Origin: Psilocybe cubensis
Taxonomy: Eukaryota
DNA: 64,000 nucleotides
Assembly: GCA_017499595.2 (NCBI GenBank)
Contig: JAFIQS020000017.1
Coordinates: forward strand, 1 to 64,000
Reading direction: 5' to 3'
In this document: one piece after another, positions 1 to 64,000 of the stretch
How the letters are laid out: each line of letters begins with the position of its first letter
Position numbering within the stretch: the stretch's first letter is position 1
Translations under genes and position numbers: made by a program
Notes under the pieces: model-generated
Database searches by the model: none
Told to the model about the DNA's origin: nothing
Seen by the model: only the letters and a program-made list of their open reading frames with translations

Positions 1-168
1 AAACCCTAAACCCTAAACCCTAAACCCTAAACCCTAAACCCTAAACCCTAAACCCTAAACCCTAAACCCTAAACCCTAAACCCTAAACCCTAAACCCTAA
101 ACCCTAAACCCTAAACCCTAAACCCTAAACCCTAAACCCTAAACCTAAACCCTAAACCCTAAACCCTA
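1..168. repeat. Telomere, (TAAACCC)n / (TTTAGGG)n, left chromosome end
   Basis: Window begins with uninterrupted TAAACCC heptamers, C-rich strand on +. One TAAACC variant at 140-145. Confidence 0.96.
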
Positions 169-723
169 AGCCCTAACCTAACCCCAACCCTAAGCTAACT
201 AAGTCTAACCTTAGTAGGAAGTAAGGTAGGCGTGTGAACTTCCGAAAGGCATGTGATTGTGAAGGGCCGGATCTAATTTAGTACATGGGAAAAGTTACTT
301 AGTACCTCGGGAAAAGTTCCTTAGTACCGTGGAAACATTTTTGATGGACCGGATCATGAACTGTCCAATTAAGATTCACAACAATCAATCAATTGATTGT
401 TAGGTAAGGACCCAGGTAAGCTATTTATACTCTTGACATGAGAATATTCCCATGTCACGGTTACTCGGAGCCACGTAACCAGAGTATTTTATATCCATGT
501 GATTCACATCACAGTCAATAACCCACGATGTCAAAGAACAAAAGTGTTGGATCCACTTTTGACAGGTTACCATGTGCCACATCGACCCGTGACACTCTGT
601 TCATCAGAGATCTGTCTAACTTGACAATAAACATTGACAGATTTGTGATAGTCGGTAAGATACATGACAGCTGCGCAGCATCACTTCACGCGCTGTCATC
701 GGATGTTCCAGAACATTCCTTCT

Positions 724-1728
724 AAGAATAGCCACTGAAGAGTCTATAAAGACGAAAGGGCTGGCTGCTGATAACAATCAACAGCCCTCAAGTACTCGTC
801 CTCTCCCAAACTCCTGCCGCTTGTGCCTTCCCAACTCATCCGGGAGCCCTTTCGTCACTGATCTTGCCCTTGACTCGGGGACGTTTCATCGACATGTTGG
901 CTGCCTCACGGCAAGCGGGGCCCTTTTTCTTTCACTCGCTCACGCCTTCTATGTTGGGTTACGGAGGTCATACAAACTCGTTTTAGTCTAGCTGCGGGGT
1001 TATCCAGCTATGATGACTTTGTAATTCGAGGGCGCGCAGTTCTTCAATGGGTATGGACATCAGGTGAGAGTACACTGGGGGTTGTCAGGACCAGCTCTGC
1101 TGGATACGCTCCTGGCAAGTCGGTTGCAGCCGGCGACACTACCGAATTGCTGGGACGTCCTAAAGCTTGTGGGTACCGCCGACCGCTGGAAACAGCCTAG
1201 GCACCGGTGGCGACCGGGTATGGTAACAATCCCCAAGATTCAGCGAAAGCTGGAATGGATAATCAGCAGCGAATCCGTAACGGTCACGCCGACGGAAGCG
1301 TTCAACGACTAGGTGGTAGTGGGGTCTTCGGATCTTAAGATATAGTCTTGGGAGTGGGGAAACCCACATCTGGTATCTAAACCGCGCCTCGCTGCTTACG
1401 AGGACGGCCCGAAGTCCAGAACCGCTTAAAACGCGGGTGACCCGGCCTCCCCTTAGTAAAGGGAGTTAACACAAGGATGGACAAATAGTTCGTCGCCGGA
1501 AATGAACCTGTGGCTGTAATGGCTGATGTGGCGCCCCTTGGTAAAGGGCTTAAAGGGTATTAGCCTGCCATGTCCAATGGCATGAGAGTGTCCCTTGGTA
1601 AAGGACTTAATAGGCAATAGCCTGCTCTTTTGTCATGAGCGGTATGTAGTGATCGTTTGCCTGTACGGTAGCGCCCATTGCTTGCACTGGTCCACGCCCG
1701 TAAAAAATCACGAGCCGCTGGCCTTCTT
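724..1728 (+). ncRNA. Hammerhead ribozyme split by a group I intron (halves 724-788 and 1718-1728)
   Basis: GCCA-CTGAAGA-GTCT/ATAA/AGAC-GAAA-GGGCTG...CAGCCC-T | insert | C-TGGC. Joining the halves reproduces the intact copy at 6064-6139. Confidence 0.9.
789..1717 (+). mobile_element. Group I intron, subgroup IC1-like, 929 nt (copy 1)
   Basis: Boundaries are defined by comparison with empty units: exon ends in U, intron ends in G. IGS GGGGTTGT (1078-1085) pairs with exon ACAGCCCT (781-788) with the U.G wobble. P AATTGCTGGGA 1145-1155, Q AATCAGCAGC 1261-1270, R GTTCAACGACTA 1300-1311, S AAGATATAGTCT 1337-1348. P3 CACTACC/GGTAGTG, P8 with TTCG loop, P9 GTGGG-GAAA-CCCAC, P5b GCTG-GAAA-CAGC. Confidence 0.93.
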
Positions 1729-1829
1729 TCCATTTAACTCACAGTTTAAACAAGTCGCTCGCACCTCGCTTCGCTCGGTGCTCGCTCCCCCCCTAAACCC
1801 AACGACTTTGCTATTACCCAACAGCTACT

Positions 1830-4800
1830 ATGTCTTCCACTTACTCTGCTGCCTTCTCTCGTGCCATGTCCCCCACCCTGGACGCACTCACCCAGGCTGT
1901 CGTCAACAACACAGTTTTTGGCGTCAACGACGAAGCTGGCCGCCACAACGCCCTCATCGACGAGTTGGCCACTGTCGTCATCAAGAAAATAGCTGAGTGC
2001 CGCTCCATTGACCAGATTGTAGACTGCGTCTTTTTTGACTATCGTGCTGCCCTTAGGGAGTTTCTCCTCAACCTCGCATCGTGGTGCGATAAGAGGGAAA
2101 CAGTCAAGGCTAGCCTCGAGCGCCTTGAACTTGCCGTTAGCGCAGGCAACACCCCCAATCGCCTTCGGGTGAAGGCTCCCGAGTTCCAACTTACGAAGGA
2201 ATTCGCGGATGCCGGGTCAGCGGAAGCTCTTCGAGTTTCCTCTACGTTCTCCACCGCTCGTGATGTCTTCCAAAAGGCAATCAACGACGGCGCCATTCAG
2301 GCGAAAAAGGACGAACTGGCCTTTTGGGATGATAAATGCGCACTCAATAACTGTTATGAAGCTGCTGCCCTCATCGTTAAGACAACTTACGATGATCGCA
2401 AATCCAGCTATAAGCTCCCCGTTTTCTCTACAGACAACAAGGGAGTTCGTCGAATAACAGATTGGGTAGTGTCACCGCAGAAGAAGGCTGAATGCAGCGC
2501 ATTGCAAACCATTTTGCCAGCCATCTTCTCTCATATCAAACAGATTGTCAACTTGCGCCACCGCGCTTTGGCAATCAAGATTGAGAAAAAGCGGTCGACT
2601 GCGGCAACAGCCGATGTCGAGATGGCCGATGCGACCAAACCAGGTCCATCGATTCAATCCCTTATTGATAAGGGCTTGAATGCACGTCTCAAGAAGCTCA
2701 ACCTTGGATCTGTGGGCAAGAAGGCAAGTTCTCGTAACCCTTCACCCATAACTCTGGATACTAATTACTATTCTAATTACCCAGACTTTGTCTGGCCAGA
2801 ATTCGTCCAAGGCTCCTCAACCTCAGGCCAAGAAAGCTGGCCCTTCGAAATTCAAACCCTCGTCGACGCCTTCGCAGAAGAAGCCCCAAACCAAGGCTTC
2901 CAACAAGGTCGACAACAAGAAGAAAGGGAAGGGGAGAGCTCCCGTCAAGAACGATCCAAAGGGAAAGGGAAAGGCAAGAGCCTAGACGCGCGGTCTAATG
3001 TAGTACCTTTTACGTCGGTAAGACCCGCCTTCCCCAACTCTATTCCTGACGATATACTCACCATGACTAAAACAGACGCAGTTTCTTTTGTACACTTACA
3101 TACGCCGATCTCATTCTTGTTGGCTGGCCAGTATCGTAGTAGTGTACACTGTAGTCCTGGTGTGGTGGTCCCTGTAGATATAGCAAATGATTTGTCACTC
3201 GGACTCAATTATATGTTTTTTACTCTACCTTCTCAAAGTCTGATCATGCAAGCATGGAATGATTTTCAACGAAGAATAAGATGGCGTATCTATTTTTTGT
3301 TTAAGGAAGGCATGAACAAACCTTTTGATCCAGATTACGGAGTAAGCTCAAAAAAGAAAGAGAAACCTCCAGTATTACCGCAATACATGGAACTTGGCCT
3401 TTCGATGGGACGTCGGTACGTGCAACGCACGATCGCAAGTATCCCGGAAGAAGCCCTTACGGAGATGCGAAAGCACGCGTTCTCTCCTAAAAGGGACAAG
3501 ATCCGTAAGTTTCTTATCGATAACAACTATGTTATTACGATGACAGATAAGAATCTTGGCCTCGCGGTGTCTGAACGCGACTGGATATTAAGGAATGAGC
3601 TCAATCTTCTTAAAGATGAACGTAACTATGAAGAGTTAGAATTCGAAGTTGCGCAAGAAGTAATGAAGAGCAAAATGATCCAGATGCAAACTCTTGCACA
3701 TACCGTCGAAGATGAACATCTGTTTCTATTTGAACTTGGGTTGTCTCGATTCTTTCTATCGAATGTACCGGAAGACGGATCATCGTTCAAGTACCCTCAA
3801 TTTCATGGTATACCTAAAATCCACAAAAAACCTACTGGATTTAGGCCCATAATTCCGTGTCACTCTGTAGTATTTAATCCTGCAGCCAAGTTTGTATCAA
3901 AAGAGCTTAAGCCGATTATTAAATCGACTCCTTCAATCATTCACGGAACGAAGGATCTCTTTACGAGATTAAGCCAATTGCGTATAGACCCCAAACGACA
4001 ATGGTATTTTGTCACCGGGGATGTAGTTGCTTTCTATCCCAATATTCCGTTGGACTTGTGCATCGAAATCGTTTGTAATATGTACGAGGAATGGTTACTC
4101 AACGCTTCGGAAGAAAACACTGCATTAGCCCATATTAATCCAAATTCGTTAGAGAATAACTTGGTTAAATTGGGCATCTTTAAACGTGCTATCGAGATTG
4201 GCAATACGCAATTGATAACACAACATGGGTCTAGATATTTTAGACAAAAAAATGGCCTCGCAATGGGCGTCGCGGATTCTCCGGACCTTGCTAACCTCTT
4301 TGGAGCCCATTTTGAAATAAAGTCAAAAATCTTAGACCACCCAAACGTGGCCTTCTATGGAAGGTACATCGACGATTGTTTCGCAATTGTTTACGCCGAG
4401 TCCGAAGCACTTGCACTTAATCTTATTAAAGAAACAATAAAGTTCGATGGTTGTGTTATCGAATGGGCTGTTTCCTCGTCGGGATGTCAATTTCTCGATG
4501 CTTTCATATTCAAGGAGTCTGGAAAACTTCATTGGAAGCCATTTGTCAAGACAGGAAACAACCGAGAACGAGTTCCATGGGTATCACATCATCCTTTGGA
4601 CGTCAAACGTGGCGTCTACATTGGAGAGTTATCCAGGTTAGCCGTGCTATGTAGTACCAAGGAAATCTACATCGGAGCAATTAGAGACCTTAACGCTCTC
4701 TATTTGATGCGCGGTTATCCCGAAAACCTAGTCATGTCTTGGTGTAAGAAGAATATACAAGAACGTTGGGAAAAGCGATTCGCTTTACGAGTCGCAGAGC

Positions 4801-5360
4801 ACGACGAATCCATTCTTGTACTTAAAACCAGATTTGATCAGGTATGGAATTGGTTTTCAGCTGCTGAACTTGGAAAAACTGTTACCGAGTACTGGTCGGC
4901 ATGGTATGAACATGCCGAGAAAGGTTTGTATAGTGCAGACTCGTCCAGACCCCTTATCAAACCAGATCCAAATTACGTTCACGACCTCGATGATGTTCGC
5001 CCGGAGCTGTTCACACAGATCCTCGTGGACGGAGAAACTGAGTTCGTACCGGATTTGAGGAAGATAGGACTACTCGGAAGTCGTTGGATAGTATCGCGAA
5101 AACGCAATACTAATCTTTTCGACCTTGCAAATGTGTGGAAGAAAACAGTCTTTCGTAAACTGGATGAAGACATCGCTGAAAAAGGTGGTGTTGTTCCCGA
5201 AACTCAAAACGTTAATGAAACTTATCATTCTGCTTTAGTTGAAGCTGCTGAACAGATAAGTATCGAAAGTGATAACGAGATAATACTTCATAGACGTTCA
5301 ATCTCACAAGAGAGGGAACATCCAGAATTCGGCAGAATATCCAAATCTTACAACCGATGA
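1830..5360 (+). CDS. Penelope-like ORF1-reverse transcriptase polyprotein, 1176 aa, subfamily A (copy 1)
   Basis: HGIPKIHKKPTGFRPII, FVTGDVVAFYPNI (motif A), QKNGLAMGVADSPDLANLF (B), YGRYIDDCF (C), FLD, thumb region RGYP. Helical N-terminal region; no endonuclease domain. Confidence 0.93.
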   Translation: MSSTYSAAFSRAMSPTLDALTQAVVNNTVFGVNDEAGRHNALIDELATVVIKKIAECRSIDQIVDCVFFDYRAALREFLLNLASWCDKRETVKASLERLELAVSAGNTPNRLRVKAPEFQLTKEFADAGSAEALRVSSTFSTARDVFQKAINDGAIQAKKDELAFWDDKCALNNCYEAAALIVKTTYDDRKSSYKLPVFSTDNKGVRRITDWVVSPQKKAECSALQTILPAIFSHIKQIVNLRHRALAIKIEKKRSTAATADVEMADATKPGPSIQSLIDKGLNARLKKLNLGSVGKKASSRNPSPITLDTNYYSNYPDFVWPEFVQGSSTSGQESWPFEIQTLVDAFAEEAPNQGFQQGRQQEEREGESSRQERSKGKGKGKSLDARSNVVPFTSVRPAFPNSIPDDILTMTKTDAVSFVHLHTPISFLLAGQYRSSVHCSPGVVVPVDIANDLSLGLNYMFFTLPSQSLIMQAWNDFQRRIRWRIYFLFKEGMNKPFDPDYGVSSKKKEKPPVLPQYMELGLSMGRRYVQRTIASIPEEALTEMRKHAFSPKRDKIRKFLIDNNYVITMTDKNLGLAVSERDWILRNELNLLKDERNYEELEFEVAQEVMKSKMIQMQTLAHTVEDEHLFLFELGLSRFFLSNVPEDGSSFKYPQFHGIPKIHKKPTGFRPIIPCHSVVFNPAAKFVSKELKPIIKSTPSIIHGTKDLFTRLSQLRIDPKRQWYFVTGDVVAFYPNIPLDLCIEIVCNMYEEWLLNASEENTALAHINPNSLENNLVKLGIFKRAIEIGNTQLITQHGSRYFRQKNGLAMGVADSPDLANLFGAHFEIKSKILDHPNVAFYGRYIDDCFAIVYAESEALALNLIKETIKFDGCVIEWAVSSSGCQFLDAFIFKESGKLHWKPFVKTGNNRERVPWVSHHPLDVKRGVYIGELSRLAVLCSTKEIYIGAIRDLNALYLMRGYPENLVMSWCKKNIQERWEKRFALRVAEHDESILVLKTRFDQVWNWFSAAELGKTVTEYWSAWYEHAEKGLYSADSSRPLIKPDPNYVHDLDDVRPELFTQILVDGETEFVPDLRKIGLLGSRWIVSRKRNTNLFDLANVWKKTVFRKLDEDIAEKGGVVPETQNVNETYHSALVEAAEQISIESDNEIILHRRSISQEREHPEFGRISKSYNR
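2724..2784 (+). other. Putative 61-nt GC-AG spliceosomal intron inside the ORF. Equivalents at 9539-9599, 14685-14745, 19827-19887, 25034-25094, 30376-30436
   Basis: AAG|GCAAGT donor, CTAAT branch-like motifs, CCAG| acceptor, and length typical of fungal introns. Splicing joins codon 298 in frame to the Lys-rich frame ending at 2985. Confidence 0.75.
2785..2985 (+). CDS. Alternative-frame exon 2 giving the basic C-terminal tail of a spliced ~364-aa ORF1 protein (1830-2723 + 2785-2985)
   Basis: TLSGQNSSKAPQPQAKKAGPSK...KKKGKGRAPVKNDPKGKGKARA*. Open in all six copies; the A/B difference includes an in-frame 3-nt indel and K/R swaps. Confidence 0.7.
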   Translation, partial: TLSGQNSSKAPQPQAKKAGPSKFKPSSTPSQKKPQTKASNKVDNKKKGKGRAPVKNDPKGKGKARA

Positions 5361-6063
5361 AAAGAATACTAGCGCGTAAGGCGTAAAGCATTAGAAAAAA
5401 ACCCTAACCGTAAGTATTCCTTGCTACAAAGTAACAAACATCTACTTACAAGCAACACATTGGATTAAATAGCTAAACCTAAACCTAAACCCTAAACCCT
5501 AAACCCTAAGCCCTAACCTAACCCCAACCCTAAGCTAACTAAGTCTAACCTTAGTAGGAAGTAAGGTAGGCGTGTGAACTTCCGAAAGGCATGTGATTGT
5601 GAAGGGCCGGATCTAATTTAGTACATGGGAAAAGTTACTTAGTACCTCGGGAAAAGTTCCTTAGTACCGTGGAAACATTTTTGATGGACCGGATCATGAA
5701 CTGTCCAATTAAGATTCACAACAATCAATCAATTGATTGTTAGGTAAGGACCCAGGTAAGCTATTTATACTCTTGACATGAGAATATTCCCATGTCACGG
5801 TTACTCGGAGCCACGTAACCAGAGTATTTTATATCCATGTGATTCACATCACAGTCAATAACCCACGATGTCAAAGAACAAAAGTGTTGGATCCACTTTT
5901 GACAGGTTACCATGTGCCACATCGACCCGTGACACTCTGTTCATCAGAGATCTGTCTAACTTGACAATAAACATTGACAGATTTGTGATAGTCGGTAAGA
6001 TACATGACAGCTGCGCAGCATCACTTCACGCGATGTCATCGGATGTTCCAGAACATTCCTTCT

Positions 6064-6139
6064 AAGAATAGCCACTGAAGAGTCTATAAAGACGAAAGGG
6101 CTGGCTGCTGATAACAATCAACAGCCCTCTGGCCTTCTT
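6064..6139 (+). ncRNA. Type I hammerhead ribozyme, intact (stem III variant A); predicted cleavage after C6129
   Basis: Stem I GCCA/TGGC extended by AAGAA/TTCTT, core CTGAAGA, stem II GTCT-ATAA-AGAC, GAAA, stem III GGGCTG/CAGCCC, then the T-C site. Confidence 0.92.
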
Positions 6140-6795
6140 TCCATTTAACTCACAGTTTAAACAAGTCGCTCGCACCTCGCTTCGCTCGGTGCTCGCTCCC
6201 CCCCTAAACCTAAACCCTAAACCCTAAACCCTAAACCCTAACCTAACCCCAACCCTAAGCTAACTAAGTCTAACCTTAGTAGGAAGTAAGGTAGGCGTGT
6301 GAACTTCCGAACGGCATGTGATTGTGAAGGGCCGGATCTAATTTAGTACATGGGAAAAGTTACTTAGTACTTCGGGAAAAGTTCCTTAGTACCGTGGAAA
6401 CATTTTTGATGGACCGGATCATGAACTGTCCAATTAAGATTCACAACAATCAATCATTCTATTGTTTGATTGTTAGGTAAGGACCCAGGTAAGCTATTTA
6501 TACTCTAGACATGTGAATATTCCCATGTCGCGGTTACTCGGAGCCACGTAACCAGAGTAATCTATATCCATGTGATTCACATCACAGTCAATAACCCACG
6601 ATGTCAAAGAACAAAAGTGTTGGATCCACTTTTGACAGGTTACCATGTGCCACATCGACCCGTGACACTCTGTTCATCAGAGACCTGTCTAACTTGACAA
6701 TAAACATTGACAGATTTGTGATAGTCGGTAAGATACATGACAGCTGCGCAGCATCACTTCACGCGCTGTCATCGGATGTCTAGAACATTCCTTCT

Positions 6796-6871
6796 AAGAA
6801 TAGCCACTGAAGAGTCTATAAAGACGAAAGGGCTGGTTGTTGGGATCCCCCAACAGCCCTCTGGCCTTCTT
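6796..6871 (+). ncRNA. Type I hammerhead ribozyme, intact (stem III variant B)
   Basis: Same core and stems; distal stem III is GTTGTTGGGATCCCCCAA. Confidence 0.92.
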
Positions 6872-7601
6872 TCTATTTCAAACTCACAGTTTAAACTAGT
6901 CGCTCGCACCTCGCTTCGCTCGGTGCTCGCTCCCCCCCTAAACCCTAAACCTAAACCCTAAACCCTAAACCCTAAACCCTAACCTAACCCCAACCCTAAG
7001 CTAACTAAGTCTAACCTTAGTAGGAAGTAAGGTAGGCGTGTGAACTTCCGAACGGCATGTGATTGTGAAGGGCCGGATCTAATTTAGTACATGGGAAAAG
7101 TTACTTAGTACTTCGGGAAAAGTTCCTTAGTACCGTGGAAACATTTTTGATGGACCGGATCATGAACTGTCCAATTAAGATTCACAACAATCAATCATTC
7201 TATTGTTTGATTGTTAGGTAAGGACCCAGGTAAGCTATTTATACTCTAGACATGTGAATATTCCCATGTCGCGGTTACTCGGAGCCACGTAACCAGAGTA
7301 ATCTATATCCATGTGATTCACATCACAGTCAATAACCCACGATGTCAAAGAACAAAAGTGTTGGATCCACTTTTGACAGGTTACCATGTGCCACATCGAC
7401 CCGTGACACTCTGTTCATCAGAGACCTGTCTAACTTGACAATAAACATTGACAGATTTGTGATAGTCGGTAAGATACATGACAGCTGCGCAGCATCACTT
7501 CACGCGCTGTCATCGGATGTCTAGAACATTCCTTCTAAGAATAGCCACTGAAGAGTCTATAAAGACGAAAGGGCTGGTTGTTGGGATCCCCCAACAGCCC
7601 T

Positions 7602-8530
7602 CAAGTACTCGTCCTCTCCCAAACTCCTGCCGCTTGTGCCTTCCCAACTCATCCGGGAGCCCTTTCGTCACTGATCTTGCCCTTGACTCGGGGACGTTTC
7701 ATCGACATGTTGGCTGCCTCACGGCAAGCGGGGCCCTTTTTCTTTCACTCGCTCACGCCTTCTATGTTGGGTTACGGAGGTCATACAAACTCGTTTTAGT
7801 CTAGCTGCGGGGTTATCCAGCTATGATGACTTTGTAATTCGAGGGCGCGCAGTTCTTCAATGGGTATGGACATCAGGTGAGAGTACACTGGGGGTTGTCA
7901 GGACCAGCTCTGCTGGATACGCTCCTGGCAAGTCGGTTGCAGCCGGCGACACTACCGAATTGCTGGGACGTCCTAAAGCTTGTGGGTACCGCCGACCGCT
8001 GGAAACAGCCTAGGCACCGGTGGCGACCGGGTATGGTAACAATCCCCAAGATTCAGCGAAAGCTGGAATGGATAATCAGCAGCGAATCCGTAACGGTCAC
8101 GCCGACGGAAGCGTTCAACGACTAGGTGGTAGTGGGGTCTTCGGATCTTAAGATATAGTCTTGGGAGTGGGGAAACCCACATCTGGTATCTAAACCGCGC
8201 CTCGCTGCTTACGAGGACGGCCCGAAGTCCAGAACCGCTTAAAACGCGGGTGACCCGGCCTCCCCTTAGTAAAGGGAGTTAACACAAGGATGGACAAATA
8301 GTTCGTCGCCGGAAATGAACCTGTGGCTGTAATGGCTGATGTGGCGCCCCTTGGTAAAGGGCTTAAAGGGTATTAGCCTGCCATATCCAATGGCATGAGA
8401 GTGTCCCTTGGTAAAGGACTTAATAGGCAATAGCCTGCTCTTTTGTCATGAGCGGTATGTAGTGATCGTTTGCCTGTACGGTAGCGCCCATTGCTTGCAC
8501 TGGTCCACGCCCGTAAAAAATCACGAGCCG
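7602..8530 (+). mobile_element. Group I intron IC1-like, 929 nt (copy 2), interrupting the hammerhead that starts at 7537
   Basis: Same insertion point CAGCCCT|...GAGCCG|CTGGCC; near-identical to copy 1. Confidence 0.93.
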
Positions 8531-8644
8531 CTGGCCTTCTTTCTATTTCAAACTCACAGTTTAAACTAGTCGCTCGCACCTCGCTTCGCTCGGTGCTCGC
8601 TCCCCCCCTAAACCCAACGACTTTGCTATCACCCATCAGTTACC

Positions 8645-11600
8645 ATGTCATCCCAATACTCTGCTGCATTCTCTCGTGCCATGTCCCCTACCCTGGACGC
8701 ACTCACCCAGGCCGTCGTCAACAACACTGTCTTCGGCGTCAACGATGAAGCAGGCCGCCATAACGCTCTTATCGACGAGCTGGCCACTGTGGTCATCAAA
8801 AAAATAGCTGAGTGCCGCTCCGTTGACCAAGTCATAGACTGCGTCTTTTTTGACTATCGTGCTGCCCTCAGGGAGTTTCTCCTCAACCTCGCATCGTGGT
8901 GCGACAAGAGGGAAACAGTCAAGGCTAGCCTCGAGCGCCTTGAATCTGCCGTTAGCGCAGGCAACACGCCCAATCGCCTTAAGGTGAAGGCACCCGAGTT
9001 CCAACTTACGAAGGAATTCGCGGATGCCGGGTCAGCGGAGGCTCTTCGAGTCTCCACTACGTTCTCTTCCGCTCGTGATGCCTTCCAAAAGGCAATTAAC
9101 GACGGCGCCGTTCAGGCGAAAAAGGACGAGCTGGCTTTTTGGGATGATAAATGCGCACTCAACTCTTGCTACGAAGCTGCTGCCCTCATCGTTAAGGCAA
9201 CTTACGATGATCGCAAATCCAGCTACAAGCTCCCTGTTTTCTCTACAGACAACAAGGGAGTTCGACGTATAGCAGAGTGGGTAGTGTCTCCGCAAAAGAA
9301 AGCCGAATGCAGTGCGCTGCAAACTATACTGCCGGCGATCTTTTCTCATATCAAACAGATTGTCAACATGCGCCACCGCGCCTTGGCAATTAAGATTGAG
9401 AAAAAGCGGACGACTGCGGCAACAGCCGATGTCGAGATGGCCGATGCGACCAAACCAGGTCCATCGATTCAATCCCTTATTGATAAGGGCTTGAATGCAC
9501 GTCTCAAAAAGCTCAACCTTGGATCTGTGGGCAAGAAGGCAAGTTTTCGTAACCCTTCACCCATAATTCTGGACACTAATTATTACTCTAATTACCCAGA
9601 CTTTGTCTGGCCAGAATTCGTCCAAGGCTCCTCAACCTCAGGCCAGGAAAGCTGGCCCTTCGAAACCCAAGTCGTCGTCGACGCCTTCGCAGAGGAAGCC
9701 TCAAACCAAGGCTTCCAACAAGGTCGACAACAAGAAGAAAGGGAAGGGGAGAGCTCCCGTCAAGAACAACGATCCAAAGGGAAAGGGAAAGGCAAGAGCC
9801 TAGACGCGCGGTCTACTGTAGCATCATTTACGTCGGTGAGACCCGCCTTCCCCAACTCTATTCCTGACGATATACTCACCATGACTAAAACAGACGCAGT
9901 TTCTTTTGTACACCTCAATACCCCGATTTCATTCTTATTGGCTGGCCAGTATAGATCTAGTGTACACTGTAGTCCTGGTGTTTCGGTCCCTGTTGATGTA
10001 GCAAATGATTTATCTCTTGGACTCAATTATATGTTTTTTACACTGCCTTCTAAAAATCTGATCATGCAAGCATGGAATGATTTTCAACGAAGAATAAGAT
10101 GGCGTATCTATTTTTTGTTTAAAGAAGGCATGAATAAACCTTTCGATCCAGACTATGGAGTAAGCTCTAAAAAGAAAGAGAAACCTCCAATGTTACCGCA
10201 ATTTATGGAACTTGGCCTTTCAATGGGACGTCGGTACGTTATTAAAACGATCGCAAGTATCCCGGAAGAAGCCCTTAAAGAGATGCGAAAGCACGCGTTC
10301 TCTCCTAAAAGGGACAAGATCCAAAAGTTTCTTTTCGATAACAACTATGTTATTACGATGACAGATAAGAATCTTGGCCTCGCGGTGTCTGAACGCGACT
10401 GGATATTAAGGAATGAGCTCAATCTTCTTGAAGATGAACGCAACTACGAAGAGTTAGAATTCGAAGTTGCGCAAGAAGTTATGAAGAGCAAAATGATTCA
10501 GATGCAAACTCTCGCACGTACCGTCGAAGATGAACATCTGTTTCTATTTGAACTTGGGTTGTCTCGATTCTTTCTATCGAATGTACCGGAAGACGGATCA
10601 TCGTTCAAGTATCCTCAATTTCATGGTATACCTAAAATCCACAAGAAACCTACTGGATTTAGGCCCATAATTCCGTGTCACTCTGTAGTATTTAATCCTG
10701 CAGCCAAGTTTGTATCAAAAGAGCTTAAGCCGATTATTAAATCGACTCCTTCAATCATTCACGGAACGAAGGATCTCTTTACGAGATTAAGCCAATTGCG
10801 TATAGACCCCAAACGACAATGGTATTTTGTCACCGGGGATGTAGTTGCTTTCTATCCCAATATTCCGTTGGACTTGTGCATCGAAATCGTTTGTAATATG
10901 TACGAGGAATGGTTACTCAACGCTTCGGAAGAGAACACTGCATTAGCCCATATTAATCCAAATTCGTTAGAGAATAACTTGGTTAAATTGGGCATCTTTA
11001 AACGTGCTATCGAGATTGGCAATACGCAATTGATAACACAACATGGGTCTAGATATTTTAGACAAAAAAATGGCCTCGCAATGGGCGTCGCGGATTCTCC
11101 GGACCTTGCTAACCTCTTTGGAGCCCATTTTGAAATAAAGTCAAATATCTTAGACCACCCAAACGTGGCCTTCTATGGAAGGTACATCGACGATTGTTTC
11201 GCAATTGTTTACGCCGAGTCCGAAGCACTTGCACTTAATCTTATTAAAGAAACAATAAAGTTCGATGGTTGTGTTATCGAATGGGCTGTTTCCTCGTCGG
11301 GATGTCAATTTCTCGATGCTTTCATATTCAAGGAGTCTGGAAAACTTCATTGGAAGCCATTTGTCAAGACAGGAAACAACCGAGAACGAGTTCCATGGGT
11401 ATCACATCATCCTTTGGACGTCAAACGTGGCGTCTACATTGGAGAGTTATCCAGGTTAGCCGTGCTATGTAGTACCAAGGAAATCTACATCGGAGCAATT
11501 AGAGACCTTAACGCTCTCTATTTGATGCGCGGTTATCCCGAAAACCTAGTCATGTCTTGGTGTAAGAAGAATATACAAGAACGTTGGGAAAAGCGATTCG

Positions 11601-12178
11601 CTTTACGAGTCGCAGAGCACGACGAATCCATTCTTGTACTTAAAACCAGATTTGATCAGGTATGGAATTGGTTTTCAGCTGCTGAACTTGGAAAGACTGT
11701 TACCGAGTACTGGTCGGCATGGTATGAACATGCCGAGAAAGGTCTGTATAGTGCAGACTCGTCCAGACCCCTTATCAAACCAGATCCAAATTACGTTCAC
11801 GACCTCGATGATGTTCGCCCGGAGCTGTTCACACAGATCCTCGTGGACGGAGAAACTGAGTTCGTACCGGATTTGAGGAAGATAGGACTACTCGGAAGTC
11901 GTTGGATAGTATCGCGAAAGCGCAATACTAATCTTTTCGACCTTGCAAATGTGTGGAAGAAAACAGTTTTTCGTAAACTGGATGAAGACATTGCCGAAAA
12001 AGGTGGTGTTGTTCCCGAAACTCAAAACGTTAATGAAACTTATCATTCTGCTCTAGTTGAAGCTGCTGAACAGATAAGTATCGAAAGTGATAACGAGATA
12101 ATACTTCATAGACGTTCAATCTCACAAGAGAAGGAACATCCAGAATTCGGCAGAATATCCAAATCTTACAACCGATGA
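8645..12178 (+). CDS. Penelope-like ORF1-RT, 1177 aa, subfamily B (copy 2)
   Basis: Intact ORF with the same RT motifs (YIDD). N-terminus MSSQYS marks subfamily B. Confidence 0.93.
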   Translation: MSSQYSAAFSRAMSPTLDALTQAVVNNTVFGVNDEAGRHNALIDELATVVIKKIAECRSVDQVIDCVFFDYRAALREFLLNLASWCDKRETVKASLERLESAVSAGNTPNRLKVKAPEFQLTKEFADAGSAEALRVSTTFSSARDAFQKAINDGAVQAKKDELAFWDDKCALNSCYEAAALIVKATYDDRKSSYKLPVFSTDNKGVRRIAEWVVSPQKKAECSALQTILPAIFSHIKQIVNMRHRALAIKIEKKRTTAATADVEMADATKPGPSIQSLIDKGLNARLKKLNLGSVGKKASFRNPSPIILDTNYYSNYPDFVWPEFVQGSSTSGQESWPFETQVVVDAFAEEASNQGFQQGRQQEEREGESSRQEQRSKGKGKGKSLDARSTVASFTSVRPAFPNSIPDDILTMTKTDAVSFVHLNTPISFLLAGQYRSSVHCSPGVSVPVDVANDLSLGLNYMFFTLPSKNLIMQAWNDFQRRIRWRIYFLFKEGMNKPFDPDYGVSSKKKEKPPMLPQFMELGLSMGRRYVIKTIASIPEEALKEMRKHAFSPKRDKIQKFLFDNNYVITMTDKNLGLAVSERDWILRNELNLLEDERNYEELEFEVAQEVMKSKMIQMQTLARTVEDEHLFLFELGLSRFFLSNVPEDGSSFKYPQFHGIPKIHKKPTGFRPIIPCHSVVFNPAAKFVSKELKPIIKSTPSIIHGTKDLFTRLSQLRIDPKRQWYFVTGDVVAFYPNIPLDLCIEIVCNMYEEWLLNASEENTALAHINPNSLENNLVKLGIFKRAIEIGNTQLITQHGSRYFRQKNGLAMGVADSPDLANLFGAHFEIKSNILDHPNVAFYGRYIDDCFAIVYAESEALALNLIKETIKFDGCVIEWAVSSSGCQFLDAFIFKESGKLHWKPFVKTGNNRERVPWVSHHPLDVKRGVYIGELSRLAVLCSTKEIYIGAIRDLNALYLMRGYPENLVMSWCKKNIQERWEKRFALRVAEHDESILVLKTRFDQVWNWFSAAELGKTVTEYWSAWYEHAEKGLYSADSSRPLIKPDPNYVHDLDDVRPELFTQILVDGETEFVPDLRKIGLLGSRWIVSRKRNTNLFDLANVWKKTVFRKLDEDIAEKGGVVPETQNVNETYHSALVEAAEQISIESDNEIILHRRSISQEKEHPEFGRISKSYNR

Positions 12179-12882
12179 AAAGAATACTAGCGCGTAAGGC
12201 GTAAAGCATTAGAAAAAAACCCTAACCGTAAGTATTCCTTGCTATAAAGTAACAAACATCTACTTACAAGCAACACTTTGGATTAAATAGCTAAACCTAA
12301 ACCCTAAACCCTAAACCCTAAACCCTAACCTAACCCCAACCCTAAGCTAACTAAGTCTAACCTTAGTAGGAAGTAAGGTAGGCGTGTGAACTTCCGAACG
12401 GCATGTGATTGTGAAGGGCCGGATCTAATTTAGTACATGGGAAAAGTTACTTAGTACTTCGGGAAAAGTTCCTTAGTACCGTGGAAACATTTTTGATGGA
12501 CCGGATCATGAACTGTCCAATTAAGATTCACAACAATCAATCATTCTATTGTTTGATTGTTAGGTAAGGACCCAGGTAAGCTATTTATACTCTAGACATG
12601 TGAATATTCCCATGTCGCGGTTACTCGGAGCCACGTAACCAGAGTAATCTATATCCATGTGATTCACATCACAGTCAATAACCCACGATGTCAAAGAACA
12701 AAAGTGTTGGATCCACTTTTGACAGGTTACCATGTGCCACATCGACCCGTGACACTCTGTTCATCAGAGACCTGTCTAACTTGACAATAAACATTGACAG
12801 ATTTGTGATAGTCGGTAAGATACATGACAGCTGCGCAGCATCACTTCACGCGCTGTCATCGGATGTCTAGAACATTCCTTCT

Positions 12883-12958
12883 AAGAATAGCCACTGAAGA
12901 GTCTATAAAGACGAAAGGGCTGGTTGTTGGGATCCCCCAACAGCCCTCTGGCCTTCTT
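12883..12958 (+). ncRNA. Hammerhead ribozyme, intact (variant B)
   Basis: Same motif as 6796-6871. Confidence 0.9.
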
Positions 12959-13610
12959 TCTATTTCAAACTCACAGTTTAAACTAGTCGCTCGCACCTCG
13001 CTTCGCTCGGTGCTCGCTCCCCCCCTAAACCCTAAACCCTAAACCCTAAACCCTAACCTAACCCCAACCCTAAGCTAACTAAGTCTAACCTTAGTAGGAA
13101 GTAAGGTAGGCGTGTGAACTTCCGAACGGCATGTGATTGTGAAGGGCCGGATCTAATTTAGTACATGGGAAAAGTTACTTAGTACTTCGGGAAAAGTTCC
13201 TTAGTACCGTGGAAACATTTTTGATGGACCGGATCATGAACTGTCCAATTAAGATTCACAACAATCAATCATTCTATTGTTTGATTGTTAGGTAAGGACC
13301 CAGGTAAGCTATTTATACTCTAGACATGTGAATATTCCCATGTCGCGGTTACTCGGAGCCACGTAACCAGAGTAATCTATATCCATGTGATTCACATCAC
13401 AGTCAATAACCCACGATGTCAAAGAACAAAAGTGTTGGATCCACTTTTGACAGGTTACCATGTGCCACATCGACCCGTGACACTCTGTTCATCAGAGACC
13501 TGTCTAACTTGACAATAAACATTGACAGATTTGTGATAGTCGGTAAGATACATGACAGCTGCGCAGCATCACTTCACGCGCTGTCATCGGATGTCTAGAA
13601 CATTCCTTCT

Positions 13611-13686
13611 AAGAATAGCCACTGAAGAGTCTATAAAGACGAAAGGGCTGGTTGTTGGGATCCCCCAACAGCCCTCTGGCCTTCTT
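13611..13686 (+). ncRNA. Hammerhead ribozyme, intact (variant B), upstream of ORF copy 3
   Basis: Same motif, no intron. Confidence 0.9.
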
Positions 13687-13789
13687 TCTATTTCAAACTC
13701 ACAGATTAAACTAGTCGCTCGCACCTCGCTTCGCTCGGTGCTCGCTCCCCCCCTAAACCCAACGACTTTGCTATCACCCATCAGTTACC

Positions 13790-16700
13790 ATGTCATCCCA
13801 ATACTCTGCTGCATTCTCTCGTGCCATGTCCCCTACCCTGGACGCACTCACCCAGGCCGTCGTCAACAACACTGTCTTCGGCGTCAACGATGAAGCAGGC
13901 CGCCATAACGCTCTTATCGACGAGCTGGCCACTGTGGTCATCAAAAAAATAGCTGAGTGCCGCTCCGTTGACCAAGTCATAGACTGCGTCTTTTTTGACT
14001 ATCGTGCTGCCCTCAGGGAGTTTCTCCTCAACCTCGCATCGTGGTGCGACAAGAGGGAAACAGTCAAGGCTAGCCTCGAGCGCCTTGAATCTGCCGTTAG
14101 CGCAGGCAACACGCCCAATCGCCTTAAGGTGAAGGCACCCGAGTTCCAACTTACGAAGGAATTCGCGGATGCCGGGTCAGCGGAGGCTCTTCGAGTCTCC
14201 ACTACGTTCTCTTCCGCTCGTGATGCCTTCCAAAAGGCAATTAACGACGGCGCCGTTCAGGCGAAAAAGGACGAGCTGGCTTTTTGGGATGATAAATGCG
14301 GCGCTCAACTCTTGCTACGAAGCTGCTGCCCTCATCGTTAAGGCAACTTACGATGATCGCAAATCCAGCTACAAGCTCCCTGTTTTCTCTACAGACAACA
14401 AGGGAGTTCGACGTATAGCAGAGTGGGTAGTGTCTCCGCAAAAGAAAGCCGAATGCAGTGCGCTGCAAACTATACTGCCGGCGATCTTTTCTCATATCAA
14501 ACAGATTGTCAACATGCGCCACCGCGCCTTGGCAATTAAGATTGAGAAAAAGCGGACGACTGCGGCAACAGCCGATGTCGAGATGGCCGATGCGACCAAA
14601 CCAGGTCCATCGATTCAATCCCTTATTGATAAGGGCTTGAATGCACGTCTCAAAAAGCTCAACCTTGGATCTGTGGGCAAGAAGGCAAGTTTTCGTAACC
14701 CTTCACCCATAATTCTGGACACTAATTATTACTCTAATTACCCAGACTTTGTCTGGCCAGAATTCGTCCAAGGCTCCTCAACCTCAGGCCAGGAAAGCTG
14801 GCCCTTCGAAACCCAAGTCGTCGTCGACGCCTTCGCAGAGGAAGCCTCAAACCAAGGCTTCCAACAAGGTCGACAACAAGAAGAAAGGGAAGGGGAGAGC
14901 TCCCGTCAAGAACAACGATCCAAAGGGAAAGGGAAAGGCAAGAGCCTAGACGCGCGGTCTACTGTAGCATCATTTACGTCGGTGAGACCCGCCTTCCCCA
15001 ACTCTATTCCTGACGATATACTCACCATGACTAAAACAGACGCAGTTTCTTTTGTACACCTCAATACCCCGATTTCATTCTTATTGGCTGGCCAGTATAG
15101 ATCTAGTGTACACTGTAGTCCTGGTGTTTCGGTCCCTGTTGATGTAGCAAATGATTTATCTCTTGGACTCAATTATATGTTTTTTACACTGCCTTCTAAA
15201 AATCTGATCATGCAAGCATGGAATGATTTTCAACGAAGAATAAGATGGCGTATCTATTTTTTGTTTAAAGAAGGCATGAATAAACCTTTCGATCCAGACT
15301 ATGGAGTAAGCTCTAAAAAGAAAGAGAAACCTCCAATGTTACCGCAATTTATGGAACTTGGCCTTTCAATGGGACGTCGGTACGTTATTAAAACGATCGC
15401 AAGTATCCCGGAAGAAGCCCTTAAAGAGATGCGAAAGCACGCGTTCTCTCCTAAAAGGGACAAGATCCAAAAGTTTCTTTTCGATAACAACTATGTTATT
15501 ACGATGACAGATAAGAATCTTGGCCTCGCGGTGTCTGAACGCGACTGGATATTAAGGAATGAGCTCAATCTTCTTGAAGATGAACGCAACTACGAAGAGT
15601 TAGAATTCGAAGTTGCGCAAGAAGTTATGAAGAGCAAAATGATTCAGATGCAAACTCTCGCACGTACCGTCGAAGATGAACATCTGTTTCTATTTGAACT
15701 TGGGTTGTCTCGATTCTTTCTATCGAATGTACCGGAAGACGGATCATCGTTCAAGTATCCTCAATTTCATGGTATACCTAAAATCCACAAGAAACCTACT
15801 GGATTTAGGCCCATAATTCCGTGTCACTCTGTAGTATTTAATCCTGCAGCCAAGTTTGTATCAAAAGAGCTTAAGCCGATTATTAAATCGACTCCTTCAA
15901 TCATTCACGGAACGAAGGATCTCTTTACGAGATTAAGCCAATTGCGTATAGACCCCAAACGACAATGGTATTTTGTCACCGGGGATGTAGTTGCTTTCTA
16001 TCCCAATATTCCGTTGGACTTGTGCATCGAAATCGTTTGTAATATGTACGAGGAATGGTTACTCAACGCTTCGGAAGAGAACACTGCATTAGCCCATATT
16101 AATCCAAATTCGTTAGAGAATAACTTGGTTAAATTGGGCATCTTTAAACGTGCTATCGAGATTGGCAATACGCAATTGATAACACAACATGGGTCTAGAT
16201 ATTTTAGACAAAAAAATGGCCTCGCAATGGGCGTCGCGGATTCTCCGGACCTTGCTAACCTCTTTGGAGCCCATTTTGAAATAAAGTCAAAAATCTTAGA
16301 CCACCCAAACGTGGCCTTCTATGGAAGGTACATCGACGATTGTTTCGCAATTGTTTACGCCGAGTCCGAAGCACTTGCACTTAATCTTATTAAAGAAACA
16401 ATAAAGTTCGATGGTTGTGTTATCGAATGGGCTGTTTCCTCGTCGGGATGTCAATTTCTCGATGCTTTCATATTCAAGGAGTCTGGAAAACTTCATTGGA
16501 AGCCATTTGTCAAGACAGGAAACAACCGAGAACGAGTTCCATGGGTATCACATCATCCTTTGGACGTCAAACGTGGCGTCTACATTGGAGAGTTATCCAG
16601 GTTAGCCGTGCTATGTAGTACCAAGGAAATCTACATCGGAGCAATTAGAGACCTTAACGCTCTCTATTTGATGCGCGGTTATCCCGAAAACCTAGTCATG

Positions 16701-17324
16701 TCTTGGTGTAAGAAGAATATACAAGAACGTTGGGAAAAGCGATTCGCTTTACGAGTCGCAGAGCACGACGAATCCATTCTTGTACTTAAAACCAGATTTG
16801 ATCAGGTATGGAATTGGTTTTCAGCTGCTGAACTTGGAAAGACTGTTACCGAGTACTGGTCGGCATGGTATGAACATGCCGAGAAAGGTTTGTATAGTGC
16901 AGACTCGTCCAGACCCCTTATCAAACCAGATCCAAATTACGTTCACGACCTCGATGATGTTCGCCCGGAGCTGTTCACACAGATCCTCGTGGACGGAGAA
17001 ACTGAGTTCGTACCGGATTTGAGGAAGATAGGACTACTCGGAAGTCGTTGGATAGTATCGCGAAAACGCAATACTAATCTTTTCGACCTTGCAAATGTGT
17101 GGAAGAAAACAGTCTTTCGTAAACTGGATGAAAACATCGCTGAAAAAGGTGGTGTTGTTCCCGAAACTCAAAACGTTAATGAAACTTATCATTCTGCTTT
17201 AGTTGAAGCTGCTGAACAGATAAGTATCGAAAGTGATAACGAGATAATACTTCATAGACGTTCAATCTCACAAGAGAGGGAACATCCAGAATTCGGCAGA
17301 ATATCCAAATCTTACAACCGATGA
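13790..17324 (+). pseudogene. Penelope-like ORF1-RT, subfamily B, +1 frameshift near 14300 (copy 3)
   Basis: AAATGCGGCGCTCAAC versus AAATGCGCACTCAAC in copy 2. The ORF splits into 13790-14341 and 14169-17324. Confidence 0.88.
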
Positions 17325-18034
17325 AAAGAATACTAGCGCGTAAGGCGTAAAGCATTAGAAAAAAACCCTAACCGTAAGTATTCCTTGCTACAAAGTAACA
17401 AACATCTACTTACAAGCAACACATTGGATTAAATAGCTAAACCTAAACCTAAACCCTAAACCCTAAACCCTAAACCCTAACCTAACCCCAACCCTAAGCT
17501 AACTAAGTCTAACCTTAGTAGGAAGTAAGGTAGGCGTGTGAACTTCCGAACGGCATGTGATTGTGAAGGGCCGGATCTAATTTAGTACATGGGAAAAGTT
17601 ACTTAGTACTTCGGGAAAAGTTCCTTAGTACCGTGGAAACATTTTTGATGGACCGGATCATGAACTGTCCAATTAAGATTCACAACAATCAATCATTCTA
17701 TTGTTTGATTGTTAGGTAAGGACCCAGGTAAGCTATTTATACTCTAGACATGTGAATATTCCCATGTCGCGGTTACTCGGAGCCACGTAACCAGAGTAAT
17801 CTATATCCATGTGATTCACATCACAGTCAATAACCCACGATGTCAAAGAACAAAAGTGTTGGATCCACTTTTGACAGGTTACCATGTGCCACATCGACCC
17901 GTGACACTCTGTTCATCAGAGACCTGTCTAACTTGACAATAAACATTGACAGATTTGTGATAGTCGGTAAGATACATGACAGCTGCGCAGCATCACTTCA
18001 CGCGCTGTCATCGGATGTCTAGAACATTCCTTCT

Positions 18035-18110
18035 AAGAATAGCCACTGAAGAGTCTATAAAGACGAAAGGGCTGGTTGTTGGGATCCCCCAACAGCCCTC
18101 TGGCCTTCTT
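18035..18110 (+). ncRNA. Hammerhead ribozyme, intact (variant B)
   Basis: Same motif. Confidence 0.9.
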
Positions 18111-18755
18111 TCTATTTCAAACTCACAGTTTAAACTAGTCGCTCGCACCTCGCTTCGCTCGGTGCTCGCTCCCCCCCTAAACCCTAAACCCTAAACCCTA
18201 AGCCCTAACCTAACCCCAACCCTAAGCTAACTAAGTCTAACCTTAGTAGGAAGTAAGGTAGGCGTGTGAACTTCCGAAAGGCATGTGATTGTGAAGGGCC
18301 GGATCTAATTTAGTACATGGGAAAAGTTACTTAGTACCTCGGGAAAAGTTCCTTAGTACCGTGGAAACATTTTTGATGGACCGGATCATGAACTGTCCAA
18401 TTAAGATTCACAACAATCAATCAATTGATTGTTAGGTAAGGACCCAGGTAAGCTATTTATACTCTTGACATGAGAATATTCCCATGTCACGGTTACTCGG
18501 AGCCACGTAACCAGAGTATTTTATATCCATGTGATTCACATCACAGTCAATAACCCACGATGTCAAAGAACAAAAGTGTTGGATCCACTTTTGACAGGTT
18601 ACCATGTGCCACATCGACCCGTGACACTCTGTTCATCAGAGATCTGTCTAACTTGACAATAAACATTGACAGATTTGTGATAGTCGGTAAGATACATGAC
18701 AGCTGCGCAGCATCACTTCACGCGCTGTCATCGGATGTTCCAGAACATTCCTTCT

Positions 18756-18831
18756 AAGAATAGCCACTGAAGAGTCTATAAAGACGAAAGGGCTGGCTGC
18801 TGATAACAATCAACAGCCCTCTGGCCTTCTT
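18756..18831 (+). ncRNA. Hammerhead ribozyme, intact (variant A), upstream of ORF copy 4
   Basis: Same motif, no intron. Confidence 0.9.
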
Positions 18832-18932
18832 TCCATTTAACTCACAGTTTAAACAAGTCGCTCGCACCTCGCTTCGCTCGGTGCTCGCTCCCCCCCTAAA
18901 CCCAACGACTTTGCTATTACCCAACAGCTACT

Positions 18933-21900
18933 ATGTCTTCCACTTACTCTGCTGCCTTCTCTCGTGCCATGTCCCCCACCCTGGACGCACTCACCCAGGC
19001 TGTCGTCAACAACACAGTTTTTGGCGTCAACGACGAAGCTGGCCGCCACAACGCCCTCATCGACGAGTTGGCCACTGTCGTCATCAAGAAAATAGCTGAG
19101 TGCCGCTCCATTGACCAGATTGTAGACTGCGTCTTTTTTGACTATCGTGCTGCCCTTAGGGAGTTTCTCCTCAACCTCGCATCGTGGTGCGATAAGAGGG
19201 AAACAGTCAAGGCTAGCCTCGAGCGCCTTGAACTTGCCGTTAGCGCAGGCAACACCCCCAATCGCCTTCGGGTGAAGGCTCCCGAGTTCCAACTTACGAA
19301 GGAATTCGCGGATGCCGGGTCAGCGGAAGCTCTTCGAGTTTCCTCTACGTTCTCCACCGCTCGTGATGTCTTCCAAAAGGCAATCAACGACGGCGCCATT
19401 CAGGCGAAAAAGGACGAACTGGCCTTTTGGGATGATAAATGCGCACTCAATAACTGTTATGAAGCTGCTGCCCTCATCGTTAAGACAACTTACGATGATC
19501 GCAAATCCAGCTATAAGCTCCCCGTTTTCTCTACAGACAACAAGGGAGTTCGTCGAATAACAGATTGGGTAGTGTCACCGCAGAAGAAGGCTGAATGCAG
19601 CGCATTGCAAACCATTTTGCCAGCCATCTTCTCTCATATCAAACAGATTGTCAACTTGCGCCACCGCGCTTTGGCAATCAAGATTGAGAAAAAGCGGTCG
19701 ACTGCGGCAACAGCCGATGTCGAGATGGCCGATGCGACCAAACCAGGTCCATCGATTCAATCCCTTATTGATAAGGGCTTGAATGCACGTCTCAAGAAGC
19801 TCAACCTTGGATCTGTGGGCAAGAAGGCAAGTTCTCGTAACCCTTCACCCATAATTCTGGATACTAATTACTATTCTAATTACCCAGACTTTGTCTGGCC
19901 AGAATTCGTCCAAGGCTCCTCAACCTCAGGCCAAGAAAGCTGGCCCTTCGAAATTCAAACCCTCGTCGACGCCTTCGCAGAAGAAGCCCCAAACCAAGGC
20001 TTCCAACAAGGTCGACAACAAGAAGAAAGGGAAGGGGAGAGCTCCCGTCAAGAACGATCCAAAGGGAAAGGGAAAGGCAAGAGCCTAGACGCGCGGTCTA
20101 ATGTAGTACCTTTTACGTCGGTAAGACCCGCCTTCCCCAACTCTATTCCTGACGATATACTCACCATGACTAAAACAGACGCAGTTTCTTTTGTACACTT
20201 ACATACGCCGATCTCATTCTTGTTGGCTGGCCAGTATCGTAGTAGTGTACACTGTAGTCCTGGTGTGGTGGTCCCTGTAGATATAGCAAATGATTTGTCA
20301 CTCGGACTCAATTATATGTTTTTTACTCTGCCTTCTCAAAGTCTGATCATGCAAGCATGGAATGATTTTCAACGAAGAATAAGATGGCGTATCTATTTTT
20401 TGTTTAAGGAAGGCATGAACAAACCTTTTGATCCAGATTACGGAGTAAGCTCAAAAAAGAAAGAGAAACCTCCAGTATTACCGCAATACATGGAACTTGG
20501 CCTTTCGATGGGACGTCGGTACGTGCAACGCACGATCGCAAGTATCCCGGAAGAAGCCCTTACGGAGATGCGAAAGCACGCGTTCTCTCCTAAAAGGGAC
20601 AAGATCCGTAAGTTTCTTATCGATAACAACTATGTTATTACGATGACAGATAAGAATCTTGGCCTCGCGGTGTCTGAACGCGACTGGATATTAAGGAATG
20701 AGCTCAATCTTCTTGAAGATGAACGTAACTATGAAGAGTTAGAATTCGAAGTTGCGCAAGAAGTAATGAAGAGCAAAATGATCCAGATGCAAACTCTTGC
20801 ACGTACCGTCGAAGATGAACATCTGTTTCTATTTGAACTTGGGTTGTCTCGATTCTTTCTATCGAATGTACCGGAAGACGGATCATCGTTCAAGTATCCT
20901 CAATTTCATGGTATACCTAAAATCCACAAAAAACCTACTGGATTTAGACCCATAATTCCGTGTCACTCTGTAGTATTTAATCCTGCAGCCAAGTTTGTAT
21001 CAAAAGAGCTTAAGCCGATTATTAAATCGACTCCTTCAATCATTCACGGAACGAAGGATCTCTTTACGAGATTAAGCCAATTGCGTATAGACCCCAAACG
21101 ACAATGGTATTTTGTCACCGGGGATGTAGTTGCTTTCTATCCCAATATTCCGTTGGACTTGTGCATCGAAATCGTTTGTAATATGTACGAGGAATGGTTA
21201 CTCAACGCTTCGGAAGAAAACACTGCATTAGCCCATATTAATCCAAATTCGTTAGAGAATAACTTGGTTAAATTGGGCATCTTTAAACGTGCTATCGAGA
21301 TTGGCAATACGCAATTGATAACACAACATGGGTCTAGATATTTTAGACAAAAAAATGGCCTCGCAATGGGCGTCGCGGATTCTCCGGACCTTGCTAACCT
21401 CTTTGGAGCCCATTTTGAAATAAAGTCAAAAATCTTAGACCACCCAAACGTGGCCTTCTATGGAAGGTACATCGACGATTGTTTCGCAATTGTTTACGCC
21501 GAGTCCGAAGCACTTGCACTTAATCTTATTAAAGAAACAATAAAGTTCGATGGTTGTGTTATCGAATGGGCTGTTTCCTCGTCGGGATGTCAATTTCTCG
21601 ATGCTTTCATATTCAAGGAGTCTGGAAAACTTCATTGGAAGCCATTTGTCAAGACAGGAAACAACCGAGAACGAGTTCCATGGGTATCACATCATCCTTT
21701 GGACGTCAAACGTGGCGTCTACATTGGAGAGTTATCCAGGTTAGCCGTGCTATGTAGTACCAAGGAAATCTACATCGGAGCAATTAGAGACCTTAACGCT
21801 CTCTATTTGATGCGCGGTTATCCCGAAAACCTAGTCATGTCTTGGTGTAAGAAGAATATACAAGAACGTTGGGAAAAGCGATTCGCTTTACGAGTCGCAG

Positions 21901-22463
21901 AGCACGACGAATCCATTCTTGTACTTAAAACCAGATTTGATCAGGTATGGAATTGGTTTTCAGCTGCTGAACTTGGAAAAACTGTTACCGAGTACTGGTC
22001 GGCATGGTATGAACATGCCGAGAAAGGTTTGTATAGTGCAGACTCGTCCAGACCCCTTATCAAACCAGATCCAAATTACGTTCACGACCTCGATGATGTT
22101 CGCCCGGAGCTGTTCACACAGATCCTCGTGGACGGAGAAACTGAGTTCGTACCGGATTTGAGGAAGATAGGACTACTCGGAAGTCGTTGGATAGTATCGC
22201 GAAAACGCAATACTAATCTTTTCGACCTTACAAATGTGTGGAAGAAAACAGTCTTTCGTAAACTGGATGAAGACATCGCTGAAAAAGGTGGTGTTGTTCC
22301 CGAAACTCAAAACGTTAATGAAACTTATCATTCTGCTTTAGTTGAAGCTGCTGAACAGATAAGTATCGAAAGTGATAACGAGATAATACTTCATAGACGT
22401 TCAATCTCACAAGAGAGGGAACATCCAGAATTCGGCAGAATATCCAAATCTTACAACCGATGA
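18933..22463 (+). CDS. Penelope-like ORF1-RT, 1176 aa, subfamily A (copy 4)
   Basis: Intact ORF with RT motifs. Confidence 0.93.
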   Translation: MSSTYSAAFSRAMSPTLDALTQAVVNNTVFGVNDEAGRHNALIDELATVVIKKIAECRSIDQIVDCVFFDYRAALREFLLNLASWCDKRETVKASLERLELAVSAGNTPNRLRVKAPEFQLTKEFADAGSAEALRVSSTFSTARDVFQKAINDGAIQAKKDELAFWDDKCALNNCYEAAALIVKTTYDDRKSSYKLPVFSTDNKGVRRITDWVVSPQKKAECSALQTILPAIFSHIKQIVNLRHRALAIKIEKKRSTAATADVEMADATKPGPSIQSLIDKGLNARLKKLNLGSVGKKASSRNPSPIILDTNYYSNYPDFVWPEFVQGSSTSGQESWPFEIQTLVDAFAEEAPNQGFQQGRQQEEREGESSRQERSKGKGKGKSLDARSNVVPFTSVRPAFPNSIPDDILTMTKTDAVSFVHLHTPISFLLAGQYRSSVHCSPGVVVPVDIANDLSLGLNYMFFTLPSQSLIMQAWNDFQRRIRWRIYFLFKEGMNKPFDPDYGVSSKKKEKPPVLPQYMELGLSMGRRYVQRTIASIPEEALTEMRKHAFSPKRDKIRKFLIDNNYVITMTDKNLGLAVSERDWILRNELNLLEDERNYEELEFEVAQEVMKSKMIQMQTLARTVEDEHLFLFELGLSRFFLSNVPEDGSSFKYPQFHGIPKIHKKPTGFRPIIPCHSVVFNPAAKFVSKELKPIIKSTPSIIHGTKDLFTRLSQLRIDPKRQWYFVTGDVVAFYPNIPLDLCIEIVCNMYEEWLLNASEENTALAHINPNSLENNLVKLGIFKRAIEIGNTQLITQHGSRYFRQKNGLAMGVADSPDLANLFGAHFEIKSKILDHPNVAFYGRYIDDCFAIVYAESEALALNLIKETIKFDGCVIEWAVSSSGCQFLDAFIFKESGKLHWKPFVKTGNNRERVPWVSHHPLDVKRGVYIGELSRLAVLCSTKEIYIGAIRDLNALYLMRGYPENLVMSWCKKNIQERWEKRFALRVAEHDESILVLKTRFDQVWNWFSAAELGKTVTEYWSAWYEHAEKGLYSADSSRPLIKPDPNYVHDLDDVRPELFTQILVDGETEFVPDLRKIGLLGSRWIVSRKRNTNLFDLTNVWKKTVFRKLDEDIAEKGGVVPETQNVNETYHSALVEAAEQISIESDNEIILHRRSISQEREHPEFGRISKSYNR

Positions 22464-23166
22464 AAAGAATACTAGCGCGTAAGGCGTAAAGCATTAGAAA
22501 AAAACCCTAACCGTAAGTATTCCTTGCTACAAAGTAACAAACATCTACTTACAAGCAACACATTGGATTAAATAGCTAAACCTAAACCTAAACCCTAAAC
22601 CCTAAACCCTAAGCCCTAACCTAACCCCAACCCTAAGCTAACTAAGTCTAACCTTAGTAGGAAGTAAGGTAGGCGTGTGAACTTCCGAACGGCATGTGAT
22701 TGTGAAGGGCCGGATCTAATTTAGTACATGGGAAAAGTTACTTAGTACCTCGGGAAAAGTTCCTTAGTACCGTGGAAACATTTTTGATGGACCGGATCAT
22801 GAACTGTCCAATTAAGATTCACAACAATCAATCAATTGATTGTTAGGTAAGGACCCAGGTAAGCTATTTATACTCTTGACATGAGAATATTCCCATGTCA
22901 CGGTTACTCGGAGCCACGTAACCAGAGTATTTTATATCCATGTGATTCACATCACAGTCAATAACCCACGATGTCAAAGAACAAAAGTGTTGGATCCACT
23001 TTTGACAGGTTACCATGTGCCACATCGACCCGTGACACTCTGTTCATCAGAGATCTGTCTAACTTGACAATAAACATTGACAGATTTGTGATAGTCGGTA
23101 AGATACATGACAGCTGCGCAGCATCACTTCACGCGCTGTCATCGGATGTTCCAGAACATTCCTTCT

Positions 23167-23242
23167 AAGAATAGCCACTGAAGAGTCTATAAAGACGAAA
23201 GGGCTGGCTGCTGATAACAATCAACAGCCCTCTGGCCTTCTT
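23167..23242 (+). ncRNA. Hammerhead ribozyme, intact (variant A)
   Basis: Same motif. Confidence 0.9.
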
Positions 23243-23307
23243 TCCATTTAACTCACAGTTTAAACAAGTCGCTCGCACCTCGCTTCGCTCGGTGCTCGCT
23301 CCCCCCC

Positions 23308-23412
23308 TAAACCCTAAACCCTAAACCCTAAACCCTAAACCCTAAACCCTAAACCCTAAACCCTAAACCCTAAACCCTAAACCCTAAACCCTAAACCCTA
23401 AACCCTAAACCC
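23308..23412. repeat. Interstitial telomeric tract, 15 x TAAACCC
   Basis: Pure heptamer run between two element units. Shorter tracts at ~5474-5506, 6205-6238, 6939-6979, 12292-12325, 13026-13053, 17438-17477, 18178-18198, 22577-22609, 27787-27819, 33126-33158. Confidence 0.95.
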
Positions 23413-23961
23413 TAACCTAACCCCAACCCTAAGCTAACTAAGTCTAACCTTAGTAGGAAGTAAGGTAGGCGTGTGAACTTCCGAACGGCATGTGATTGTG
23501 AAGGGCCGGATCTAATTTAGTACATGGGAAAAGTTACTTAGTACCTCGGGAAAAGTTCCTTAGTACCGTGGAAACATTTTTGATGGACCGGATCATGAAC
23601 TGTCCAATTAAGATTCACAACAATCAATCAATTGATTGTTAGGTAAGGACCCAGGTAAGCTATTTATACTCTAGACATGTGAATATTCCCATGTCGCGGT
23701 TACTCGGAGCCACGTAACCAGAGTACTCTATATCCATGTGATTCACATCACAGTCAATAACCCACGATGTCAAAGAACAAAAGTGTTGGATCCACTTTTG
23801 ACAGGTTACCATGTGCCACATTGACCCGTGACACTCTGTTCATCAGAGACCTGTCTAACTTGACAATAAACATTGACAGATTTGTGATAGTCGGTAAGAT
23901 ACATGACAGCTGCGCAGCATCACTTCACGCGCTGTCATCGGATGTCTAGAACATTCCTTCT

Positions 23962-24036
23962 AAGAATAGCCACTGAAGAGTCTATAAAGACGAAAGGGCT
24001 GGTTGTTGGGATCCCCCAACAGCCCTCTGGCTTCTT
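23962..24036 (+). ncRNA. Hammerhead ribozyme, intact (variant B, 1-nt deletion in the stem I internal loop)
   Basis: Core intact; 3' strand reads TGGCTTCTT instead of TGGCCTTCTT. Confidence 0.88.
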
Positions 24037-24138
24037 TCCATTTTAACTCCCAGTTTAAACTAGTCGCTCGCACCTCGCTTCGCTCGGTGCTCGCTCCCCC
24101 CCTAAACCCAACGACTTTGCTATCACCCATCAGCCACT

Positions 24139-27100
24139 ATGTCATCCCAATATTCTGCTGCTTTCTCTCGTGCCATGTCCCCCACCCTGGACGCACTCAC
24201 CCAGGCCGTCGTCAACAACACCGTCTTCGGCGTCAACGATGAAGCAGGCCGCCATAACGCTCTGATCGACGAGCTGGCCACTGTGGTCATCAAAAAAATA
24301 GCTGAGTGCCGCTCCGTTGACCAAGTCATAGACTGCGTCTTTTTTGACTATCGTGCTGCCCTTAGGGAGTTTCTCCACAACCTCGCATCGTGGTGCGATA
24401 AGAGGGAAACAGTCAAGGCTAGCCTCGAGCGCCTTGAATCTGCCGTTAGCGCAGGCAACACGCCCAATCGCCTTAAGGTGAAGGCACCCGAGTTCCAACT
24501 TACGAAGGAATTCGCGGATGCCGGGTCAGCGGAGGCTCTTCGAGTCTCCACTACGTTCTCTTCCGCTCGTGATGCCTTCCAAAAGGCAATTAACGACGGC
24601 GCCGTTCAGGCGAAAAAGGACGAGCTGGCTTTTTGGGATGATAAATGCGGCGCTCAACTCTTGCTACGAAGCTGCTGCCCTCATCGTTAAGGCAACTTAC
24701 GATGATCGCAAATCCAGCTACAAGCTCCCTGTTTTCTCTACAGACAACAAGGGAGTTCGACGTATAGCAGAGTGGGTAGTGTCTCCGCAAAAGAAAGCCG
24801 AATGCAGTGCGCTGCAAACTATACTGCCGGCGATCTTTTCTCATATCAAACAGATTGTCAACATGCGCCACCGCGCCTTGGCAATTAAGATTGAGAAAAA
24901 GCGGACGACTGCGGCAACAGCCGATGTCGAGATGGCCGATGCGACCAAACCAGGTCCATCGATTCAATCCCTTATTGATAAGGGCTTGAATGCACGTCTC
25001 AAAAAGCTCAACCTTGGATCTGTGGGCAAGAAGGCAAGTTTTCGTAACCCTTCACCCATAATTCTGGACACTAATTATTACTCTAATTACCCAGACTTTG
25101 TCTGGCCAGAATTCGTCCAAGGCTCCTCAACCTCAGGCCAGGAAAGCTGGCCCTTCGAAACCCAAGTCGTCGTCGACGCCTTCGCAGAGGAAGCCTCAAA
25201 CCAAGGCTTCCAACAAGGTCGACAACAAGAAGAAAGGGAAGGGGAGAGCTCCCGTCAAGAACAACGATCCAAAGGGAAAGGGAAAGGCAAGAGCCTAGAC
25301 GCGCGGTCTACTGTAGCATCATTTACGTCGGTGAGACCCGCCTTCCCCAACTCTATTCCTGACGATATACTCACCATGACTAAAACAGACGCAGTTTCTT
25401 TTGTACACCTCAATACCCCGATTTCATTCTTATTGGCTGGCCAGTATAGATCTAGTGTACACTGTAGTCCTGGTGTTTCGGTCCCTGTTGATGTAGCAAA
25501 TGATTTATCTCTTGGACTCAATTATATGTTTTTTACACTGCCTTCTAAAAGTCTGATCATGCAAGCATGGAATGATTTTCAACGAAGAATAAGATGGCGT
25601 ATCTATTTTTTGTTTAAAGAAGGCATGAATAAACCTTTCGATCCAGACTATGGAGTAAGCTCTAAAAAGAAAGAGAAACCTCCAATGTTACCGCAATTTA
25701 TGGAACTTGGCCTTTCAATGGGACGTCGGTACGTTATTAAAACGATCGCAAGTATCCCGGAAGAAGCCCTTAAAGAGATGCGAAAGCACGCGTTCTCTCC
25801 TAAAAGGGACAAGATCCAAAAGTTTCTTATCGATAACAACTATGTTATTACGATGACAGATAAGAATCTTGGCCTCGCGGTGTCTGAACGCGACTGGATA
25901 TTAAGGAATGAGCTCAATCTTCTTGAAGATGAACGCAACTACGAAGAGTTAGAATTCGAAGTTGCGCAAGAAGTTATGAAGAGCAAAATGATTCAGATGC
26001 AAACTCTCGCACGTACCGTCGAAGATGAACATCTGTTTCTATTTGAACTTGGGTTGTCTCGATTCTTTCTATCGAATGTACCGGAAGACGGATCATCGTT
26101 CAAGTATCCTCAATTTCATGGTATACCTAAAATCCACAAGAAACCTACTGGATTTAGGCCCATAATTCCGTGTCACTCTGTAGTTTTTAATCCTGCAGCC
26201 AAGTTTGTATCAAAAGAGCTTAAGCCGATTATTAAATCGACTCCTTCAATCATTCACGGAACGAAGGATCTCTTTACGAGATTAAGCCAATTGCGTATAG
26301 ACCCCAAACGACAATGGTATTTTGTCACCGGGGATGTAGTCGCTTTCTATCCCAATATTCCGTTGGACTTGTGCATCGAAATCGTTTGTAGTATGTACGA
26401 GGAATGGTTACTCAACGCTTCGGAAGAAAACACTGCATTAGCCCATATTAATCCAAATTCGTTAGAGAATAACTTGGTTAAATTGGGCATCTTTAAACGT
26501 GCTATCGAGATTGGCAATACGCAATTGATAACACAACATGGGTCTAGATATTTTAGACAAAAAAATGGCCTCGCAATGGGCGTCGCGGATTCTCCGGACC
26601 TTGCTAACCTCTTTGGAGCCCATTTTGAAATAAAGTCAAAAATCTTAGACCACCCAAATGTGGCCTTCTATGGAAGGTACATCGACGATTGTTTCGCAAT
26701 TGTTTACGCCGAGTCCGAAGCACTTGCACTTAATCTTATTAAAGAAACAATAAAGTTCGATGGTTGTGTTATCGAACGGGCTGTTTCCTTGTCGGGATGT
26801 CAATTTCTCGATGCTTTCATATTCAAGGAGTCTGGAAAACTTCATTGGAAGCCATTTGTCAAGACAGGAAACAACCGAGAACGAGTTCCATGGGTATCAC
26901 ATCATCCTTTGGACGTCAAACGTGGCGTCTACATTGGAGAGTTATCCAGGTTAGCCGTGCTATGTAGTACCAAGGAAATCTACATTGGAGCAATTAGAGA
27001 CCTTAACGCTCTCTATTTGATGCGCGGTTATCCCGAAAACCTAGTCATGTCTTGGTGTAAGAAGAATATACAAGAACGTTGGAAAAAGCGATTCGCTTTA

Positions 27101-27673
27101 CGAGTCGCAGAGCACGACGAATCCATTCTTGTACTTAAAACCAGGTTTGATCAGGTATGGAATTGGTTTTCAGCTGCTGAACTTGGAAAAACTGTTACCA
27201 AGTACTGGTCGGCATGGTATGAACATGCCGAGAAAGGTCTGTATAGTGCAGACTCGTCCAGACCCCTTATCAAACCAGATCCAAATTACGTTCACGACCT
27301 CGATGATGTTCGCCCGGAGCTGTTCACACAGATCCTCGTGGACGGAGAAACTGAGTTCGTACCGGATTTGAGGAAGATAGGACTACTCGGAAGTCGTTGG
27401 ATAGTATCGCGAAAACGCAATACTAATCTTTTCGACCTTGCAAATGTGTGGAAGAAAACAGTCTTTCGTAAACTGGATGAAGACATTGCCGAAAAAGGTG
27501 GTGTTGTTCCCGAAACTCAAAACGTTAATGAAACTTATCATTCTGCTCTAGTTGAAGCTGCTGAGCAGATAAGTATCGAAAGTGATAACGAGATAATACT
27601 TCATAGACGTTCAATCTCACAAGAGAGGGAACATCCAGAATTCGGCAGAATATCCAAATCTTACAACCGATGA
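24139..27673 (+). pseudogene. Penelope-like ORF1-RT, subfamily B-like, same +1 frameshift near 24650 (copy 5)
   Basis: Same ATGCGGCGCTC lesion as copy 3, plus private substitutions (e.g. VIERAVSLSG for VIEWAVSSSG). Confidence 0.88.
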
Positions 27674-28440
27674 AAAGAATACTAGCGCTTAAGGCGTAAA
27701 GCATTAGAAAAAAACCCTAACCGTAAGTATTCCTTGCTACAAAGTAACAAACATCTACTTACAAGCAACACATTGGATTAAATAGCTAAACCTAAACCTA
27801 AACCCTAAACCCTAAACCCTAAGCCCTAACCTAACCCCAACCCTAAGCTAACTAAGTCTAACCTTAGTAGGAAGTAAGGTAGGCGTGTGAACTTCCGAAC
27901 GGCATGTGATTGTGAAGGGCCGGATCTAATTTAGTACATGGGAAAAGTTACTTAGTACCTCGGGAAAAGTTCCTTAGTACCGTGGAAACATTTTTGATGG
28001 ACCGGATCATGAACTGTCCAATTAAGATTCACAACAATCAATCAATTGATTGTTAGGTAAGGACCCAGGTAAGCTATTTATACTCTAGACATGTGAATAT
28101 TCCCATGTCGCGGTTACTCGGAGCCACGTAACCAGAGTACTCTATATCCATGTGATTCACATCACAGTCAATAACCCACGATGTCAAAGAACAAAAGTGT
28201 TGGATCCACTTTTGACAGGTTACCATGTGCCACATTGACCCGTGACACTCTGTTCATCAGAGACCTGTCTAACTTGACAATAAACATTGACAGATTTGTG
28301 ATAGTCGGTAAGATACATGACAGCTGCGCAGCATCACTTCACGCGCTGTCATCGGATGTCTAGAACATTCCTTCTAAGAATAGCCACTGAAGAGTCTATA
28401 AAGACGAAAGGGCTGGTTGTTGGTACCCCCCAACAGCCCT

Positions 28441-29369
28441 CAAGTACTCGTCCTCTCCCAAACTCCTGCCGCTTGTGCCTTCCCAACTCATCCGGGAGCC
28501 CTTTCGTCACTGATCTTGCCCTTGACTCGGGGACGTTTCATCGACATGTTGGCTGCCTCACGGCAAGCGGGGCCCTTTTTCTTTCACTCGCTCACGCCTT
28601 CTATGTTGGGTTACGGAGGTCATACAAACTCGTTTTAGTCTAGCTGCGGGGATATCCAGCTATGATGACTTTGTAATTCGAGGGCGCGCAGTTCTTCAAT
28701 GGGTATGGACATCAGGTGAGAGTACACTGGGGGTTGTCAGGACCAGCTCTGCTGGATACGCTCCTGGCAAGTCGGTTGCAGCCGGCGACACTACCGAATT
28801 GCTGGGACGTCCTAAAGCTTGTGGGTACCGCCGACCGCTGGAAACAGCCTAGGCACCGGTGGCGACCGGGTATGGTAACAATCCCCAAGATTCAGCGAAA
28901 GCTGGAATGGATAATCAGCAGCGAATCCGTAACGGTCACGCCGACGGAAGCGTTCAACGACTAGGTGGTAGTGGGGTCTTCGGATCTTAAGATATAGTCT
29001 TGGGAGTGGGGAAACCCACATCTGGTATCTAAACCGCGCCTCGCTGCTTACGAGGACGGCCCGAAGTCCAGAACCGCTTAAAACGCGGGTGACCCGGCCT
29101 CCCCTTAGTAAAGGGAGTTAACACAAGGATGGACAAATAGTTCGTCGCCGGAAATGAACCTGTGGCTGTAATGGCTGATGTGGCGCCCCTTGGTAAAGGG
29201 CTTAAAGGGTATTAGCCTGCCATGTCCAATGGCATGAGAGTGTCCCTTGGTAAAGGACTTAATAGGCAATAGCCTGCTCTTTTGTCATGAGCGGTATGTA
29301 GTGATCGTTTGCCTGTACGGTAGCGCCCATTGCTTGCACTGGTCCACGCCCGTAAAAAATCACGAGCCG
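28441..29369 (+). mobile_element. Group I intron IC1-like, 929 nt (copy 3), interrupting the hammerhead that starts at 28376
   Basis: Same insertion point and motifs as copies 1 and 2. Confidence 0.93.
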
Positions 29370-29481
29370 CTGGCCTTCTTTCCATTTAACTCACAGTTTA
29401 AACAAGTCGCTCGCACCTCGCTTCGCTCGGTGCTCGCTCCCCCCCTAAACCCAACGACTTTGCTATTACCCAACAGCTACC

Positions 29482-32400
29482 ATGTCTTCCACTTACTCTG
29501 CTGCCTTCTCTCGTGCCATGTCCCCCACCCTGGACGCACTCACCCAGGCTGTCGTCAACAACACAGTTTTTGGCGTCAACGACGAAGCTGGCCGCCACAA
29601 CGCCCTCATCGACGAGTTGGCCACTGTCGTCATCAAGAAAATAGCTGAGTGCCGCTCCATTGACCAGATTGTAGACTGCGTCTTTTTTGACTATCGTGCT
29701 GCCCTTAGGGAGTTTCTCCTCAACCTCGCATCGTGGTGCGATAAGAGGGAAACAGTCAAGGCTAGCCTCGAGCGCCTTGAACTTGCCGTTAGCGCAGGCA
29801 ACACCCCCAATCGCCTTCGGGTGAAGGCTCCCGAGTTCCAACTTACGAAGGAATTCGCGGATGCCGGGTCAGCGGAAGCTCTTCGAGTTTCCTCTACGTT
29901 CTCCACCGCTCGTGATGTCTTCCAAAAGGCAATCAACGACGGCGCCATTCAGGCGAAAAAGGACGAACTGGCCTTTTGGGATGATAAATGCGCACTCAAT
30001 AACTGTTATGAAGCTGCTGCCCTCATCGTTAAGACAACTTACGATGATCGCAAATCCAGCTATAAGCTCCCCGTTTTCTCTACAGACAACAAGGGAGTTC
30101 GTCGAATAACAGATTGGGTAGTGTCACCGCAGAAGAAGGCTGAATGCAGCGCATTGCAAACCATTTTGCCAGCCATCTTCTCTCATATCAAACAGATTGT
30201 CAACTTGCGCCACCGCGCTTTGGCAATCAAGATTGAGAAAAAGCGGTCGACTGCGGCAACAGCCGATGTCGAGATGGCCGATGCGACCAAACCAGGTCCA
30301 TCGATTCAATCCCTTATTGATAAGGGCTTGAATGCACGTCTCAAGAAGCTCAACCTTGGATCTGTGGGCAAGAAGGCAAGTTCTCGTAACCCTTCACCCA
30401 TAATTCTGGATACTAATTACTATTCTAATTACCCAGACTTTGTCTGGCCAGAATTCGTCCAAGGCTCCTCAACCTCAGGCCAAGAAAGCTGGCCCTTCGA
30501 AATTCAAACCCTCGTCGACGCCTTCGCAGAAGAAGCCCCAAACCAAGGCTTCCAACAAGGTCGACAACAAGAAGAAAGGGAAGGGGAGAGCTCCCGTCAA
30601 GAACGATCCAAAGGGAAAGGGAAAGGCAAGAGCCTAGACGCGCGGTCTAATGTAGTACCTTTTACGTCGGTAAGACCCGCCTTCCCCAACTCTATTCCTG
30701 ACGATATACTCACCATGACTAAAACAGACGCAGTTTCTTTTGTACACTTACATACGCCGATCTCATTCTTGTTGGCTGGCCAGTATCGTAGTAGTGTACA
30801 CTGTAGTCCTGGTGTGGTGGTCCCTGTAGATATAGCAAATGATTTGTCGCTCGGACTCAATTATATGTTTTTTACTCTGCCTTCTCAAAGTCTGATCATG
30901 CAAGCATGGAATGATTTTCAACGAAGAATAAGATGGCGTATCTATTTTTTGTTTAAGGAAGGCATGAACAAACCTTTTGATCCAGATTACGGAGTAAGCT
31001 CAAAAAAGAAAGAGAAACCTCCAGTATTACCGCAATACATGGAACTTGGCCTTTCGATGGGACGTCGGTACGTGCAACGCACGATCGCAAGTATCCCGGA
31101 AGAAGCCCTTACGGAGATGCGAAAGCACGCGTTCTCTCCTAAAAGGGACAAGATCCGTAAGTTTCTTATCGATAACAACTATGTTATTACGATGACAGAT
31201 AAGAATCTTGGCCTCGCGGTGTCTGAACGCGACTGGATATTAAGGAATGAGCTCAATCTTCTTGAAGATGAACGTAACTATGAAGAGTTAGAATTCGAAG
31301 TTGCGCAAGAAGTAATGAAGAGCAAAATGATCCAGATGCAAACTCTTGCACGTACCGTCGAAGATGAACATCTGTTTCTATTTGAACTTGGGTTGTCTCG
31401 ATTCTTTCTATCGAATGTACCGGAAGACGGATCATCGTTCAAGTATCCTCAATTTCATGGTATACCTAAAATCCACAAGAAACCTACTGGATTTAGGCCC
31501 ATAATTCCGTGTCACTCTGTAGTATTTAATCCTGCAGCCAAGTTTGTATCAAAAGAGCTTAAGCCGATTATTAAATCGACTCCTTCAATCATTCACGGAA
31601 CGAAGGATCTCTTTACGAGATTAAGCCAATTGCGTATAGACCCCAAACGACAATGGTATTTTGTCACCGGGGATGTAGTTGCTTTCTATCCCAATATTCC
31701 GTTGGACTTGTGCATCGAAATCGTTTGTAGTATGTACGAGGAATGGTTACTCAATGCTTCGGAAGAAAACACTGCATTAGCCCATATTAATCCAAATTCG
31801 TTAGAGAATAACTTGGTTAAATTGGGCATCTTTAAACGTGCTATCGAGATTGGCAATACGCAATTGATAACACAACATGGGTCTAGATATTTTAGACAAA
31901 AAAATGGCCTCGCAATGGGCGTCGCGGATTCTCCGGACCTTGCTAACCTCTTTGGAGCCCATTTTGAAATAAAGTCAAAAATCTTAGACCACCCTAATGT
32001 GGCCTTCTATGGAAGGTACATCGACGATTGTTTTGCAATTGTTTACGCCGAGTCCGAAGCACTTGCACTTAATTTAATTAAAGAAACAATAAAGTTCGAT
32101 GGTTGTGTTATCGAATGGGCTGTTTCCTCGTCGGGATGTCAATTTCTCGATGCTTTCATATTCAAGGAGTCTGGAAAACTTCATTGGAAGCCTTTTGTCA
32201 AGACAGGAAACAACCGAGAACGAGTTCCATGGGTATCACATCATCCTTTAGACGTCAAACGTGGCGTTTACATTGGAGAGTTATCCAGGTTAGCCGTGCT
32301 ATGTAGTACCAAGGAAATCTACATTGGAGCAATTAGAGACCTTAACGCTCTCTATTTGATGCGCGGTTATCCCGAAAACCTAGTCATGTCTTGGTGTAAG

Positions 32401-33012
32401 AAGAATATACAAGAACGTTGGGAAAAGCGATTCGCTTTACGAATCGCAGAGCACGACGAATCCATTCTTGTACTTAAAACCAGGTTTGATCAGGTATGGA
32501 ATTGGTTTTCAGCTGCTGAACTTGGAAAAACTGTTACCGAGTACTGGTCGGCATGGTATGAACATGCCGAGAAAGGTCTGTATAGTGTAGACTCGTCCAG
32601 ACCCCTTATCAAACCAGATCCAAATTACGTTCACGACCTCGATGATGTTCGCCCGGAGCTGTTCACACAGATCCTCGTGGACGGAGAAACTGAGTTCGTA
32701 CCGGATTTGAGGAAGATAGGACTACTCGGAAGTCGTTGGATAGTATCGCGAAAGCGCAATACTAATCTTTTCGACCTTGCAAATGTGTGGAAGAAAACAG
32801 TTTTTCGTAAACTGGATGAAGACATTGCCGAAAAAGGTGGTGTTGTTCCCGAAACTCAAAACGTTAATGAAACTTATCATTCTGCTCTAGTTGAAGCTGC
32901 TGAACAGATAAGTATCGAAAGCGATAACGAGATAATACTTCATAGACGTTCAATCTCACAAGAGAGGGAACATCCAGAATTCGGCAGAATATCCAAATCT
33001 TACAACCGATGA
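29482..33012 (+). CDS. Penelope-like ORF1-RT, 1176 aa, subfamily A (copy 6)
   Basis: Intact ORF with RT motifs. Confidence 0.93.
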   Translation: MSSTYSAAFSRAMSPTLDALTQAVVNNTVFGVNDEAGRHNALIDELATVVIKKIAECRSIDQIVDCVFFDYRAALREFLLNLASWCDKRETVKASLERLELAVSAGNTPNRLRVKAPEFQLTKEFADAGSAEALRVSSTFSTARDVFQKAINDGAIQAKKDELAFWDDKCALNNCYEAAALIVKTTYDDRKSSYKLPVFSTDNKGVRRITDWVVSPQKKAECSALQTILPAIFSHIKQIVNLRHRALAIKIEKKRSTAATADVEMADATKPGPSIQSLIDKGLNARLKKLNLGSVGKKASSRNPSPIILDTNYYSNYPDFVWPEFVQGSSTSGQESWPFEIQTLVDAFAEEAPNQGFQQGRQQEEREGESSRQERSKGKGKGKSLDARSNVVPFTSVRPAFPNSIPDDILTMTKTDAVSFVHLHTPISFLLAGQYRSSVHCSPGVVVPVDIANDLSLGLNYMFFTLPSQSLIMQAWNDFQRRIRWRIYFLFKEGMNKPFDPDYGVSSKKKEKPPVLPQYMELGLSMGRRYVQRTIASIPEEALTEMRKHAFSPKRDKIRKFLIDNNYVITMTDKNLGLAVSERDWILRNELNLLEDERNYEELEFEVAQEVMKSKMIQMQTLARTVEDEHLFLFELGLSRFFLSNVPEDGSSFKYPQFHGIPKIHKKPTGFRPIIPCHSVVFNPAAKFVSKELKPIIKSTPSIIHGTKDLFTRLSQLRIDPKRQWYFVTGDVVAFYPNIPLDLCIEIVCSMYEEWLLNASEENTALAHINPNSLENNLVKLGIFKRAIEIGNTQLITQHGSRYFRQKNGLAMGVADSPDLANLFGAHFEIKSKILDHPNVAFYGRYIDDCFAIVYAESEALALNLIKETIKFDGCVIEWAVSSSGCQFLDAFIFKESGKLHWKPFVKTGNNRERVPWVSHHPLDVKRGVYIGELSRLAVLCSTKEIYIGAIRDLNALYLMRGYPENLVMSWCKKNIQERWEKRFALRIAEHDESILVLKTRFDQVWNWFSAAELGKTVTEYWSAWYEHAEKGLYSVDSSRPLIKPDPNYVHDLDDVRPELFTQILVDGETEFVPDLRKIGLLGSRWIVSRKRNTNLFDLANVWKKTVFRKLDEDIAEKGGVVPETQNVNETYHSALVEAAEQISIESDNEIILHRRSISQEREHPEFGRISKSYNR

Positions 33013-33714
33013 AAAGAATACTAGCGCTTAAGGCGTAAAGCATTAGAAAAAAACCCTAACCGTAAGTATTCATTGCTATAAAGTAACAAACATCTACTTA
33101 CAAGCAACACATTGGATTAAATAGCTAAACCTAAACCTAAACCCTAAACCCTAAACCCTAAGCCCTAACCTAACCCCAACCCTAAGCTAACTAAGTCTAA
33201 CCTTAGTAGGAAGTAAGGTAGGCGTGTGAACTTCCGAACGGCATGTGATTGTGAAGGGCCGGATCTAATTTAGTACATGGGAAAAGTTACTTAGTACTTC
33301 GGGAAAAGTTCCTTAGTACCGTGGAAACATTTTTGATGGACCGGATCATGAACTGTCCAATTAAGATTCACAACAATCAATCAATTGATTGTTAGGTAAG
33401 GACCCAGGTAAGCTATTTATACTCTTGACATGTGAATATTCCCATGTCGCGGTTACTCGGAGCCACGTAACCAGAGTAATCTATATCCATGTGATTCACA
33501 TCACAGTCAATAACCCACGATGTCAAAGAACAAAAGTGTTGGATCCACTTTTGACAGGTTACCATGTGCCACATTGACCCGTGACACTCTGTTCATCAGA
33601 GACCTGTCTAACTTGACAATAAACATTGACAGATTTGTGATAGTCGGTAAGATACATGACAGCTGCACAGCATCACTTCACGCGCTGTCATCGGATGTCT
33701 AGAACATTCCTTCT

Positions 33715-33790
33715 AAGAATAGCCACTGAAGAGTCTATAAAGACGAAAGGGCTGGTTGTTGGTACCCCCCAACAGCCCTCTGGCCTTCTT
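33715..33790 (+). ncRNA. Hammerhead ribozyme, intact (variant B with GGTACC)
   Basis: Same motif; most centromere-proximal copy. Confidence 0.9.
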
Positions 33791-33855
33791 TCCATTTAAC
33801 TCACAGTTTAAACAAGTCGCTCGCACCTCGCTTCGCTCGGTGCTCGCTCCCCCCC

Positions 33856-33908
33856 TAAACCCTAAACCCTAAACCCTAAACCCTAAACCCTAAACCCTAA
33901 ACCCTAAA
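33856..33908. repeat. Proximal telomeric tract (7 x TAAACCC) joining the array to unique subtelomeric DNA
   Basis: Heptamer run followed abruptly by non-repetitive sequence. Confidence 0.93.
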
Positions 33909-36900
33909 AGCATCCCCATCACTTTGACGCCTCACCGTCACCCACGCCCATTTGCCCATTCGTGCACTCGCCTGACACCTCCCCTTCCTAGCTTATAGCG
34001 ATCTGTCCACTCCACTCCTCTCACATCTGTATTCGCCTCTCCCAGCTGAAGACAAACGGCCGTGCATACACCCTCCTCATGTCTTTGCCCACAACCCCGC
34101 CCAGCAGCTATCAAATGTGGGTTCTCGTCGATTGATGGCAATGCAAAATCGCTTCTGGTTCCGGCTAGCCGTCCAGTAGGAGGTAAAGTAGCAGAGGATA
34201 CATTGTTGATGGACACAAATGCGTGTTTGTGTTTGTGTTTGTGTTTGGCACTGTAACCTCCGCTCATGCTTATACCACGCCTCATGACGGTGCCTCCGCC
34301 TTGCCTGCTGCACAACCAGCTGCCTCGCTCGTTCTCTGGCTTTCTGACATCTCACACCGTCCAAACACGGTACAGAGAATTCAAAGTCGCTCGTTCTCTT
34401 GCTTTCCAATATCTCACAGCGTCAAAACACGGTACGGCGCGTACTCGGCACTTATCCTCTCTTAGCTCGAGTCCATGCTTGCATGGTTGGACGACGCATT
34501 GCCGAAAGAGGGAGCAGATCCAATGGGTTGAAAAACCATGTGCATTTCGTTGAAGGGTATAGGCGAGTGTGTAGGACACGGGCAACAGCGGACATGCGTA
34601 TGACCCGTGCATTGAGAGGAGGGAATGTTGAACGGTGACTCGTGCGTCTTCCGTTTTTCTGCCCTGCCCTCTTGAAAAATTGTTCTCGTCTGTGCATACC
34701 TCCGGACTTCGACTCTATGTATACATAAACTGTTACCACCCCACATTGACCCCCCCTCCCCCTCGTCGCTATATCCGCATTCAATCCCACTTCGTCGACA
34801 AGGTCTATATCCTCTCTGAGTCTGTGAAATTATGATCCATACATTGCACCAGAGCTGTTACAGTATATGTACGCTGTTCTTGTGCGATGTTAAGATATAT
34901 TGTTTCAATAGCCGCAGAGGGTTAAACTCTGGCTTACCATTGTATAACGTCGTGGAATCTTCAGACTGCGCACGAGCCAGAAGCTTGTGTATGCTGGCAG
35001 CTTCAATGCAATTGCGGGGTTACACTCCGCCCTGTTTCTGATTGCTCTGATACTTTTTGCATGTCTGTATCGCAGCCATTCACTATAGATATACTCTGCG
35101 GGTTGTGCATGGTTTCGAAGCACGATCAAGCTGTCGTCATATGGCGTTGAGAGATCGTTGGGGTGGTACGAGGGAAATAAAAAGACAACAAAGAACGCAT
35201 AATTGCTGTCGAATGTAATTGTATACACGTCGGATTCGTGGGGAACCCAAAACCCCAATCCTGTTCCCGTTCATTGAACAGCTGAGCTTTGATCTCCTCC
35301 ATCCCCTCAAATCGGGTTATACTGAGAAGGTACACTTTGAAACACAACTAGCCCATACTCGAAATAGGTACTGTTATTATTTGAAGCTAAAACCTATGTA
35401 TTCCATTCGAATATCAACTGTTTTTCATCTTGTTAATCAATATGATATAAGGTAGCACACATATATCCATAATCAATCTGCCACAATACATCGCACTAAT
35501 AGGGTATTTACCCACCAAGTTCCAATAGGTCTGCAGGTATACGTGCAGATGCACTCTTATGTCCCTCCGCTAGAAAAGTTGGGGTCGTGGTTTCGACGAT
35601 CATGGATTTGTTGGGTGAGTTTCCTAGTAATGTATTATTGCTGCCACGTAATATAGGATTGTTCAGCTCACTGCAATTCTTGGGCTCAGCATCTGAATCC
35701 GTCAACCTGAGTACATCAACGAAATGACTGGTCAAAATTGACAAGGCGCTTTCGACATGAGACGCACAGAATAGGGTAGGAAACACCTTCCAAGCGATCC
35801 CACTAACGTGGCGACCAACCAATCATGCGCGAACCAGTCGTCCGAAACAGAGATTGGACTATGTTTGATGCTTATTTGGTGTCCATCCCGGACGCCTTAT
35901 GAGGGTGTTGGTAACGTGGATGCAGCTATTTTTGCTCGGAATGACAAGCTCTATGTGGGGTGTTGATGTTGGTGATGGTGGAAGAAGACATCGTTGTCGG
36001 TGGGGTTGTAGTATGTGATGTTGACGCAGGTATCGACGTTGACGTTGGGGCAGGTAAAGGGGAGGACGTGAATGCGGCGCACCTCAATCTCGCTATCCCA
36101 GCACGTGTAATCGTCAGCAGGTTAATCCTGGAATCAGTCAAACTACGCATACCGACGCGCACAGGCGGCCACATAGGAATGGGATATGAGCAGTCAGGAA
36201 TGATGAATTGAATCGCAGAGGGTAATGACGCACCTAGGAGAGCCTGCGGTTTGAAAGTTCCCTCTTGGAGTTTGCTGTCGCGATAGCGTGCGGGAGGATA
36301 TTGTGTGGGGTGTATGTCAAGGAAATAAGGAAATGCTTCTTCCTTTGTTGTCTGAGAAAATGGAACGGTGTTCGGTGATCGAGAGTCGTATAGGGTGTGG
36401 AGAGGTTGAGATGCATAGTCAGAGCGTCGACGCTACAGGCTGTTGTAATAGTTCGGAAGCTTCTGTCTAATTCGCCTTCGCAAGGAACGACGGGTTGTAT
36501 GGACTCACCGTTCGACTTGACTCTGAATCCTGCGCGCCCACAAAATCACCTCATCTCTCATCCCGCTCTGCCCTCGCCGACATAATGCTTCCCATTTCCA
36601 TCGGAGAATCGACACTAAAAACGACTATATGGCGTACAATGTATGTTTGTAATAGAGGACATGAGATAGTAAAGGGTGTATCGTTATCATGCGGCGCGCA
36701 TGCGCTTTGCGCAGCATAGCGGAGTTTCAATGTCTTTTGACGACCAAGGACAAACAAAGCGCCACTTGTCTTGCGCCGCCGTCAAACTCGAAATCCCATC
36801 CAACAATATCTACCGCCCCCAAACACTTTAAGATGGCTTGTCAAGGGCAAGAGGTGCTACAGGATTACTTCTCTGAATGGATCGCATCTGTGGAAAGGAG

Positions 36901-38749
36901 TGAATGCTGTCGGTCCAGGGCACGAGGGTTGTCAAGAAGCATGGGTTAAGGAATCGTGGAGGAGGAGGAACCGCTCGGTGAGTGATTTGTATTTTATGTG
37001 ATGTGAGGTCAATCGAAACCTCCCTTCCCCCTGATATCTACCCCTCGCACTGGGAGCTCGCGCATGTATAACGTTGACGCAGCGGCAGCGACACCAAATT
37101 CACACGTGTACTGTATGCCCTGAGTCTGTCGCGCCTCGTTTTGAGTGGCGTCCAGTGCAGTGGAAAGGGTAGTTCAACCCATGCACCTGTTCTCATCTCG
37201 TCGGTTTTTTCCCTGTTTGGATATAACATCTGAAACCCAGCATATACGACGTATGTACGTTTTGTTTCGGGCGGTTGATGAGGTAGACTCGTTCTGTATC
37301 ACTCCCGCTAGTGTCCCTTCCCCTCCCATTAATATGATCCCTCCTTCAATATTGCAGACCGAATATACTCATTCTTGTGGTGCGTGACGGGCACTGGGCG
37401 TAACGGAGAGATAAAAAGAAGCTGCGATATGCAAGTAGTGGCCCGGATTGCTAGCGTGGTGCAGTGAAGAGTTGGAGATGGGTGTTGAGCGACATCAGGG
37501 AAGAGGCCGATGAGTCTGTGATGAAATTTCTCGATGTGTGCTGGCCCAGATGTGCGCATGTTTAAGGGAACTGGATTTTCTTGGGAAGCAACATAGGAGT
37601 GCAGGAGAGGAATCTTCCATGATGATCCATTTAACAACTCGTGCAATGTCATCTCTCCCCCAGCCACTCTAACTACTATGACTTGAAGGAACGGGCGTGT
37701 TCAAGGAATTGCGGGAACGCATTGGTGAGCGAGGCCGAGGCCGAGGGCTGTCGTGAGATTGGTTAGAATTGAGGAGGAGGAGGATACTCTAGGTGAGGTA
37801 TTCGCTTTTTGACTTTATACGCCCAGGCGCATCGAATCCAAGGAACCACCGCCCTGGCGCTGAACCCATTACTTACATGTTCTAACCGCTACTCTGTGTG
37901 TGCATATATCGTTTTAATCGTGTTTCGTGCCGTTGCTGATGCGGGTTTTCTCTTCACCGCTCTTGTACCCTCCCATCGACATGACCAACCCATCACATTC
38001 CCGCCACCTCCACCGCCATGCGCTCAGGAGTCAAGGCGGAGTTTGAATTTGCTTGACAACAACCGCTCACAATTTCGTTCTTTTCCACTACCACCTCCAC
38101 TCCAAACACCCCAAAGACGACGAATCAAAGGGAAGGGATGCTGGATACAGTCGAAAAATGCAGGGACCCGGTGCCTCGCACAGCAGCGTGGCTTCTAGGC
38201 AGCGTCGATGGATGACGATGAGGACGGAGGATTTCGGTGAGTGCATTTCTCTTCACTGTTATCTATCGGAACAACAGAAACCAGCATCACCCTCTCCCTT
38301 CGTGGCTCGCACTGTCGACTTCCAACTGCACTGGCGCATGCGAAGCATCGACGCCGCGGCAGCTATACCAGGTCTATAATCACGACGCTGGTATACTGTG
38401 TGCAGTGTACTTAAATTCTCTCAAATGCATGATGCGTCAGTGCAGTGGAATGTCAGGTGTATTGTCTTTTTCCATACCCTTGTTTGCATATCTCTGTTTA
38501 TACACCCCATCCACCACCCCGCATGTGCGTATGGCGCATACACGAAGCACTTCCGCCTTTCGGACCCCGTCCCCCAATCTACACCGCTTCATCCTCCTAT
38601 CACCATGCTCCTGTTTCCATCGAAGACCTTCCAACTCATCCGTGCAGATTTTGAAACAGGGAATCTGGGTTTCTTTATTCATTTTCTTCGAGCATGGGTT
38701 AAGGAGGCGTCATCAAATTCGACGGGTGCATGCACTTACAACGATTGAA

Positions 38750-39520
38750 GATAAGGTGTAGACCTATACGCATTGGCAGATGCAGGTTTGTTTATGTACC
38801 TGGCTGGGGTGCAGACCACCCATGTACTTCTTTTTCCGCCTTTTGCTTATCTTCGAGCAGGTACTGGAACTGCCACCCCTCACCCTACGCATCTTTATTT
38901 TACAGTGTCCCCATAGCCTCAACAAGTTTCCAGATGTTTGTGTGTCTACCCACCCCCCTTTACCCGTTCTGACGGCGCCAAATGACGGCGCCGGCTGCAA
39001 CGGATGTGCCGACTTCTTCCTTGCTCGCACCGCTTTGAAATATCCCTCAAATTACCTATTTCATGGATTATCGATGATTGATGACGCATTTATGCACATG
39101 CGTTTGTTCCCTCCATCACTGCAAATGTGTATGCATGCTGTGGAAACCATTACAGACAAGATGTACCACGGGAACAGATCGTGCTTGTACACACGGTGGA
39201 GGGGCAAGAGGCCCGTACACGTCTTTCCGCTTTTTACTTACGTTCGAGTAGCTGCTGCCACCAGCGCCCCTACGTGTCTCAATTTGACGTGTTCCCGTGG
39301 CCTCAATGAGTGTCGCGCTGTTCCTACCCATACCTCCTTTACCCGCGCTCACGAAGCTAAATGACGGCGCTGGCTGAAATGAGTGTGCCTATATCCCCCT
39401 TGCTCGCAACACTTGAAAACATTCATTAAATTGCGCATATATTTGCTTATTTTGTGGATCATCGATGAATGGTGATGCGGTATATACATGGGTGTCTCCT
39501 TCACTAGAAGCTTGCGTGTA
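38750..39520. repeat. Old diverged tandem duplication, period ~380 bp
   Basis: AAATGACGGCGC(C/T)GGCTG..CCTTGCTCGCA..TGGAT(T/C)ATCGATGA recurs at ~38980 and ~39360. TTTCCGC(C/T)TTTT..TTCGAG..CTGCCACC recurs at ~38835 and ~39225. Confidence 0.6.
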
Positions 39521-42246
39521 CGGTCCCTCGTCATCGCGTCAAATTGCGAATTCCCTGAACCTTAGTGCCATGCCGCCTGTTCTTGAAGATGTGCCGTTCA
39601 CTCACAACTCACGAGATCCAGCGCAAATCGTCGATTCAGGTTACGAGTCTTCTCTTGGTCAATCCAAGGTCGTGTACATCCGTCCAATATTGACAATCCG
39701 ATCTTTTTCATCGCCGTCAGCAGATCACCACCACGAGCAGCATCCTTTATCCACTGAACCCCGATGCAGAAGACGCAACTAGTTGGATGGAATCCAAGCT
39801 AAGTGAGATAATCAACTGTGTATATCGGTCTCTGTCCAGTATTTGGATATCGATCTCAAATAGATTAGAAACCATATTCAGTAAGTACTAATTTGTACTC
39901 GTCGTTGTGTTCTTGACCTGCACAGACCCTTTTGTTACAGTTCTCAACTCTATGTGCACTTTATAACCCAAGACACTGTGTACCGGGCATCCGCTAAGTG
40001 CCATATTTCCACACATTTCCCTCATTCTGCGCCCCAGGACTCTGGCGCTGTGAATGGATGGGCTTCCCCGGGCCAGAATTGTGTTCCACCAAACCTCTTT
40101 GTTATTCATGTCGTAGCCTGCAATTCCGCTACGTATCAAGTGCCCGCGGCCCCACATCGTCCACATATGCGCCGCTGCCGTGTATCGCCTTCCAATAGCT
40201 AGCAGCCATCTTCAATTAACTCCAGGGTGCGTATAGACCCCCGTTCTCCCCGACACACTCTTTTGCTGTTGCATGGAGGGGATGTTACGTGCCAACACCA
40301 TGAATCTATGCATCACTCACCTGCCAGCCTTTCACCATTTTCAAGACCCAATCACTATACCCACTGTATCTTTTCAATCAAGAACAGCGCGAAAGGAAGA
40401 GAAAAATATCTTGCTGGCAACTAACTGCGTGGATTTCATACATGCAAATCACCCTCACGCGTCTTAACACACCTTGAGCGAATCCCACTCTTCCTCTTCC
40501 TCGCCCTCATTTCAATCTTCCATCCCTTGTTCTACACCACTCTCAATACAACTCCAATCTAACCTCGCAATCACGGTTGCAGTGCATGACATTCTGCTCC
40601 ACATGCGGTGTTTGACAAGATTACGTGCGCTTCGATGCCTCTGTTCCGTGGCACTGTGTTGATGATTCTCTATAGCAGCCGTTTCTGTTATCACGACATA
40701 TCACACAACACCGCAGGTTCCTGCGTCATTAGTCCGTATTCCACTCCCGCTACCTTTTCGTCATCACCTCTCACCTGAGACCTCAGTTGGACCAGACAGA
40801 TCACACAGACACAGACACACACACTTGTCGACTCCCATGCTCGACTTTGCGCTGTCCACCACCGCCATCACTCCATCCCCATTCCAATTTGTGTCCCCCT
40901 TTGCCGCACTATCAACGCGTAGTTTTAAGCAAGAAAAAGACCAAGACTTTACACGGTACGCAAGGCTAGACCACCAGAACGTGGACGATCAGGGCGAAGA
41001 GGGTTCCTTGAGAGAATCCATGGACTCGATTTCAGCGCATATATGCACCTCTACGCTGAAGTTTAGTACGCAGATGTTGATGTGTATAGATTTTAGTGGC
41101 GGTACAGTGTGTAGAGGGAGATGTGATTGATCCCGTCGTGAAAGCGAGGTTGTGTGGGTGCGGGAGGTTTGAACGATGGTTTTTCAAGTGAGTCTTTCGC
41201 ATCCGTGCTGTACTAATGCGTACTCCACCATTCATTGTTTGCTTCTCGGACTACTAAGCACCAGATTTCCTGCGACGCCTCTGCATGACGAGGAACGCGG
41301 TGTGCACGTTCTCTGTGCAGTTTCCTGAAGTAATCTTGGACATAGACACCGGTGTAGTCCCTCGTCGTTGTCGCTGACTCCCTTACTGTCGCTGTTTGGC
41401 TGTATGAGGGACTGGTTTAATGGCTTGCTAGTATCTCTAGGACCAATCATCCTACTGTGTTGTTTCCAGCTTACACTCGGATTTGGATATGGGCACAGAC
41501 TGTATTGCCGTCTTCTTCGTGATCTCTGTGGCTGGCTTCTAGTCTCTGTGTGTCTGGCTAGCTGAAATAGGAGTCCCGTCGTGCATCCGAGCATCTGGAT
41601 GAGCGTCTATGCGCTGGACGCTATACGTAAATACCTTGACGACTGCTCCCCCACTCTAGTTCTGTAACACACTTGGGTCTTTTTACCACAATGCGTAGTG
41701 TGGCGGGGAATTCTATGTGTTCGAGTTTTGATGATTTAAACATGTTCTGGGTTAGTGGCGTTTATCTGTGTGTCTAGTTGGCTGGTCGTTGGCGTGCCTG
41801 CTCGTCTGCTCGTCTGTGTGATGGATGAACAGTCCGTTCAGTCTACTCAGAGACACGGTGTCTCCCACACAAAACAAGTTATGGCGGATTAGGAGGCTTC
41901 TGGTGCCGAATAGGTATCGCATTGCACACGTACTTAATAAACACGGATATAGGTGGAAAATTAATATTGATTTAACAACATGAACGTTGTCTCACAGGTG
42001 CAACATTTGTACCGTTGCAAACGCTTCCTCAGAGTTGAAGCTAATAACGGCGTGTGTGTTTGCTGTAACTATCCAACTGTATTGCTGTGCACATTGATGA
42101 CCGAATGTGAGTTGAATGCAAGAAATTATAAGAGTTGGAGTAAGGCGGAGTCTCACCCGACTCATGAAGGACATTTAAATGAAGCATAGAATCAAACAGG
42201 AAAGAGTCGCATCCCATTGTCTCTTTTAGCAGAATCTCTGCATTGC

Positions 42247-42920
42247 TTTGGATTTACGCCTCTAATGAACGCTTCAGAACTGGGATTTTCTGACTGTGGG
42301 GACTTCCAGGAGGTGGATGTAAATAACCAGGATAACATCGGATTCACAGTTGCATTTGCAGCATTTGGAGGTCATCTTGATGTAATTCAGCGGTTGTTGT
42401 CTGCCCAGGATATAAATATCAATATACAAGATACCAATGGATGGACGGCCCTTGTATGTGCATCATTGCATGGTTACTGTTCTGTTGCGGATTCCATCCT
42501 TCGCTCCCCGGCGGTGAAGGTAAATATACAAGACAAAGATGGTAACACAGCACTTGCAGTGGCAGCGTTGGGAGGTCATATCAACGTGGTTCAACGCTGT
42601 CCAAGAGATTCATATCAATACACAGAGTAACGAGGGGTGGAAGGCCCTCATATATGCCTCAGATCATGGTGACTGCTTAATTGAGACTGCCATTCTTCGT
42701 TTCTCGTAGGTAGATGTAAATCTCCAAACTAGCCGGGGGAAACAGCACTTGCAAAGCCAGAAGTAAGAGGCCATATTGACATAATGTGATTTTTCCTGAC
42801 CAATCTCTCAATCAATGTCAATTCGCGAGATAAGTATGGTTATACAGCACTCCAGCGGGCACGAATAAATGTCCACCAATCCATTGCTGATATCCGGGTC
42901 TCCCAGCCTGGTGTCACTAG
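42247..42920 (+). pseudogene. Ankyrin-repeat gene remnant
   Basis: GFTPLMNAS, QDTNGWTALVCAS, QDKDGNTALAVAALGGH. A frameshift near 42600 is followed by further repeats (NEGWKALIYAS, SRDKYGYTALQRA) interrupted by stops. Confidence 0.8.
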
Positions 42921-45900
42921 CGAGCGCACTGCACTGGTTCTATACCAGCCAATTTTGAAACAGAGAATCATTTCTATTTCCCAGTAAGTGTATCTTGGAC
43001 ACACACTCTACCCCTTTGGTATAAACCCCGGTTTGCTTGTCTTTAATATCAAATGTACAGCAGATTATAAATTTAACAGGGCTAAAGACTAGACAGAGCA
43101 CAGATAAGCACAAAAAACAGCGGAATAAAGAGGTTAAACACACATGCCTTTCATTTTGACCGGGTGTAACACATGAACTACCCCCAATAGTGGGCAAGCA
43201 ATGCTCACTAAATGATCATAAACGCAACGGATTGGGATGTTCAATGTCAGTGCGTGAGTGTAATGGAGATGGTGGATGGTCCTACCGTAGATTGACTGGT
43301 GTCTCCAGACCGAGTGTAGTTGTAGTGTTGACAGCGACGAGAGTCAAGGCAAGCAAGGTCTTGATGTAGTAGACCGTGTCGTCTCGACTGTCTCACACAG
43401 GTTCATGGCTTATCTCAACTCATGACTCGGCAGGTTTAGCTCGCTATACATGTGGCATATATGCTCACGCTAAGAAATAGTATTTATTCAACAAACTAGC
43501 CAGCCCAAGCATCGTACATTGCTCCGAGTATGCATAATCGTGCGCTTCAAGAGTTAAAGCGGAGTTTGAATATCCTTGACAACGGCCAAACAACACGCCA
43601 TTTGTTTTCGACCACCACCATCTCTTCCCCAGCCATTCGAACACCAACGGACTCCGCATGTACGCAAACTAGGGAGAGGGAACGGGAATATCGAGGCCGA
43701 GGAACAAAGGAGGAGGGTCATCTAGGTGAGTAGTTCGCGTTCAATGTTTTTTTTTTTTTTTCGCTTTGGTGCAGGACCCGGCTTTCGACTCTCCACTGCT
43801 ATCACCCTCGATTTTCCATTGCACTGGCACATACTTGGTATCGAAGCGGCGCAAGCTACACCGGGTCGCAATTGTAAGGGGCAATGCATGATAGTGAACG
43901 TGAGTTCAGGAGCGCGACATCCAGCTCGCCACAGACGCCAAGCACACCAACAATCACCCAACCCACACGACGACGACTGCGCATGTCCGCCCTTCCCTCA
44001 TCTATCTCTTTTCTCCGCATACAAGTACAAAACTCTGTCCCTCTATCACCCGGTTTCGCCCGTTTGCTAGATTCTGCAGTTATCTCAGTGCTGGTGAGTG
44101 CGTCCCTCTCTTTACTAACCACCGTTAACATCAACACGAACGCACTGCGTGCCACGTCGCGCTCACCCGCAACCCACACTCACCCTCTTTCCCTCACATT
44201 TATGTGTCAATCCGTCAGTGTCCCCATCCTTGTCTGTGTCCGCTCACCTTCCACACCCCCTATGCGTAGCGTCGTGTGGTGTTAAACAACAACAAGACCA
44301 CAACAAAGCCTGAAAAATTAATGCACACGCACACGCAGTGCCAAATCTTTCGCACGAGCACAAGCGAGATTCAGAGACGAGGGTTCTGTGCGATGGATTT
44401 CCCTGCCTCGAGATGAGCGCATATATGTACCTCAGCATTCAAGGGCAGTTCATGTGAATGGGTTTCAGGGGAATAGTGCAGATGCGGTTATTCGGAACTG
44501 CATGCAGACCCTGCTTCACAGGAGCTGCCTCTGTATGTCTGGATGGTTTTTAGTCTGTGTCTCTGACTGGTTAGAAATGAGTCTCTCATACCTCTCTGCG
44601 TCTGGCTTGATGTCCACTCACAGGACACTGGACGCGATTACTCTGAGGTCAGCACCCCAACGCTGGTTTAGCAACAAAGCGAAGTAAGCCAAACACAGCG
44701 CAACATGTTTTGGTGATATTCTGCTGGATTGTTGTATGCTCGTTTTCATGACTTCGACTTGTTCTGCGTGGGCTGTTATGTGTCTGTGTATCCCTGGCTG
44801 GTCGCATCTATGTACGCGTGTTCCTCTGTGTGTGCACTTGCCCACATGCATCCTCCGCTTCCTCTTTTTTCACAGCACTGCCTGATCCACCATCCACCAT
44901 CCAACCGATCTGCCTCTCGTGTGTTCCTCTGCATATGCAGATTTTGCTTTTCGTCATTGCACGCCTGTGCGCATACAGAAAGCATGAAACTGAAAAAAAT
45001 CAAGTACGATATACCTGCACGCGTGAAAGACTCGGTGCTTATGCACCTGGAGGCAATTATAACACCTTTTCAATCCGTCCTATGTTGGTACTGCAAAGAG
45101 TGTGCGCAGCACATCACCTACAAATGACAAGACGAGTTACAGGGCATGGCGCGACAACAATAGCGGTGTCTGCAACGATGTACAATATAGACGGCATCCG
45201 ACGTGGGCAGGACATATCTGCACCCCAAAACGTAGCTTGAGGCACTCTGTGAGCATTTCTCTTTCGCACTATTCGCACATTGACTTTGCCATGATAACGA
45301 CCTGCACAGACTGACGAATAAATGATCCGCCCAGAATCAACATGGAGACCCCGTCGTGAAGGACATGTTTTGGCAGGAAGGGATGTCATATGAGGTGTGC
45401 GGTGAGCACTGTTCTTTTCTCAATCCAAAATCCCCATCGAAGGACGCGACCCACAACACCCACACTTCCCTTGAAACCCGCGTGTCCACCCAGTTCTCGT
45501 CGTTTGCGTACCATCAATCCCATCTCAAGTCAATTCCCATCTCGACCTTCGCTAACACCGAGACGCTCTCACCCCGTCATCCGAGCTCGCAGCCGACTCA
45601 GCGGTCTTCTTACTCACCACCTCCTCTTCCTGACCGTCGTCCTCATCTATCGCTGCTGTACCCTCCCCTGAGAGAAAGGTGGTGTGTTGTCATTACCTCG
45701 TACACCGGCTTTATTCTTTTCGTCTTTCCTATTTGAGCGCAGTGAAACTGGAACTTAAAGGCGAAATACGAACAAGAAAACATCACGCAACGAGACTCCT
45801 GAGGTGCTATGAACGCATATATGAACTTCGACAGGATGTACGCCTCTGTATATGTGTGTGGGTCTGGCGGGGGGATAAGGTAGAGGTGAGGATCAATCAT

Positions 45901-48217
45901 GCTGTCGACATTTTGGACAATATCGGCGTCATCTCATGGGTTCTGAGAGAGGGAAGTACATGTGTTTGTAGGTGATTGCGAAGAAGTGGTTATATTCTGT
46001 CTGTTGCTCACCCAAATTTGTCTCACCGAGTCCGGCACCCGCACCACCACCAAGGAAGGCACCCTTTGCTGAATTTTTGACCCAAACAAAATGTCCCGGA
46101 GAACATACAAAGAACATACAGACAAACGCAACTGAGAGTCGACCAGTTCATCTCACGATATCGGGCATCAATGTAAAAACGACAGCACACTCGTCCCTCT
46201 CCCTCTTATTTCCATCCCCTGAGGTCCTCTGCTGTCGGAGGAAGATGAGGTGTGGTACGATGAAGTTGTGGCGCTTTCGTGTCAGGGAGCCACCTGGATT
46301 TCAGTGCCCGTACGCAATCCCTAAACCCTTCCACTACATTTGAGGTTCATGCGCCAACTGACATGTCATTTAGGGTGTTCTCGACGGGTTTGTGAGCGGG
46401 TAGTAACCTGAGTATAGCCGTTGGGAATTTTTCAAGGGTAGAGGGATCACGTTCGGCCACATGCTACGACATGGTGCGTATACCACCAATACCACATACT
46501 CTTTACTCGCCTCGTTAGCCACGCCCCATGCAGCATCCTACCTCTCTGAATCCCAATCCCACTCTGCCCCCTTTTTGTTGTCGATGGTATACGCTTGTTT
46601 TAATATCTATGTTACTCAATCGACAGTCTACTCCCACCCGAACAAACAAGGCAATATAATTTTTGATGGTTGATGAGTGAGGTGAGTGTTTAATTCAGCT
46701 CAGCTTTTGTTGCTTTTTGTTGCGGGGGGAGGTTGTCGTATCGCCATATGTTTCGTTTCATTAAAAGCTTCTGGATGGTTGGTCATCTTGGCCGTATTCG
46801 TCATTTTCCATTCATTGATTGACATTTTTTTAAACGATTCCCTTTGGTGCAACAAGAGCTAACCCTCTTCCTCTTTCCTCACCTCCCTCTGTGCGGTGGC
46901 ACTACCTGCAAAAGCCCTGCATGCATCCAAAGTTGTGCACGATGTTTGCTTCGAAAGTATCACGAATATTCTCATTGTGAAGAGCACGGGTTGTTGAGAG
47001 GCGGAATAAACGGTATGTTCTTCAGTCTTCAATTGTTGCATCTTTGCAATATATGTTCACGGCATTAATCCGACTTTGAGTCATATATCTTGCTGTGTCA
47101 CGTATATCCCACAGTGCGATTTTGACACTCCAGTTGTCCTATCACATCGCACCAGCTTATGCACATTTCTCACTTCAAACAATGAGTGTCTTGATACGGT
47201 GCGCGCGGCAAGTCTTGTACTTGTTGTGGCACATTTCAATTTGGCAGTTGTATGCTGATGGACACCTTTTTCGGTCGCTGGTTTGTGGGTGTGTGGATTT
47301 GGGTGTTTGTGTGCAGGAGGGACATATAAGAAGGAGATGTACATGCAGAGGGTGAGTCGGAGGCTGATTTACACGGGTTGCTTAACCTAGCCTCAATATC
47401 AGCAGTGCCACTCATCCCCGCTTTTTAAGCAAACAATATCGCATAGTGTAGCATGTTTACCTGTGTCCGCTTGCATAATGGTTGACTTAAGTAGGTCATA
47501 TGCGCTGCATAGTGCGAACATTGAGCATAGAATGCGCAGGATTATGTTACTGACTAGGTTTGGAACATGCAAAGTTCCATTTCAAGTTGTACATTTCAAG
47601 CTTATTACACAGTGATTAATGTCTACCCATACGGTGTCAGAGGACCAACATGAAGGCATCGAGAACTCGGACATTAACACGCCCGGTCCTAAAATTATCC
47701 AACCTCATCCCCTCAATTTCTCCCTGCCACTGTCTCGCGGTTGCTGCATCTCGGCATCCTCGACGACAGGTGTGTCGCCCCCCACAACAATAGATAACAC
47801 GTTGTGGATATATATACTCACCAAAATCACACAGACCGCTGACCACCGTCCGTCCCAATTGACCGCATGTTTTGTTCGCCGTGAAGCTTTCCTACCGTGA
47901 TACTAGGGTTATTGTAGAGACCAGTATCCCTATGTATTCTTTGTTGTAGAGCGCAAGTCCACTATTACTTTGAGATACAGTTAATAGTACATTTCAACTC
48001 GGTTTCTCACAGAAAGAATAAAAATACGCCGTGCGACATAACTTAAAAATGAACGGGTGAGCATCGCCTCGAGGTAACCTCATGACCAACACAGCCTGCG
48101 TGTAGGACTCCCACCCTCGCTACGGGTTTTCCTCGCCTTCCCTCCTTCCCCTCTAGCTTCCACAGTCCACTCATACGCATTTCTTGCCTACCTGTATTTC
48201 CCCCTGTCTAGCTGAGT

Positions 48218-51200
48218 ATGCCTCCCGGAAACCAGCTTCTTCTCAGTGGAATTCTATCTCGTAAGAGAGTAGCCGACATTGTTGCCAATAAATGTACTGA
48301 TTTACTATCTAGAAATCGAAGTGAAAGGCGATATATTAAACGGCAATAAACATCGATCATTCTATTGGGTTCAGATCTACGTCGACAACCAAGAAATCAT
48401 CAAATCGGATAAAATCAAGGCTCATTCTGACAAGCTTTCGTGGCAATGGGGTTCGGATACCAAAATGTGAGCGCTTCAAATCAGTTTTTGTTGGTTCTGT
48501 TGCATATTTGTGTTTCAGCTATTTCTCGCCTTCGTCGGTAGTCAGAATTGAACTCTATCGCGGGTTCAAAAGCAGCGCCATGGACAAATTCCGTCAAATC
48601 CTTGTACACGTAGCACAATTTGAGGAGCAAATTGAGAAGTTGCTCGACAACAGTGTGTATGATCTTAAACTTGAAATTTTTCATATTAAAAATTTGTGTA
48701 TAGGCTCCGCATTATTCGAATTGAAAGATAAAAAGGAGCAAAGTGTTGCACAGATCAATATGTCTCTTTTTCTATCAGAGACACCGAATGAGTTCATCTC
48801 GGACTTCATGAAGAAGGTTGACCGTGATGTTGCCAACCTGAAAGACATTGATGGCGTCAGCAAACTGGCATTGTCAATTCTTGGGCCTGTTCTTCAGAGT
48901 ACAAAGACCTTGATGGACACTGTTGCTGATGTAAGTAACTTGTATTGGGTACAGTGTTACTGCAAACTCATTTATTGAACCTACAATTAGGCGCATCCGA
49001 TACTCAAGATATCATGGAAGTTTATTTCAAATATCTACGATGTATGATTCTTCATATGTACAGGGTATACATATTAATATTTCTTTATAACAGGCGACAC
49101 AAGAAACGGAGATCCAGGACCAATCAATCCGAGAGTTGGCTGAAAATTTACGCGAAATGCTTGCTACTGCGAATGAGAAACTCGACCTGCCAAAGATACC
49201 CAACGCCGTTGACATAATCAAGCAAATTGGACAGCATTCCTTGCAGGTTGCATCAATAATGCATGAGTACACACAATTGTCTTACAACAGTAATTGTCTT
49301 ATGTCTTGCCTTGATAATTCCAATTGACCTGTGTATACAGAAAGAACATTGTTTTTAAGCACCGGTAATCTGGGTAAACGGATTAAAGAGTGCCAAAGTA
49401 AATTACAAGCTCTCAACAAAAGGTTCTACGAGAGAGTACAGCTTGAGATGAATAAGGCTGTAAAAGAAAATCGTATGTGTATTCTATGTCTAATAAAATT
49501 TGTTGTTGAATCAAATTTGTGCTACAGAGGATATGATAAAGGATGTAAAGAAAGAGGTTACCAAGGTCAAGGACGATGCCCTAGGTATGTGATTTTCACT
49601 TTTTGTTCTTAATACGTGTCTAATACCAGCTTTAAACATAATAAAATGAAGAAAAAAAGATTATTGAGTGGCTATGGCATTCTGGTCCCCCACTTGATTT
49701 TTCCAAAAATTATAATGAAGCCAATAAAAAGCATCACGGAGAAACATGTTCCTGGTTTCTTGACGACAATAGATTTGGGAAATGGTTACACCATTCTGGC
49801 TTTATATGGGTCTATGGAAAAGGTGAGGATTCATATACTATAATATGCAAATGCCTTTAATTGGGTGTGAATAGCTGGGTGTGGAAAGACAATTTTAATG
49901 TATGAACCAATGTCTTTCATCTAATTGACAGTTGAATTCATAAGTCTCTTAGGTCTTTAATTATCAAGAAACTCCCAGAAGCCAATTCTTCGACTGGAAT
50001 TTGTTATTTCTTCTTTGATGCACGAGATGGCCAGACGGATTCACAGCTATATATGAACTTTATACGATCTCTGATTCACCAGCTATGTGATTTCCGCCAT
50101 GGAGGAATTCCACAAGAGTTGGTCAACCTTTATACAAAATGTGGGTCTTCACAACCATTGGATGAACAATTGGAGGAGACACTGCAAAAGATCCTGGAGG
50201 GATTTGATCATGTGTTCATTGCCATTGATGCCCTGGACGAGTGCTTGGATCGCCAAAGGACTCTTGATTGGGTCAAGAAACTCCTAACCAAGTCCCAAGG
50301 GCAAACCAATATTCATCTGATAATCACAAGTCGACGAGAGACAGATATCAGCAACATCTTTCACAATTTCAGGGGTGACCACATTGATCTTGTTAACTCT
50401 GAAAACAAAGATATTGAGCAGTATATCACACAGAAAATGAAATCAGACAATCTGCGGAAATTTGATGAACAGCATCAATTTGAGATAAAGCAAAAATTAT
50501 TGTCTTGTGCCGATGGATCGTAAGGTCTACCCTTTCCATTTCACAATGATACTGATAATACCCCAAGATTTAGATACATTGCACTTATGCTAAATGAAGT
50601 GGAAAAATGTTCAAACCTGGCCATGTTGAAGACAACATTGACTGAGATGCCAAAGGATCTTGATGAAATATATGGACAAATTCTGCGTAAATGCGACTCC
50701 AAAAAGGCTTTGGATCTTCAAAGATTTCTTCAGTTTCTTGCATTCTCTATAGAGGATGTAAAACTTGAGGAACTTGCTGAAATTATTACAATTGAATTCA
50801 CTCCAGAAAATGAGCCAGTTTACAATTCCAACAAACAATATTTCAATCCTATTGATGTCCTCGAGCTATGTGGGGGACTAGTAGTGACAGTAAGAAATGA
50901 TGAATCAGACAACCAGAGCGAGGACTATGTCAAGCTGTCCCATTTTTCAGTGAAGGAATACCTCATGTCTAGTCATGTCCAAGACGTGTTTCATCTGGCC
51001 AAGACCACGTCTCAAATTGAAATCTCAAAAACATTGCTATTATATCTTTTGGAGACTTATGCCACCATTCTTAACAACAACAATATTGGCCCTTATAATT
51101 TCCCACTCAAATTCCATGCTAAAAGTTACTGGCATTTGTATGTTCAATGCCAGGGTGTAGGTGAAGACAACATCATATGCAAGCTGGTAGTCTCTCTCTT

Positions 51201-53190
51201 AAGACTTGGAGATTCTACAGGATTTAATGACAAAGTCAGCAATATCCTGTGGTATGGAAGATTGGAGACCAAAACAGCCGAGTCTAAAATGATCTGCCAG
51301 GCATCAGTCCTAGGTCTTTGTGGTGTTGTGAAAGTCCTATTGAGAGAGGTGGATGATATAACCCTAACAAAGAAATCCATGGATGGAAAAAATCCACACC
51401 AAGAGAGGGTAAAAGGGAAGTATAGTGATGCCCTGCAGGCAGCATCCTATATGGGGTATGGATTGGTGGTTGAAACCCTGCTGCAGCACGGTGCAGACAT
51501 CAATGCTCTGTTTGGTAATTACGGCACTGCACTCCAGGCGGCATCCTATATAGGGCATAGATTGGTAGTTGAAACCCTCCTGCAGCATGGTGCAGATGTC
51601 AATATTGTGGGTGGTAGGTATGGCACTGCACTCCAGGCGGCATCCTATTATGGCCATGAATTGGTAATTGAAACCCTCATAAAGCATGGTGCAGATGTCA
51701 ATGTTGTGGGTAGCGAGCATGGCACTGTACTCCAGGCAGCATCCTTTTATGGCCATGAATTGGTAGTTGAAACCCTCATAAAGCATGGTGCAGATGTCAA
51801 TGTTGTGGGTGGCGAGTATGGCACTGCACTCCAGGCGGCATCCTATTATGGCCATGAATTGGTAGTTGAAACCCTCATAAAGCATGGTGCAGATGTCAAT
51901 GTTGTGGGTGGCCAGTATGGCACTGCACTCCAGGCAGCATCTTATAGGGGATATGGATTGGGGGTTGAAACCCTCATAAAGCATGGTGCAAATGTCAATG
52001 TTGTGGGTGGTGAGTATGGAAATGCACTCCAGGCAGCATCCTTTCTGGGCCGTGAGTTGGTGGTTGAAACCCTCCTGCAGCATGGTGCAGATATCAATGC
52101 TGTAAATGGCAGTTATGGCACTGCACTCCAGGCAGCATCCTATAGTGGATATGAATTGTTGATTATAACCCTCCTGCAGCATGGTGCAGATGTCAATGTT
52201 GTGGGTGGCAAGTATGGCACTGCACTCCAGGCAGCATCTTATAGGGGATATGGATTGGTGGTTGAAACCCTCATAAAGCATGGTGCAGATGTCAATGTTG
52301 TGGGTGGTGAGTATGGAAATGCACTCCAGGCAGCATCCTTTCTGGGCCATGAGTTGGTGGTTGAAACCCTCCTGCAGCATGGTGCAGATCTCAATGTTGT
52401 GGGTAGCGAGTATGGCCCTGCACTCCAGGTGGCATCCTATAGGGGATATGGATTGGTGGTTGAAACCATCATAAAGCATAGTGCAGATGTCAATGTTGTG
52501 GATGGCAAGTATGGCACTGCACTCCAGGCGGCATCCTGTTCGGGTTATAGAGCGGTGGTTAAAATACTCCTGCAGTATGGTGCAGATGTCAATATTGTGG
52601 GTGGCGAGTATGGCACTGCACTCCAGGCAGCATCCTATATGGGCCATAATTCAGTGGCTGAAACCCTCCTGCAGCATGGTGCAGATATCAATGCTGTAAA
52701 TGGCAGTTATGGCACTGCACTCCAGGCAGCATCCTATAGTGGATATGAATTGTTGATTATAACTCTCCTGCAGCATGGTGCAGATGTCAATATTGTGGGT
52801 GGCGAGTATGGCACTGCACTCCAGGCGGCATCCTATAGGGGAAATATATTTGTGGTTGGAAGCCTCATAAGGCGTGGTGCAGATGTAAATGTTGTGGGTG
52901 GCAAGTATGGCACTGCACTCCTGGCGGCCTCTTATGTAGGCCAATATAGTATTGTGGACCTCCTCTTGAAAAATGGGGCAGATGTGAACACTTCCGCCAG
53001 TCGGTTTGACAATGCTTTGCAGGCAGCATGTTCCAAAAACCACGAAAAAGTCATTCAATTGCTCTTGAGCCACGGTGCTAAAGTAACCTCACTGGATTAT
53101 CTGGATTGTATTAGCAATCCCGCCCTTCAGGTAGAACTTCGTATTGCTTACTCTGCACATAAAGAAAGTGTAAGTTTGTATTTTTCATAA
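48218..53190 (+). CDS. Fungal NLR-like protein: N-terminal (possibly C2-like plus helical) region, NACHT NTPase, 17 ankyrin repeats; multi-exon
   Basis: ATG at 48218 and many ~50-60-nt GT-AG introns. Walker A WVYGK|AGCGKTIL is split by an intron (~49805-49900). Walker B VFIAIDALDEC, LIITSRRE, VKLSHFSVKEYL. Last exon ~50570-53190 has 33-aa repeats YGTALQAAS..G...VETLLQHGADVN. Confidence 0.9.
51420..53085 (+). repeat. 99-bp tandem repeats encoding ankyrin units with high internal similarity
   Basis: Recurrent TATGGCACTGCACTCCAGGC(A/G)GCATCC and CATGGTGCAGATGTCAAT at 99-nt spacing. Confidence 0.92.
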
Positions 53191-56100
53191 AGTTGTCTTC
53201 TACCCTTGTGACTATTATTTATAGATATCAAACCCACTTCAAACTATGCCTGAAAACTGAGCAATAAGGTGTCAGCTTCGGCCTTAGTTAACATTTCACC
53301 AATTTGCTGTACATCTAAATAAATACTATACAAATTATCTGTTTCTCATGTCGGAAATTGACAGCCAGATGAAGTGTTTACCTTATACAGTGAGGAAATC
53401 ATACAGAAATTACAGACAATAGTAAGTAAAAAACTTTGATAGTAAAGATATCAATGTAAGGTTGAGTGCACAAAAAAATCTGCGTAACAGCTGAGTCTCT
53501 TCCATTCAGCAAACAATCATTGACAATAAAGTTTGCAGAGGGAGTGGTGGATATTATCGATAGCCTGCAATATTTGATTAGACGCCCAAAGGCTCTTACA
53601 AAGATGCTACACGGATAAGTTCCATGCATGAGTGAAAAGGAGGGATAAAAGATGTCCAAAACACACAATACAACCCTTCCCCCTGCGCTCCAAGGACGCT
53701 GATGCAAAACCTTACTGAAACTCTGTACCTGATTCACCAACACCTCACCCATTTTTAACCACAATCTCATACTGCGCATTGTGGAGGCTGGGGTGCGTGG
53801 TGCTGATGATACAGTGCACCTTGTAAATTTTGGCGGAGAGGCGCAAGAGTGCAATTAGATGTGATAAATTTCTTGATTATTGGACGGAGAGTGCTGAGGG
53901 TATGAAAGTGAGGGTGCGGGTAAAGGTGTATCAGAAAATTGAAGCAGATATAGGTACGTTTGGTAAAACATTCACAAAGCCCAGGGCCATCATCACCATC
54001 TTTTCCAAATCCACTCTGCCAAAAGTTCATCTAGATGAAGCAGGTGTAGGATAGGAGCTGGGATTTGGCAAAGGTACTAAGTGTGTCGAGGAGGAGGTTG
54101 GCTGCGCATTTGAATTGGCCGGTGGCTTCCCGCATTGAACTTTGAGGCGGTTGCGGCTGTCCCAGTTTCCGTCTCCGTCGATGAGCCTGTGGAGGCTGCT
54201 TGCATGTCAGATGTGTGTGTTGTTTGGCGACACCAAATACATGTCCAAGGGACAAAAAGAATGTCTTTAAGTTTTCTGGCCTGGTAATTTGGGTTGGACA
54301 TTACTAAATATAAGGCGTTGTCAGTTATTACAATGCCTACGTTGCGTAGTCTGCCGGAGATTGTGCCGAGGAGGAATACAAGTATTGCGCATAAATGCGT
54401 GTCACACAGGTACACGCGTGAACGCACGCACGGGAGAAGCTACGTTGATTTATGTATGCCCTAGTATTCATACTTTCTGCTTCTGGAAACCCATTTAGTC
54501 CGTCCTGTATAAAGTGTGTGCAGCGCGCCAACTACAAAGGCCCCAGAAGGCAACACAAACGCTGGCTGGAGTAGCCGAGCGTGCGAACATCACCGGCCGA
54601 CTAATCGGCAAAAAACGTTGTCTCGTTCATCTCGTCTTGCTTCCAACAGCTTCATCTCCATGAACAATTCTTCGTTTTTAGTGCGTCCCCTTTTGGTTCT
54701 TGTCTTATTGTAACTTATATGTCTGCTTTGAACTCCTTTGTCTAGGCTCTTTCTTTGCTGTAAAAAGCACCACAGTCTCTTCACATTCGCAGGGGATAAT
54801 TGGTGTATACACAAAATGGTACCTGCGACAACGCACAAACTCCACGTTAAAATCTCTCTTACGTTGACCAACCCGTCTTCTCTATGCCCACTCTATTGGC
54901 AACCATGTCATCAATCGCCTTCCCGTATCAATTTCTCCGTCCACCCGCGCACCTGTTGCCCGCCGCACTCTACGTGCGAGATTCCTAAGCCTCAATATGA
55001 GGGCATACGCTGTTTGTAGGAAGTCGGGGTGTTAAGGAAATGGTGTGGGGGCGGGTGGGCTGGATGATGTGTTTGATAATTGCAAGAAACATTCGTTACT
55101 TGCCTACCAAAGCTACGTCGTGTTCCTTGCTACAGTCGTCATCTCGACCTGCTTCACACTACTCACATACACTGCCTCTGAGTCTCCCTTGTCCTTGTCT
55201 TTGCCCTCCGGCACTTATTTTCTTTCACCAGGTGTATATTCTCCACAACACATTTCATCCGTCCCTCCCTGACCATTGTATTCTCCTCACCGGCCCATCA
55301 TCCACGCATGACATGGACAGACTTGTGACATCTCAATTCAATCCTAGTTGTATGCGCTGAAATTCACGCGTATTGCTCCCAGAATGAATACGAAGTGCAA
55401 GTTGTCATTTCGAGCAAAGCAACACAAAACCTCTCGTGCAACAGTGGCCCCTCCCCATTCCTATTTCTCATTTAACATCCCAAAAGACAGCGACAACAGT
55501 CTCGTCCCTCGGCCAAACCATCACTCGCGGAAGTCAGCGGAGATTAGTGAAATGTATGAACCGACTGACGGTGGTACGCAGCGCGAGTTATTGAGTGAGT
55601 TTCATAGCATCTTATTTCAATCAATGGTAACGTTCAGTTGTACTCTCGATGTGTCTTGACTACCTCCACGCCTCCACCTCTGCTTCCGCAACTTTGACCG
55701 TTTTTTGACCCTTTTACCACCCTTCCTCCCCTGAAGAGATGCTGTCGTTGTGCCGCTGCTATAGCATAGATTGTGGGGAACTTGCAGAGGCGCTGAACCC
55801 TAACTGATACCACCGAAATGAGAAATTGGACCAACACAACCCAACCTCTCTTGCACACAGTGTTCATCGCGTGATAGCGACTGGTTAGCCCTTTGCGGCG
55901 GCTCACAACACTCACTGCAATTCTGGATCTGTTTGCCTCTGATGACATGTCGCTCTGGTCTTTATCGTCGACCACTTAGCTTGTGTTCTTTCCTCTTTGA
56001 CCCCCCCCGTGTCGTGCTAGGGAGTGACAGGCCGCACATACGTGTTTTTCTATCCGGCTGTGGCTTGGAGTCTATGAACTACTTCAGGAACACCACACCC

Positions 56101-57897
56101 CGCTATCATTCCCCATCCCTCTGCCATACAATGGTGACGCTCCACATGAGCTGGTGCTTCTTCAAACATACAGCGATGGATCAACTATGAAACCGAGCGT
56201 GTGTGTGTGTGCCTATGGATATTTTATATTCTTGACCACAGCAGACAAATTAAATGTCCGCCGTATCGCTCATATCTCATTCCCTTCTCCGTGTCTCTGC
56301 GTACCATCTGACCTTTGACTTGTGCTGGTGCCGGTACACTTGGATTATGCTGTGTGGGAATGCTGTGTACCCACGCAGGACTTACGCTTCGTGGTCAAGT
56401 TACGACCATGTCACAATTTCGAGCATCATGACTTTGCGCTTTCGCCGAGGGATACCTGCCTGATCCACCCTGCACCCTCAATCGTCAATTGGATCGACGT
56501 CACGTACTACTGAACGGAATTCTCTGCTTCGTTGACGTTTTTCTCGGATGAATTAAGAATCCCGACACTGATGCAATGGCTAGTCATTGGATTTCTTGGA
56601 AGTAGGTTCTGGATTCGGGCACTTGGTGGTTGACACAAATCCATATATCTGCCTGCATAGTGCGTGATTATAAGCCACTTGAAATGACTGCTGCAAGGAA
56701 ACGCTGATATTGAACAAATCATTACACAGCGTGAATTTCAATCCAATCACACACCTCTGAATTTCTACCCAACCCCGTCCTCACTCATGCACCCCCAGCA
56801 TAGGGAGTGGCACCAGCAATATCAATTACCGTGATACCTCACCCATATGCCAAATCTCTTTTTCCCTGCCTGAAGTTTGAATCTATACGATTGTATATAA
56901 ATAAATGAACCCGCAATATATAAGCACCGACAGTTGGTCATTAAGACAGAGTAGGTAGTAAGCCTCGGATATATCTCTTGACAAAAACGCTTCTGCGGTT
57001 AACTGGAGTTGAGAAAATATTACACAAATGACTTTGACGAACTAGTTCCAAAACAACACGTCTTTGATGCTGGTATTCTATACGAATGCATAGACCCTTT
57101 AAATAACTGCTGAAAATTTGACACATGATAAGTAATGAGAACACAAGACTGTCAGCTACACATTCCCGTGCCTCCGTCTAGAAATCAATGCAGAACAAAG
57201 GGGTGGGAATGAAAGAATATACGGCAGTCTGTGCCGAGTGCTGTCTCTGACAGAGAAACTGCTCAACATAGTGACCGTTTGATGAAGCACCGTTTACAAG
57301 GCAGGAGCTGGAAACAGCGTGGCATGGAATACATTTGTCGATAAGCAACCAGTTATCCACGACCATTCTAAGTTCCTTTCCATGACTTGACATGTTCTAC
57401 CTATTGAGAGTATCAGGTGAAATCAGTGCATGTTTCCCGTGTCGTTATTGGCCCACTGAAAACTTAATTAAAGGAAGCTATAGGACAGGACGTTGGTGAC
57501 CAGAAAACTGGCTGGGTTCACACGAAACTCTAAATCTCCTCGGACTTGTTATGGTTCGACAAATAACTGATAATTTCTCTAAGCAAGAGTACGGAGTCAC
57601 AGCGATGGCGTTTCATACCAGCATATTGTATGACCGATAGTGAAAGGTACCCACAGGCATTCATGTCGCTAATACCGTTATGAATATCCTGTACCTTATT
57701 GATAAGTGTGATCCGCCTGGATTAGAAATACGTGTAGTTATCTTTGGACCACACCCACCAACGCCTTTGGCACTTCTCAACATGGGATATGTCTTTCCCT
57801 TTACGTGAACAGTGCCATATGTTCTGCTTCGCCAATAGAAACATAACATGCACCTCCCTTGGTATCCTCTTTTTCCACCCTGCCTCTCTCGCCCGCC

Positions 57898-59231
57898 ATG
57901 CTTCCCCTCGACGCAGAACTTCCTTCACTAGACACTCAGAAACGCGTTATCAGCGCATTCCTCAACAGCATCATGCTGCAGAATATGTTGATGGGTAATA
58001 TCTAGTCTCAGAAGGATCTTTCCGTGACGTATTGACATTTCATAGGGATCTATACCATAGTATACTCTGGAACAATTTATCTCTACTGTACGCCATTAAA
58101 ACGCGACTTCTATTCAAATATCCATTAAATGTCAATACAGCATTAAACAAAACATCCAATGCAAGCCGCCGCATGGTTCAGAGCACACTGACAGTCCTAT
58201 ACATTTTATGCTTGGGAGACATTCTGGTGGACTGGTACTACCTCGACTGGACAATCGTTGCACTTGGCGACACTCGCTATTCCATGTTTCTGTCTTCTCT
58301 CGACGCTCCGATTCGGGTGGTCATACCAATTGACCTGTTCTTTAATGCGACCTTTGTAGTTTCTGATTGGGTTTTGGTGCGTTTTATATCCGTATATTCT
58401 TGGAGAGTCTTAATGCGTTTAAACAGATATGGAGATGTTACCACGTTTGGGGGAGGTCTGTTAGGATAGTAGCTGCTCTATTTCTCTTTCTCCTTGCCGA
58501 AATTGGTAATGACTTTGAAAAGATTATATCCATAACCTTGTACTAATAGCGGAGATATCTGTAGCTTTAGCAATATCCTTTACAATACTGGAAGCCTCGG
58601 ACGGACAGCTACAAAACAATGGAAACGGACAACTAACCAATAACATATCTGGAGCCTTCGTGCTCATTTCAGCCGGCACAACAGTCATCACTACGCTCCT
58701 CATAGCAGTCAGAATCTCGTACAATCCGCAGATCAGTACGCGGCAGCGGAATATTTACCACCGGATCATAGTGACGATAATCGAATCCTCTGCGGTTTAC
58801 TCTCTGATCCTCTTATTGTACGGTGTCATCGTGATCTGCCCGTTTTTCAACCTCATCGATTCTCCGTTGATCGAGGTGCAATACTACGTTCAGCAGGTGT
58901 TGACCGTAATTGCGGTATAATCTTTTCATTTTTAGATTAATATGAAGACTTTATCTGAAATGTATATCCACAGTGCATGTCGCCGACTGTGATGGTAGCA
59001 AGACTCGCTGTGACAACTTCTCGTACGGCTGGCACTGAATCCACTCCAACAATCACAAACACATCTTCAATGCGTTTCAACGACTCTCAATCAAGAATCA
59101 GACAAAGCAGAAGCATGAGAGCCAGCGAGAACTACCCCACTACACCTGTTGATAAGAACAGTGACGATATTGAGGTACCAGTGACGATAAGAAGAAGTGA
59201 CGATATCGAAATAAATAATGAACAATCGTAA
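57898..59231 (+). CDS. Multi-pass membrane protein of the agaricomycete expanded type (D..LIWRC / IIES motifs); ~6 exons
   Basis: Hand-spliced: MLPLDAELPS..NSIMLQNMLMG|IYTIVYSGTIYLY|..FVVSDWVL|IWRCYHVWG..LLAEI|ALAISF..IIESSAVYS..TVIA|CMSPTVMVARL..NEQS*. GT-AG introns and ~7 hydrophobic segments. Confidence 0.8.
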
Positions 59232-61136
59232 AAATGACGTGTTTCTAGCAGATTAAGGCTCCACCGTACAGTAGTGAATTAAGAATTGTTAGAGATATAA
59301 CTTTATATATCAACAAAAAGCGAACCCTGAATCGACACGCCACCTAGATCAAGAACGAGGTCCGGCACCCTTCTATCATGTATTCCATAGAAGACCTACA
59401 CTCTCCACAGTATTTCCAATTTTCATACCTTACTACGGGGAACTGAAATACTTGTGCCCAGGATGTTCTATTTGTGCTGTCAATTGAGAAGGTCCTCTTT
59501 AGCACATTGCGCTGTTATCACACTTTCGACAACCTTCCTGTCCCGGCGTATACACAATTACCAGCTATCGTGTACTCAAATGCTGATTTATTCCGTGATT
59601 CAACACAACAAGTATTCAACGCGTTTGGAAGTGTCCAGCAGCCCTCAACTCAATCGTATTCGCCGGCTTTGCCTGGGCTTTGGCAAATCTTTGTTGCTCG
59701 CGCTCTCGGCCGAAGTCATGCATCATGTCACGTGAACCTCGGGAAATAGCAATCCGGATCAACACGCTCGGAGGATTTTTTTGTCAACTCATCTCGAACA
59801 TATCCTCTCCATCGAATATTGCTCCGGACTACACCCCCTCTGACATGTTAACATGTACTACTCCTGAAATGCACCAAATACACTTTTTCTAGACCTCAGA
59901 GGTGCGTAAAGTTGATCTCCACCAACAAAAATACAGACACTTTATGTTGAGCTGAAGTCGTTTTCCGAGGCCAACCTTGGTCCAGTTTCAGGCTCTACGT
60001 ATATTCGTTTCGATAGACGATCACGATTTCGCTCTTTTCCCTAGACAGATCATATTGCACTAACGCCCTTTTCTCCTCCTGCATCAAAGCTTGCTTCTTG
60101 GTCCACTTTTCGTCGATGCGCGAAGGCTAGGGGGCTAGGGTTTTAATCTGTCTCATGTTCTTTGCCTTGGTTAGCATCAGCGGTCTTGAATCTATGTCGT
60201 TGATCATGTTGGATCCATGTTTCTCAAGTCTCCAAGCGTCATTCTGTTATGGTCTCTCGGCCGACGCATGTCTCTAAGGATGGTCCACTTTTGATCGTGT
60301 CCCAATGTTCTTGGTGTCGGAATTCGCGCTCTCTAACACCGTGCGGAATTCGAGTCCAATGTTCCACTGGCGAGATCCGCAATCGGCATCGAATCTTTCT
60401 TTGTTCTGTTATCCTCAGTGCTCATTCCATCGCACACTCACTCTAAAAATTTGTGGAGATGATTTCCATTGATGATCTTTCCACTTTCCTGTGCTCCATG
60501 CCAATCTAAACGGTAATAAACCGTACTTCTCGCTGTTTCACGGTTTTCGCATTGCATCCCGTTTGCGGCCTATATTCGTCTTCTATTCACGATGCCTGTT
60601 AATCGCGAACATGATGAAAGTGACCCTCAGCAGGATGTTACTCATTCCATGACTTTGACTACGTCTGAGGACGCGCCCATCCTCGGTGGCTCATACAAGA
60701 AATGCATATATTCTGATATGAGCTCTCGCTGCCTGTATGTGGGGATGTCCAATCCCCGGTTAGTGTGACACCAAGTGACAGGCGAGGTCACACCTGTGAC
60801 CAGGCAATTTCTTGAGACATTGAGTTTGTGCTTTGCACAAATCAAGGTTTCGCCATTTTTTATGTCAATAGAGGCAGAAGATAGTTTATCTCTGTACCTA
60901 TGGTATTAATTAGCTGTAAAAAGTTGTCAATGTGTTTTAAATGCTTAATCAAGGTGTTTTGCCTGCCAAATTTAGACCTCAAAGATATTTATGCATTATC
61001 TCCTCAAGAAATACACATATAGGTATGATCTGTAGAGTTTTGTTCATTAGAATTGAATTTGGAATCGACCTATCAGAGCCGAATTTTGAAATTCTTCCTG
61101 GTTTCTGAGATATACATGTAAAATAGGCACTTTAAC

Positions 61137-61328
61137 TGTAAAGCGCTGCTTTACGAGGAGAATTCTTACGTCGCACGAACTAAACCAGACCAACGTATAT
61201 TGGGGTCTAGTAAGTACGAAACAAAGAACTAACTAGCTCCTATCTACGTTGCGTGAAATGTAACCACATCGGCGCTATCCGATGTGGTTTGAAATAAGAA
61301 ATATCTATTCTGTCCGTCGCCCGTTACA
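61137..61328 (-). repeat. Probable 3' LTR (~190 bp) of a Ty3/gypsy element
   Basis: Minus strand starts TGTAACG just after a purine tract and ends TTTACA (TGTAA..TTACA termini). The left boundary could alternatively be 61117. The partner LTR is outside the window. Confidence 0.62.
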
Positions 61329-61330
61329 CA

Positions 61331-61339
61331 CCCCCCCTT
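61331..61339 (-). other. Polypurine tract
   Basis: Minus strand AAGGGGGGG, two bases before TGTAAC. Confidence 0.65.
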
Positions 61340-61383
61340 GAGATCAGCTCCTGATCTTAGAGTGTGAAAAGTAAAATACATGG

Positions 61384-63672
61384 TTAAATTGAGTTCACCT
61401 TCTTGAGTGATAAACTCGCAATTCCCTGAGTAGGTATGTCATCCTCCATTAACAAGGCACTTCCCATGACATTGTCCTCGGTATCATGTGAAGTCGCATC
61501 AATCATTTCGTCGTCGTTATCGTCGAGCGCCACAGTGGAACCAGTAGGCGCCTTACGTGCAGCCGCAATTCTCTCCTGATCATCAATGATGTTCTGATCA
61601 CGGAACTTGAGGAATCGTTGGAACGCTGGGTCCCCGATACGAATCCAAGTGTAGTGTTGGAAACCTTGACACTTTGGTTTGGCTTTCTCATCCAAACTCA
61701 TGAGTACGTATAAACGAAGGCGATCGTCCTCGGATGGCTGTCGCCACCCGTCCCACTCGGGTATAGCGGGTGGAACTCCAAACCGGTCAATGCGGGCTAG
61801 CCTCTCGTCGTCATAAACAGCCAAGTGATGATTATTCGGGATTGGTCGTGATATACGCGCATTCAGATAGTTGAATCCAAAAGGGTACGCGTGGTCAATC
61901 CAAGACACCGGGATACGATTTCTGACCAGTAGTTCAATGATGTCGACAATACCAAATAATTTAGCGCCTTCGATAGTCAACGAGGACCGAACGAATGAAT
62001 ATGTCGGTCCCTCCTGCGCCTCGAAAGGCGCGCCGGGGTTTTGAGCATCATATGCTTCAATGGCCTCGCGATATCGGTTTGCATGAGACGCCAGTGCTGC
62101 AAACGCTTTGGTAAACTCATGGCGAGCTGCCTTATCCACGGGTCCGAGTACCCGCACAAGTCCCTGCCCAAAAGATGAACGGCGGTCCACTTCTAAAGAC
62201 AGCCGCATCGCAATCCCTGGAAGTGGTGATATACTACCAGGCCTAGCATGCATCAAGGCATATTGAGCGAAGTCGTCAATGAGTAACGAATGCTCGCGCT
62301 TGGGCATTGGGATGCCCATGCCCCGGTTGTTCTTGTGGAGGTTTGCGAAGTTTCGTATGCGGTCGAAGTCGTGCGGCAGGGCGATCTCCATCCATTCGTT
62401 CTCATCAACTTTGGGCGTGAACTCGTCCACGCTCACCTTTTCCAAACATTGCATCGCTCGGTCGTGCACCTGCGGGTTACTCATAGCAGCCGCATTCTTC
62501 AACACGCGCAACAAGATGTACGCTTCGACGCGAACCCAGGGTTCAAATGTCTCGTCTTGAGTAATGCGAACGAGTCCCTTGACCTCCAGCGGGTTACGTG
62601 GGACGCCTCGTGGTGCAGTAGCGTACAAGGGGTTCTTGAACGGGTTGTATGCATTGTCATGGGTGCGCTCCCACTGCATTGCCGCTATGGCAGTGTTACC
62701 AGTGAACACGGTATTGCTACGTTCGGAGAACCATGTGTGCCGTGGGAGAGTGTTGCGTAGTATGTTGAGACGTTGCGGCGAAAGCTGCGGGTGTAAAACC
62801 ACGCCCCACACGTTGTCAATCCGACCTGAGTACATGTCGAAATCGAGTTGACGTTTGGCAAGTCGCCGATTCGCCTCTGCAGTACTGAGATTACTTTCAT
62901 CCTCTGAGTCCTCGTCCTCAGTACGATACCCCACTGGATTTGGGTGATCCCTGGACGGGTCGCGCTTGAGCTTGGGTGATGGGTGCCGTTCTCCAGGAAC
63001 AACCACATTAGTGAGTATGTCATATGTCGGATCATTGTTCTCCGGGTCCCTCGTAGTCACGCCAGCTGTGGGCGTTGACATGTTGGGTGCAGTATCAGCA
63101 TTATGCGTTGGTTTCTTGGATGGGCGGCCGTCATTATCGTCCGTACTTTCCGCCGCACTTCGTTTACTTATGCGCCCATACGCGAGGAGGTTATTGTCCA
63201 GCCTCTTATTCTCGGCTTCCAATTTCTGGAGGCGGAAGAGTAGCTCGGTAGTTAGGAGAAACATTTGCTCGGTTATTATTGCATTCGCCAGGTCTTCCTG
63301 AATGCCGTAGTGAACTAAGGACTCGCGGACAGTGTCAGCATATTCTTGATAATGCTCGCTGACTGCGGTTGTTTGTCCAGTAGTCAAGGCTATTGTCCCA
63401 AGGTTGTTATTTAAGTCTCTTTCCGGTGCGTCTGAGTACGCACCTGTGCCCCGTAAGTTTATTATATTGTTTAAGTTCATTCCCTGGGCTCCCCGATGTG
63501 AGGTTCTCCCTTGTTGCGCCTCTGGCGCCATTGATCTCCCGTTGCCCCATGGTGGACTATACGGTGAGCTTCGATATCCTCCCCCCCCTGAGTGGCCACC
63601 TCCTCGGGGGCCATTGAACTGCCCGCGATAACCCTGATAGTTAGGCCGGCCACGTAAATAGTGAGATTGCAT
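61384..63672 (-). CDS. Intronless 762-aa protein of unknown function; extra ORF between pol and the 3' LTR
   Basis: Long uninterrupted ORF (open from 63843; first ATG at 63672). RG/G-rich N-terminus, short coiled coil (LQKLEAENKRLDNNL), basic patch RPSKKP, globular C-terminal half. Confidence 0.8.
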   Translation of the reverse strand: MQSHYLRGRPNYQGYRGQFNGPRGGGHSGGGGYRSSPYSPPWGNGRSMAPEAQQGRTSHRGAQGMNLNNIINLRGTGAYSDAPERDLNNNLGTIALTTGQTTAVSEHYQEYADTVRESLVHYGIQEDLANAIITEQMFLLTTELLFRLQKLEAENKRLDNNLLAYGRISKRSAAESTDDNDGRPSKKPTHNADTAPNMSTPTAGVTTRDPENNDPTYDILTNVVVPGERHPSPKLKRDPSRDHPNPVGYRTEDEDSEDESNLSTAEANRRLAKRQLDFDMYSGRIDNVWGVVLHPQLSPQRLNILRNTLPRHTWFSERSNTVFTGNTAIAAMQWERTHDNAYNPFKNPLYATAPRGVPRNPLEVKGLVRITQDETFEPWVRVEAYILLRVLKNAAAMSNPQVHDRAMQCLEKVSVDEFTPKVDENEWMEIALPHDFDRIRNFANLHKNNRGMGIPMPKREHSLLIDDFAQYALMHARPGSISPLPGIAMRLSLEVDRRSSFGQGLVRVLGPVDKAARHEFTKAFAALASHANRYREAIEAYDAQNPGAPFEAQEGPTYSFVRSSLTIEGAKLFGIVDIIELLVRNRIPVSWIDHAYPFGFNYLNARISRPIPNNHHLAVYDDERLARIDRFGVPPAIPEWDGWRQPSEDDRLRLYVLMSLDEKAKPKCQGFQHYTWIRIGDPAFQRFLKFRDQNIIDDQERIAAARKAPTGSTVALDDNDDEMIDATSHDTEDNVMGSALLMEDDIPTQGIASLSLKKVNSI

Positions 63673-63915
63673 AGTGTCAGGTATTAAAAATCGATGTAAA
63701 GTAGATGGGTAAGGTAGGAAAGATAGGAATGAATCGTCCCATCGATGAGCCTCCTGTCCCCTCCGAAAAGATTGTTTATTGATCAAGCGCCCGGCATGTA
63801 GCTCCCGTTGGAACCCCGCAAGACCACAGTCCAAACAAGGCAATGTCAGTTTGCCAAGCGTGCAAATCCATCAACATCTATATTATCTGACCTGCGCCAC
63901 GCCCATTCGCACATA

Positions 63916-63999
63916 TTAGCGACGCTTAGGCAAAAGAGAAGGGCGCTTAACCCCCATCAACTGTAGGTAACGATCTAAAGCTGCCAGGTCCTTACAGTT
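63916..63999 (-). CDS. C-terminal end of a Ty3/gypsy pol (chromodomain tail), truncated by the window edge
   Basis: Minus frame reads NCKDLAALDRYLQLMGVKRPSLLPKRR*, resembling the tail after the chromodomain WEP motif of basidiomycete chromoviral integrases. Only 27 aa are visible. Confidence 0.6.
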   Translation of the reverse strand, partial: NCKDLAALDRYLQLMGVKRPSLLPKRR

Positions 64000-64000
64000 C

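Follow-up and report, generated by a model that had tools for sequence, protein, structure and literature searches.

Telomeric array of retroelements

The window, i.e., the whole analysed stretch of 64,000 nucleotides of Psilocybe cubensis DNA, opens with 25 copies of AAACCCT, which mark a chromosome end, and a 34-kb head-to-tail array of one retroelement adjoins this telomere. The units of the array are of two classes, full units of about 4.41 kb (n = 6) and short units of about 0.73 kb (n = 6). Each full unit contains an open reading frame (ORF) of 1176 residues with a YIDD-type reverse transcriptase (RT) motif, and CTAAACC runs follow each RT ORF. In the short units, the initial 80 nt of the leader are kept and give way to telomeric repeats at a CCCTAAACC seed. 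The features of this setting are as follows.

1..176, unstranded: terminal telomere array, (AAACCCT)x25 (TRF: period 7, 25.3 copies, 98% matches)
1830..5360, +: 1176-aa RT ORF in the unit that follows intron copy 1
8645..12178, 18933..22463 and 29482..33012, +: further intact RT ORFs
13790..17324 and 24139..27673, +: RT ORF copies with a frameshift

The RT is 99% identical to Psilocybe cubensis proteins, one of which is named 'reverse transcriptase domain-containing'. A Pfam scan of the window RT gave nothing significant and did not detect RVT_1, although this domain is precomputed for a 99%-identical protein, and a profile search against the PDB gave a single marginal RT match (E = 0.47). The nearest feature clusters of the RT are eukaryotic, mostly from rotifers, and carry RVT_1, DUF8422 and HTH_animal. 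Pfam found no GIY-YIG endonuclease domain in the RT ORF. The terminal array, the CTAAACC runs, the hammerhead ribozymes described below and the lack of a detectable endonuclease domain lead to the assignment of the array to Penelope-like elements (PLEs) of the Coprina/Athena type, a class for which reverse-complement telomeric repeats are one criterion; the ORF, telomere, repeat and hammerhead features of the array match the traits given for endonuclease-less, telomere-associated PLEs in the available excerpts of PMC8557442 and PMC4209133.

Hammerhead ribozymes in the leader

The 33-nt 5' half of a hammerhead motif occurs in 12 exact copies in the window, all on the plus strand, against an expectation of 0 from 100 shuffles. 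These correspond to 12 type I hammerheads, nine intact and three split by an insert.

6071..6133, +: intact hammerhead
6803..6865, 12890..12952, 13618..13680, 18042..18104, 18763..18825, 23174..23236, 23969..24031 and 33722..33784, +: eight other intact hammerheads
731..788, +: hammerhead copy 1, 5' part (stem I 5' strand, CUGAAGA, stem II, GAAA, stem III to U16.1)
1718..1722, +: scissile C17 and stem I 3' strand UGGC of hammerhead copy 1, with predicted cleavage between 1718 and 1719
7544..7601, +: hammerhead copy 4, 5' part, split
8531..8535, +: C17 and stem I 3' strand of hammerhead copy 4
28383..28440, +: hammerhead copy 11, 5' part, split
29370..29374, +: C17 and stem I 3' strand of hammerhead copy 11

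The intact copies read, in order, GCCA, CUGAAGA, GUCU-AUAA-AGAC, GAAA, stem III, U-C and UGGC. A long helix III accompanies helices I and II of 4 bp each, with C-U-C as the cleavage triplet. All nine contain every core nucleotide of the type I definition (CUGANGA, GAA, A15.1–U16.1 and H17, with helix I open), and the hammerhead fold lies at most 2.6 kcal/mol above the minimum free energy (MFE). Both motif and helices agree with a previous reading of the sequence alone (the sequence-only reading), which had described nine complete type I units. That reading had also proposed Rfam Hammerhead_1 as a check, and this model has no match in the window. Since the other Rfam hammerhead models also score below their gathering scores (RAGATH-1-hammerhead, 25.3 and 23.0 against 56.3; Hammerhead_3, 19.5 against 48.5), the hammerheads were called by a purpose-built finder of strict motifs and helices.

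The motif-and-helix finder was also applied to 80 metagenomic loci encoding an RT with 31–66% identity to that of the window. The type I architecture is present in 33 of them, always on the RT strand and in no case on the opposite strand. The sequences of the three helices vary among these 33 relatives while the pairing is kept, giving covarying stems. Of the loci whose hammerhead precedes the ORF (n = 26), 24 have H17 at a distance of 82–138 nt from the predicted start codon. As such, the hammerhead is an established and conserved component of these elements: Cervera and de la Pena (2014; PMC4209133, in the excerpts available) have described a type I variant in the repeats flanking the RT ORF of fungal PLEs. 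A Serpula lacrymans PLE hammerhead of the same architecture self-cleaves in vitro with kobs values of 1.97 and 0.16 per min according to the same excerpts. By analogy with this relative, the window hammerhead is predicted to self-cleave 3' of H17.

A group I intron between U16.1 and C17

The hammerheads starting at 731, 7544 and 28383 each contain an insert of 929 nt directly after U16.1, and C17 and the UGGC strand follow each insert. The insert is thus placed inside the C-U-C cleavage triplet and separates the two strands of stem I. The sequence-only reading had given the inserts as 789-1717, 7602-8530 and 28441-29369, exactly between U16.1 and C17 and between the strands of stem I, and comparison with the intron-less paralogues bears this out. 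The junction is ambiguous by 1 nt because C stands on both sides, and group I chemistry fits only the placement in which U788 precedes the 5' splice site and G1717 is the final intron nucleotide. The parts of the insert are as follows.

789..1717, +: group I intron copy 1, 929 nt, last nucleotide omega-G1717 (RF00028 73 bits at 992-1369; boundaries from intron-less paralogues)
7602..8530, +: second copy of the group I intron, differing from copy 1 at 1 position
28441..29369, +: third copy of the group I intron, differing at 1 position from copy 1 and at 2 from copy 2
781..796, +: P1 5' strand, consisting of the 5' exon ACAGCCCU (stem III 3' strand) and the start of the intron from its first nucleotide; pairs with 1069-1085
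797..1068, +: large L1 insertion inside P1, in which neither an ORF nor an RNA family can be recognised
1069..1085, +: internal guide sequence (P1 3' strand), abutting P2 on its upstream side (in the unconstrained MFE folds of all three copies)
1086..1135, +: P2 and P2.1 hairpins (inspection and constrained fold)
1137..1367, +: catalytic core P3–P9, including the extended P5, P6 and P8 (Rfam alignment and family pair counts)
core, +: P3, 1137-43/1315-21; P4, 1148-53/1263-68
core, +: P7, 1305-11/1343-48 with G1307–C1347; P9, 1354-67 with a GAAA loop
1370..1716, +: 3' domain with three repeated CCCUU-loop-AAGGG hairpin modules (fold; partly conserved in intron a of locus L072)

The Rfam group I model RF00028 (Intron_gpI), another check put forward by the sequence-only reading, scores 73, 73 and 70.9 bits in the three inserts against a gathering score of 50. 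The group I core and the U and G at the boundaries, as that reading had claimed, are therefore well founded. Its assignment to subgroup IC1 is plausible by inspection and constrained folding (P2, P2.1, a P5 extension of about 90 nt with two GAAA hairpins, and a GAAA loop L9), which are also compatible with IE. No homing endonuclease ORF was found in the insert, the longest wholly internal stop-to-stop frame being 108 aa, and six scanned intron frames have no significant match in Pfam. Rfam detects no second RNA family in the insert, the lariat-capping ribozyme included.

P1 is formed between nucleotides 1076-1085 and the last 8 exon nucleotides (ACAGCCCU) plus the first 2 intron nucleotides, with a U788–G1078 wobble, and is extended by 5 bp between 792-796 and 1069-1073. 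The duplex has a predicted energy of -20.5 to -23.2 kcal/mol. In a shuffle control, an exon match of at least 8 bp anywhere in 334 nt arose in 106 of 5000 cases, and the guide match of the window stands at the sole expected place, directly before P2. P10 has at most 1 bp (C1718–G1077, from the sequence), the L1 loop is unusually large at 272 nt, and the 3' domain is 347 nt long, with 68% identity to intron a of L072 over 299 nt (blastn).

The core helices covary across the five family members, which comprise the set used for this comparison and in two of which P9 is off by 1 column. Core pairing is kept in 92.5% of 134 cells, against 28–49% with slid partners; both sides have changed in 8 of 27 core pairs, and the covariation score is 0.319, against 0.04–0.13 for slid partners. 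P7, with A1305–U1348, bulged C1306 and G1307–C1347 onward, is invariant in all five. Only 2 positions vary among the three intron copies, located in L1 and the 3' domain, and the core is intact throughout. By these sequence comparisons, the insert is confirmed as a real group I intron, and the nested arrangement of the two ribozymes is likewise real.

A relic that is never spliced and has inactivated three hammerhead copies would explain the nearly absent P10 and the very large L1 and 3' extension, and it would accord with the statement, in excerpts of PMC3679873, PMC8395846 and PMC9223047, that the nuclear group I introns known to date are confined to rDNA. A dead intron is very unlikely, since the core is intact in all copies with the 2 variable positions in L1 and the 3' domain, the guide sequence fits the site, the core helices covary across the family, and the boundaries between presence and absence are exactly the predicted splice sites. 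In agreement with this, 0 of the 9 intron variant sites among those listed for DNA reads of a second strain, X17, fall within core positions 1069-1369.

Splicing and the hammerhead fold

The exon strand of P1 is the 3' strand of stem III, so that the RNA can adopt the fold of the intron or that of the hammerhead but not both at once. P1 (-23.2 kcal/mol) is more stable than stem III of the hammerhead (-11.2 to -17.3 kcal/mol). Splicing at U788/C1718 would recreate exactly the hammerhead of the nine intact copies, and the intron-less paralogues carry precisely the predicted ligated junction. Since ligation at these nucleotides would regenerate an intact hammerhead, the order of splicing first and cleavage second is a reasonable mechanical inference from the anatomy, and splicing may thereby restore hammerhead cleavage. 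Runs X19 and X20, which we guess to be RNA, gave one contig each, matching the window at 1718-1797 only and then continuing into unlike sequence.

Introns of the same family in related loci

Introns in relatives were sought across the 80 loci by means of the invariant R and S core elements. Group I introns were found in four of the loci, five in total; each shares the strand of the RT and is situated between the hammerhead and the main part of the ORF. L072 contains two, scoring 72.8 and 76.5 bits with RF00028, and those of L053, L064 and L070 score 34.2, 31.6 and 39.6 bits, below the cut-off of 50, with E-values from about 1e-4 to 4.7e-7 and exact core elements. Comparison with intron-less loci shows that intron a of L072 (1905-2750) is inserted 14 nt downstream of the cleavage site, and that the intron of L053 (444-1514) is inserted 4 nt downstream of it, within the 3' strand of stem I, where its first C keeps the fifth base pair. 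The intron of L064 lies further down the leader, with boundaries that are ambiguous within about 730-750. Each resolved relative intron has U/C at its 5' boundary, G/C at its 3' boundary and a guide sequence complementary to its own site; the guide match is 9 bp in L053, and P1 of L072 intron a is built like that of the window.

The hammerhead is complete without splicing where the intron is at +4 (L053), at +14 (L072 intron a) or further down (L064). The family has thus come to occupy several positions close to the cleavage site, most of which leave the hammerhead whole. Among the 26 loci in which a hammerhead was detected ahead of the ORF, 24 are intron-less. Pairwise similarity between the introns of different lineages is about 67–68%, so that the changes of site are old. 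One possible reason for the clustering of the sites is that the excised intron hops over short distances into the transcript it came from; another is that the leader tolerates insertions.

The second intron of L072 (core 3018-3331) was considered as a splitter of the RT ORF after codon 5, on the basis of a family-typical ATG TCN start at 2843, which is 106 nt from the hammerhead once intron a is left out. This was dropped as a claim and kept as a lead: 5' sites at 2857, 2860, 2882 and 2913 fit the guide about equally well, many in-frame 3' sites are available, the joined N-terminus has no relative, and the internal ATG at 3797 offers an alternative start.

Recent spread of the intron

The intron copies differ from each other by 1–2 of 929 nt, and their flanks by 3–7%. 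Between copies 1 and 2, the 560 nt upstream contain 18 mismatches and 16 gap positions, and the first 500 nt downstream contain 37 differences; going outwards from the intron, the flanks first differ at 11 nt upstream and at 14 nt downstream. The upstream 560 nt exist as types A, B and C, separated by 15–19 mismatches plus indels, and each type has one intron-bearing copy. An intron ancestral to all types should have diverged by about 3–7% like its flanks, and so it reached at least two or three lineages of the element in recent time, always at the same bond and leaving the flanking markers behind. Unit 1 with the intron and unit 8 without it differ at 7 positions in about 3750 nt and have identical flanks. 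Such otherwise identical intron-less copies demonstrate that the spread was recent and precise.

Intron-less copies make up 9 of the 12 hammerheads in the window. Introns precede 3 of the 6 full-length units, leaving the other three intron-less, and none of the 6 short units. Within the window, the joint of type C upstream and alpha downstream occurs solely with the intron (28440/29370).

DNA reads of strain X17 cover the intron at a depth of about 80–115, the start of the ORF at about 280–340 and the region upstream of the hammerhead at about 1250–1650, and they include intron-less joints and at least two intron haplotypes. An independent contig from run X5 (988 nt, window 760-1748) spans the intron and both junctions. 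An assembly artefact is ruled out by this contig and by the raw X17 reads over the junctions, and a mitochondrial or rDNA origin of the reads is not supported, the intron depth being about one third of the ORF depth.

The sequence-only reading had proposed that splicing gates self-cleavage in a two-step ribozyme cascade controlling the processing of the telomeric retroelement RNA. An evolved regulatory gate of this kind would account for the position of the intron within the cleavage triplet, for the use of the stem III strand by P1 with mutually exclusive folds, for the presence of the intron before 3 of 6 ORF-bearing units as opposed to 0 of 6 short units, and for its presence in about a third of the ORF-start depth in strain X17. 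Its homologues in L053 (+4), L072 (intron a, +14) and L064 leave the hammerhead whole without splicing, however, and 9 of 12 hammerheads, 3 of 6 full units and 24 of 26 metagenomic loci do without the intron. Moreover, near-identical introns in diverged flanks point to recent invasion rather than long-kept regulation. Thus, the cascade is unsupported as an evolved design and is an unlikely explanation; the gating of hammerhead cleavage is likely a consequence in this lineage and not a conserved design.

The intron polymorphism in the DNA has its limits at the predicted splice sites, as expected from gain or loss at the RNA level. Alternatively, the intron could have spread as DNA, through homing by an endonuclease encoded elsewhere or through ectopic gene conversion, and merely be spliced from the RNA. 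Spread at the same site among alleles and paralogues is the classic homing pattern, and tandem telomeric arrays recombine readily. We regard this route as improbable, since the intron contains no endonuclease ORF, the island of identity ends at most 11 nt upstream and at most 14 nt downstream whereas repair-based homing normally co-converts flanks, and the host element encodes an RT and replicates via RNA, which provides a ready RNA route.

Such islands of identity could also be produced by template switching of the RT at the conserved flanks of 10–13 nt, without reverse splicing, or by unusually short gene-conversion tracts. A trans-acting endonuclease or an rDNA copy could be present elsewhere in the genome, the search having covered the window; a location in high-copy rDNA is made less likely by the intron depth of about 100 in X17.

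A probable selfish passenger of the element

Near-identical introns in diverged flanks indicate a selfish, recently mobile intron, and the most economical explanation is a self-splicing passenger on the RNA-to-DNA cycle of the element. On balance we favour, with some confidence, a selfish, ORF-less, splicing-competent group I intron that belongs to a family of PLE leaders and spreads at the RNA level, the delay of cleavage being a mere consequence.

The family would be resident in the 5' leader of fungal telomere-associated PLEs, and its homing site in this genome would be the U16.1/C17 bond of the hammerhead. In the unspliced precursor, P1 would arise from capture of the 3' strand of stem III by the guide sequence at 1069-1085, and GTP-initiated splicing would then join U788 to C1718, so that the regenerated hammerhead could cleave after C1718. 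The intron probably moves between resident copies via RNA: it would either reverse-splice into the conserved site ACAGCCCU/C or be transferred through template switching, and the element's own RT would then copy the intron-bearing RNA; copying of spliced RNA would give the intron-less versions. The array itself may have been built through priming at telomere-like sites within it and template jumps at the site of cleavage, which would bear on the RNA that brings the intron into new copies. Delayed cleavage would be a by-product in this lineage and not the cause of the intron's presence.

Some observations weigh against this explanation. The stable stem III hairpin forms first in transcription and could trap the 5' splice site. 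The P10 of at most 1 bp, the 272-nt P1 loop and the 347-nt 3' domain are also unfavourable to it. The restriction of introns to full units (3 of 6, with none before the 6 short units) hints, in small numbers, at linkage or at a function beyond a purely selfish model.

Relation to known systems

The insert resembles the nuclear rDNA introns of subgroups IC1 and IE, among them the Tetrahymena LSU intron, in its R and S core elements, the P7 bulge and G–C pair, the U–G wobble, omega-G, P2/P2.1, the extended P5 and the GAAA loop L9. It differs from them in its host, which is a telomeric retrotransposon RNA, in its low copy number, and in the 272-nt P1 loop and the 347-nt 3' domain. All known nuclear group I introns interrupt rRNA genes, according to excerpts of PMC3679873, PMC8395846 and PMC9223047, so that the introns described here would be the first nuclear ones outside rRNA genes. 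The rDNA-only rule would then be broken by an intron whose host transcript is presumably non-nucleolar, raising the question of how group I introns fold, splice and survive in a retroelement transcript. In the full texts searched, no report was found of group I introns in Penelope-like/Coprina elements, hammerheads or telomeric retrotransposons, in accord with the impression of the sequence-only reading that the arrangement is undescribed.

The array offers a natural test system for intron mobility, combining an element-encoded RT with near-identical intron-plus and intron-minus copies in marked flanks. Support for the route through reverse splicing and reverse transcription has so far been mostly indirect, and the window would, if the proposed explanation is true, provide a natural example of this long-postulated RNA route of group I mobility. 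More broadly, there is the possibility, put forward tentatively and with somewhat less than even confidence, that fungal telomeric PLEs host old and diversified nuclear group I introns, the first outside rDNA, which change sites and re-invade by reverse splicing and the element RT, and which in one lineage have made hammerhead cleavage dependent on self-splicing. Since the elements extend chromosome ends, control of their RNA processing bears on telomere maintenance in these fungi.

The nine intact hammerheads and those of 33 of the 80 relatives fit the fungal PLE hammerheads of PMC4209133 in being type I with a long helix III and short helices I and II. In contrast to the window, the excerpts of that paper report no intron in the ribozyme and mention group I introns solely in connection with GIY-YIG endonucleases. 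Penelope elements retain a spliceosomal intron (Arkhipova et al. 2003, as cited in the excerpts of PMC4209133), which is likewise kept through RNA-mediated replication and has an end near the hammerhead. That intron is spliceosomal and found in animals, whereas the window intron is fungal and, judged by its sequence, of a self-splicing class.

The twin-ribozyme introns of Didymium and Naegleria (PMC4167309, excerpts) also show nested ribozymes and ordered processing. In them a lariat-capping ribozyme is the inner element, located in a peripheral loop of an rDNA group I intron, and serves the endonuclease mRNA. Here, the group I intron is itself the inner element and breaks the catalytic core of the hammerhead. 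A self-splicing ribozyme that breaks a self-cleaving core, to be restored on excision, represents a natural design for ordered RNA processing, and such nesting could be reused in RNA engineering.

The strands of the discontinuous hammerhead in the 3' UTR of mammalian Clec2 genes lie hundreds of nucleotides apart, the spacer being in a stem loop, and this ribozyme works without removal of the spacer. The split hammerheads of the window share the wide separation of the strands and differ in that their spacer lies between U16.1 and C17. The hammerhead of L053, with its intron 4 nt into the 3' strand of stem I, is the closer analogue of the Clec2 ribozyme.

Leader and Intron Elements Shared among Related Loci

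The leader contains a CTCGCTTCGCTCG motif that is kept among elements whose RTs are just 31–46% identical, with a CCCACCC-TAA(A)C box coming after it. The motif is found in the window and in five metagenomic loci encoding RT relatives:

Window 1766–1780, leader motif
L048 ~226–240, leader motif
L053 ~1560–1575, leader motif
L064 ~736–750, leader motif
L070 ~747–760, leader motif
L072 2760–2775, leader motif

The intron of L064 appears to lie within or adjoining this motif. The 3' domain of the 929-nt group I intron in the window contains three repeats of one hairpin module, consisting of CCCUU-GGUA-AAGGG, then CUUAA and a second small hairpin:

Window 1448–1470, hairpin module
Window 1533–1556, hairpin module
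Window 1590–1612, hairpin module

A 39-nt match to the module at 92% is present in two distant loci (L070, 609–647; L079, 1308–1346), and this mini-module may bind protein or be mobile.

A Second Group I Intron in L072

Besides the intron at 1905–2750, L072 carries a second group I intron (region 2843–3800; core 3018–3331, 76.5 bits), and an ATG TCN start codon typical of the family lies just 5' of it. This intron, for which several candidate splice sites fit, may interrupt the opening codons of the RT ORF, in which case translation would require splicing. The innermost stem I pair of the L072 hammerhead beside the first intron (1830–1904) is an A-C mismatch, and an intron-less hammerhead copy at 8190–8253 has a perfect 5-bp stem.

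Short Units, Array End and Telomeric Repeats

Short (0.73-kb) and full units have the initial 80 nt of their leaders in common (window 1718–1800, 6129–6260, 6861–7000 and 33780–33910). The short units change to telomeric repeats at a CCCTAAACC seed within the leader, and the innermost end of the array consists of the 80-nt leader, (CCCTAAA)x8 and unique DNA. These structures suggest template switching or priming at an internal telomere-like site. The terminal repeat of the window (1–176) has a 7-nt unit, CCCTAAA. In some related loci CCCTAA units take its place (L064, 110–125; L072, 8300–8315), and the internal repeats of the element match whichever unit occurs there.

The RT ORF is broken into two overlapping frames of 183 aa and 1051 aa in two of the six full units, with no intron ahead of either:

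Window 13790–17324, frame-broken RT ORF
Window 24139–27673, frame-broken RT ORF

The subtelomere also contains an 867-aa ankyrin-repeat ORF made of 99-nt and 297-nt tandem DNA repeats (window 50587–53190).

Follow-up and report, generated by a model that had tools for sequence, protein, structure and literature searches.

Known nuclear group I introns all interrupt rRNA genes, as stated in the passages that reviews devote to them (PMC3679873, PMC8395846, PMC9223047). At a chromosome end of Psilocybe cubensis, sequence with the motifs of such an intron lies instead within the repeats of a retroelement, and the question arises whether this intron is complete, what exactly it interrupts and how it came to occupy several diverged repeats. 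The window used for the analysis comprises 64,000 nt (64 kb) of contig JAFIQS020000017.1; all features given below lie on its forward (+) strand. Together with this one chromosome end, three read sets from close relatives make up the dataset.

The window represents a chromosome end: behind the telomere repeats lies an array, 33.9 kb long, in which endonuclease-less Penelope-like elements (PLEs) of the Coprina type are arranged head to tail. The terminal telomere repeats (C-rich strand, CCCTAA type) were read directly at positions 1-190 and grade into the degenerate repeats with which each terminal-repeat unit begins. Interstitial telomere repeats (33850-33908) close the array, and unique subtelomeric DNA lies beyond them. 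Self-BLAST of the 64-kb window revealed about 12 copies of the terminal-repeat (pLTR) unit. The most telomere-proximal of these, unit u788 of type A, was delimited by self-BLAST and a unit matrix; its upstream part comprises positions 132-788. Only three Rfam matches at or above the gathering score were obtained in the window, all of them to RF00028 (Intron_gpI), and therefore no rRNA is matched at this score anywhere in the 64 kb. The flanks, which the first-pass annotation had described as not being rRNA, are retroelement repeat.

An ORF of 1176 aa (1830-5360), starting 112 nt 3' of the intron, contains the DKN and YIDD motifs of a reverse transcriptase (RT), and T572-D573-K574-N575 as well as Y846-I847-D848-D849 are invariant across 21 aligned homologues. 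At 99% identity the product matches RT proteins of Psilocybe cubensis, and its look-alikes in the Atlas are rotifer clusters with RVT_1 and DUF8422. An RT was not detected in the Pfam scan of the ORF, and sequence searches of PDB and Pfam yielded nothing significant (best match Drt3a RT, E 0.067); the RT assignment is based on the motifs, the names given by the source and the Atlas look-alikes. A GIY-YIG endonuclease domain was not found in the ORF by Pfam at E values up to 1 (one chance-level DUF only), which is weak evidence, as the RT likewise escaped detection in that scan. Judged by sequence features, namely telomeric location, a single ORF, and DKN and RT motifs, the host is an endonuclease-less PLE of the Coprina type, as this type is delimited in parts of PMC13159263 and PMC8557442. 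A telomeric RT element with DKN and YIDD is also in line with the initial designation of the host as a PLE. The element repeat is presumably transcribed by RNA polymerase II.

Three copies of the intron were identified in the array. Copy 1 (789-1717, 929 nt) resides in the type A unit u788, where U788 is the last base of the 5' exon and G1717 the last base of the intron. Copy 2 (7602-8530) belongs to a type B unit and copy 3 (28441-29369) to a type C unit; each differs from copy 1 at a single position (equivalent to 1572 G>A and 1000 T>A, respectively), and the three introns differ mutually at 1-2 of 929 positions. The covariance-model check on the core upheld the identification as a group I intron: RF00028 aligns at 992-1369 and 7805-8182 with 73 bits each (E 1.3e-16) and at 28725-29021 with 70.9 bits, compared to a gathering score of 50 bits.

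P1 is formed by the internal guide sequence at 1076-1085, which pairs with exon 781-788 and intron 789-790 in 10 of 10 positions and was also recovered by an unconstrained minimum-free-energy fold. The guide GGGGTTGT (1078-1085) forms eight of eight pairs with exon 781-788, including the wobble U788-G1078, just as the first-pass annotation had proposed for 8 nt of the host exon. A gene-free insertion of about 270 nt (798-1067) occupies the P1 loop and is closed by a P1 extension of 6 bp (792-797/1068-1073). The hairpins P2 and P2.1 (1086-1135) were obtained by sub-domain folding. The catalytic core (1137-1367), in which all listed pairs of the Rfam alignment are standard, comprises P3 (1137-1144/1314-1321, 8 bp), P4 (6 bp), P5 with a branched, P5abc-like extension carrying GAAA loops (1161-1256), P6/P6a, P7 (1305 and 1307-1311/1343-1348, with C1306 bulged and G1307-C1347 as G-binding pair), P8 (1322-1335, UUCG loop) and P9 (1354-1367, GAAA loop). 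P9.0 consists of G1350-G1351 and C1715-C1716, positions 1715-1717 holding its 3' strand and the terminal G. A 3' peripheral extension of about 345 nt (1368-1714) contains three copies of a 14-15-nt hairpin motif, at 1449, 1534 and 1591. P10 is weak, with G1077-C1718 as its sole pair. P3, P7, P8, P9, P9.0 and the P5abc-like domain, together with all other features read initially from the letters of the sequence (among them the P, Q, R and S motifs), were recovered in place.

Subgroup IC1 is characterized by P2 together with P2.1, by an extension of P5abc type and by peripheral helices at P9. P2 and P2.1 are present in the intron, and its P5 extension resembles that of one LSU rDNA intron, so that IC1 is suggested by the architecture. 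At the level of sequence and predicted pairing, a complete group I intron with IC1-like architecture is thereby established in nuclear, non-rDNA sequence. The long additions to the P1 loop (270 nt) and to the 3' periphery (345 nt) could be a hindrance to its self-splicing. The claim that a homing endonuclease is missing was substantiated: no endonuclease ORF or remnant was found in the intron, since 10 stop-to-stop frames of 57-136 aa gave no Pfam match better than E 0.11, and no frame lying wholly within the intron is longer than 108 aa. Inside the intron, Rfam gave no match at or above gathering score apart from RF00028, and below-threshold matches in positions 1-9000 were at chance level. 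The G+C content is 0.52-0.56 in the intron vs. 0.41-0.43 in the repeat.

Within the window, 12 ACAGCCCT sites were found, of which three are filled and nine are empty. The empty sites read ...ACAGCCCT|CTGGCC..., whereby the boundaries of the intron are exact to the base at 789-1717. Deletion of 789-1717, or of 7602-8530, in silico yields the empty site letter-perfectly over the 77 nt tested, and no direct repeat beyond 1 nt exists at the junction. The interrupted sequence is a type I hammerhead ribozyme. Its upstream portion (724-788) consists of the helix I 5' strand (724-734), CUGAAGA (735-741), helix II (742-753), GAAA (754-757), helix III (758-787) and U16.1 (788), and the 3' exon (1718-1800) contributes C17 (1718) and the helix I 3' strand (1719-1728), accompanied by a spacer of about 80 nt and, as the end of the unit, its telomere-type motif. 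The intron is inserted exactly between U16.1 and C17, and the partner of its guide is the 3' strand of helix III plus U16.1. The first-pass annotation had let the intron adjoin hammerhead halves, which is correct as to the location and understates it, the insertion being inside the catalytic core of the hammerhead.

Intact, intron-less hammerheads are present at 18756-18831 in unit u18820, which is the type A twin of u788, and at 6796-6871 in unit u6860, whose twin within type B carries copy 2. The hammerhead core (CUGANGA, GAAA, the 15.1-16.1 pair and H17) and helices I-III are standard in the empty and the spliced forms; with the intron present, two of the four proximal helix I pairs fail. 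As insertion between U16.1 and C17 splits helix I from the cleavage site, the intron disables the hammerhead, and exact excision restores an intact one in the modelled spliced RNA. Rfam scores for the hammerhead are sub-threshold (RAGATH-1-hammerhead 23-25.3 bits vs. 56.3; Hammerhead_3 19.5 vs. 48.5), and the assignment is based on the motif and helix checks and on published fungal PLE hammerheads of like style. Rfam alignments that take in both strands of helix I together with the cleavage site were obtained at empty sites only. Three helix III variants occur in the window and a fourth one in the reads, the hairpin being kept in all of them. An unconstrained fold of the hammerhead region favours an alternative pairing, which was counted neither for nor against the assignment.

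Between the host repeats, 691 aligned columns contain 40 differences for A vs. B, 18 for A vs. C and 28 for B vs. C. For copies 1 and 2, 204 differences were counted over 4301 positions of the flanks (Fisher p = 1e-16), the nearest ones being at -10 and +14, and the helix III loop located 10-24 nt upstream of the intron is very divergent. Intron-bearing and intron-less units form twins: u788 with and u18820 without the intron, as well as u7601 with and u6860 without it, show 0 differences over 680 nt each, and the third intron-bearing unit (type C) has an intron-less twin with four differences. Introns were found in three of six repeats directly upstream of an intact ORF and in none of the six other repeats, a difference that is not significant; the downstream repeats of the intron-bearing elements are empty. 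Near-identical introns in diverged lineages, combined with intron-less twins, fit a spread at the RNA level, i.e., reverse splicing and subsequent copying by the element RT. This comparative pattern of introns, repeats and twins backs the RNA route suggested in the first-pass annotation, in which splicing and reverse splicing are putative steps. For self-splicing with guanosine, the exact intron-less twins are indirect evidence.

In raw DNA reads of run X22, which cover the intron over its entire length, the depth per bin is about 80-118 for the intron, 1,200-1,600 for the repeat and 320-400 for the ORF, and intron-less junctions were also detected there in three helix III variants. The intron is likewise present in runs X8 and X9, which are labelled as other organisms. 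A contig of X8 (record 7) covers 1200-1758 and spans the 3' junction. The four substitutions listed for the X8 contig in 1137-1367 break no helix, and one of them, 1333 T>C, turns a G-U into a G-C pair. Over the 153 nt of 932-1084, an X8 variant exhibits 13 differences and two gaps, and the region of the P1 loop is therefore less constrained. Run X23, which we guess to be RNA, gave a single contig (1718-1797) with no intron sequence and is uninformative on expression.

Relatives of the intron were sought in metagenomes with a pattern of J6/7-P7 plus J8/7, which was too general and yielded at least 119 loci; among the matches listed, none is similar beyond the core motifs, none contains the element RT, and the best BLAST match to the intron reaches 50 bits over 54 nt. 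Rfam scans of 13 of the at least 119 loci identified one SSU rDNA, one LSU rDNA and several multi-intron loci without rRNA match. One of the multi-intron loci (L066) is a giant-virus contig, so the core motif searched for also occurs in introns of giant viruses. The rDNA origin put forward in the first-pass annotation is a conjecture. In the full texts searched, no group I intron was found reported in a PLE or elsewhere outside nuclear rDNA.

Based on these observations we consider it probable that a complete intron in the hammerhead of the PLE repeat self-splices and spreads by reverse splicing into repeat RNA and by the action of the element RT. The intron would excise itself from element transcripts, and the freed intron, guided by its 8 nt, would reverse-splice at ACAGCCCU|C in uncleaved repeat RNA of other lineages. 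The element RT would then copy the intron-bearing RNA onto the chromosome end, by which the intron would become fixed in the DNA without a homing endonuclease; the intron-less twins would be products of reverse transcription of spliced RNA. Such an intron may be regarded as a parasite of a parasite, its target being the most conserved RNA site of the element, as conserved rRNA sites are for rDNA introns. A more far-reaching version is put forward only tentatively and appears rather doubtful to us: the intron as an active RNA-level hyperparasite that completes in nature a group I mobility cycle postulated for a long time, reverse-splices into the hammerhead core of other element RNAs and is written into chromosome ends by a telomerase-like RT, and that at the same time acts as a switch. 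The unspliced intron would block hammerhead cleavage and keep the RNA of repeat plus ORF whole as a template, and splicing would restore cleavage.

An old intron that predates the split of types A, B and C would account for the same copies with no recent reverse splicing, if it was lost repeatedly via reverse-transcribed spliced RNA and homogenized by gene conversion limited to the intron. Frequent recombination is a property of telomeric tandem arrays, nine of 12 sites are empty, intron-less twins occur in every lineage, and the extension of a heteroduplex could be halted at the divergent helix III loop 10-24 nt upstream. On the other hand, the conversion tracts would have to end no farther than 10 nt and 13 nt from the intron on its two sides, and this in every lineage, and neither u788 nor u7601 has a mosaic flank, both being identical to their own lineage over all 680 nt. 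Moreover, a flank divergence of 5.8% predicts about 54 differences between the introns and one was seen, and the P1-loop region is able to vary, as the 13 differences and two gaps of X8 demonstrate. We therefore regard an old intron as unlikely. Conversion would be of another kind if a double-strand break at the empty site, set by an endonuclease in trans or by telomere damage, was mended with an intron-bearing copy as template. The site is conserved in 12 of 12 units, and homing at the DNA level is the usual route of mobile group I introns according to the portion of PMC3679873 dealing with it. However, the intron possesses neither endonuclease ORF nor remnant, and no flanking markers were co-converted despite the differences at -10 and +14, which makes this route very improbable.

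Two further explanations deprive the intron of any activity of its own. On reaching the 5' end of an RNA cut by the hammerhead, the RT might have switched to free intron RNA and from there to the 3' end of another cut RNA, in which case the intron would be an inert passenger and its site would reflect hammerhead cleavage only. Related RTs are known to jump between templates end to end, and 790-1718 is an alternative parse of the insert that coincides exactly with the cleavage site C17|U. By our reasoning, though, a freed intron with an added 5' G and G1717 as its end predicts junctions that, compared with the observed ones, have two bases more upstream and one base less downstream; furthermore, the eight of eight guide-exon pairs and the P1 extension would remain unexplained, and three identical events in different lineages would be needed, so that hardly any weight can be given to passive capture. 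Least probable of all is that rDNA or organelle DNA was joined to the repeats in a chimeric assembly, or that the insert is a fragment which has decayed and become inactive. Telomeric repeats are hard to assemble, but three full copies were found in three flank contexts with both junctions, the intron recurs in independent X22 reads, and the X8 contig bridges the 3' junction, which also speaks against the chimera with rDNA considered in the first-pass annotation. The X22 depth of the intron, far below that of the repeat, argues against a near-identical copy (85% or more) in high-copy rDNA or a mitochondrial genome. The intact core and the G+C content also count against this explanation, 0.55 being untypical of fungal mitochondrial DNA.

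The intron would be a clear exception to the rRNA-only rule for nuclear group I introns. It belongs to the same ribozyme family by Rfam as the nuclear IC1 introns of rDNA (Tetrahymena LSU; fungal and lichen SSU/LSU) and has P2/P2.1, a branched P5 with GAAA loops, P9.0, the U-G wobble and the terminal G in common with them. In its P5 extension, an A-rich ...AUGGUAA(A/C)AA... motif is shared with an intron of a metagenomic eukaryotic LSU rRNA gene (L119). In contrast to the rDNA introns, its host is a retrotransposon repeat, its target is the core of another ribozyme, and it carries an unusually long insertion in the P1 loop and a 3' extension. Reverse splicing has been proposed, in parts of PMC1299323 and PMC3679873, as the spreading route of nuclear rDNA group I introns, and the latter, in the portion concerned, calls the reverse-transcription step 'still lacking'. 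Such spread has so far been inferred from phylogenies, the reverse-transcription and integration steps never having been seen, as the same portion of PMC3679873 puts it. Here, unlike in rDNA, the reverse-transcription step would be supplied by the host element: as the target RNA is routinely reverse-transcribed and integrated, the missing step would require nothing extra, and the pattern seen in the genome resembles what this step would produce. The locus offers a natural test bed for the reverse-splicing pathway in a mushroom that is cultivable and not pathogenic.

It is also a rare case in which one ribozyme interrupts, and possibly gates, another. The hammerheads of fungal telomeric PLEs (Cervera and De la Peña 2014) are, like the present one, of type I with a long helix III and are located in flanking repeats of endonuclease-less PLEs at telomeres; a group I intron within a PLE hammerhead is not mentioned in the sections of PMC4209133 used here. 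These sections describe for Penelope of Drosophila virilis a spliceosomal intron whose end falls on helix I of the hammerhead, so that the hammerheads of spliced and unspliced RNAs differ, which parallels the present case with a different kind of intron (spliceosomal vs. group I). Twin-ribozyme introns of Didymium and Naegleria, as portrayed in excerpts, also place two nested ribozymes in one transcript, but there the second ribozyme lies inside an intron in rDNA, whereas here the intron lies inside the second ribozyme and outside rDNA. IStrons, to the extent covered by the source extracts, likewise unite a group I intron with a mobile element, the insert being spliced out of the host RNA. They are bacterial, carry IS200/IS605 transposase genes in the intron and move as DNA, whereas the present intron is non-coding cargo in a retroelement and would move as RNA; with no ORF matching Pfam and a eukaryotic telomere setting, it is not an IStron. 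The same logic of base-pair-guided reverse splicing followed by reverse transcription underlies the retrohoming of group II introns, as outlined in the source passages. Those introns code for an RT of their own, and the target of their reverse splicing is DNA, whereas the intron described here would rely on the RT of its host element and have RNA as its target.

A group I intron occupies one exact site in the terminal repeat of a Penelope-like element (PLE) and is present in some repeat units and absent from others. The motif ACAGCCCT occurs 12 times in the window, in three cases followed by the intron and in nine directly by CTGGCC. From these filled and empty sites the insert was delimited to 789-1717 (929 nt), with one base of ambiguity, as 790-1718 is another possible parse; further copies lie at 7602-8530 and 28441-29369. 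In-silico removal of 789-1717 or 7602-8530 yields the empty site, identical over the 77 nt compared. The insert is preceded by U and its last base is G, matching the requirement of group I chemistry, and any direct repeat at the junction is at most one base long. A spliceosomal intron was rejected, because the insert ends are CA...CG.

The first-pass annotation had proposed a group I intron with named helices at 789-1717, outside rRNA and with a guide matching 8 nt of the host exon, and all three claims held. The Rfam group I intron model aligns at 992-1369 (73 bits), 7805-8182 (73) and 28725-29021 (70.9), against a threshold of 50; no other Rfam match reached the gathering score anywhere in the 64-kb window, which is thus without rRNA. 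All pairs of P3, P4, P5, P6/P6a, P7 (bulged C1306), P8 (UUCG), P9 (GAAA) and P9.0 are standard, and P2, P2.1 and a branched P5 extension bearing GAAA loops were also found, an IC1-like architecture. The guide sequence 1078-1085 pairs at eight of eight positions with exon bases 781-788, U788-G1078 being a wobble, and an unconstrained fold of 775-1732 gives the same P1, lengthened by 2 + 6 pairs. The P1 loop contains an insertion of ~270 nt and P10 is weak. In the 3' extension a small hairpin motif occurs three times (1449-1463, 1534-1568, 1591-1625), two of the copies within a 57-nt tandem duplication. The G+C content of the intron is 0.52-0.56 vs 0.41-0.43 for the repeat.

The exon context folds as a type I hammerhead, composed of helix I (724-734 with 1719-1728), CUGAAGA, helix II, GAAA, a long helix III (758-787), U16.1 (788) and C17. 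Passages of PMC4209133 describe type I hammerheads with large helix III in the repeats of fungal telomeric PLEs, one of them active in vitro. The intron separates U16.1 from C17, one base upstream of where the hammerhead is predicted to cleave, and in its P1 the exon side comes from the 3' strand of helix III. Every hammerhead pair is standard in both the empty twin and the spliced sequence; in the intron-bearing sequence, the two pairs adjoining the cleavage site fail. Rfam hammerhead matches are all below threshold, and only at empty sites does an alignment, to the RAGATH-1 hammerhead, cover both strands of helix I together with the cleavage site. The window contains three sequence variants of helix III and reads add a fourth; all keep a hairpin. 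A repeat can have either the intron or a functional hammerhead, and splicing at the exact bonds would rebuild the latter. A 351-nt contig of an independent run guessed to be RNA (X23, record 1) begins no more than 2 nt from the hammerhead cleavage or 3' splice position, follows window positions 1718-1797 and continues into unrelated sequence; it may represent another locus or a processed transcript.

The window opens with ~190 nt of C-strand telomere repeats, followed 3' by a head-to-tail array of 33.9 kb, the last part of which, up to 33,908, is a short interstitial telomere tract. Beyond it the subtelomeric DNA is unique and includes an ankyrin-repeat ORF of 867 aa (50587-53190). The array comprises 12 copies of a ~680-nt terminal repeat, each beginning with degenerate telomere repeats and ending with the hammerhead, an 80-nt spacer and a telomere-type motif, and six + strand ORF units. 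Four ORFs are intact (1176-1177 aa) and two are split; the latter (13790-17324 and 24139-27673) consist of a 183-aa and a 1051-aa frame that overlap, are thus probably frameshifted, and belong to element copies lacking the intron.

Proteins named from Psilocybe cubensis match the ORF at 99% identity, and its fungal and metagenomic relatives number in the hundreds; the DKN and YIDD motifs do not vary across 21 aligned homologs. Its language-model look-alikes are rotifer clusters with RVT_1, DUF8422 and HTH_animal. RT motifs are clear in the ORF at 1830-5360, for which a Pfam scan detected neither RT nor endonuclease and precomputed lists give PF00078, PF28514 and PF26215; routine annotation can overlook such elements. 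By its ORF features and telomeric position the host element appears to fit descriptions of Coprina-type endonuclease-less PLEs in parts of PMC8557442 and PMC13159263.

The three introns differ pairwise at only 1-2 of 929 positions, whereas the host repeat lineages (A, u788/u18820; B, u7601/u6860; C, u28440; units numbered by the base before the insertion site) differ at 40 (A vs B), 18 (A vs C) and 28 (B vs C) of 691 aligned columns. An intron present before the lineages split should show some 50 differences. Between copies 1 and 2, flanks of 600 nt upstream and 3.7 kb downstream contain 204 differences in 4301 positions, against 1 in 929 within the intron (Fisher p = 1e-16). Flank differences approach the splice sites to 10 nt on the upstream and 14 nt on the downstream side. 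Had DNA-level conversion spread the intron, such nearby markers should have moved with it, and they did not. For every repeat with the intron there is a twin without it: u788 and u18820 show no differences over 680 nt, u7601 shows none to u6860, u12947 and u18099, and u28440 shows four to u33779. Capture of free intron RNA by template jumping between hammerhead-cut ends predicts other junction bases than those seen and leaves the guide pairing, conserved at all 12 sites, unexplained.

The simplest reading of these comparisons is that one intron sequence was inserted site-specifically into RNAs of different repeat lineages. The 8-nt pairing would direct this insertion, and reverse transcription would make it permanent; in parallel, reverse transcription of spliced RNA would lead to intron loss. 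Gain and loss alike depend on splicing chemistry that acts accurately at these bonds. We infer, with good support, that the intron is active and that its route is through RNA. In all three bearing elements the intron lies in the repeat directly upstream of an intact ORF (788, 7601, 28440), with an empty repeat on the downstream side of that ORF (6128, 12947, 33779). ORF-proximal upstream repeats are filled in three of six cases vs none of six others (hypergeometric 0.09), which may hint that the intron keeps the repeat-plus-ORF RNA uncut, or may be chance.

Raw DNA reads of the independent run X22 number ~80-118 per bin in the intron, ~1,200-1,600 in the repeat and ~320-400 in the ORF, corresponding to two to three intron copies under an assumed genome of ~40-47 Mb, judged from contig totals of sister runs. 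By copy-number reasoning, such a depth also speaks against the presence of a copy of 85% or higher identity in mitochondria or a high-copy rDNA array. The reads include intron-less junctions in three helix III variants as well as several intron variants. At window position 1800, 212 reads pass from the spacer into irregular C-rich telomere-like repeats instead of the ORF, so many repeat units in this sample stop directly in telomere-type tracts. Contigs of X8 and X9, runs labeled as other organisms, also contain the intron, and one spans the 3' junction. Of four substitutions listed in the X8 core, three are in joining regions and one turns a P8 G-U pair into G-C; the P1-loop insertion is more variable than the core.

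According to passages of several reviews (PMC3679873, PMC8395846, PMC9223047), group I introns of the nucleus occur only in rDNA, and the part of PMC3679873 on the reverse-splicing pathway describes its reverse-transcription and integration steps as without evidence. Searches of an open-access library yielded no account of a PLE that contains a group I intron. A metagenome scan for the core motifs, whose pattern was too general, gave at least 119 loci with the same motifs, and no close relative was among those listed. Among the 13 annotated loci is a giant-virus contig from a freshwater metagenome, L066 (look-alike L012), which has no rRNA but at least seven group I introns in ~6 kb (3490-9653); it also encodes HSP70, a protein kinase, patatin, an HNH endonuclease and a fragment of a giant-virus major capsid protein. 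Others of the 13 hold eukaryotic SSU or LSU rDNA introns; one LSU rDNA intron, L119, has the A-rich motif of the P5 extension in common with the intron described here.

Follow-up and report, generated by a model that had tools for sequence, protein, structure and literature searches.

The 5′ leader of a telomeric, Coprina-like retroelement was probably colonised by an ORF-less group I intron that splits a hammerhead ribozyme, would gate hammerhead cleavage through its own splicing and may move as a passenger of its host; to this explanation, taken as a whole and read from sequence, we assign a probability of about 0.68. In the window, i.e., the whole 64,000-nt stretch of DNA that was analysed, 12 identical hammerhead cores are present (0 expected), and in 3 of them the intron is inserted exactly between U16.1 and C17. 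In the most distal unit it is the 3′ exon, on the far side of the 929-nt intron, that supplies C17 and the helix I 3′ strand, a point missed by an earlier, sequence-only reading of this DNA; AAGUAC, the bases that follow C789, shows no pairing to the 5′ strand of helix I. Since C17 and the helix I 3′ strand belong to the 3′ exon, the unspliced RNA should lack helix I and with it a complete hammerhead. Precise removal of 789–1717 restores the canonical hammerhead, and since the complete ribozyme would arise only upon exon ligation, splicing should gate self-cleavage. The sequence-only reading had the hammerhead setting the rate of splicing; the dependence should also run in the reverse direction, the hammerhead needing splicing.

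The host unit is located at a chromosome end and is composed of the following parts:

1–185, + strand: telomere tract at the chromosome end, C-rich strand, 7-nt repeat CCCTAAA, degenerate beyond ~143.
132–734, + strand: repeat region on the 5′ side (R, pseudo-LTR-like) of the most distal unit, extending as far as the hammerhead.
1754–1800, + strand: leader hairpin with the loop CUCGCUUCGCUCG, then the telomere-complementary CCCCCCCTAAACCC (1787–1800).
1830–5360, + strand: reverse-transcriptase (RT) ORF of 1176 aa, to which Psilocybe cubensis proteins are 97–99% identical.

The telomere tract includes 20 perfect CCCTAAA repeats at 4–143, and the R region was delimited by the match of 132–789 to reference positions 3755–4411 at 99.7%. 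Retroelement units are set apart by 2–15 copies of the CCCTAAA telomere repeat, and the R units stop against these repeats at CCCCCCCTAAACCC, 84 nt beyond the hammerhead cut; the motif formed by the leader hairpin and CCCCCCCTAAACCC is also present in the related loci L072, L053, L064 and L070. The array begins at the terminal (CCCTAAA)n, with head-to-tail attachment to the chromosome end via a reverse-complement telomere stretch and with the hammerhead nearby. The proteins closest to the RT of the host element come from Psilocybe cubensis, and the translated ORF shows the RT motifs PKIHK, YPNIP and YIDD. A Pfam scan of the ORF (E 0.01 or better) returned no family, neither GIY-YIG nor RT, and a PDB sequence search returned no match, while PF00078 is precomputed on its homologues. 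From the agaric host and this architecture we infer that the intron resides in Coprina-like, EN-lacking Penelope-like retroelements arrayed in tandem at the telomere.

The hammerhead of the most distal unit and its intron-less counterparts are laid out as follows:

724–728 (AAGAA) and 731–734 (GCCA), + strand: helix I 5′ strand, inside the R region.
735–757, + strand: catalytic core, with CUGAAGA at 735–741, GAA at 754–756 and A15.1 at 757.
742–744 with 751–753, + strand: helix II, loop 745–750.
757–763 with 782–788, + strand: helix III, loop 764–781 (A variant).
1718–1728, + strand: start of the 3′ exon, with C17 (1718) and the helix I 3′ strand, UGGC at 1719–1722 and UUCUU at 1724–1728.
6061–6139, + strand: complete hammerhead without the intron, given as an example (core at 6075).
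6807, 12894, 13622, 18046, 18767, 23178, 23973 and 33726: eight further intron-less hammerhead cores.

The elements of the type-I consensus (CUGAAGA, GAA, A757-U788 and C17) are all present, and canonical pairs throughout the helices (19 of 19) are found in the window copies without the intron, and only in that form. Rfam gathering scores for hammerheads were not reached (19.5 bits against 48.5 for Hammerhead_3 and 23.0 against 56.3 for RAGATH-1-hammerhead), because of the long helix III and the short helix II. Minimum-energy folding returned no hammerhead three-way junction, either here or in related hammerheads, and for the spliced RNA it favours a non-hammerhead fold by ~4 kcal/mol; therefore covariation was used as the evidence for the hammerhead. 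Among 41 distinct hammerheads drawn from 80 related loci, positions 15.1-16.1 are always A-U and H17 is U in 18, C in 14, A in 9 and G in 0, G having been excluded by the parser. Several pair types per position occur in helices I, II and III of these 41 copies (in helix II, GC, then UA/CG/AU/GC, then CG/UA), and in helix I 3.90 of 5 pairs form with the true partners versus 2.58 with permuted ones (maximum 3.15 in 1000 permutations; 41 copies). Judged by its conserved core and by the covariation of its three helices, the hammerhead is real and of type I, and in the spliced RNA its cut is expected between 1718 and 1719.

The insert that splits it comprises the following parts, and occurs in two further copies:

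789–1717, + strand: group I intron of 929 nt, terminal G at 1717; RF00028 at 73.0 bits, E 1.3e-16.
7602–8530, + strand: second intron copy, in a B-variant hammerhead (core at 7548).
28441–29369, + strand: third intron copy, in a B′-variant hammerhead (core at 28387).
781–797, + strand: P1 5′ strand, composed of exon 781–788, intron 789–790 and extension 792–797.
798–1067, + strand: insertion of 270 nt in the P1 loop (L1), partly conserved with L072 intron 1.
1068–1085, + strand: P1 3′ strand, with the extension GAGUAC (1068–1073) and the internal guide sequence.
1086–1369, + strand: P2/P2.1 region and catalytic core P3–P9, from the structure line of the cmscan alignment.
1137–1144 with 1314–1321, 1148–1153 with 1263–1268, and 1354–1367, + strand: P3, P4, and P9 with its GAAA loop, respectively.
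1307–1311 (GACUA) with 1343–1347 (UAGUC), + strand: P7, read from the sequence.
1370–1717, + strand: peripheral extension on the 3′ side, in which CCCUUGGUAAAGGG-type hairpins are repeated; it is conserved in L072 intron 1 and L070.

The three copies score 73.0, 73.0 and 70.9 bits against Rfam RF00028, for which the gathering threshold is 50 (E 1.3e-16 to 5.6e-16). The remaining 9 of the 12 hammerheads lack precisely 789–1717 and read, at the DNA level, CAGCCCT/CTGGCC, i.e., the expected excision product; these exact intron-less copies identify U788 as the last base before the 5′ splice site and G1717 as the terminal G. The intron-less copies may be ancestral empty sites and not products of splicing, yet the boundaries are fixed either way. 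The boundary nucleotides are canonical, since the 5′ exon ends in U (U788.G1078 wobble) and the intron in G, and the internal guide GGGGUUGU (1078–1085) pairs with exon 781–788, while G1077 and U1076 pair with intron 789–790. There is no sense ORF of 40 aa or more in the intron, its only ATG ORFs of at least 40 aa being two of 69 and 57 aa on the minus strand. The J8/7-P7 motif AAGAUAUAGUC and the GAAA loop of P9 presumably resemble those of IC1 introns, J8/7-P7 being likened to that of the Tetrahymena intron. By its core score, U.G wobble, terminal G and exact junctions the 929-nt insert is a group I intron, and self-splicing is predicted.

The sequence-only reading proposed that one exon segment can pair either within helix III or with the intron guide, and this alternative is real: 782–788 pairs with 757–763 or with the guide at 1078–1085, and the two pairings are mutually exclusive. 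The P1 extension it described (792–797 with 1068–1073) is likewise present. The exact pairs of helix III, A757-U788 and G758–G763 with C782–C787 (7 bp), correct that description slightly, as A781 pairs in P1 only. P1 itself consists of 10 contiguous pairs (781–790 with 1076–1085), including G784.U1082 and the splice-site wobble U788.G1078, and is separated from its extension by a 1x2 internal loop; the ViennaRNA minimum-energy fold of 700–1135 in the distal copy is exactly this extended P1, with a duplex energy of -22.3 kcal/mol. With G.U allowed, complementarity to the guide is not unique in the 460 nt upstream, where two other sites of 8–9 pairs (ending at 1020 and 1044) were found. P1 nevertheless stands beyond chance because of the exact intron-less junctions, the RF00028 score, the U.G start and G end, and the extended P1 that recurs, with different sequences, in three homologous metagenomic introns. 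The claim that the local hairpin forms first was borne out in silico, since 782–786 stay paired within a local hairpin in transcripts up to 1067, P1 being seen at 1090. Because the 5′-exon strand of P1 is the 3′ strand of helix III, the two helices cannot coexist.

Is this competition then an evolved conformational switch that would set the rate of splicing and that the A and B variants would tune differently, as the sequence-only reading suggested? Such a switch would agree with pairings that exclude each other, with a local hairpin predicted ahead of guide transcription, and with predicted hairpin strengths of -11.5 (A), -17.6 (B) and -14.0 kcal/mol (B′), by which the predicted ground state flips between A and B copies: P1 is the minimum-energy state for A only, and forcing it in B and B′ costs ~4 kcal/mol, although all these energies are nearest-neighbour predictions on fragments and ignore the tertiary docking of P1. 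Since the local hairpin is favoured over P1 in B and B′, splicing of these copies might be poor. The part of the tuning claim that stands is the difference in predicted strength; the variants themselves, however, are identical in the 9 of 12 hammerheads without the intron, each of A, B and B′ being found both with and without it. The helix III tip of B type (GGG...CCC) is moreover the common form in intron-less relatives, so that this variation reflects the lineage of the hammerhead rather than a response to the intron. As helix III and the A/B variants are present without the intron, they are properties of the hammerhead and not adaptations of the intron, and the overlap of helix III with P1 follows automatically from the position of insertion. 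The arrangement is also not conserved, since 0 of 41 distinct hammerheads, drawn from 80 related loci, have an intron at U16.1/H17, and the homologous introns sit elsewhere. Hence a switch built in by evolution seems somewhat unlikely. The same logic is known from Tetrahymena pre-rRNA, where, in work of Woodson and Cech from the early 1990s, a 5′-exon hairpin termed P(-1) reportedly competes with P1 and slows self-splicing; unlike P(-1), the competitor in the window is a functional helix of a second ribozyme, which itself depends on exon ligation.

In the explanation that we prefer, in which splicing gates the hammerhead, helix III or a slipped local hairpin would form first during transcription. 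The guide sequence would emerge 290 nt later, and the longer, extended P1 would displace helix III. The intron would then splice out, the ligated exons would refold into the hammerhead and the RNA would be cut on the 3′ side of C17, the first base beyond the junction of the exons. The strength of helix III would merely modulate how quickly this gate opens. As a mobile passenger, the intron may enter element RNA by guide-directed reverse splicing and be fixed by the reverse transcriptase of the element itself, with template switching as another possible route of spread, and it would be lost each time that spliced RNA is copied.

All 12 integrated copies carry the hammerhead uncut, with both sides present, therefore the templates of retrotransposition were not cleaved there. 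In another explanation, the retained intron has been co-opted as a regulator that shields full-length template RNA from its own hammerhead, the spliced RNA being trimmed and translated or degraded, so that element RNA would be partitioned into two fates like the unspliced and spliced RNAs of retroviruses. Unspliced RNA, lacking helix I, would indeed be uncuttable at this site, and unspliced RNA was the template of three full-length integrated units, among them the most distal, thus newest, one. The RT ORF is intact in 3 of 3 intron-bearing units versus 1 of 3 intron-less full-length units, the intron is present in 3 of 6 hammerheads directly upstream of the ORF and in 0 of 6 others, and across relatives introns gather round the cut site (-1, +4 and +13). 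However, the numbers are tiny (3/6 versus 0/6 gives a one-sided Fisher P of ~0.09), and the intron-less units with an intact, uncut hammerhead (9/12) were copied equally well. Most related elements, furthermore, have no intron, which was found at 4 of 80 related loci, many of which lack a leader, and its word depth amounts to only ~3–15% of that of the flanking repeat in three DNA runs, contig depths being a poor measure. A regulatory role of this kind is therefore considered quite unlikely.

The history of the intron was traced by comparing its copies with their hosts. The three copies differ from each other at 1, 1 and 2 of 929 positions, whereas the hosts differ by 3–8% (for copies 1 and 2, at 18/592, 77/927 and 82/2666 flanking positions), and this near-identity within more diverged hosts points to a recent spread of the intron. 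The flanks of the third copy are mosaic, B-like upstream and A-like downstream. Local gene conversion could also produce near-identical introns, and the mosaic flanks of that copy are to be noted in this respect. Three evident DNA assemblies from one study contain both the intron-in-hammerhead and the intron-less junctions.

Homologous introns are located in the leaders of four other metagenomic elements, one of which has an additional intron inside its RT reading frame; their sites are at +4 and +13 relative to the cut, close to the leader hairpin and within coding sequence. The RT ORF of L072 is interrupted at codon 9 by a homologous intron of 1059 nt; removing this intron after U and after its terminal G (U/...G/) opens a frame of 1167 aa, while the unspliced frame stops at codon 37, so production of the RT requires its splicing. 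For L072 intron 1, a 5′ splice site directly after helix III (CUGUUAU with GUAGCAG) was considered and rejected; comparison with the intron-less 3′ copy in L072 itself showed that the exons join 13 nt beyond the hammerhead cut. For the L064 intron the 5′ splice site was mapped with low confidence, and the L070 sequence ends inside its intron.

These data also bear on the possibility that the insert is dead, i.e., an inactive 929-nt relic that is never removed and disables the hammerhead, with the intron-less copies ancestral. Such a relic would be compatible with the preference of B-type copies for the local hairpin over P1, as predicted, and with the imperfect P1 of L072 intron 1 (-13.4 kcal/mol). 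On the other hand, the core is intact, with scores far above Rfam gathering, the nucleotides at the boundaries are canonical, the newest unit carries the intron, the homologous intron of L072 needs splicing for the RT, and only 1–2 differences per 929 positions in hosts that differ by 3–8% require that the intron was recently copied on its own, apart from its flanks. A dead insertion is accordingly regarded as highly improbable.

The window intron and L072 intron 2 have guides that are almost identical (GGGGGUUGU and GGGGCUUGU), and their targets are alike at unrelated positions (..CAGCCCU/C and ..GCGUCCU/C, respectively). Like guides and like targets at unrelated positions are what reverse splicing predicts. 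As a broader reading, which we put forward tentatively as one that could well prove wrong, Coprina-like elements and ORF-less group I introns might constitute a self-contained mobility partnership that works by reverse splicing and the RT of the element. The intron would enter element RNA at guide matches (the helix III strand, +4, +13, the leader hairpin and RT codon 9), and the telomerase-like reverse transcriptase of the element would write it into the chromosome end. Retention or splicing would, in addition, decide whether the RNA stays whole, as a template, or is cut by the hammerhead.

How does this arrangement compare with known systems? According to the abstracts of two reviews (PMC3679873 and PMC8395846), every nuclear group I intron known so far is located in an rRNA gene, and since nuclear introns of this class are said to be confined to rDNA, one in a retroelement leader looks new. 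Like the nuclear rDNA introns (Tetrahymena LSU, fungal SSU/LSU), the window intron has a P3–P9 core above the RF00028 gathering threshold, pairing of the guide with the 5′ exon, a U.G wobble, a terminal G and P2/P2.1, P5 and P9 extensions. Unlike them, it is hosted by the leader of a telomeric retrotransposon (in a relative, by the RT coding sequence), has a very large P1 loop of 270 nt and lacks a homing-endonuclease ORF.

In the portion of Cervera and de la Pena (2014; PMC4209133) used here, fungal and protist telomere-associated Penelope-like elements are described as carrying type-I hammerheads in which helix III is large; according to a figure legend, self-cleavage of one of the fungal ones was analysed in vitro. 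The window hammerheads agree with these in being of type I, in the large helix III, in the position in the RT-flanking repeat beside reverse-complement telomere repeats and in the stable monomeric fold; they differ in that 3 of 12 are split at U16.1/C17 by a group I intron, a split that goes unmentioned in that portion of the paper. The same portion cites Penelope-like elements that retain spliceosomal introns (Arkhipova et al., 2003). As in those elements, an intron is kept in the window despite replication through RNA, although here it is a group I intron, predicted to be self-splicing and not spliceosomal. The literature searched on Penelope-like and Coprina elements and on basidiomycete retrotransposons contained no account of a group I intron in any of them.

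The twin-ribozyme introns of Didymium and Naegleria also combine two ribozymes in one transcript, with activities ordered by alternative conformations. There, a lariat-capping ribozyme derived from a group I intron is nested in a group I intron and serves the mRNA of a homing endonuclease, whereas in the window the group I intron is nested in the hammerhead of a retroelement. No match to the lariat-capping families was found in 400–1900 (E up to 10).

The split hammerhead is the first case found of one natural ribozyme splitting another, and the split would impose an obligatory order of catalysis, i.e., splice, refold, cleave. For the biology of Penelope-like elements, the intron is a natural on/off allele of the hammerhead. 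By what means do group I introns arrive at new sites without a homing endonuclease? This is an old open question, for which reverse splicing followed by reverse transcription has been the favoured idea, without a natural system that holds all the parts. Here, a group I intron is found in a nuclear retrotransposon that supplies the RT, with several guide-matched sites in relatives and with recent spread among diverged hosts. If true, the partnership of intron and element would be the first natural setting in which the long-postulated spread by reverse splicing could be followed directly.

At the start of the window the C-rich telomere strand is found as 20 perfect CCCTAAA repeats (4-143); this 7-mer (TTTAGGG type) accounts for 1-163 and recurs, in 2-15 copies, between the units of a head-to-tail retroelement array that follows the telomere tract and extends to ~33,900. 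Six units make up the array; every one contains an ORF of ~1176 aa (four intact, two frameshifted) and ends in the telomere-complementary CCCCCCCTAAACCC, 84 nt past a hammerhead. The varying repeat number between units records that these were added to the terminus step by step, telomerase extending the end between additions.

Open reading frames and examples of inter-unit telomere tracts (window positions, forward strand)
1830-5360: reverse transcriptase (RT) ORF, intron-bearing unit, intact
8645-12178: RT ORF, intron-bearing unit, intact
29482-33012: RT ORF, intron-bearing unit, intact
13790-17324, 18933-22463 and 24139-27673: RT ORFs, intron-less full-length units, two of the three frameshifted
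6215-6235, 13023-13050, 23305-23409 and 33853-33908: telomere tracts between units

Both frameshifted units are broken at the same place (183 aa + 1051 aa). Beyond the array lies a subtelomeric gene for an 867-aa ankyrin-repeat protein (50587-53190; Pfam Ank, E 2.6e-90).

Reverse-transcriptase motifs are visible in the ORF translation, the closest relatives of which are Psilocybe cubensis proteins (97-99% identity), followed by ~55 uncharacterised proteins located mostly on 4-6 kb metagenome contigs. For this ORF the local Pfam scan gave no family at E 0.01 or better, neither a reverse transcriptase nor an endonuclease, and a PDB sequence search gave no match. With no endonuclease match, terminal attachment via a reverse-complement telomere stretch and, in the flanking repeat, a hammerhead of type I whose helix III is large, the architecture is the one described for Coprina/Athena-type Penelope-like elements and their fungal hammerheads (PMC8557442, PMC13159263, PMC4209133). 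By this architecture the window element is putatively a Coprina element.

The 29-base hammerhead core occurs in 12 perfect copies, where 0 are expected, and two junction forms were distinguished by aligning the six ORF-preceding copies and inspecting all 12. Nine copies read ...CAGCCCT/CTGGCCTTC... and three (cores 735, 7548, 28387) read ...CAGCCCT/CAAGTACTCG..., the difference being one 929-nt block (789-1717 in copy 1) that ends ...CACGAGCCG/CTGGCC and is a group I intron by Rfam (73.0, 73.0 and 70.9 bits; gathering threshold 50). The junction is ambiguous by one base (C on both sides), and a single choice makes U the last base of the 5′ exon and G that of the intron. U788 then pairs with G1078, and P1 (781-790/1076-1085, then 792-797/1068-1073) is exactly the one drawn in the sequence-only reading; it is also part of the minimum-energy structure of 700-1135 in copy 1 (ViennaRNA; duplex -22.3 kcal/mol). 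Since hammerhead helix III is formed by 757-763/782-788, seven of the eight P1 exon bases double as helix III bases, so that the proposed mutually exclusive pairing and the P1 extension at 792-797/1068-1073 are confirmed. Complementarity to the guide sequence alone is not rare: two intron-internal sites give 8-9 contiguous pairs with G.U allowed (1012-1020 and 1036-1044, inside the P1 loop, 9 with wobbles), and these may act as decoys, serve circularisation or be fortuitous. The case rests on the exact intron-less copies, not on guide complementarity. The intron contains no sense ORF of at least 40 aa, which excludes endonuclease homing by its own product.

Rfam hammerhead models match the ribozyme weakly (19.5 and 23.0 bits, both below gathering) and plain folding did not return a three-way junction; for this reason hammerheads were gathered from 80 related metagenome loci for covariation, giving 48 instances, 41 of them distinct. 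The core is invariant among them, with 15.1-16.1 always A-U, and several kinds of Watson-Crick pair occur at each position of the three helices across the 41. For helix I the true partners give 3.90 of 5 pairs and permuted ones a mean of 2.58 (maximum 3.15), an excess that stands despite the parser mis-setting helix III in several cases, window copies included. Each of the 19 helix pairs in the intron-less window copies is canonical, with GCCA/UGGC and AAGAA/UUCUU in helix I, GUC/GAC in helix II and 7 bp in helix III. These comparisons point firmly to a genuine hammerhead.

The intron lies between U16.1 and C17; the 3′ exon opens with C17 and the complete helix I 3′ strand, which together take up its first eleven bases (1718-1728). 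As AAGUAC, which follows C789 in the precursor, does not pair with the 5′ strand of helix I, the unspliced RNA would possess the core and helices II and III while lacking helix I. Exon ligation would restore the complete hammerhead, with the scissile bond one base beyond the ligation junction; both splicing and cleavage are inferred from sequence. The coupling would thus run both ways, helix III hiding the splice site, as had been proposed earlier, and the hammerhead requiring splicing, a dependence which that proposal missed. In intron-less RNA (6130-6150) pairing is also possible between the 3′ exon CUGGCCUUCUUUC and GAAAGGGCUGG in the region of the hammerhead core. The resulting non-hammerhead fold is favoured by a predicted ~4 kcal/mol and might be an inactive state that holds back self-cleavage.

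In all 12 integrated copies the hammerhead is uncut, with sequence on both sides, and hence the retrotransposition templates were not cleaved there. A bolder reading is that intron retention shields template RNA from the hammerhead: the intron is present in three of six ORF-proximal hammerheads and in none of the six others, the ORF is intact in 3/3 intron-bearing units vs 1/3 intron-less ones, and the newest, most distal unit bears the intron; yet these counts are too small to carry it.

The sequence-only reading regarded the helix III/P1 competition as a built-in switch that sets the splicing rate. The three intron copies lie in hammerheads with different helix III loops, namely A (copy 1), B (copy 2) and B′ (copy 3), of which the B loop lengthens helix III via UUGGG/CCCAA.

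Predicted energies by loop variant (context of 436 nt, 700-1135 and equivalents; fragment predictions without tertiary structure)
A: isolated helix III hairpin -11.5 kcal/mol; ground state has P1 (-144.5 vs -135.8 with helix III forced)
B: isolated hairpin -17.6 kcal/mol; local hairpin in the ground state, forced P1 costs ~4 kcal/mol
B′: isolated hairpin -14.0 kcal/mol; forced P1 costs ~4 kcal/mol, as in B

In growing transcripts 782-786 are predicted to be paired locally until the guide sequence is present, in line with the claim that the local hairpin forms first. The predicted energies support the earlier idea of a possible effect of the flanks on splicing speed. A purpose-built switch, however, is argued against by the loop variants, each present both with and without the intron, and by the relatives, where the B-type tip is the common form among intron-less hammerheads and no other of the 41 carries an intron at this site. 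The earlier interpretation is therefore a reasonable partial reading. Functionally the closest parallels are Tetrahymena pre-rRNA, where a 5′-exon hairpin competes with P1, and the twin-ribozyme introns, whose two ribozymes work in a fixed sequence.

A profile derived from the intron found homologues in four of the 80 loci. Locus L072 contains two (72.8 and 76.5 bits, above gathering), while L070, L053 and L064 score below it (39.6, 34.2 and 31.6 bits; E 5e-7 to 1e-4 in a 22-kb search). Intron 1 of L072 lies 13 nt past the hammerhead cut, as judged against that locus's own intron-less 3′ copy, and has an imperfect P1; in L053 the intron is 4 nt beyond the cut and its guide GGUUAA faces exon UUAACU; the L064 intron is close to a conserved leader hairpin, its position being approximate. 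Intron 2 of L072 (2868-3926, 1059 nt) breaks the RT ORF at codon 9. Its removal at U/...G/ opens a frame of 1167 aa (31% identity to the window protein over 1135 aa, E 7e-159), whereas the unspliced frame stops at codon 37. This would place a group I intron within a protein-coding gene of nuclear type.

Mapped leader introns relative to the hammerhead scissile bond
Window, 788/789: -1
L053, 443/444: +4
L072, 1904/1905: +13

These three lie within 14 nt of the scissile bond, though the non-coding leader and repeat span ~800 nt; such clustering could reflect target accessibility or selection for hammerhead coupling.

The leader hairpin has the loop CUCGCUUCGCUCG and a stem whose sequence covaries between lineages (window 1754-1800; L072 2755-2810 and 8262-8318; L053 1545-1590; L064 735-760; L070 745-775). 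A C-rich telomere-complementary stretch stands directly 3′ of it in the window, L072 and L053; in L064 the intron separates the two, and L070 has no such stretch. The integrated unit stops at this stretch against telomere repeats, both in the window and at the L072 3′ end. The hairpin looks to be a module for RT binding or for setting the template boundary, and recalls telomerase RNA.

The window intron and L072 intron 2 have almost identical guide sequences and similar targets, at unrelated places, and P1 is extended in all four mapped introns, with differing sequences. This fits a route in which the guide sequence would direct insertion of the intron into RNA by reverse splicing, and the element's own RT would then copy that RNA; such a route has been proposed for rDNA introns (PMC1299323).

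Differences between intron copies 1 and 2 and their flanks
Upstream repeat: 18/592
Intron: 1/929
Next 929 nt downstream: 77/927
Further downstream: 82/2666

Divergence of the intron is 30- to 80-fold below that of its flanks: it was recently copied between diverged elements or was homogenised locally. Copy 3 of the intron shows 1 and 2 differences from the others, and its flanks (27800-30300) are mosaic: B-like upstream (6 mismatches to copy 2 vs 16 to copy 1) and A-like over the downstream 929 nt (1 mismatch to copy 1 vs 76 to copy 2), a pattern suggestive of recombination or template switching at the intron or within it. Possible alternatives to reverse splicing are template switching and gene conversion. 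The intron appears to behave as a mobile passenger. No telomere tract separates the repeat of copy 3 from the following ORF, so that this repeat serves both the upstream and downstream units.

DNA contigs from three runs of one study (X1-X3) show both intron-in-hammerhead and intron-less junctions. Over 600-1900 their intron-less junctions bring additional loop variants of helix III, and they have in common two departures from the window intron (902 T>C, 1000 T>A); the intron thus varies between isolates. Intron word depth in these runs, a poor measure, is ~3-15% of that of the flanking repeat.

According to two reviews (PMC3679873, PMC8395846), rDNA is the sole location of nuclear group I introns, and where PMC8557442 and PMC4209133 mention a "group I intron", only GIY-YIG homing endonucleases are meant. 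A literature search of main texts found no retroelement, whether Penelope-like, Coprina or basidiomycete, reported to carry a group I intron. The parts are of known kinds (group I intron, fungal Penelope-like hammerhead, telomere-attaching Penelope-like element) and their combination is not known, though priority is not certain. The larger finding is a nuclear group I intron outside rDNA that splits a hammerhead, has probably spread recently and recurs in related elements.

Follow-up and report, generated by a model that had tools for sequence, protein, structure and literature searches.

A short in-frame intron as a candidate switch between ORF1 and an ORF1-RT fusion in a telomeric Penelope-like element

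Why would a retroelement carry a short intron that can be translated straight through? The question is raised by the window (the whole 64-kb stretch of DNA analysed here), in which a (CCCTAAA)n array at positions 1–180 is followed by six head-to-tail copies of one element, separated by telomere-like repeats (e.g. 5466–5520). This position at a chromosome end, with short telomeric repeats at the junctions, is characteristic of endonuclease-less Penelope-like elements, and the reverse transcriptase (RT) of the window carries both a YIDD-type catalytic motif and the Penelope-type DKN motif, the latter typical of these elements (PMC13159263). Judged by its sequence, this is a Penelope-like retroelement that lacks an endonuclease and is attached to the telomere, probably one of the fungal Coprina kind. 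The six copies represent two sequence types, A and B, which diverge by 8% in ORF1. The sequence-only reading of this DNA had stated that both frames are open in all six copies and that A and B differ there by a 3-nt indel. Both statements hold: the motif AAGGCAAGT occurs once per copy (positions 2721, 9536, 14682, 19824, 25031 and 30373), a long ORF crosses the intron region in six of six copies, and the A/B differences in this region are substitutions plus one 3-nt indel (AAC).

The first copy contains a single open frame (frame 0) that runs from the start of ORF1 to the end of the RT (Table 1), as expected if unspliced RNA were to encode the 1176-aa ORF1-RT fusion that had been proposed. HMMER aligned residues 6–1174 of this predicted protein without a break to a 1172-aa relative (P0001), and the nearest named proteins were hypothetical proteins of Agaricomycetes. 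Substitutions between the A and B types in the ORF1 body were distributed 17/5/50 over codon positions 1/2/3. An AF2 model of ORF1 residues 1–298 (pLDDT 79.6) consisted mainly of long helices and had no match in the PDB by Foldseek at E ≤ 0.001; ORF1 could conceivably be an RNA-binding protein. In the RT part, residues T572-D573-K574-N575-L576-G577 and R845..D848-D849 were invariant in a 21-sequence alignment. Searched against Pfam, the full-length 1176-aa protein had no significant match and none to an RT, and no GIY-YIG endonuclease was matched at E values up to 0.1. An additional intron-like stretch near the start of the RT, from GTAAGA at 3018 to ACAG at 3075 (58 nt), was rejected as an intron because it encodes the nearly invariant N-terminal RT motif P402..P406-D407..L410.

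Table 1. Features of the first element copy and candidate introns of the other five copies. Positions are those of the window.
Feature	Position	Strand	Basis
Long frame (frame 0), predicted 1176-aa ORF1-linker-RT fusion from unspliced RNA	1830..5360	+	ORF; HMMER alignment
Exon 1, ORF1 body, 298 codons, with C-terminal conserved motif DVEMADATKPGPSIQSLIDK	1830..2723	+	substitutions, AF2 model, conserved columns
Upstream GT (GTGGGC), phase 0, alternative donor	2712..2717	+	73-nt intron, identical tail frame
Candidate spliceosomal intron, 61 nt, GC-AG, phase 0, no frame-0 stop	2724..2784	+	signals; conserved position
Branch-point-like CTAAT, A 20 nt before acceptor	2761..2765	+	
Predicted +1-frame tail of spliced product, 66 aa, Lys-rich, overlapping the frame-0 linker	2785..2985	+	
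Frame-0 linker from tail stop to conserved RT N-terminus, without start codon	2986..3023	+	
RT part (PNSIPD.., TDKNLG, YIDD), frame shared with ORF1, without endonuclease domain	3024..5360	+	
Candidate intron, copy 2 (B type)	9539..9599	+	motif, A/B comparison and comparison with relatives
Candidate intron, copy 3 (B type)	14685..14745	+	motif and A/B comparison
Candidate intron, copy 4 (A type)	19827..19887	+	motif and A/B comparison
Candidate intron, copy 5 (B type)	25034..25094	+	motif and A/B comparison
Candidate intron, copy 6 (A type)	30376..30436	+	motif and A/B comparison

The splice signals that had been described for the candidate intron were found where they had been placed. The donor AAG/GCAAGT spans 2721–2729, with the first intron base at 2724 and therefore in phase 0 (2724 − 1830 = 894 = 3 × 298), and the acceptor CCAG lies at 2781–2784. 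A second CTAAT is present at 2773–2777, the donor, branch point and acceptor have the order and spacing that are correct for a spliceosomal intron, and the GC content of the intron (39%) is below that of its flanks (51%). An alternative GT donor lies upstream, at 2712, and two gene models (P0096 and P0166) have a junction, NLGS/TLSGQ, that is consistent with its use. Splicing in silico reproduced the anticipated frame shift into a Lys-rich tail: the predicted product has 298 + 66 = 364 aa, its tail (TLSGQNSSK...KGKGKARA; 29% K+R) ends at a TAG at 2983–2985, and this stop falls 38 nt before the RT anchor.

If this arrangement is functional, it should be shared by related elements. Our comparison set consisted of those metagenome loci, 42 out of 80, that contained both ORF1 and RT anchors (29–66% amino acid identity); counts of 44 below are these relatives plus the A and B types of the window. 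All loci come from one tblastn-confirmed set in which some are closely related, so that the 44 introns comprise 42 distinct sequences and 36 clusters rather than 44. The ORF1 and RT anchors were in one frame in all 42 relatives, and the long frame between them was free of stops in 42 of 44 loci, the other two (L039 and L075) having one stop each, within an anchor. A predicted GT-AG intron of 46–61 nt was present at the same position in every relative. The best donor near the end of ORF1 was GT in 42 of 42 relatives, the GC donor being confined among the 44 to the two types of the window, and it was in phase 0 in 43 of 44. The predicted introns had a lower GC content than their flanks in 41 of 44 loci, and a strict CTRAY motif occurred in 30 of 44, leaving 14 loci without one. 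When the acceptor was chosen by a frame-blind rule (the first YAG ending at least 45 nt from the donor), intron lengths were 46, 49, 52, 55, 58 or 61 nt, all of them 1 mod 3 (44 of 44). When it was chosen as the first AG after the first strict CTRAY motif, 29 of 30 lengths were 1 mod 3; for the remaining locus, L030, a second donor had been picked. Stop triplets within the 44 introns numbered 0 in frame 0, 70 in frame +1 and 65 in frame +2, and the introns free of stops in these frames numbered 44, 5 and 6, respectively. No intronless (processed) copies were found among the 42 loci or among intron-blind metagenome ORFs.

A start codon specific to the RT is not conserved at these loci: the overlap lacked a frame-0 ATG at all 44, and only 20 of 44 had an ATG in the stretch from the tail stop to RT residue ∼430. 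Another 33 loci had the RT anchor only. Frame 0 was open for at least 121 codons in 19 of the 22 that had at least 300 nt of upstream sequence, and most of these loci had a basic tail in the +1 frame that ended 20–236 nt before the RT; more distant clades have a layout like that of the 42 relatives.

Conservation of the alternative frame in related elements, the absence of which, together with an absence of spliced reads, had been named as refuting the idea, was looked for and found. Across the 44 loci the tail is 42–99 aa long with a K+R content of 25–39%, ends in KGKG/GKGK in 27 of 44 and contains clade-specific motifs (YIPKPGR, YVPPPY). In six independent pairs of loci with equal tail length, synonymous/non-synonymous codon differences were 19/85 when read in frame 0, 53/51 in frame +1 and 13/83 in frame +2, and the differences were distributed 71/27/30 over frame-0 codon positions 1/2/3. 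These codon differences place purifying selection within the overlap on the +1 tail frame rather than on the sequence of the frame-0 linker.

Although its sequence appears unconstrained, frame 0 remains open over the tail far more often than expected. It was open in 43 of 44 loci compared with 1.3 expected from synonymous resampling, the sole miss, L051, resulting from a misassigned phase (this locus has no stop between its anchors); with L051 left out and only the tail codons permuted, it was open in 43 of 43 compared with 2.2 expected. For the window itself, the long frame stayed open over the tail with p = 0.0055 for the A type and in 0 of 2000 synonymous resamplings for the B type, and in fractions of 0.007 (A) and 0.001 (B) of permutations of codons within the tail. 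In contrast, openness of the +1 frame alone is no evidence, because it is near the chance expectation: with the long-frame protein fixed, the alternative frame of the window was open in 83% of synonymous shuffles, and the same reverse shuffle test across loci gave an expectation of 29 of 43. Other comparisons within the window did not separate the two frames of the overlap. The 8 A/B substitutions were spread 3/2/3 over codon positions and favoured neither frame, the codon-usage log-likelihood was slightly higher for the long frame (+0.07 per codon) than for the tail frame (−0.01), and GC content by codon position did not distinguish them. It is the relatives that provide the decisive support for an overlap beyond chance.

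Annotated gene models also contain the tail. ORF1-only models that include it were present in Psilocybe cubensis (79–94% identity over full-length alignments) and in P. cyanescens, P. cf. subviscida, Hypholoma, Hohenbuehelia, Plicaturopsis, Mycena and Mucidula, although these models may be purely ab initio predictions. The P. cyanescens elements have 57–59% identity in ORF1 and a similar tail, and their frame-0 reading at the donor is GKK-AS, so that the GC donor is probably common to them and the lineage of the window. A comparison of positions 700–5420 with Logan contigs yielded two small contigs (4347–4507 and 4646–4881) from one run set that is presumably RNA, one piece at 1718–1797 from two further sets that continued unlike the element, and, from a genome-sized set of unspecified kind, coverage of the site with the intron in place. 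None of the contigs from the first three sets reached into 2724–2784.

Taken together, the 42 loci and the gene models strongly support the core of the earlier proposal, in which intron retention would give the fusion, splicing would give the Lys-rich tail and the overlap would be read in both frames. We consider it likely that the short in-frame intron acts as a switch between ORF1 and ORF1-RT in this telomeric Penelope-like element. On unspliced RNA, ribosomes that begin at ORF1 would read across the intron and the sequence-unconstrained linker into the RT, yielding the ORF1-RT fusion. In spliced RNA, 61 nt would be lost and, because this number is 1 mod 3, the ribosome would pass from ORF1 into the +1 frame, translate the conserved basic tail of 66 aa and terminate at 2985, before the RT, to produce a 364-aa ORF1 protein without RT. 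How much structural protein is made relative to enzyme would then depend on the spliced share of the RNA, much as alternative splicing balances Gag against Gag-Pol in BARE1 and copia. This model assumes that splicing occurs and is partial, that the tail may bind nucleic acid or direct nuclear import, and that the RT may act on the RNA that encodes it. Because the RT would come from the unspliced form only, a cis-acting RT would copy only intron-bearing RNA, and unspliced RNA would be the sole form able to hand the intron to new copies. The earlier suggestion that a weak GC donor sets the ratio does not describe the way of the family, given that all 42 relatives have GT, although in the lineage of the window the GC donor may lower splicing efficiency.

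One alternative is that splicing is constitutive and that ORF1-RT results from a −1 ribosomal frameshift close to where the tail ends, or the RT from re-initiation. The RT frame is indeed −1 relative to the tail frame on spliced RNA, two G_GGA_AAG heptamers are present in the window at tail codons 59 and 61, and some Athena elements are drawn with a pseudoknot-associated frameshift that separates off ORF1 (Craig et al. 2021, PMC8557442). However, a search for the hallmarks of programmed −1 frameshifting, a conserved slippery heptamer with structure downstream, yielded a canonical heptamer in the tail frame in just 11 of 44 loci and a downstream stretch of 103 nt that folded like its shuffles (z = −0.05). 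Frameshifting would also leave unexplained why frame 0 of the intron is free of stops in 44 of 44 loci while the other frames contain 70 and 65, and why frame 0 is open over the entire overlap and not just at its end, and re-initiation is at odds with the lack of a conserved ATG; we therefore regard this alternative as very unlikely. We hold it to be just as improbable that there is no splicing at all, with the 1176-aa fusion as the only product and the intron signals and tail as by-products, or with the tail reached by +1 frameshifting after the last +1 stop. Coprina elements typically have one ORF (PMC13159263), and, with the long-frame protein fixed, the +1 frame is open about as often as expected by chance. 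Such a scheme does not account for selection in the overlap on frame +1 rather than on frame 0, for the conserved tail motifs and the conserved end of the tail just before the RT, or for a donor, branch-like motif and acceptor kept at 46–61 nt in 44 of 44 loci with lower GC in 41. Moreover, +1 stops lie inside the intron in 39 of 44 loci, which would leave little room, only a few codons, for a +1 frameshift site, and no slippery motif common to the loci was seen in these codons.

A third explanation accepts the switch for the family and supposes that the T-to-C change at the donor crippled it here, so that the poor GT at 2712 is used, or mostly fusion is made and ORF1 is supplied by other copies. 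Because the GC donor is unique among the 44 loci to the types of the window, splicing could indeed be weak or lost in this lineage, and GTGGGC at 2712 is in phase 0, leads to the same tail frame and fits the junction of the two gene models mentioned above. Nevertheless, AAG/GCAAGT agrees with the donor consensus at all positions but one, and working GC-AG introns usually have such a consensus-like donor with a single C mismatch. The GC donor has also been kept in both A and B types, 8% diverged in ORF1 as they are, and the P. cyanescens elements, apparently also with Ala at the donor codon, have kept a similar tail, which argues that the tail is still expressed. On balance, we find a crippled donor unlikely and favor a switch that still operates in the window.

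In the literature searched, which ended short of the supplements and of the primary Athena/Coprina paper (Gladyshev and Arkhipova 2007), where an intron may be mentioned, we found no description of a splice-dependent ORF1/RT switch in Penelope-like elements. Among known mechanisms, the closest is the frameshifting intron of BARE1, a barley Ty1/copia LTR retrotransposon with an alternatively spliced 104-nt intron, the splicing of which was demonstrated by RT-PCR (Chang et al. 2013, PMC3735527). As described there, BARE1 resembles the window element in having a single structural-plus-polymerase frame in its unspliced RNA and a short intron right after the structural part, removal of which shifts the frame into a stop and leaves the structural protein only, splicing of the window element being predicted from sequence. 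BARE1 differs in being an LTR element with Gag, protease and integrase rather than a telomeric Penelope-like element, and its shifted frame, from the same description, amounts to a few residues, whereas the family of the window has a conserved basic tail of 42–99 aa under purifying selection, which argues that the overlap is truly dual-coding. Spliced, subgenomic Gag-only RNAs are likewise described for Drosophila copia (as cited in PMC3735527) and the Arabidopsis Ty1/copia element EVD (PMC5580714), and these resemble the proposed switch in that a one-ORF element obtains an excess of structural protein by alternative splicing and not by ribosomal frameshifting. The copia splice, however, removes almost all of pol (2950 nt), whereas that of the window would remove 61 nt and leave the RT as an untranslated 3′ part.

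Among Penelope-like elements, Athena of bdelloid rotifers is, according to the available account (PMC8557442), similarly telomeric and endonuclease-less, with a coiled-coil or helical ORF1 upstream of the RT, conserved introns and a need to balance ORF1 and RT. The drawing there separates Athena ORF1 by means of a pseudoknot-associated frameshift, unlike the family of the window, in which one genomic frame holds ORF1 and RT (42 of 42) and the change of frame would come from a 1-mod-3 intron. Coprina-1_Alen of Ascochyta lentis, which is transcribed, also resembles the window element in its place at a chromosome end, where its ORFs are directed away from the telomere and telomeric repeats separate it from the chromosome, in an ORF1 with coil and disordered regions, and in an RT with a DKN motif and thumb and no endonuclease (PMC13159263). 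Coprina has two separate ORFs in A. lentis, compared with the typical one, and the available part of that account mentions neither an intron nor an overlap of frames (PMC13159263).

With the layout described here, one of the conserved introns of Penelope-like elements would acquire a concrete function that can be put to the test. In the element it would play the part that control of the Gag/Gag-Pol ratio plays in retroviruses; the means would be splicing, like that of BARE1 and copia, but with a dual-coding stretch of 42–99 codons to follow. Retroviral unspliced RNA serves as the template for copying and, at the same time, as the sole message for the polymerase, a double role that resembles the one proposed for the unspliced RNA of the window element; retroviral spliced RNAs encode env and accessory genes, not a Gag-only form, and frameshifting or readthrough determines how much Pol is made relative to Gag. 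That only intron-bearing RNA would encode the RT suggests a reason for the persistence of the intron. It is possible, though somewhat short of probable in our view, that control by the in-frame intron is ancestral in a large fungal clade of telomeric Penelope-like elements, with abundant basic-tailed ORF1 on one side, a genome-plus-message for ORF1-RT on the other and the GC donor of the Psilocybe lineage as a tuning of the ratio; if so, the long-standing puzzle of intron retention in Penelope-like elements would be explained. Gene finders annotate such elements as a "hypothetical protein" of ∼360 aa or as one long ORF, and both models are probably right simultaneously.

The sequence-only reading had also credited the element with three RNA-processing chemistries, adding a group I intron and a hammerhead ribozyme to the spliceosome. 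For the hammerhead, a motif characteristic of the terminal repeat of endonuclease-less Penelope-like elements, the pattern CTGATGA..GAAAC had no matches, a single Rfam match fell below threshold (25.3 bits vs 56.3, E 0.86), and what was found is a core-like motif, CTGAAGAGTC..GACGAAA, that occurs 12 times on the + strand. The group I intron stands, with a significant Rfam match of 73 bits.

The protein encoded by the six reading frames of the telomeric array carries two motifs seen in Penelope-like reverse transcriptases (RTs), DKN and YIDD, and a domain search of this protein found no endonuclease domain. A HMMER search against 1.84 billion representatives returned 6422 relatives at E ≤ 0.001, of which 67 of the best 150 extended over ORF1 as well as RT. 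The nearest named proteins were hypothetical proteins of Agaricomycetes, and hypothetical proteins of Psilocybe cubensis aligned over their full length at 79–94% identity. Because of these motifs, the missing endonuclease, the telomeric array and the Agaricomycete relatives, the element belongs, to judge from its sequence, with the telomeric Penelope-like elements of fungi (Coprina kind) that have no endonuclease. Short telomere-like repeats separate the copies (e.g. 5466–5520). TTAGGG is the telomere repeat of most fungi; here the terminal and inter-copy repeat is CCCTAAA (TTTAGGG type), though the nearest named proteins are those of agaric mushrooms.

Repeats, element copies and hammerhead-core-like sites located in the window
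Feature	Positions	Strand	Remark
Telomeric repeat (CCCTAAA)n	1-180		window start
Hammerhead-core-like motif	735-757	+	motif match
11 further hammerhead-core-like sites	6075, 6807, 7548, 12894, 13622, 18046, 18767, 23178, 23973, 28387, 33726	+	
Retroelement ORF, copy 1	1830-5360		head-to-tail array of six
Retroelement ORF, copy 2	8645-12178		head-to-tail array of six
Retroelement ORF, copy 3	14169-17324		head-to-tail array of six
Retroelement ORF, copy 4	18933-22463		head-to-tail array of six
Retroelement ORF, copy 5	24518-27673		head-to-tail array of six
Retroelement ORF, copy 6	29482-33012		head-to-tail array of six

The sequence-only reading had placed a GC-AG intron inside the long ORF1-linker-RT frame (frame 0), and its account of the site agreed with the sequence throughout: the donor AAG/GCAAGT (first intron base 2724), CTAAT at 2761–2765 and 2773–2777, and CCAG ending at 2784 delimit 61 nt in phase 0. 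Translation through the intron gives 1176 aa, and its removal leads into 66 Lys-rich codons of the +1 frame, followed by TAG at 2983–2985. The site is present in all six copies, which fall into sequence types A (copies 1, 4 and 6) and B (copies 2, 3 and 5); between the types it differs by substitutions and one 3-nt indel. By codon position, A/B differences number 17/5/50 in the ORF1 body and 12/10/39 in RT, which points to ordinary coding constraint on both; the overlap, where the +1 tail and the frame-0 linker share the same nucleotides, has only eight (3/2/3). Codon usage in the window did not separate the two overlap frames, and 83% of synonymous shuffles of the long-frame protein left the +1 frame open by chance. 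With the tail protein held fixed, resampling left the long frame open in 0.55% of cases for A and in 0 of 2000 for B; when the tail's own codons were permuted, the shares were 0.7% (A) and 0.1% (B).

Between A and B copies, 8.1% of positions differ in the ORF1 body (1830–2723) and only 2.7% in RT (3101–5360), and GC3 is high in ORF1 (0.59) and low in RT (0.40). This suggests separate histories for the two halves, through a module swap or recombination between lineages. In copies 3 and 5 the ORF has only 1051 aa and its first ~45 residues are the ORF1 region read out of frame, so ORF1 is broken upstream of about residue 170.

Relatives were collected by scanning metagenome contigs with a 21-protein alignment, which gave 326 confirmed matches; 80 loci were kept (29–66% identity), 42 with both the ORF1 C-terminal and RT N-terminal anchors, 33 with the RT anchor only and 5 with neither. 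Both anchors lay in one frame at 42 of 42 loci. Three-frame translation revealed, at one locus after another, an intron-like stretch after a ..KK, read in frame 0 as K-VS/K-VR (AAG/GTNAGT), then a +1 basic peptide with a stop shortly upstream of the RT domain. Introns were predicted without reading frames. Pairing the donor that scored best close to the end of ORF1 with the first YAG whose end lay 45 nt or more downstream gave lengths of 46 (1 locus), 49 (13), 52 (7), 55 (5), 58 (13) and 61 nt (5), all 1 mod 3 (44 of 44, i.e. 42 loci plus A and B). An alternative rule, the first strict CTRAY motif followed by the first AG, gave a 1-mod-3 length in 29 of 30; at locus L030, the exception, a second donor was wrongly picked; 14 loci lack the strict motif and have looser ones, e.g. 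ACTCAC. The donor is GT in all 42 relatives and GC in the window only, and GC content is lower in the intron than in its flanks in 41 of 44. More distant clades display the same layout: of the loci with only the RT anchor, 22 extend 300 nt or more upstream, 19 of these have frame 0 open for at least 121 codons, and most carry a basic +1 tail, some RG-rich instead of K-rich and some with YVPPPY.

The 44 introns, which fall into 36 sequence clusters, contain no stop triplets in frame 0, versus 70 in +1 and 65 in +2 (stop-free: 44, 5 and 6 of 44), and are therefore maintained in a form that can be translated in the ORF1-RT frame. In six independent locus pairs with equal tail length, synonymous/non-synonymous codon differences in the tail were 19/85 in frame 0, 53/51 in +1 and 13/83 in +2, and 71 of 128 differences fell at frame-0 position 1, the third codon position of +1. 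These counts indicate that the +1 tail is the protein under selection and that frame 0 behaves as its shadow frame. Even so, all 43 loci tested lack frame-0 stops over the overlap, versus 2.2 expected from tail-codon permutation. A looser null gave 1.3 of 44 expected; locus L051, with a phase-1 donor and no stop between the anchors, is counted closed under it only by the phase-0 assumption. Because the overlap has no frame-0 ATG in any of the 44, and an ATG lies between the tail stop and about RT residue 430 in only 20 of 44, RT evidently has no start codon of its own.

The simplest reading of these results is a splice switch. Unspliced RNA would yield ORF1-linker-RT, spliced RNA would yield ORF1 with the basic tail, and the extent of splicing would set the ratio between the two; RT would be encoded by the unspliced form only, and only that form would pass the intron to new copies. 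The sequence-only reading went further and supposed, speculatively, that a weak GC donor sets this ratio. The overlap would be truly dual-coding, as the shifted frame here encodes a conserved domain. ORF1-only proteins ending in the tail do occur as gene-finder models from assembled mushroom genomes (Psilocybe cubensis, P. cyanescens, P. cf. subviscida, Hypholoma sublateritium, Hohenbuehelia, Plicaturopsis, Mycena and Mucidula), an independent hint of the spliced form, known as gene-finder predictions; in metagenomes, ORF calling that takes no account of introns passes straight across this one in frame 0.

If there were no splicing at all, neither selection on the +1 frame nor the conserved splice signals could be explained. 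That RT is instead supplied by frameshifting on spliced RNA lacks support: there is no conserved heptamer (one is present in only 11 of 44), no stimulating structure was found (fold z = −0.05), and the stop-free intron would be left unexplained. Two G_GGA_AAG heptamers near the end of the tail frame (2959–2973) are shaped like a −1 slippery site, without a following structure, and are a by-product of KGKGK coded by AAG GGA. It is possible that a splice switch operates in the relatives and that the donor is crippled in the window's lineage, since its GC is unique among the 44 and an upstream GT at 2712 would yield the same frame; however, the GC donor otherwise matches the consensus, is retained in both A and B types, and is seemingly common to P. 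cyanescens elements, which still retain the tail.

According to Craig et al. 2021 (PMC8557442), it is unknown what significance the retained introns of Penelope-like elements have, and the Ascochyta paper (PMC13159263), in describing a Coprina element with ORF1 and ORF2, mentions no intron. The literature searched held no description of a splice switch in these elements; an earlier mention in their founding paper is possible. We rate the kind of control as known and its form in this element as new.

The structure predicted for ORF1 is made of long helices, modelled with confidence, and has no PDB match; RNA binding by ORF1, as supposed in the sequence-only reading, is conjectural. In other clades the +1 tails upstream of RT carry a conserved YVPPPY, as in L037, L045-L048, L050, L052-L054, L058 (here YVPPPL), L059, L065, L067 and L079, several of them RG-rich, not Lys-rich; further clades have YIPKPGR. 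YVPPPY resembles PPxY, a late-domain motif of retroviral Gag.

The element had also been credited with three RNA-processing chemistries, spliceosome, group I and hammerhead. Group I was borne out by significant Rfam matches; the hammerhead amounts to a core-like motif occurring 12 times and a sub-threshold match, RAGATH-1 hammerhead at 6782–6866 (only 25.3 bits). The motif, CTGAAGAGTC-loop-GACGAAA on the + strand, occurs once per terminal repeat unit. Directly 3′ of a hammerhead-like core and helix lies a 929-nt segment (789–1717) containing a group I match (992–1369, 73 bits). Copies 1, 2 and 6 have this segment; copies 3, 4 and 5 lack exactly this stretch at the corresponding position (e.g. 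near 18790), where the short form reads ..CAGCCCT/CTGGCC..; preceded by T and ending in G, its borders fit a group I intron. The genome-sized sequencing run X2 has a loose end at 1718 with the same short junction. Upstream of the ORF in the distant relative L072 (31% aa identity), significant group I matches lie at L072:2143-2461 and L072:3018-3331 (+; 72.8 and 76.5 bits), and none was found in the other 19 loci scanned, most with little upstream sequence. Adjoining the telomeric array is a fungal NLR-type gene of the host (50053–53190, +), with an NPHP3_N (NACHT-type) piece followed by 867 aa of ankyrin repeats.

Follow-up and report, generated by a model that had tools for sequence, protein, structure and literature searches.

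The window, i.e., the whole 64,000-nt stretch of Psilocybe cubensis DNA that was analyzed, starts at a chromosome end and carries an array of six telomere-attaching Penelope-like retroelements without endonuclease (E1 to E6), plus one solo unit. We assign them to the Coprina type, a label that rests on element architecture: the location at the chromosome end, the 3' end joined to telomere repeats and the fixed orientation. A preliminary description had counted 12 repeat units, which is correct, but in a span starting at position 5507 that omits the first of them (at 177). The features are as follows (u, unit; all haplotypes refer to the units).

1..176, no strand assigned: terminal telomere array (AAACCCT)25; the window start is the chromosome end
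177..1800, +: u1, 5' unit of E1; haplotype A; with intron
731..789, +: hammerhead of u1, split by the intron (5' strand of helix I, CTGAAGA core, helix II, GAAA, helix III, U-C)
789..1717, +: first copy of the group I intron, 929 nt (5' exon end U788, intron end G1717, 3' exon start C1718)
992..1369, +: RF00028 match, 73 bits, whole model (1-253); catalytic core P3-P9
1078..1083, +: proposed internal guide GGGGTT, directly 5' of the P2 hairpin; read by eye
1384..1717, +: 3' peripheral domain of the intron, ~334 nt, with three CCCTT(A/G)GTAAAGG hairpins
1791..1800, +: CCCTAAACCC, a single telomere repeat within the leader
1830..5360, +: ORF of E1, intact, 1176 aa; reverse transcriptase, 98-99% identity to Psilocybe cubensis proteins
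5473..5533, +: telomere-like tract linking the 3' UTR to the following unit; conserved
5517..6210, +: u2, 3' unit of E1; haplotype A; without intron; telomere-repeat end
6242..6944, +: u3, solo unit; haplotype B; without intron; telomere-repeat end
6983..8615, +: u4, 5' unit of E2; haplotype B; with intron
7602..8530, +: group I intron copy in u4 (Rfam core 7805-8182)
8645..12178, +: ORF of E2, intact, 1177 aa
12329..13031, +: u5, 3' unit of E2; haplotype B; without intron; telomere-repeat end
13057..13760, +: u6, 5' unit of E3; haplotype B; without intron
13790..17324, +: ORF of E3, frame broken by an additional G at ORF nt 511
17481..18183, +: u7, 3' unit of E3; haplotype B; without intron; telomere-repeat end
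18209..18903, +: u8, 5' unit of E4; haplotype A; without intron
18763..18825, +: type I hammerhead of u8, not interrupted; cleavage predicted after C18821
18933..22463, +: ORF of E4, intact, 1176 aa
22620..23313, +: u9, 3' unit of E4; haplotype A; without intron; telomere-repeat end
23416..24109, +: u10, 5' unit of E5; upstream part haplotype C, leader part unique; without intron
24139..27673, +: ORF of E5, +1 G frameshift at ORF nt 511, common to E3 and E5
27830..29452, +: u11, internal unit, 3' of the E5 ORF and 5' of the E6 ORF; with intron
28441..29369, +: group I intron copy in u11 (Rfam core 28725-29021)
29482..33012, +: ORF of E6, intact, 1176 aa
33169..33861, +: u12, 3' unit of E6; without intron; telomere-repeat end

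Reverse transcriptase motifs such as YIDD are readable in the ORF protein. The window's own protein had no Pfam match at an E value of 0.01 or better, and RVT_1 was matched in 7 of 23 family members; a Pfam scan of the family members found no GIY-YIG domain. The telomere-like tract is conserved to the point that identical variant repeats follow five of the six ORFs, with one repeat fewer after that of E2. All telomere-ending units stop at the CCCTAAACCC of the leader, which is for that reason the presumed priming site, and at the end of u12 telomere repeats (33853-33908) abut unique subtelomeric DNA. The 5' and 3' units of the same element are homogenized, with zero to four differences at variable sites, and haplotype mosaics are present at u10 to u12, e.g., u11 has haplotype C in its upstream part and haplotype A in the leader.

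The sequence of the 929-nt insert, which only some of the units carry, identifies it as a group I intron that is structurally complete and has no endonuclease gene. All three inserts match RF00028 over the full model (1-253) with 73, 73 and 70.9 bits, against a gathering threshold of 50 bits in Rfam. The borders, U/C...G/C, obey the group I U/G rule, the last intron base being G in every copy (G1717, G8530 and G29369), and the proposed guide GGGGTT pairs with the 5' exon AGCCCU, with a G.U at the splice site. No convincing P10 pairing could be drawn for the P. cubensis intron. Of 80 metagenome loci, three have a homologous intron beside the hammerhead, at positions other than that in P. cubensis. 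Two of these introns have their guide at the same location, with sequences that match their own exons: GGTTAA with TTAACT in L030 and GC(AA)AAGTC with GACTT(C)GT in L078. The latter also ends in G (G8076), and its intron shares an identical 19-nt word with the 3' peripheral domain. P7 was invariant in all five homologues. When the five cores were compared, 86.8% of cells were paired, versus 31.8 to 50.3% with the partners slid, and two-sided changes were found in 37 of 67 core pairs (0 of 500 shuffles had as many; slid controls, 7 to 15), in a test that has only five sequences and a structure partly derived from them. The longest open frames of the intron have 108 and 101 codons, and among the five frames scanned no Pfam family reached the threshold. 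A lariat-capping ribozyme was sought between positions 600 and 1830, without any Rfam match at E values up to 10. The intron is hosted not by rDNA but by a retroelement leader in the array at the chromosome end; a literature search returned no published nuclear group I intron at a non-rDNA site. Where contigs of three DNA-like runs continue past the two intron borders, they lead into element exons only (11 loose ends were not displayed).

Within the element's type I hammerhead, the intron is located between U16.1 and C17, a single base 5' of where cleavage is predicted, which is an unreported home for group I introns. The preliminary description had noticed neither this position nor the group I identity of the insert. 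A full hammerhead core (CUGANGA, GAAA and U-H, with three helices) is present in all 12 units and aligns to the type I model with helix I at the cut site, with Rfam scores that fall below threshold (23-29.1 versus 56.3 bits for RF03152; 19.5 versus 48.5 for RF00008); its minimum-energy fold is non-canonical in P. cubensis and canonical in L078. Among the relatives, an exact 4-nt helix I complement follows N-U-H in 36 of 56 cores (31 loci), and helix I covaries, with 11 different pairs. The position of the intron separates the hammerhead core from its helix I 3' strand, found in u1 beyond the intron (TGGC, 1719-1722), so that an unspliced transcript would have neither a cleavable bond nor a helix I partner, and exact removal of the intron restores the complete hammerhead sequence. 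Where the insert is absent, the cut site precedes the ATG by 111 nt (18821 versus 18933), as had been described before. The accompanying suggestion, that the intron may shield the coding transcript from the hammerhead, finds support in the structure, with the cut bond absent and the helix I 3' strand 929 nt away. Such a lock would be specific to P. cubensis rather than a rule of the family, since the introns of L078 and L030 are inserted 13 nt and ~4 nt 3' of the cut, respectively, i.e., outside or at the edge of helix I.

The distribution of the intron along the array agrees with the preliminary description. The three intron-bearing units (inserts at 789-1717, 7602-8530 and 28441-29369) are each directly upstream of an intact ORF, all six telomere-ending units (u2, u3, u5, u7, u9 and u12) lack it, and so do three of the six ORF-proximal units (u6, u8 and u10), which are followed by one intact ORF (18933-22463) and two frameshifted ones. 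The empty sites are exact as claimed, their sole blemish being a 1-nt ambiguity of placement due to a shared C: they read ...CAGCCCTC/TGGCC, and the filled ones ...CAGCCCT, then the intron (C AAGTAC...GAGCCG), then CTGGCC. Nine such exact intron-free sites exist in the window, and intron-free junction contigs were found also in DNA-like run X2; the stretch turned up in no RNA run. The intron probably self-splices, and the empty sites would then be ligated exons fixed by reverse transcription. The former proposal, which has 3' units arise from spliced or re-ligated RNA, is consistent with these data and with the published circle model (PMC4209133).

The caution about small numbers was justified, and chance combined with shared ancestry is the strongest competitor: intron-bearing units would be rare, and three of them ORF-proximal by luck. 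We regard this as rather unlikely, though a serious contender. The position bias (3 of 6 versus 0 of 6) has a Fisher p of 0.18 two-sided and 0.091 one-sided, and it remains non-significant (0.07) when L078 is added; these tests treat as independent units that share ancestry. In all three DNA-like runs the depth of intron contigs was 104 to 629 versus a summed unit-flank depth of ~1,500 to 9,600, i.e., a few percent, as a rough measure and not a copy number. The bias may thus mirror a low overall frequency of intron-bearing units, and if they are that rare, none among six telomere-ending units is the count expected by chance. Besides, L030, L034 and L078 were found via their ORF, a selection that favors ORF-proximal units. 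However, intron-bearing units occur in three haplotypes and so do not descend as one inherited copy, and the homogenized 5' and 3' units still differ in intron state in all three intron-bearing elements that have both units (E1, E2 and E6). The same pattern is seen in L078, with the intron in the ORF-proximal unit and none in the unit ending in telomere-type repeats, although these two units are only 82.7% alike and may be separate insertions.

The introns are present in haplotypes A, B and C and differ pairwise at 1, 1 and 2 of 929 positions. The flanks of u1 and u4 differ at 27 of 620 and 157 of 3,534 positions, so that the host elements are ~4.4% apart (Fisher, 1/929 versus 184/4154, p = 2e-15). 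Lineage markers are kept 10 nt upstream and ~14 nt downstream of the intron (the first column that distinguishes A from B). Near-identical introns in diverged hosts that retain their markers indicate that the intron moved between lineages without co-conversion and without an endonuclease gene of its own, and we infer that it may have spread as RNA, reverse-splicing into transcripts of the element that were then copied by the element's own reverse transcriptase. Movement could instead have been at the DNA level and free of any RNA stage, by an endonuclease encoded elsewhere or by ectopic gene conversion among chromosome ends. Subtelomeres recombine frequently, which speaks for this, and the mosaics at u10 to u12 are compatible with DNA-level exchange. 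Homing is moreover an efficient and documented route for group I introns (PMC3679873). Yet the intron has no endonuclease frame, DNA repair across a 929-nt heterology should convert the flanks and the markers 10 and ~14 nt away were co-converted in none of the three copies, while RNA of the host retroelement is copied in any case; we therefore consider it improbable. Still less credible is an ancestral intron inherited vertically, kept identical by purifying selection and lost independently by splicing from the intron-free units. Exact empty sites are compatible with loss by splicing and reverse transcription, and the core is structurally constrained, but the flank rate predicts 41 intron differences between u1 and u4 where one was observed (Poisson P = 6e-17), and ~620 of the 929 nt are peripheral and, being 49 to 66% conserved versus L078, free to change, yet identical among the window copies. 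A non-working insert, be it spliceosomal, a nested transposon or a group I relic that is dead and passively carried, hardly deserves consideration, given borders (C...G, CA...CG, or A...C, AA...GC, when shifted by one base) that are not GT-AG or GC-AG and fit the group I U/G rule, the absence of a target-site duplication, the full-length Rfam match with covarying helices and a guide that matches the exon in three lineages.

We consider reasonably probable a model that combines self-splicing, spread at the RNA level, a hammerhead lock and intron-free telomere-ending copies. A free intron would insert itself, by reverse splicing, where element RNA is complementary to its guide, and the intron-bearing product would then be copied onto a chromosome end by the reverse transcriptase that the element encodes. 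The unspliced intron would lock the hammerhead and keep the RNA whole, together with its 5' unit, and its splicing would free the hammerhead to cut. Telomere-ending units (3' units and solos) would be copied first, from the leader CCCTAAACCC, on hammerhead-processed RNA (either circular or a cleaved leader whose cut site has been re-joined or bridged) that would be intron-free by construction; only the 5' unit, copied last, could be read through an unspliced intron. The weakest step of the model is the copying of telomere-ending units from hammerhead-processed RNA. In one contig, 1718-1797 is the sole part of the element and continues into unrelated DNA, a tail fragment compatible with copying that started at the priming site and ran to the cut 5' end. 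It should be noted that leader priming on unspliced RNA should give intron-bearing 3' units, and the model must assume that this is rare. A broader and more tentative scenario, which we find possible but would not put ahead of its negation, is that an endonuclease-free group I lineage left rDNA for Coprina leaders, spreads by reverse splicing and locks the hammerhead in P. cubensis. If true, this would be the first natural system to complete the long-postulated RNA-level route of group I mobility; unspliced RNA would serve as full-length template or messenger, spliced RNA would be licensed for hammerhead processing, and the lock would account for the absence of the intron from the first-copied, telomere-ending units.

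Coprina and Athena are said, by Gladyshev and Arkhipova in 2007, to be endonuclease-deficient Penelope-like elements. In the papers describing them (PMC8557442, PMC4209133), they have the same telomere attachment, with the 3' end towards the centromere and reverse-complement telomere repeats, and the same direct repeat units around one reverse transcriptase ORF, with a monomeric type I hammerhead in the repeat. The literature examined on Penelope-like elements mentions no group I intron, and the introns described there are spliceosomal. The closest counterparts of the intron itself are the nuclear group IC1/IE introns of rDNA (Tetrahymena, Didymium; PMC3679873), which share the P3-P9 core with an invariant P7 (GACTA/TAGTC), the U at the 5' splice site, the terminal G, the guide 5' of P2, an extended P5, large P1/P9 peripheral insertions and the all-ribozyme form without endonuclease. 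They sit, however, in rRNA genes, whereas the P. cubensis intron is in the leader of a telomeric retroelement, inside a hammerhead. The reverse-splicing route (PMC1299323, PMC3679873) involves the same endonuclease-free intron and guide-complementary site without co-conversion of flanks, a combination that is the signature expected of it. For rDNA introns, the review (PMC3679873) notes that neither the reverse transcription step nor the integration step is backed by evidence. Here the element whose RNA is targeted has its own reverse transcriptase and inserts at telomeres, which would supply both steps.

For hammerhead retrozymes and in the circle model (PMC4209133, PMC4918200), hammerhead-cut RNA is proposed to have compatible ends, to be re-joined and to be copied over more than a single unit, and such multi-unit copying agrees with the near-identical 5' and 3' units of the P. 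cubensis array. A circle alone would give the same junction at each pass and thus does not account for elements in which the 5' unit has the intron and the 3' unit has none. Twin-ribozyme introns (Didymium, Naegleria), with a splicing and a lariat-capping ribozyme, likewise couple two ribozymes in one transcript, the action of one deciding the fate of the downstream mRNA, but their second ribozyme is group I-like and inside the intron, whereas that of P. cubensis is a hammerhead in the exons. Discontinuous hammerheads of mammalian mRNAs have parts hundreds of bases apart, their insertion being in a loop, where it leaves assembly of the ribozyme possible. The P. cubensis hammerhead is split over a similar distance, i.e., also hundreds of bases, but the insertion is at the cleavable bond, so that the ribozyme would exist only after splicing.

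The optional 929-nt insert is present in 3 of the 12 repeat units (u1 to u12), and its distribution agrees in every detail with the preliminary description. The array and the three copies are located as follows.

1-176, at the start of the window: terminal telomere array, (AAACCCT)25
177-33908, all on the plus strand: 12 copies of a unit of ~700 nt and six large ORFs
789-1717: insert in u1
7602-8530: insert in u4
28441-29369: insert in u11

The interrupted units had been said to sit directly 5' of intact ORFs, and this is so in all three cases (1176-1177 aa). The three ORF-proximal units without insert are followed by one intact ORF and by two with a common +1 G at nt 511. As also described, the insert is missing from all six telomere-ending units, the empty sites are exact, and 111 nt separate the predicted hammerhead cut from the ATG downstream of it. 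The pattern of presence and absence in the window is real. The positional bias read from it is statistically unproven, since the difference between 3/6 and 0/6 is not significant (Fisher test, 0.18 two-sided, 0.091 one-sided). One of the 80 metagenome loci with relatives of the element, L078, has an ORF-proximal unit with an intron and a unit without it that ends in CCCTAACCCTAACC. Adding this locus gives 4/7 versus 0/7 (0.07 two-sided, 0.035 one-sided), with the L078 units only 82.7% alike; the two may be separate insertions. Judging by its sequence, the object behind the pattern is a mobile group I intron that resides in a telomeric retroelement and, in P. cubensis, interrupts a hammerhead.

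The hosts are six Penelope-like elements (E1 to E6), Coprina-type by their architecture, with one ORF each. Reverse transcriptase motifs occur in the ORF product, which is 98-99% identical to proteins named Psilocybe cubensis in NCBI and UniRef. Among the 23 aligned members of its family, 7 match RVT_1 and no endonuclease domain was found. Downstream of each ORF come a conserved 3' UTR, a telomere-like tract and a unit, in that order. The tract has the same variant repeats in five of the six cases, the one after ORF2 being one repeat shorter. The 3' UTR and tract together (5361-5533 and five equivalent stretches) are conserved down to the variant repeats, with five of the six of equal length. 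The conserved variants mean that the tract is templated rather than added by telomerase, and it could serve as terminal redundancy for strand transfer. Units u2, u3, u5, u7, u9 and u12 end at the motif CCCTAAACC(C) and pass in phase into telomere-repeat tracts that vary in length, and the remaining six run on into the leader and the ATG. Passages of PMC8557442 and PMC4209133 describe the same architecture for Penelope-like elements that lack an endonuclease and attach to telomeres. The +1 G insertion is common to the ORFs of E3 (13790-17324) and E5 (24139-27673) and would therefore be a single inherited frameshift in a defective copy, presumably propagated in trans, or else a homopolymer error of the assembly common to both. 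In the unique subtelomeric region there is a tandem array (51429-52940) of 15 copies with a 99-nt period and 82% matches; the period corresponds to 33 residues, as in protein repeats of the ankyrin type.

The matches of all three inserts span the whole Rfam model for group I catalytic introns (73, 73 and 70.9 bits, threshold 50). A one-base ambiguity in placing the borders was settled by the only placement compatible with a group I intron. The last base of the 5' exon is then U (...AGCCCU), the first and last bases of the intron are C and G, and CUGGCC opens the 3' exon; these borders exclude a spliceosomal intron. The proposed internal guide, the sequence that pairs with the 5' exon to form P1, is GGGGUU at 1078-1083, immediately 5' of the P2 hairpin; it would pair with AGCCCU, leaving a G.U at the splice site. 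A second GGGGTT copy (996-1001), 82 nt 5' of the proposed guide, varies at position 1000 (T/A between copies, A in all three DNA-like sequencing runs). It was rejected as the guide for being polymorphic and away from P2. No P10 could be drawn for the intron, in which we found neither a frame resembling a homing endonuclease nor a second ribozyme. A profile search of the PDB gave only a low-complexity match, to a TATA-binding protein. The 3' peripheral domain (1384-1717 in the window, 7802-8076 in L078) is 65.6% conserved between P. cubensis and L078, the core 63.9%. This domain holds two to three copies of a CCCTTGGTAAAGG hairpin and the longest exact word shared over the whole intron (19 nt, GCCGGAAATGAACCTGTGG).

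The hammerhead core (CUGAAGA, helix II, GAAA, helix III, UC) is present in all 12 units and aligns, below threshold, to the type I model; helix I pairs an upstream GCCA with the UGGC that immediately follows the cut. The reading as a hammerhead, a prediction, is supported mainly by the family comparison: in the 80 related loci, 36 of 56 cores (31 loci) have the exact 4-nt complement of helix I right after N-U-H, using 11 different helix I pairs. Cleavage is predicted at CCCUC^UGGCC, and the intron is inserted at CCCU^CUGGCC. Because these sites are one base apart, the intron-bearing RNA would have neither the scissile bond nor helix I beside the core, and exact splicing is predicted to restore the hammerhead. 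Moreover, the six exon bases needed for P1 of the intron are the same ones that helix III of the hammerhead uses, which puts the two helices in competition. This locking of the ribozyme until splicing would be a feature of P. cubensis and not a rule of the family, since the introns of two related loci, L078 and L030, leave the hammerhead unsplit.

Searched with a profile of the intron core, three of the 80 loci proved to have introns of this family: L078, with two copies (72.8 and 76.5 bits), and L030 and L034, with one copy each (34.2 and 31.6 bits, below threshold; E = 1e-5 and 6e-5). In the five cores, 86.8% of the cells are paired, versus 31.8-50.3% with the partners slid, and in 37 of the 67 pairs both partners change, a value reached in 0 of 500 shuffles (for five sequences and a structure partly derived from them). 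The two copies in L078 are:

7231-8076: first intron, borders U|C...G|C, 13 nt 3' of the predicted hammerhead cut
within 8130-9125: second intron (Rfam match 8344-8657, 76.5 bits), past the telomere-repeat priming motif and before the long ORF, whose ATG is at 9123

From an ATG at 8170, a frame begins with MSS, like the N-terminus of the family, and stops after 36 codons, so the second intron may interrupt the coding start. The L030 intron lies ~4 nt 3' of the predicted cut, the exact position of its 5' border being deduced solely from the guide match and from L023, a relative that lacks the intron and whose unit is 93% alike. Read by eye, the guides of L030 (GGUUAA, against exon UUAACU) and L078 (GC(AA)AAGUC, against exon GACUU(C)GU) are in positions homologous to that of P. 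cubensis. Three exon contexts, each with a matching guide, argue that introns of this family are aimed at their own sites.

The three introns of the window differ pairwise at only 1, 1 and 2 of 929 positions. Their surroundings are far more diverged: between u1 and u4, 27 of 620 unit positions and 157 of 3534 ORF positions differ, a rate at which 41 differences would be expected in the intron, against the 1 observed (Fisher p = 2e-15). By this comparison, the intron is younger than the elements that host it. The units fall into three haplotypes, A (u1, u2, u8, u9), B (u3-u7) and C (u10-u12), and the intron is found in one unit of each. The lineage markers that flank it, 10 nt 5' and ~14 nt 3' (the first column distinguishing A from B), agree with the intron-free units of the same haplotype. 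With transfer of the intron at the DNA level, co-conversion of the flanks would be expected, against what these markers show. Vertical descent under constraint is an unlikely explanation of the near-identity, as about two-thirds of the intron is peripheral and only 49-66% conserved relative to a relative. A reverse transcriptase jumping onto the free excised intron was rejected, since it predicts ...CCCTC+C...G+TGG, versus the observed ...CCCT+C...G+CTGG. Three units combine an upstream part of haplotype C with a foreign leader:

23416-24109: u10, leader unique
27830-29452: u11, leader of haplotype A
33169-33861: u12, leader of haplotype A

The switch between halves falls within a window of ~24 nt around the hammerhead, intron and cut site, which suggests that separate RNA molecules were joined there.

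We also found the intron in three DNA-like runs (same organism label, a single study), as one unbranched contig that extends at both borders into the exons of the element and differs from the window intron at only 3-7 positions. Contigs of the intron-free junction are likewise present. With run contigs built at k = 31, the intron is unlinkable past the ~80-nt leader between it and the priming motif. A 351-nt contig (runs X3 and X4) contains only this leader (1718-1797, from the intron/hammerhead site to CCCTAAACC) followed by 255 nt of unrelated DNA, and looks like a solo tail fragment located elsewhere in the genome. No RNA run was found to contain 600-1900; X4, guessed to be an RNA run, gave a single contig, which covers only 1718-1797. 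Intron contig depths were 104, 189-221 and 629, and summed unit-flank depths ~1,500-9,600, a rough measure and not a copy number. If these depths are read literally, units with the intron form a small minority, and 0/6 would then be expected by chance.

A mechanistic origin of the bias can be proposed as well. Within an element, the 5' and 3' units have a common haplotype, with 0-4 differing sites, and would thus be regenerated from one source in most cycles, as predicted by the published circle model (passages of PMC4209133). Since a single circle would leave the two units with identical junctions, the proposal requires a second state of the template. Copying would start at CCCTAAACCC in the leader of hammerhead-processed RNA and then cross a re-joined or bridged hammerhead junction, which would necessarily lack the intron, as only spliced RNA contains a hammerhead. 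Only for the 5' unit, copied last, could the template be RNA that is unspliced and therefore uncut. Two observations fit this proposal: the contig joining 1718-1797 to unrelated DNA resembles a leader copied up to the cut 5' end, and upstream and leader halves reassort in u10-u12 inside a 24-nt window around the cut site. Against it, priming on unspliced RNA should yield intron-bearing 3' units, and nothing here explains why they would be rare. As an account of the telomere-ending units, we consider the copying proposal at best an even bet.

A mobile group I intron in a telomeric retroelement is unexpected, and testable. Full-text searches that paired group I introns with Penelope-like elements, Coprina, retrotransposons, telomeres or subtelomeres, in a collection covering a minority of subscription journals, found no retroelement-borne case. 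The predicted coupling of two ribozymes, with a hammerhead present only after a group I intron removes itself, would be of a new kind, and may bear on the choice between messenger and template RNA in Penelope-like elements. According to the review PMC3679873, group I introns of the nucleus are confined to rRNA genes, and for their spread by reverse splicing, evidence is lacking for the steps of reverse transcription and integration. In P. cubensis, a complete group I intron lies inside a nuclear retroelement that would provide both missing steps. It carries the signature expected of reverse splicing: its copies are nearly identical although their hosts have diverged, it lacks an endonuclease gene, and the flanking markers are not co-converted. 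The question can thereby be tested in a culturable fungus.
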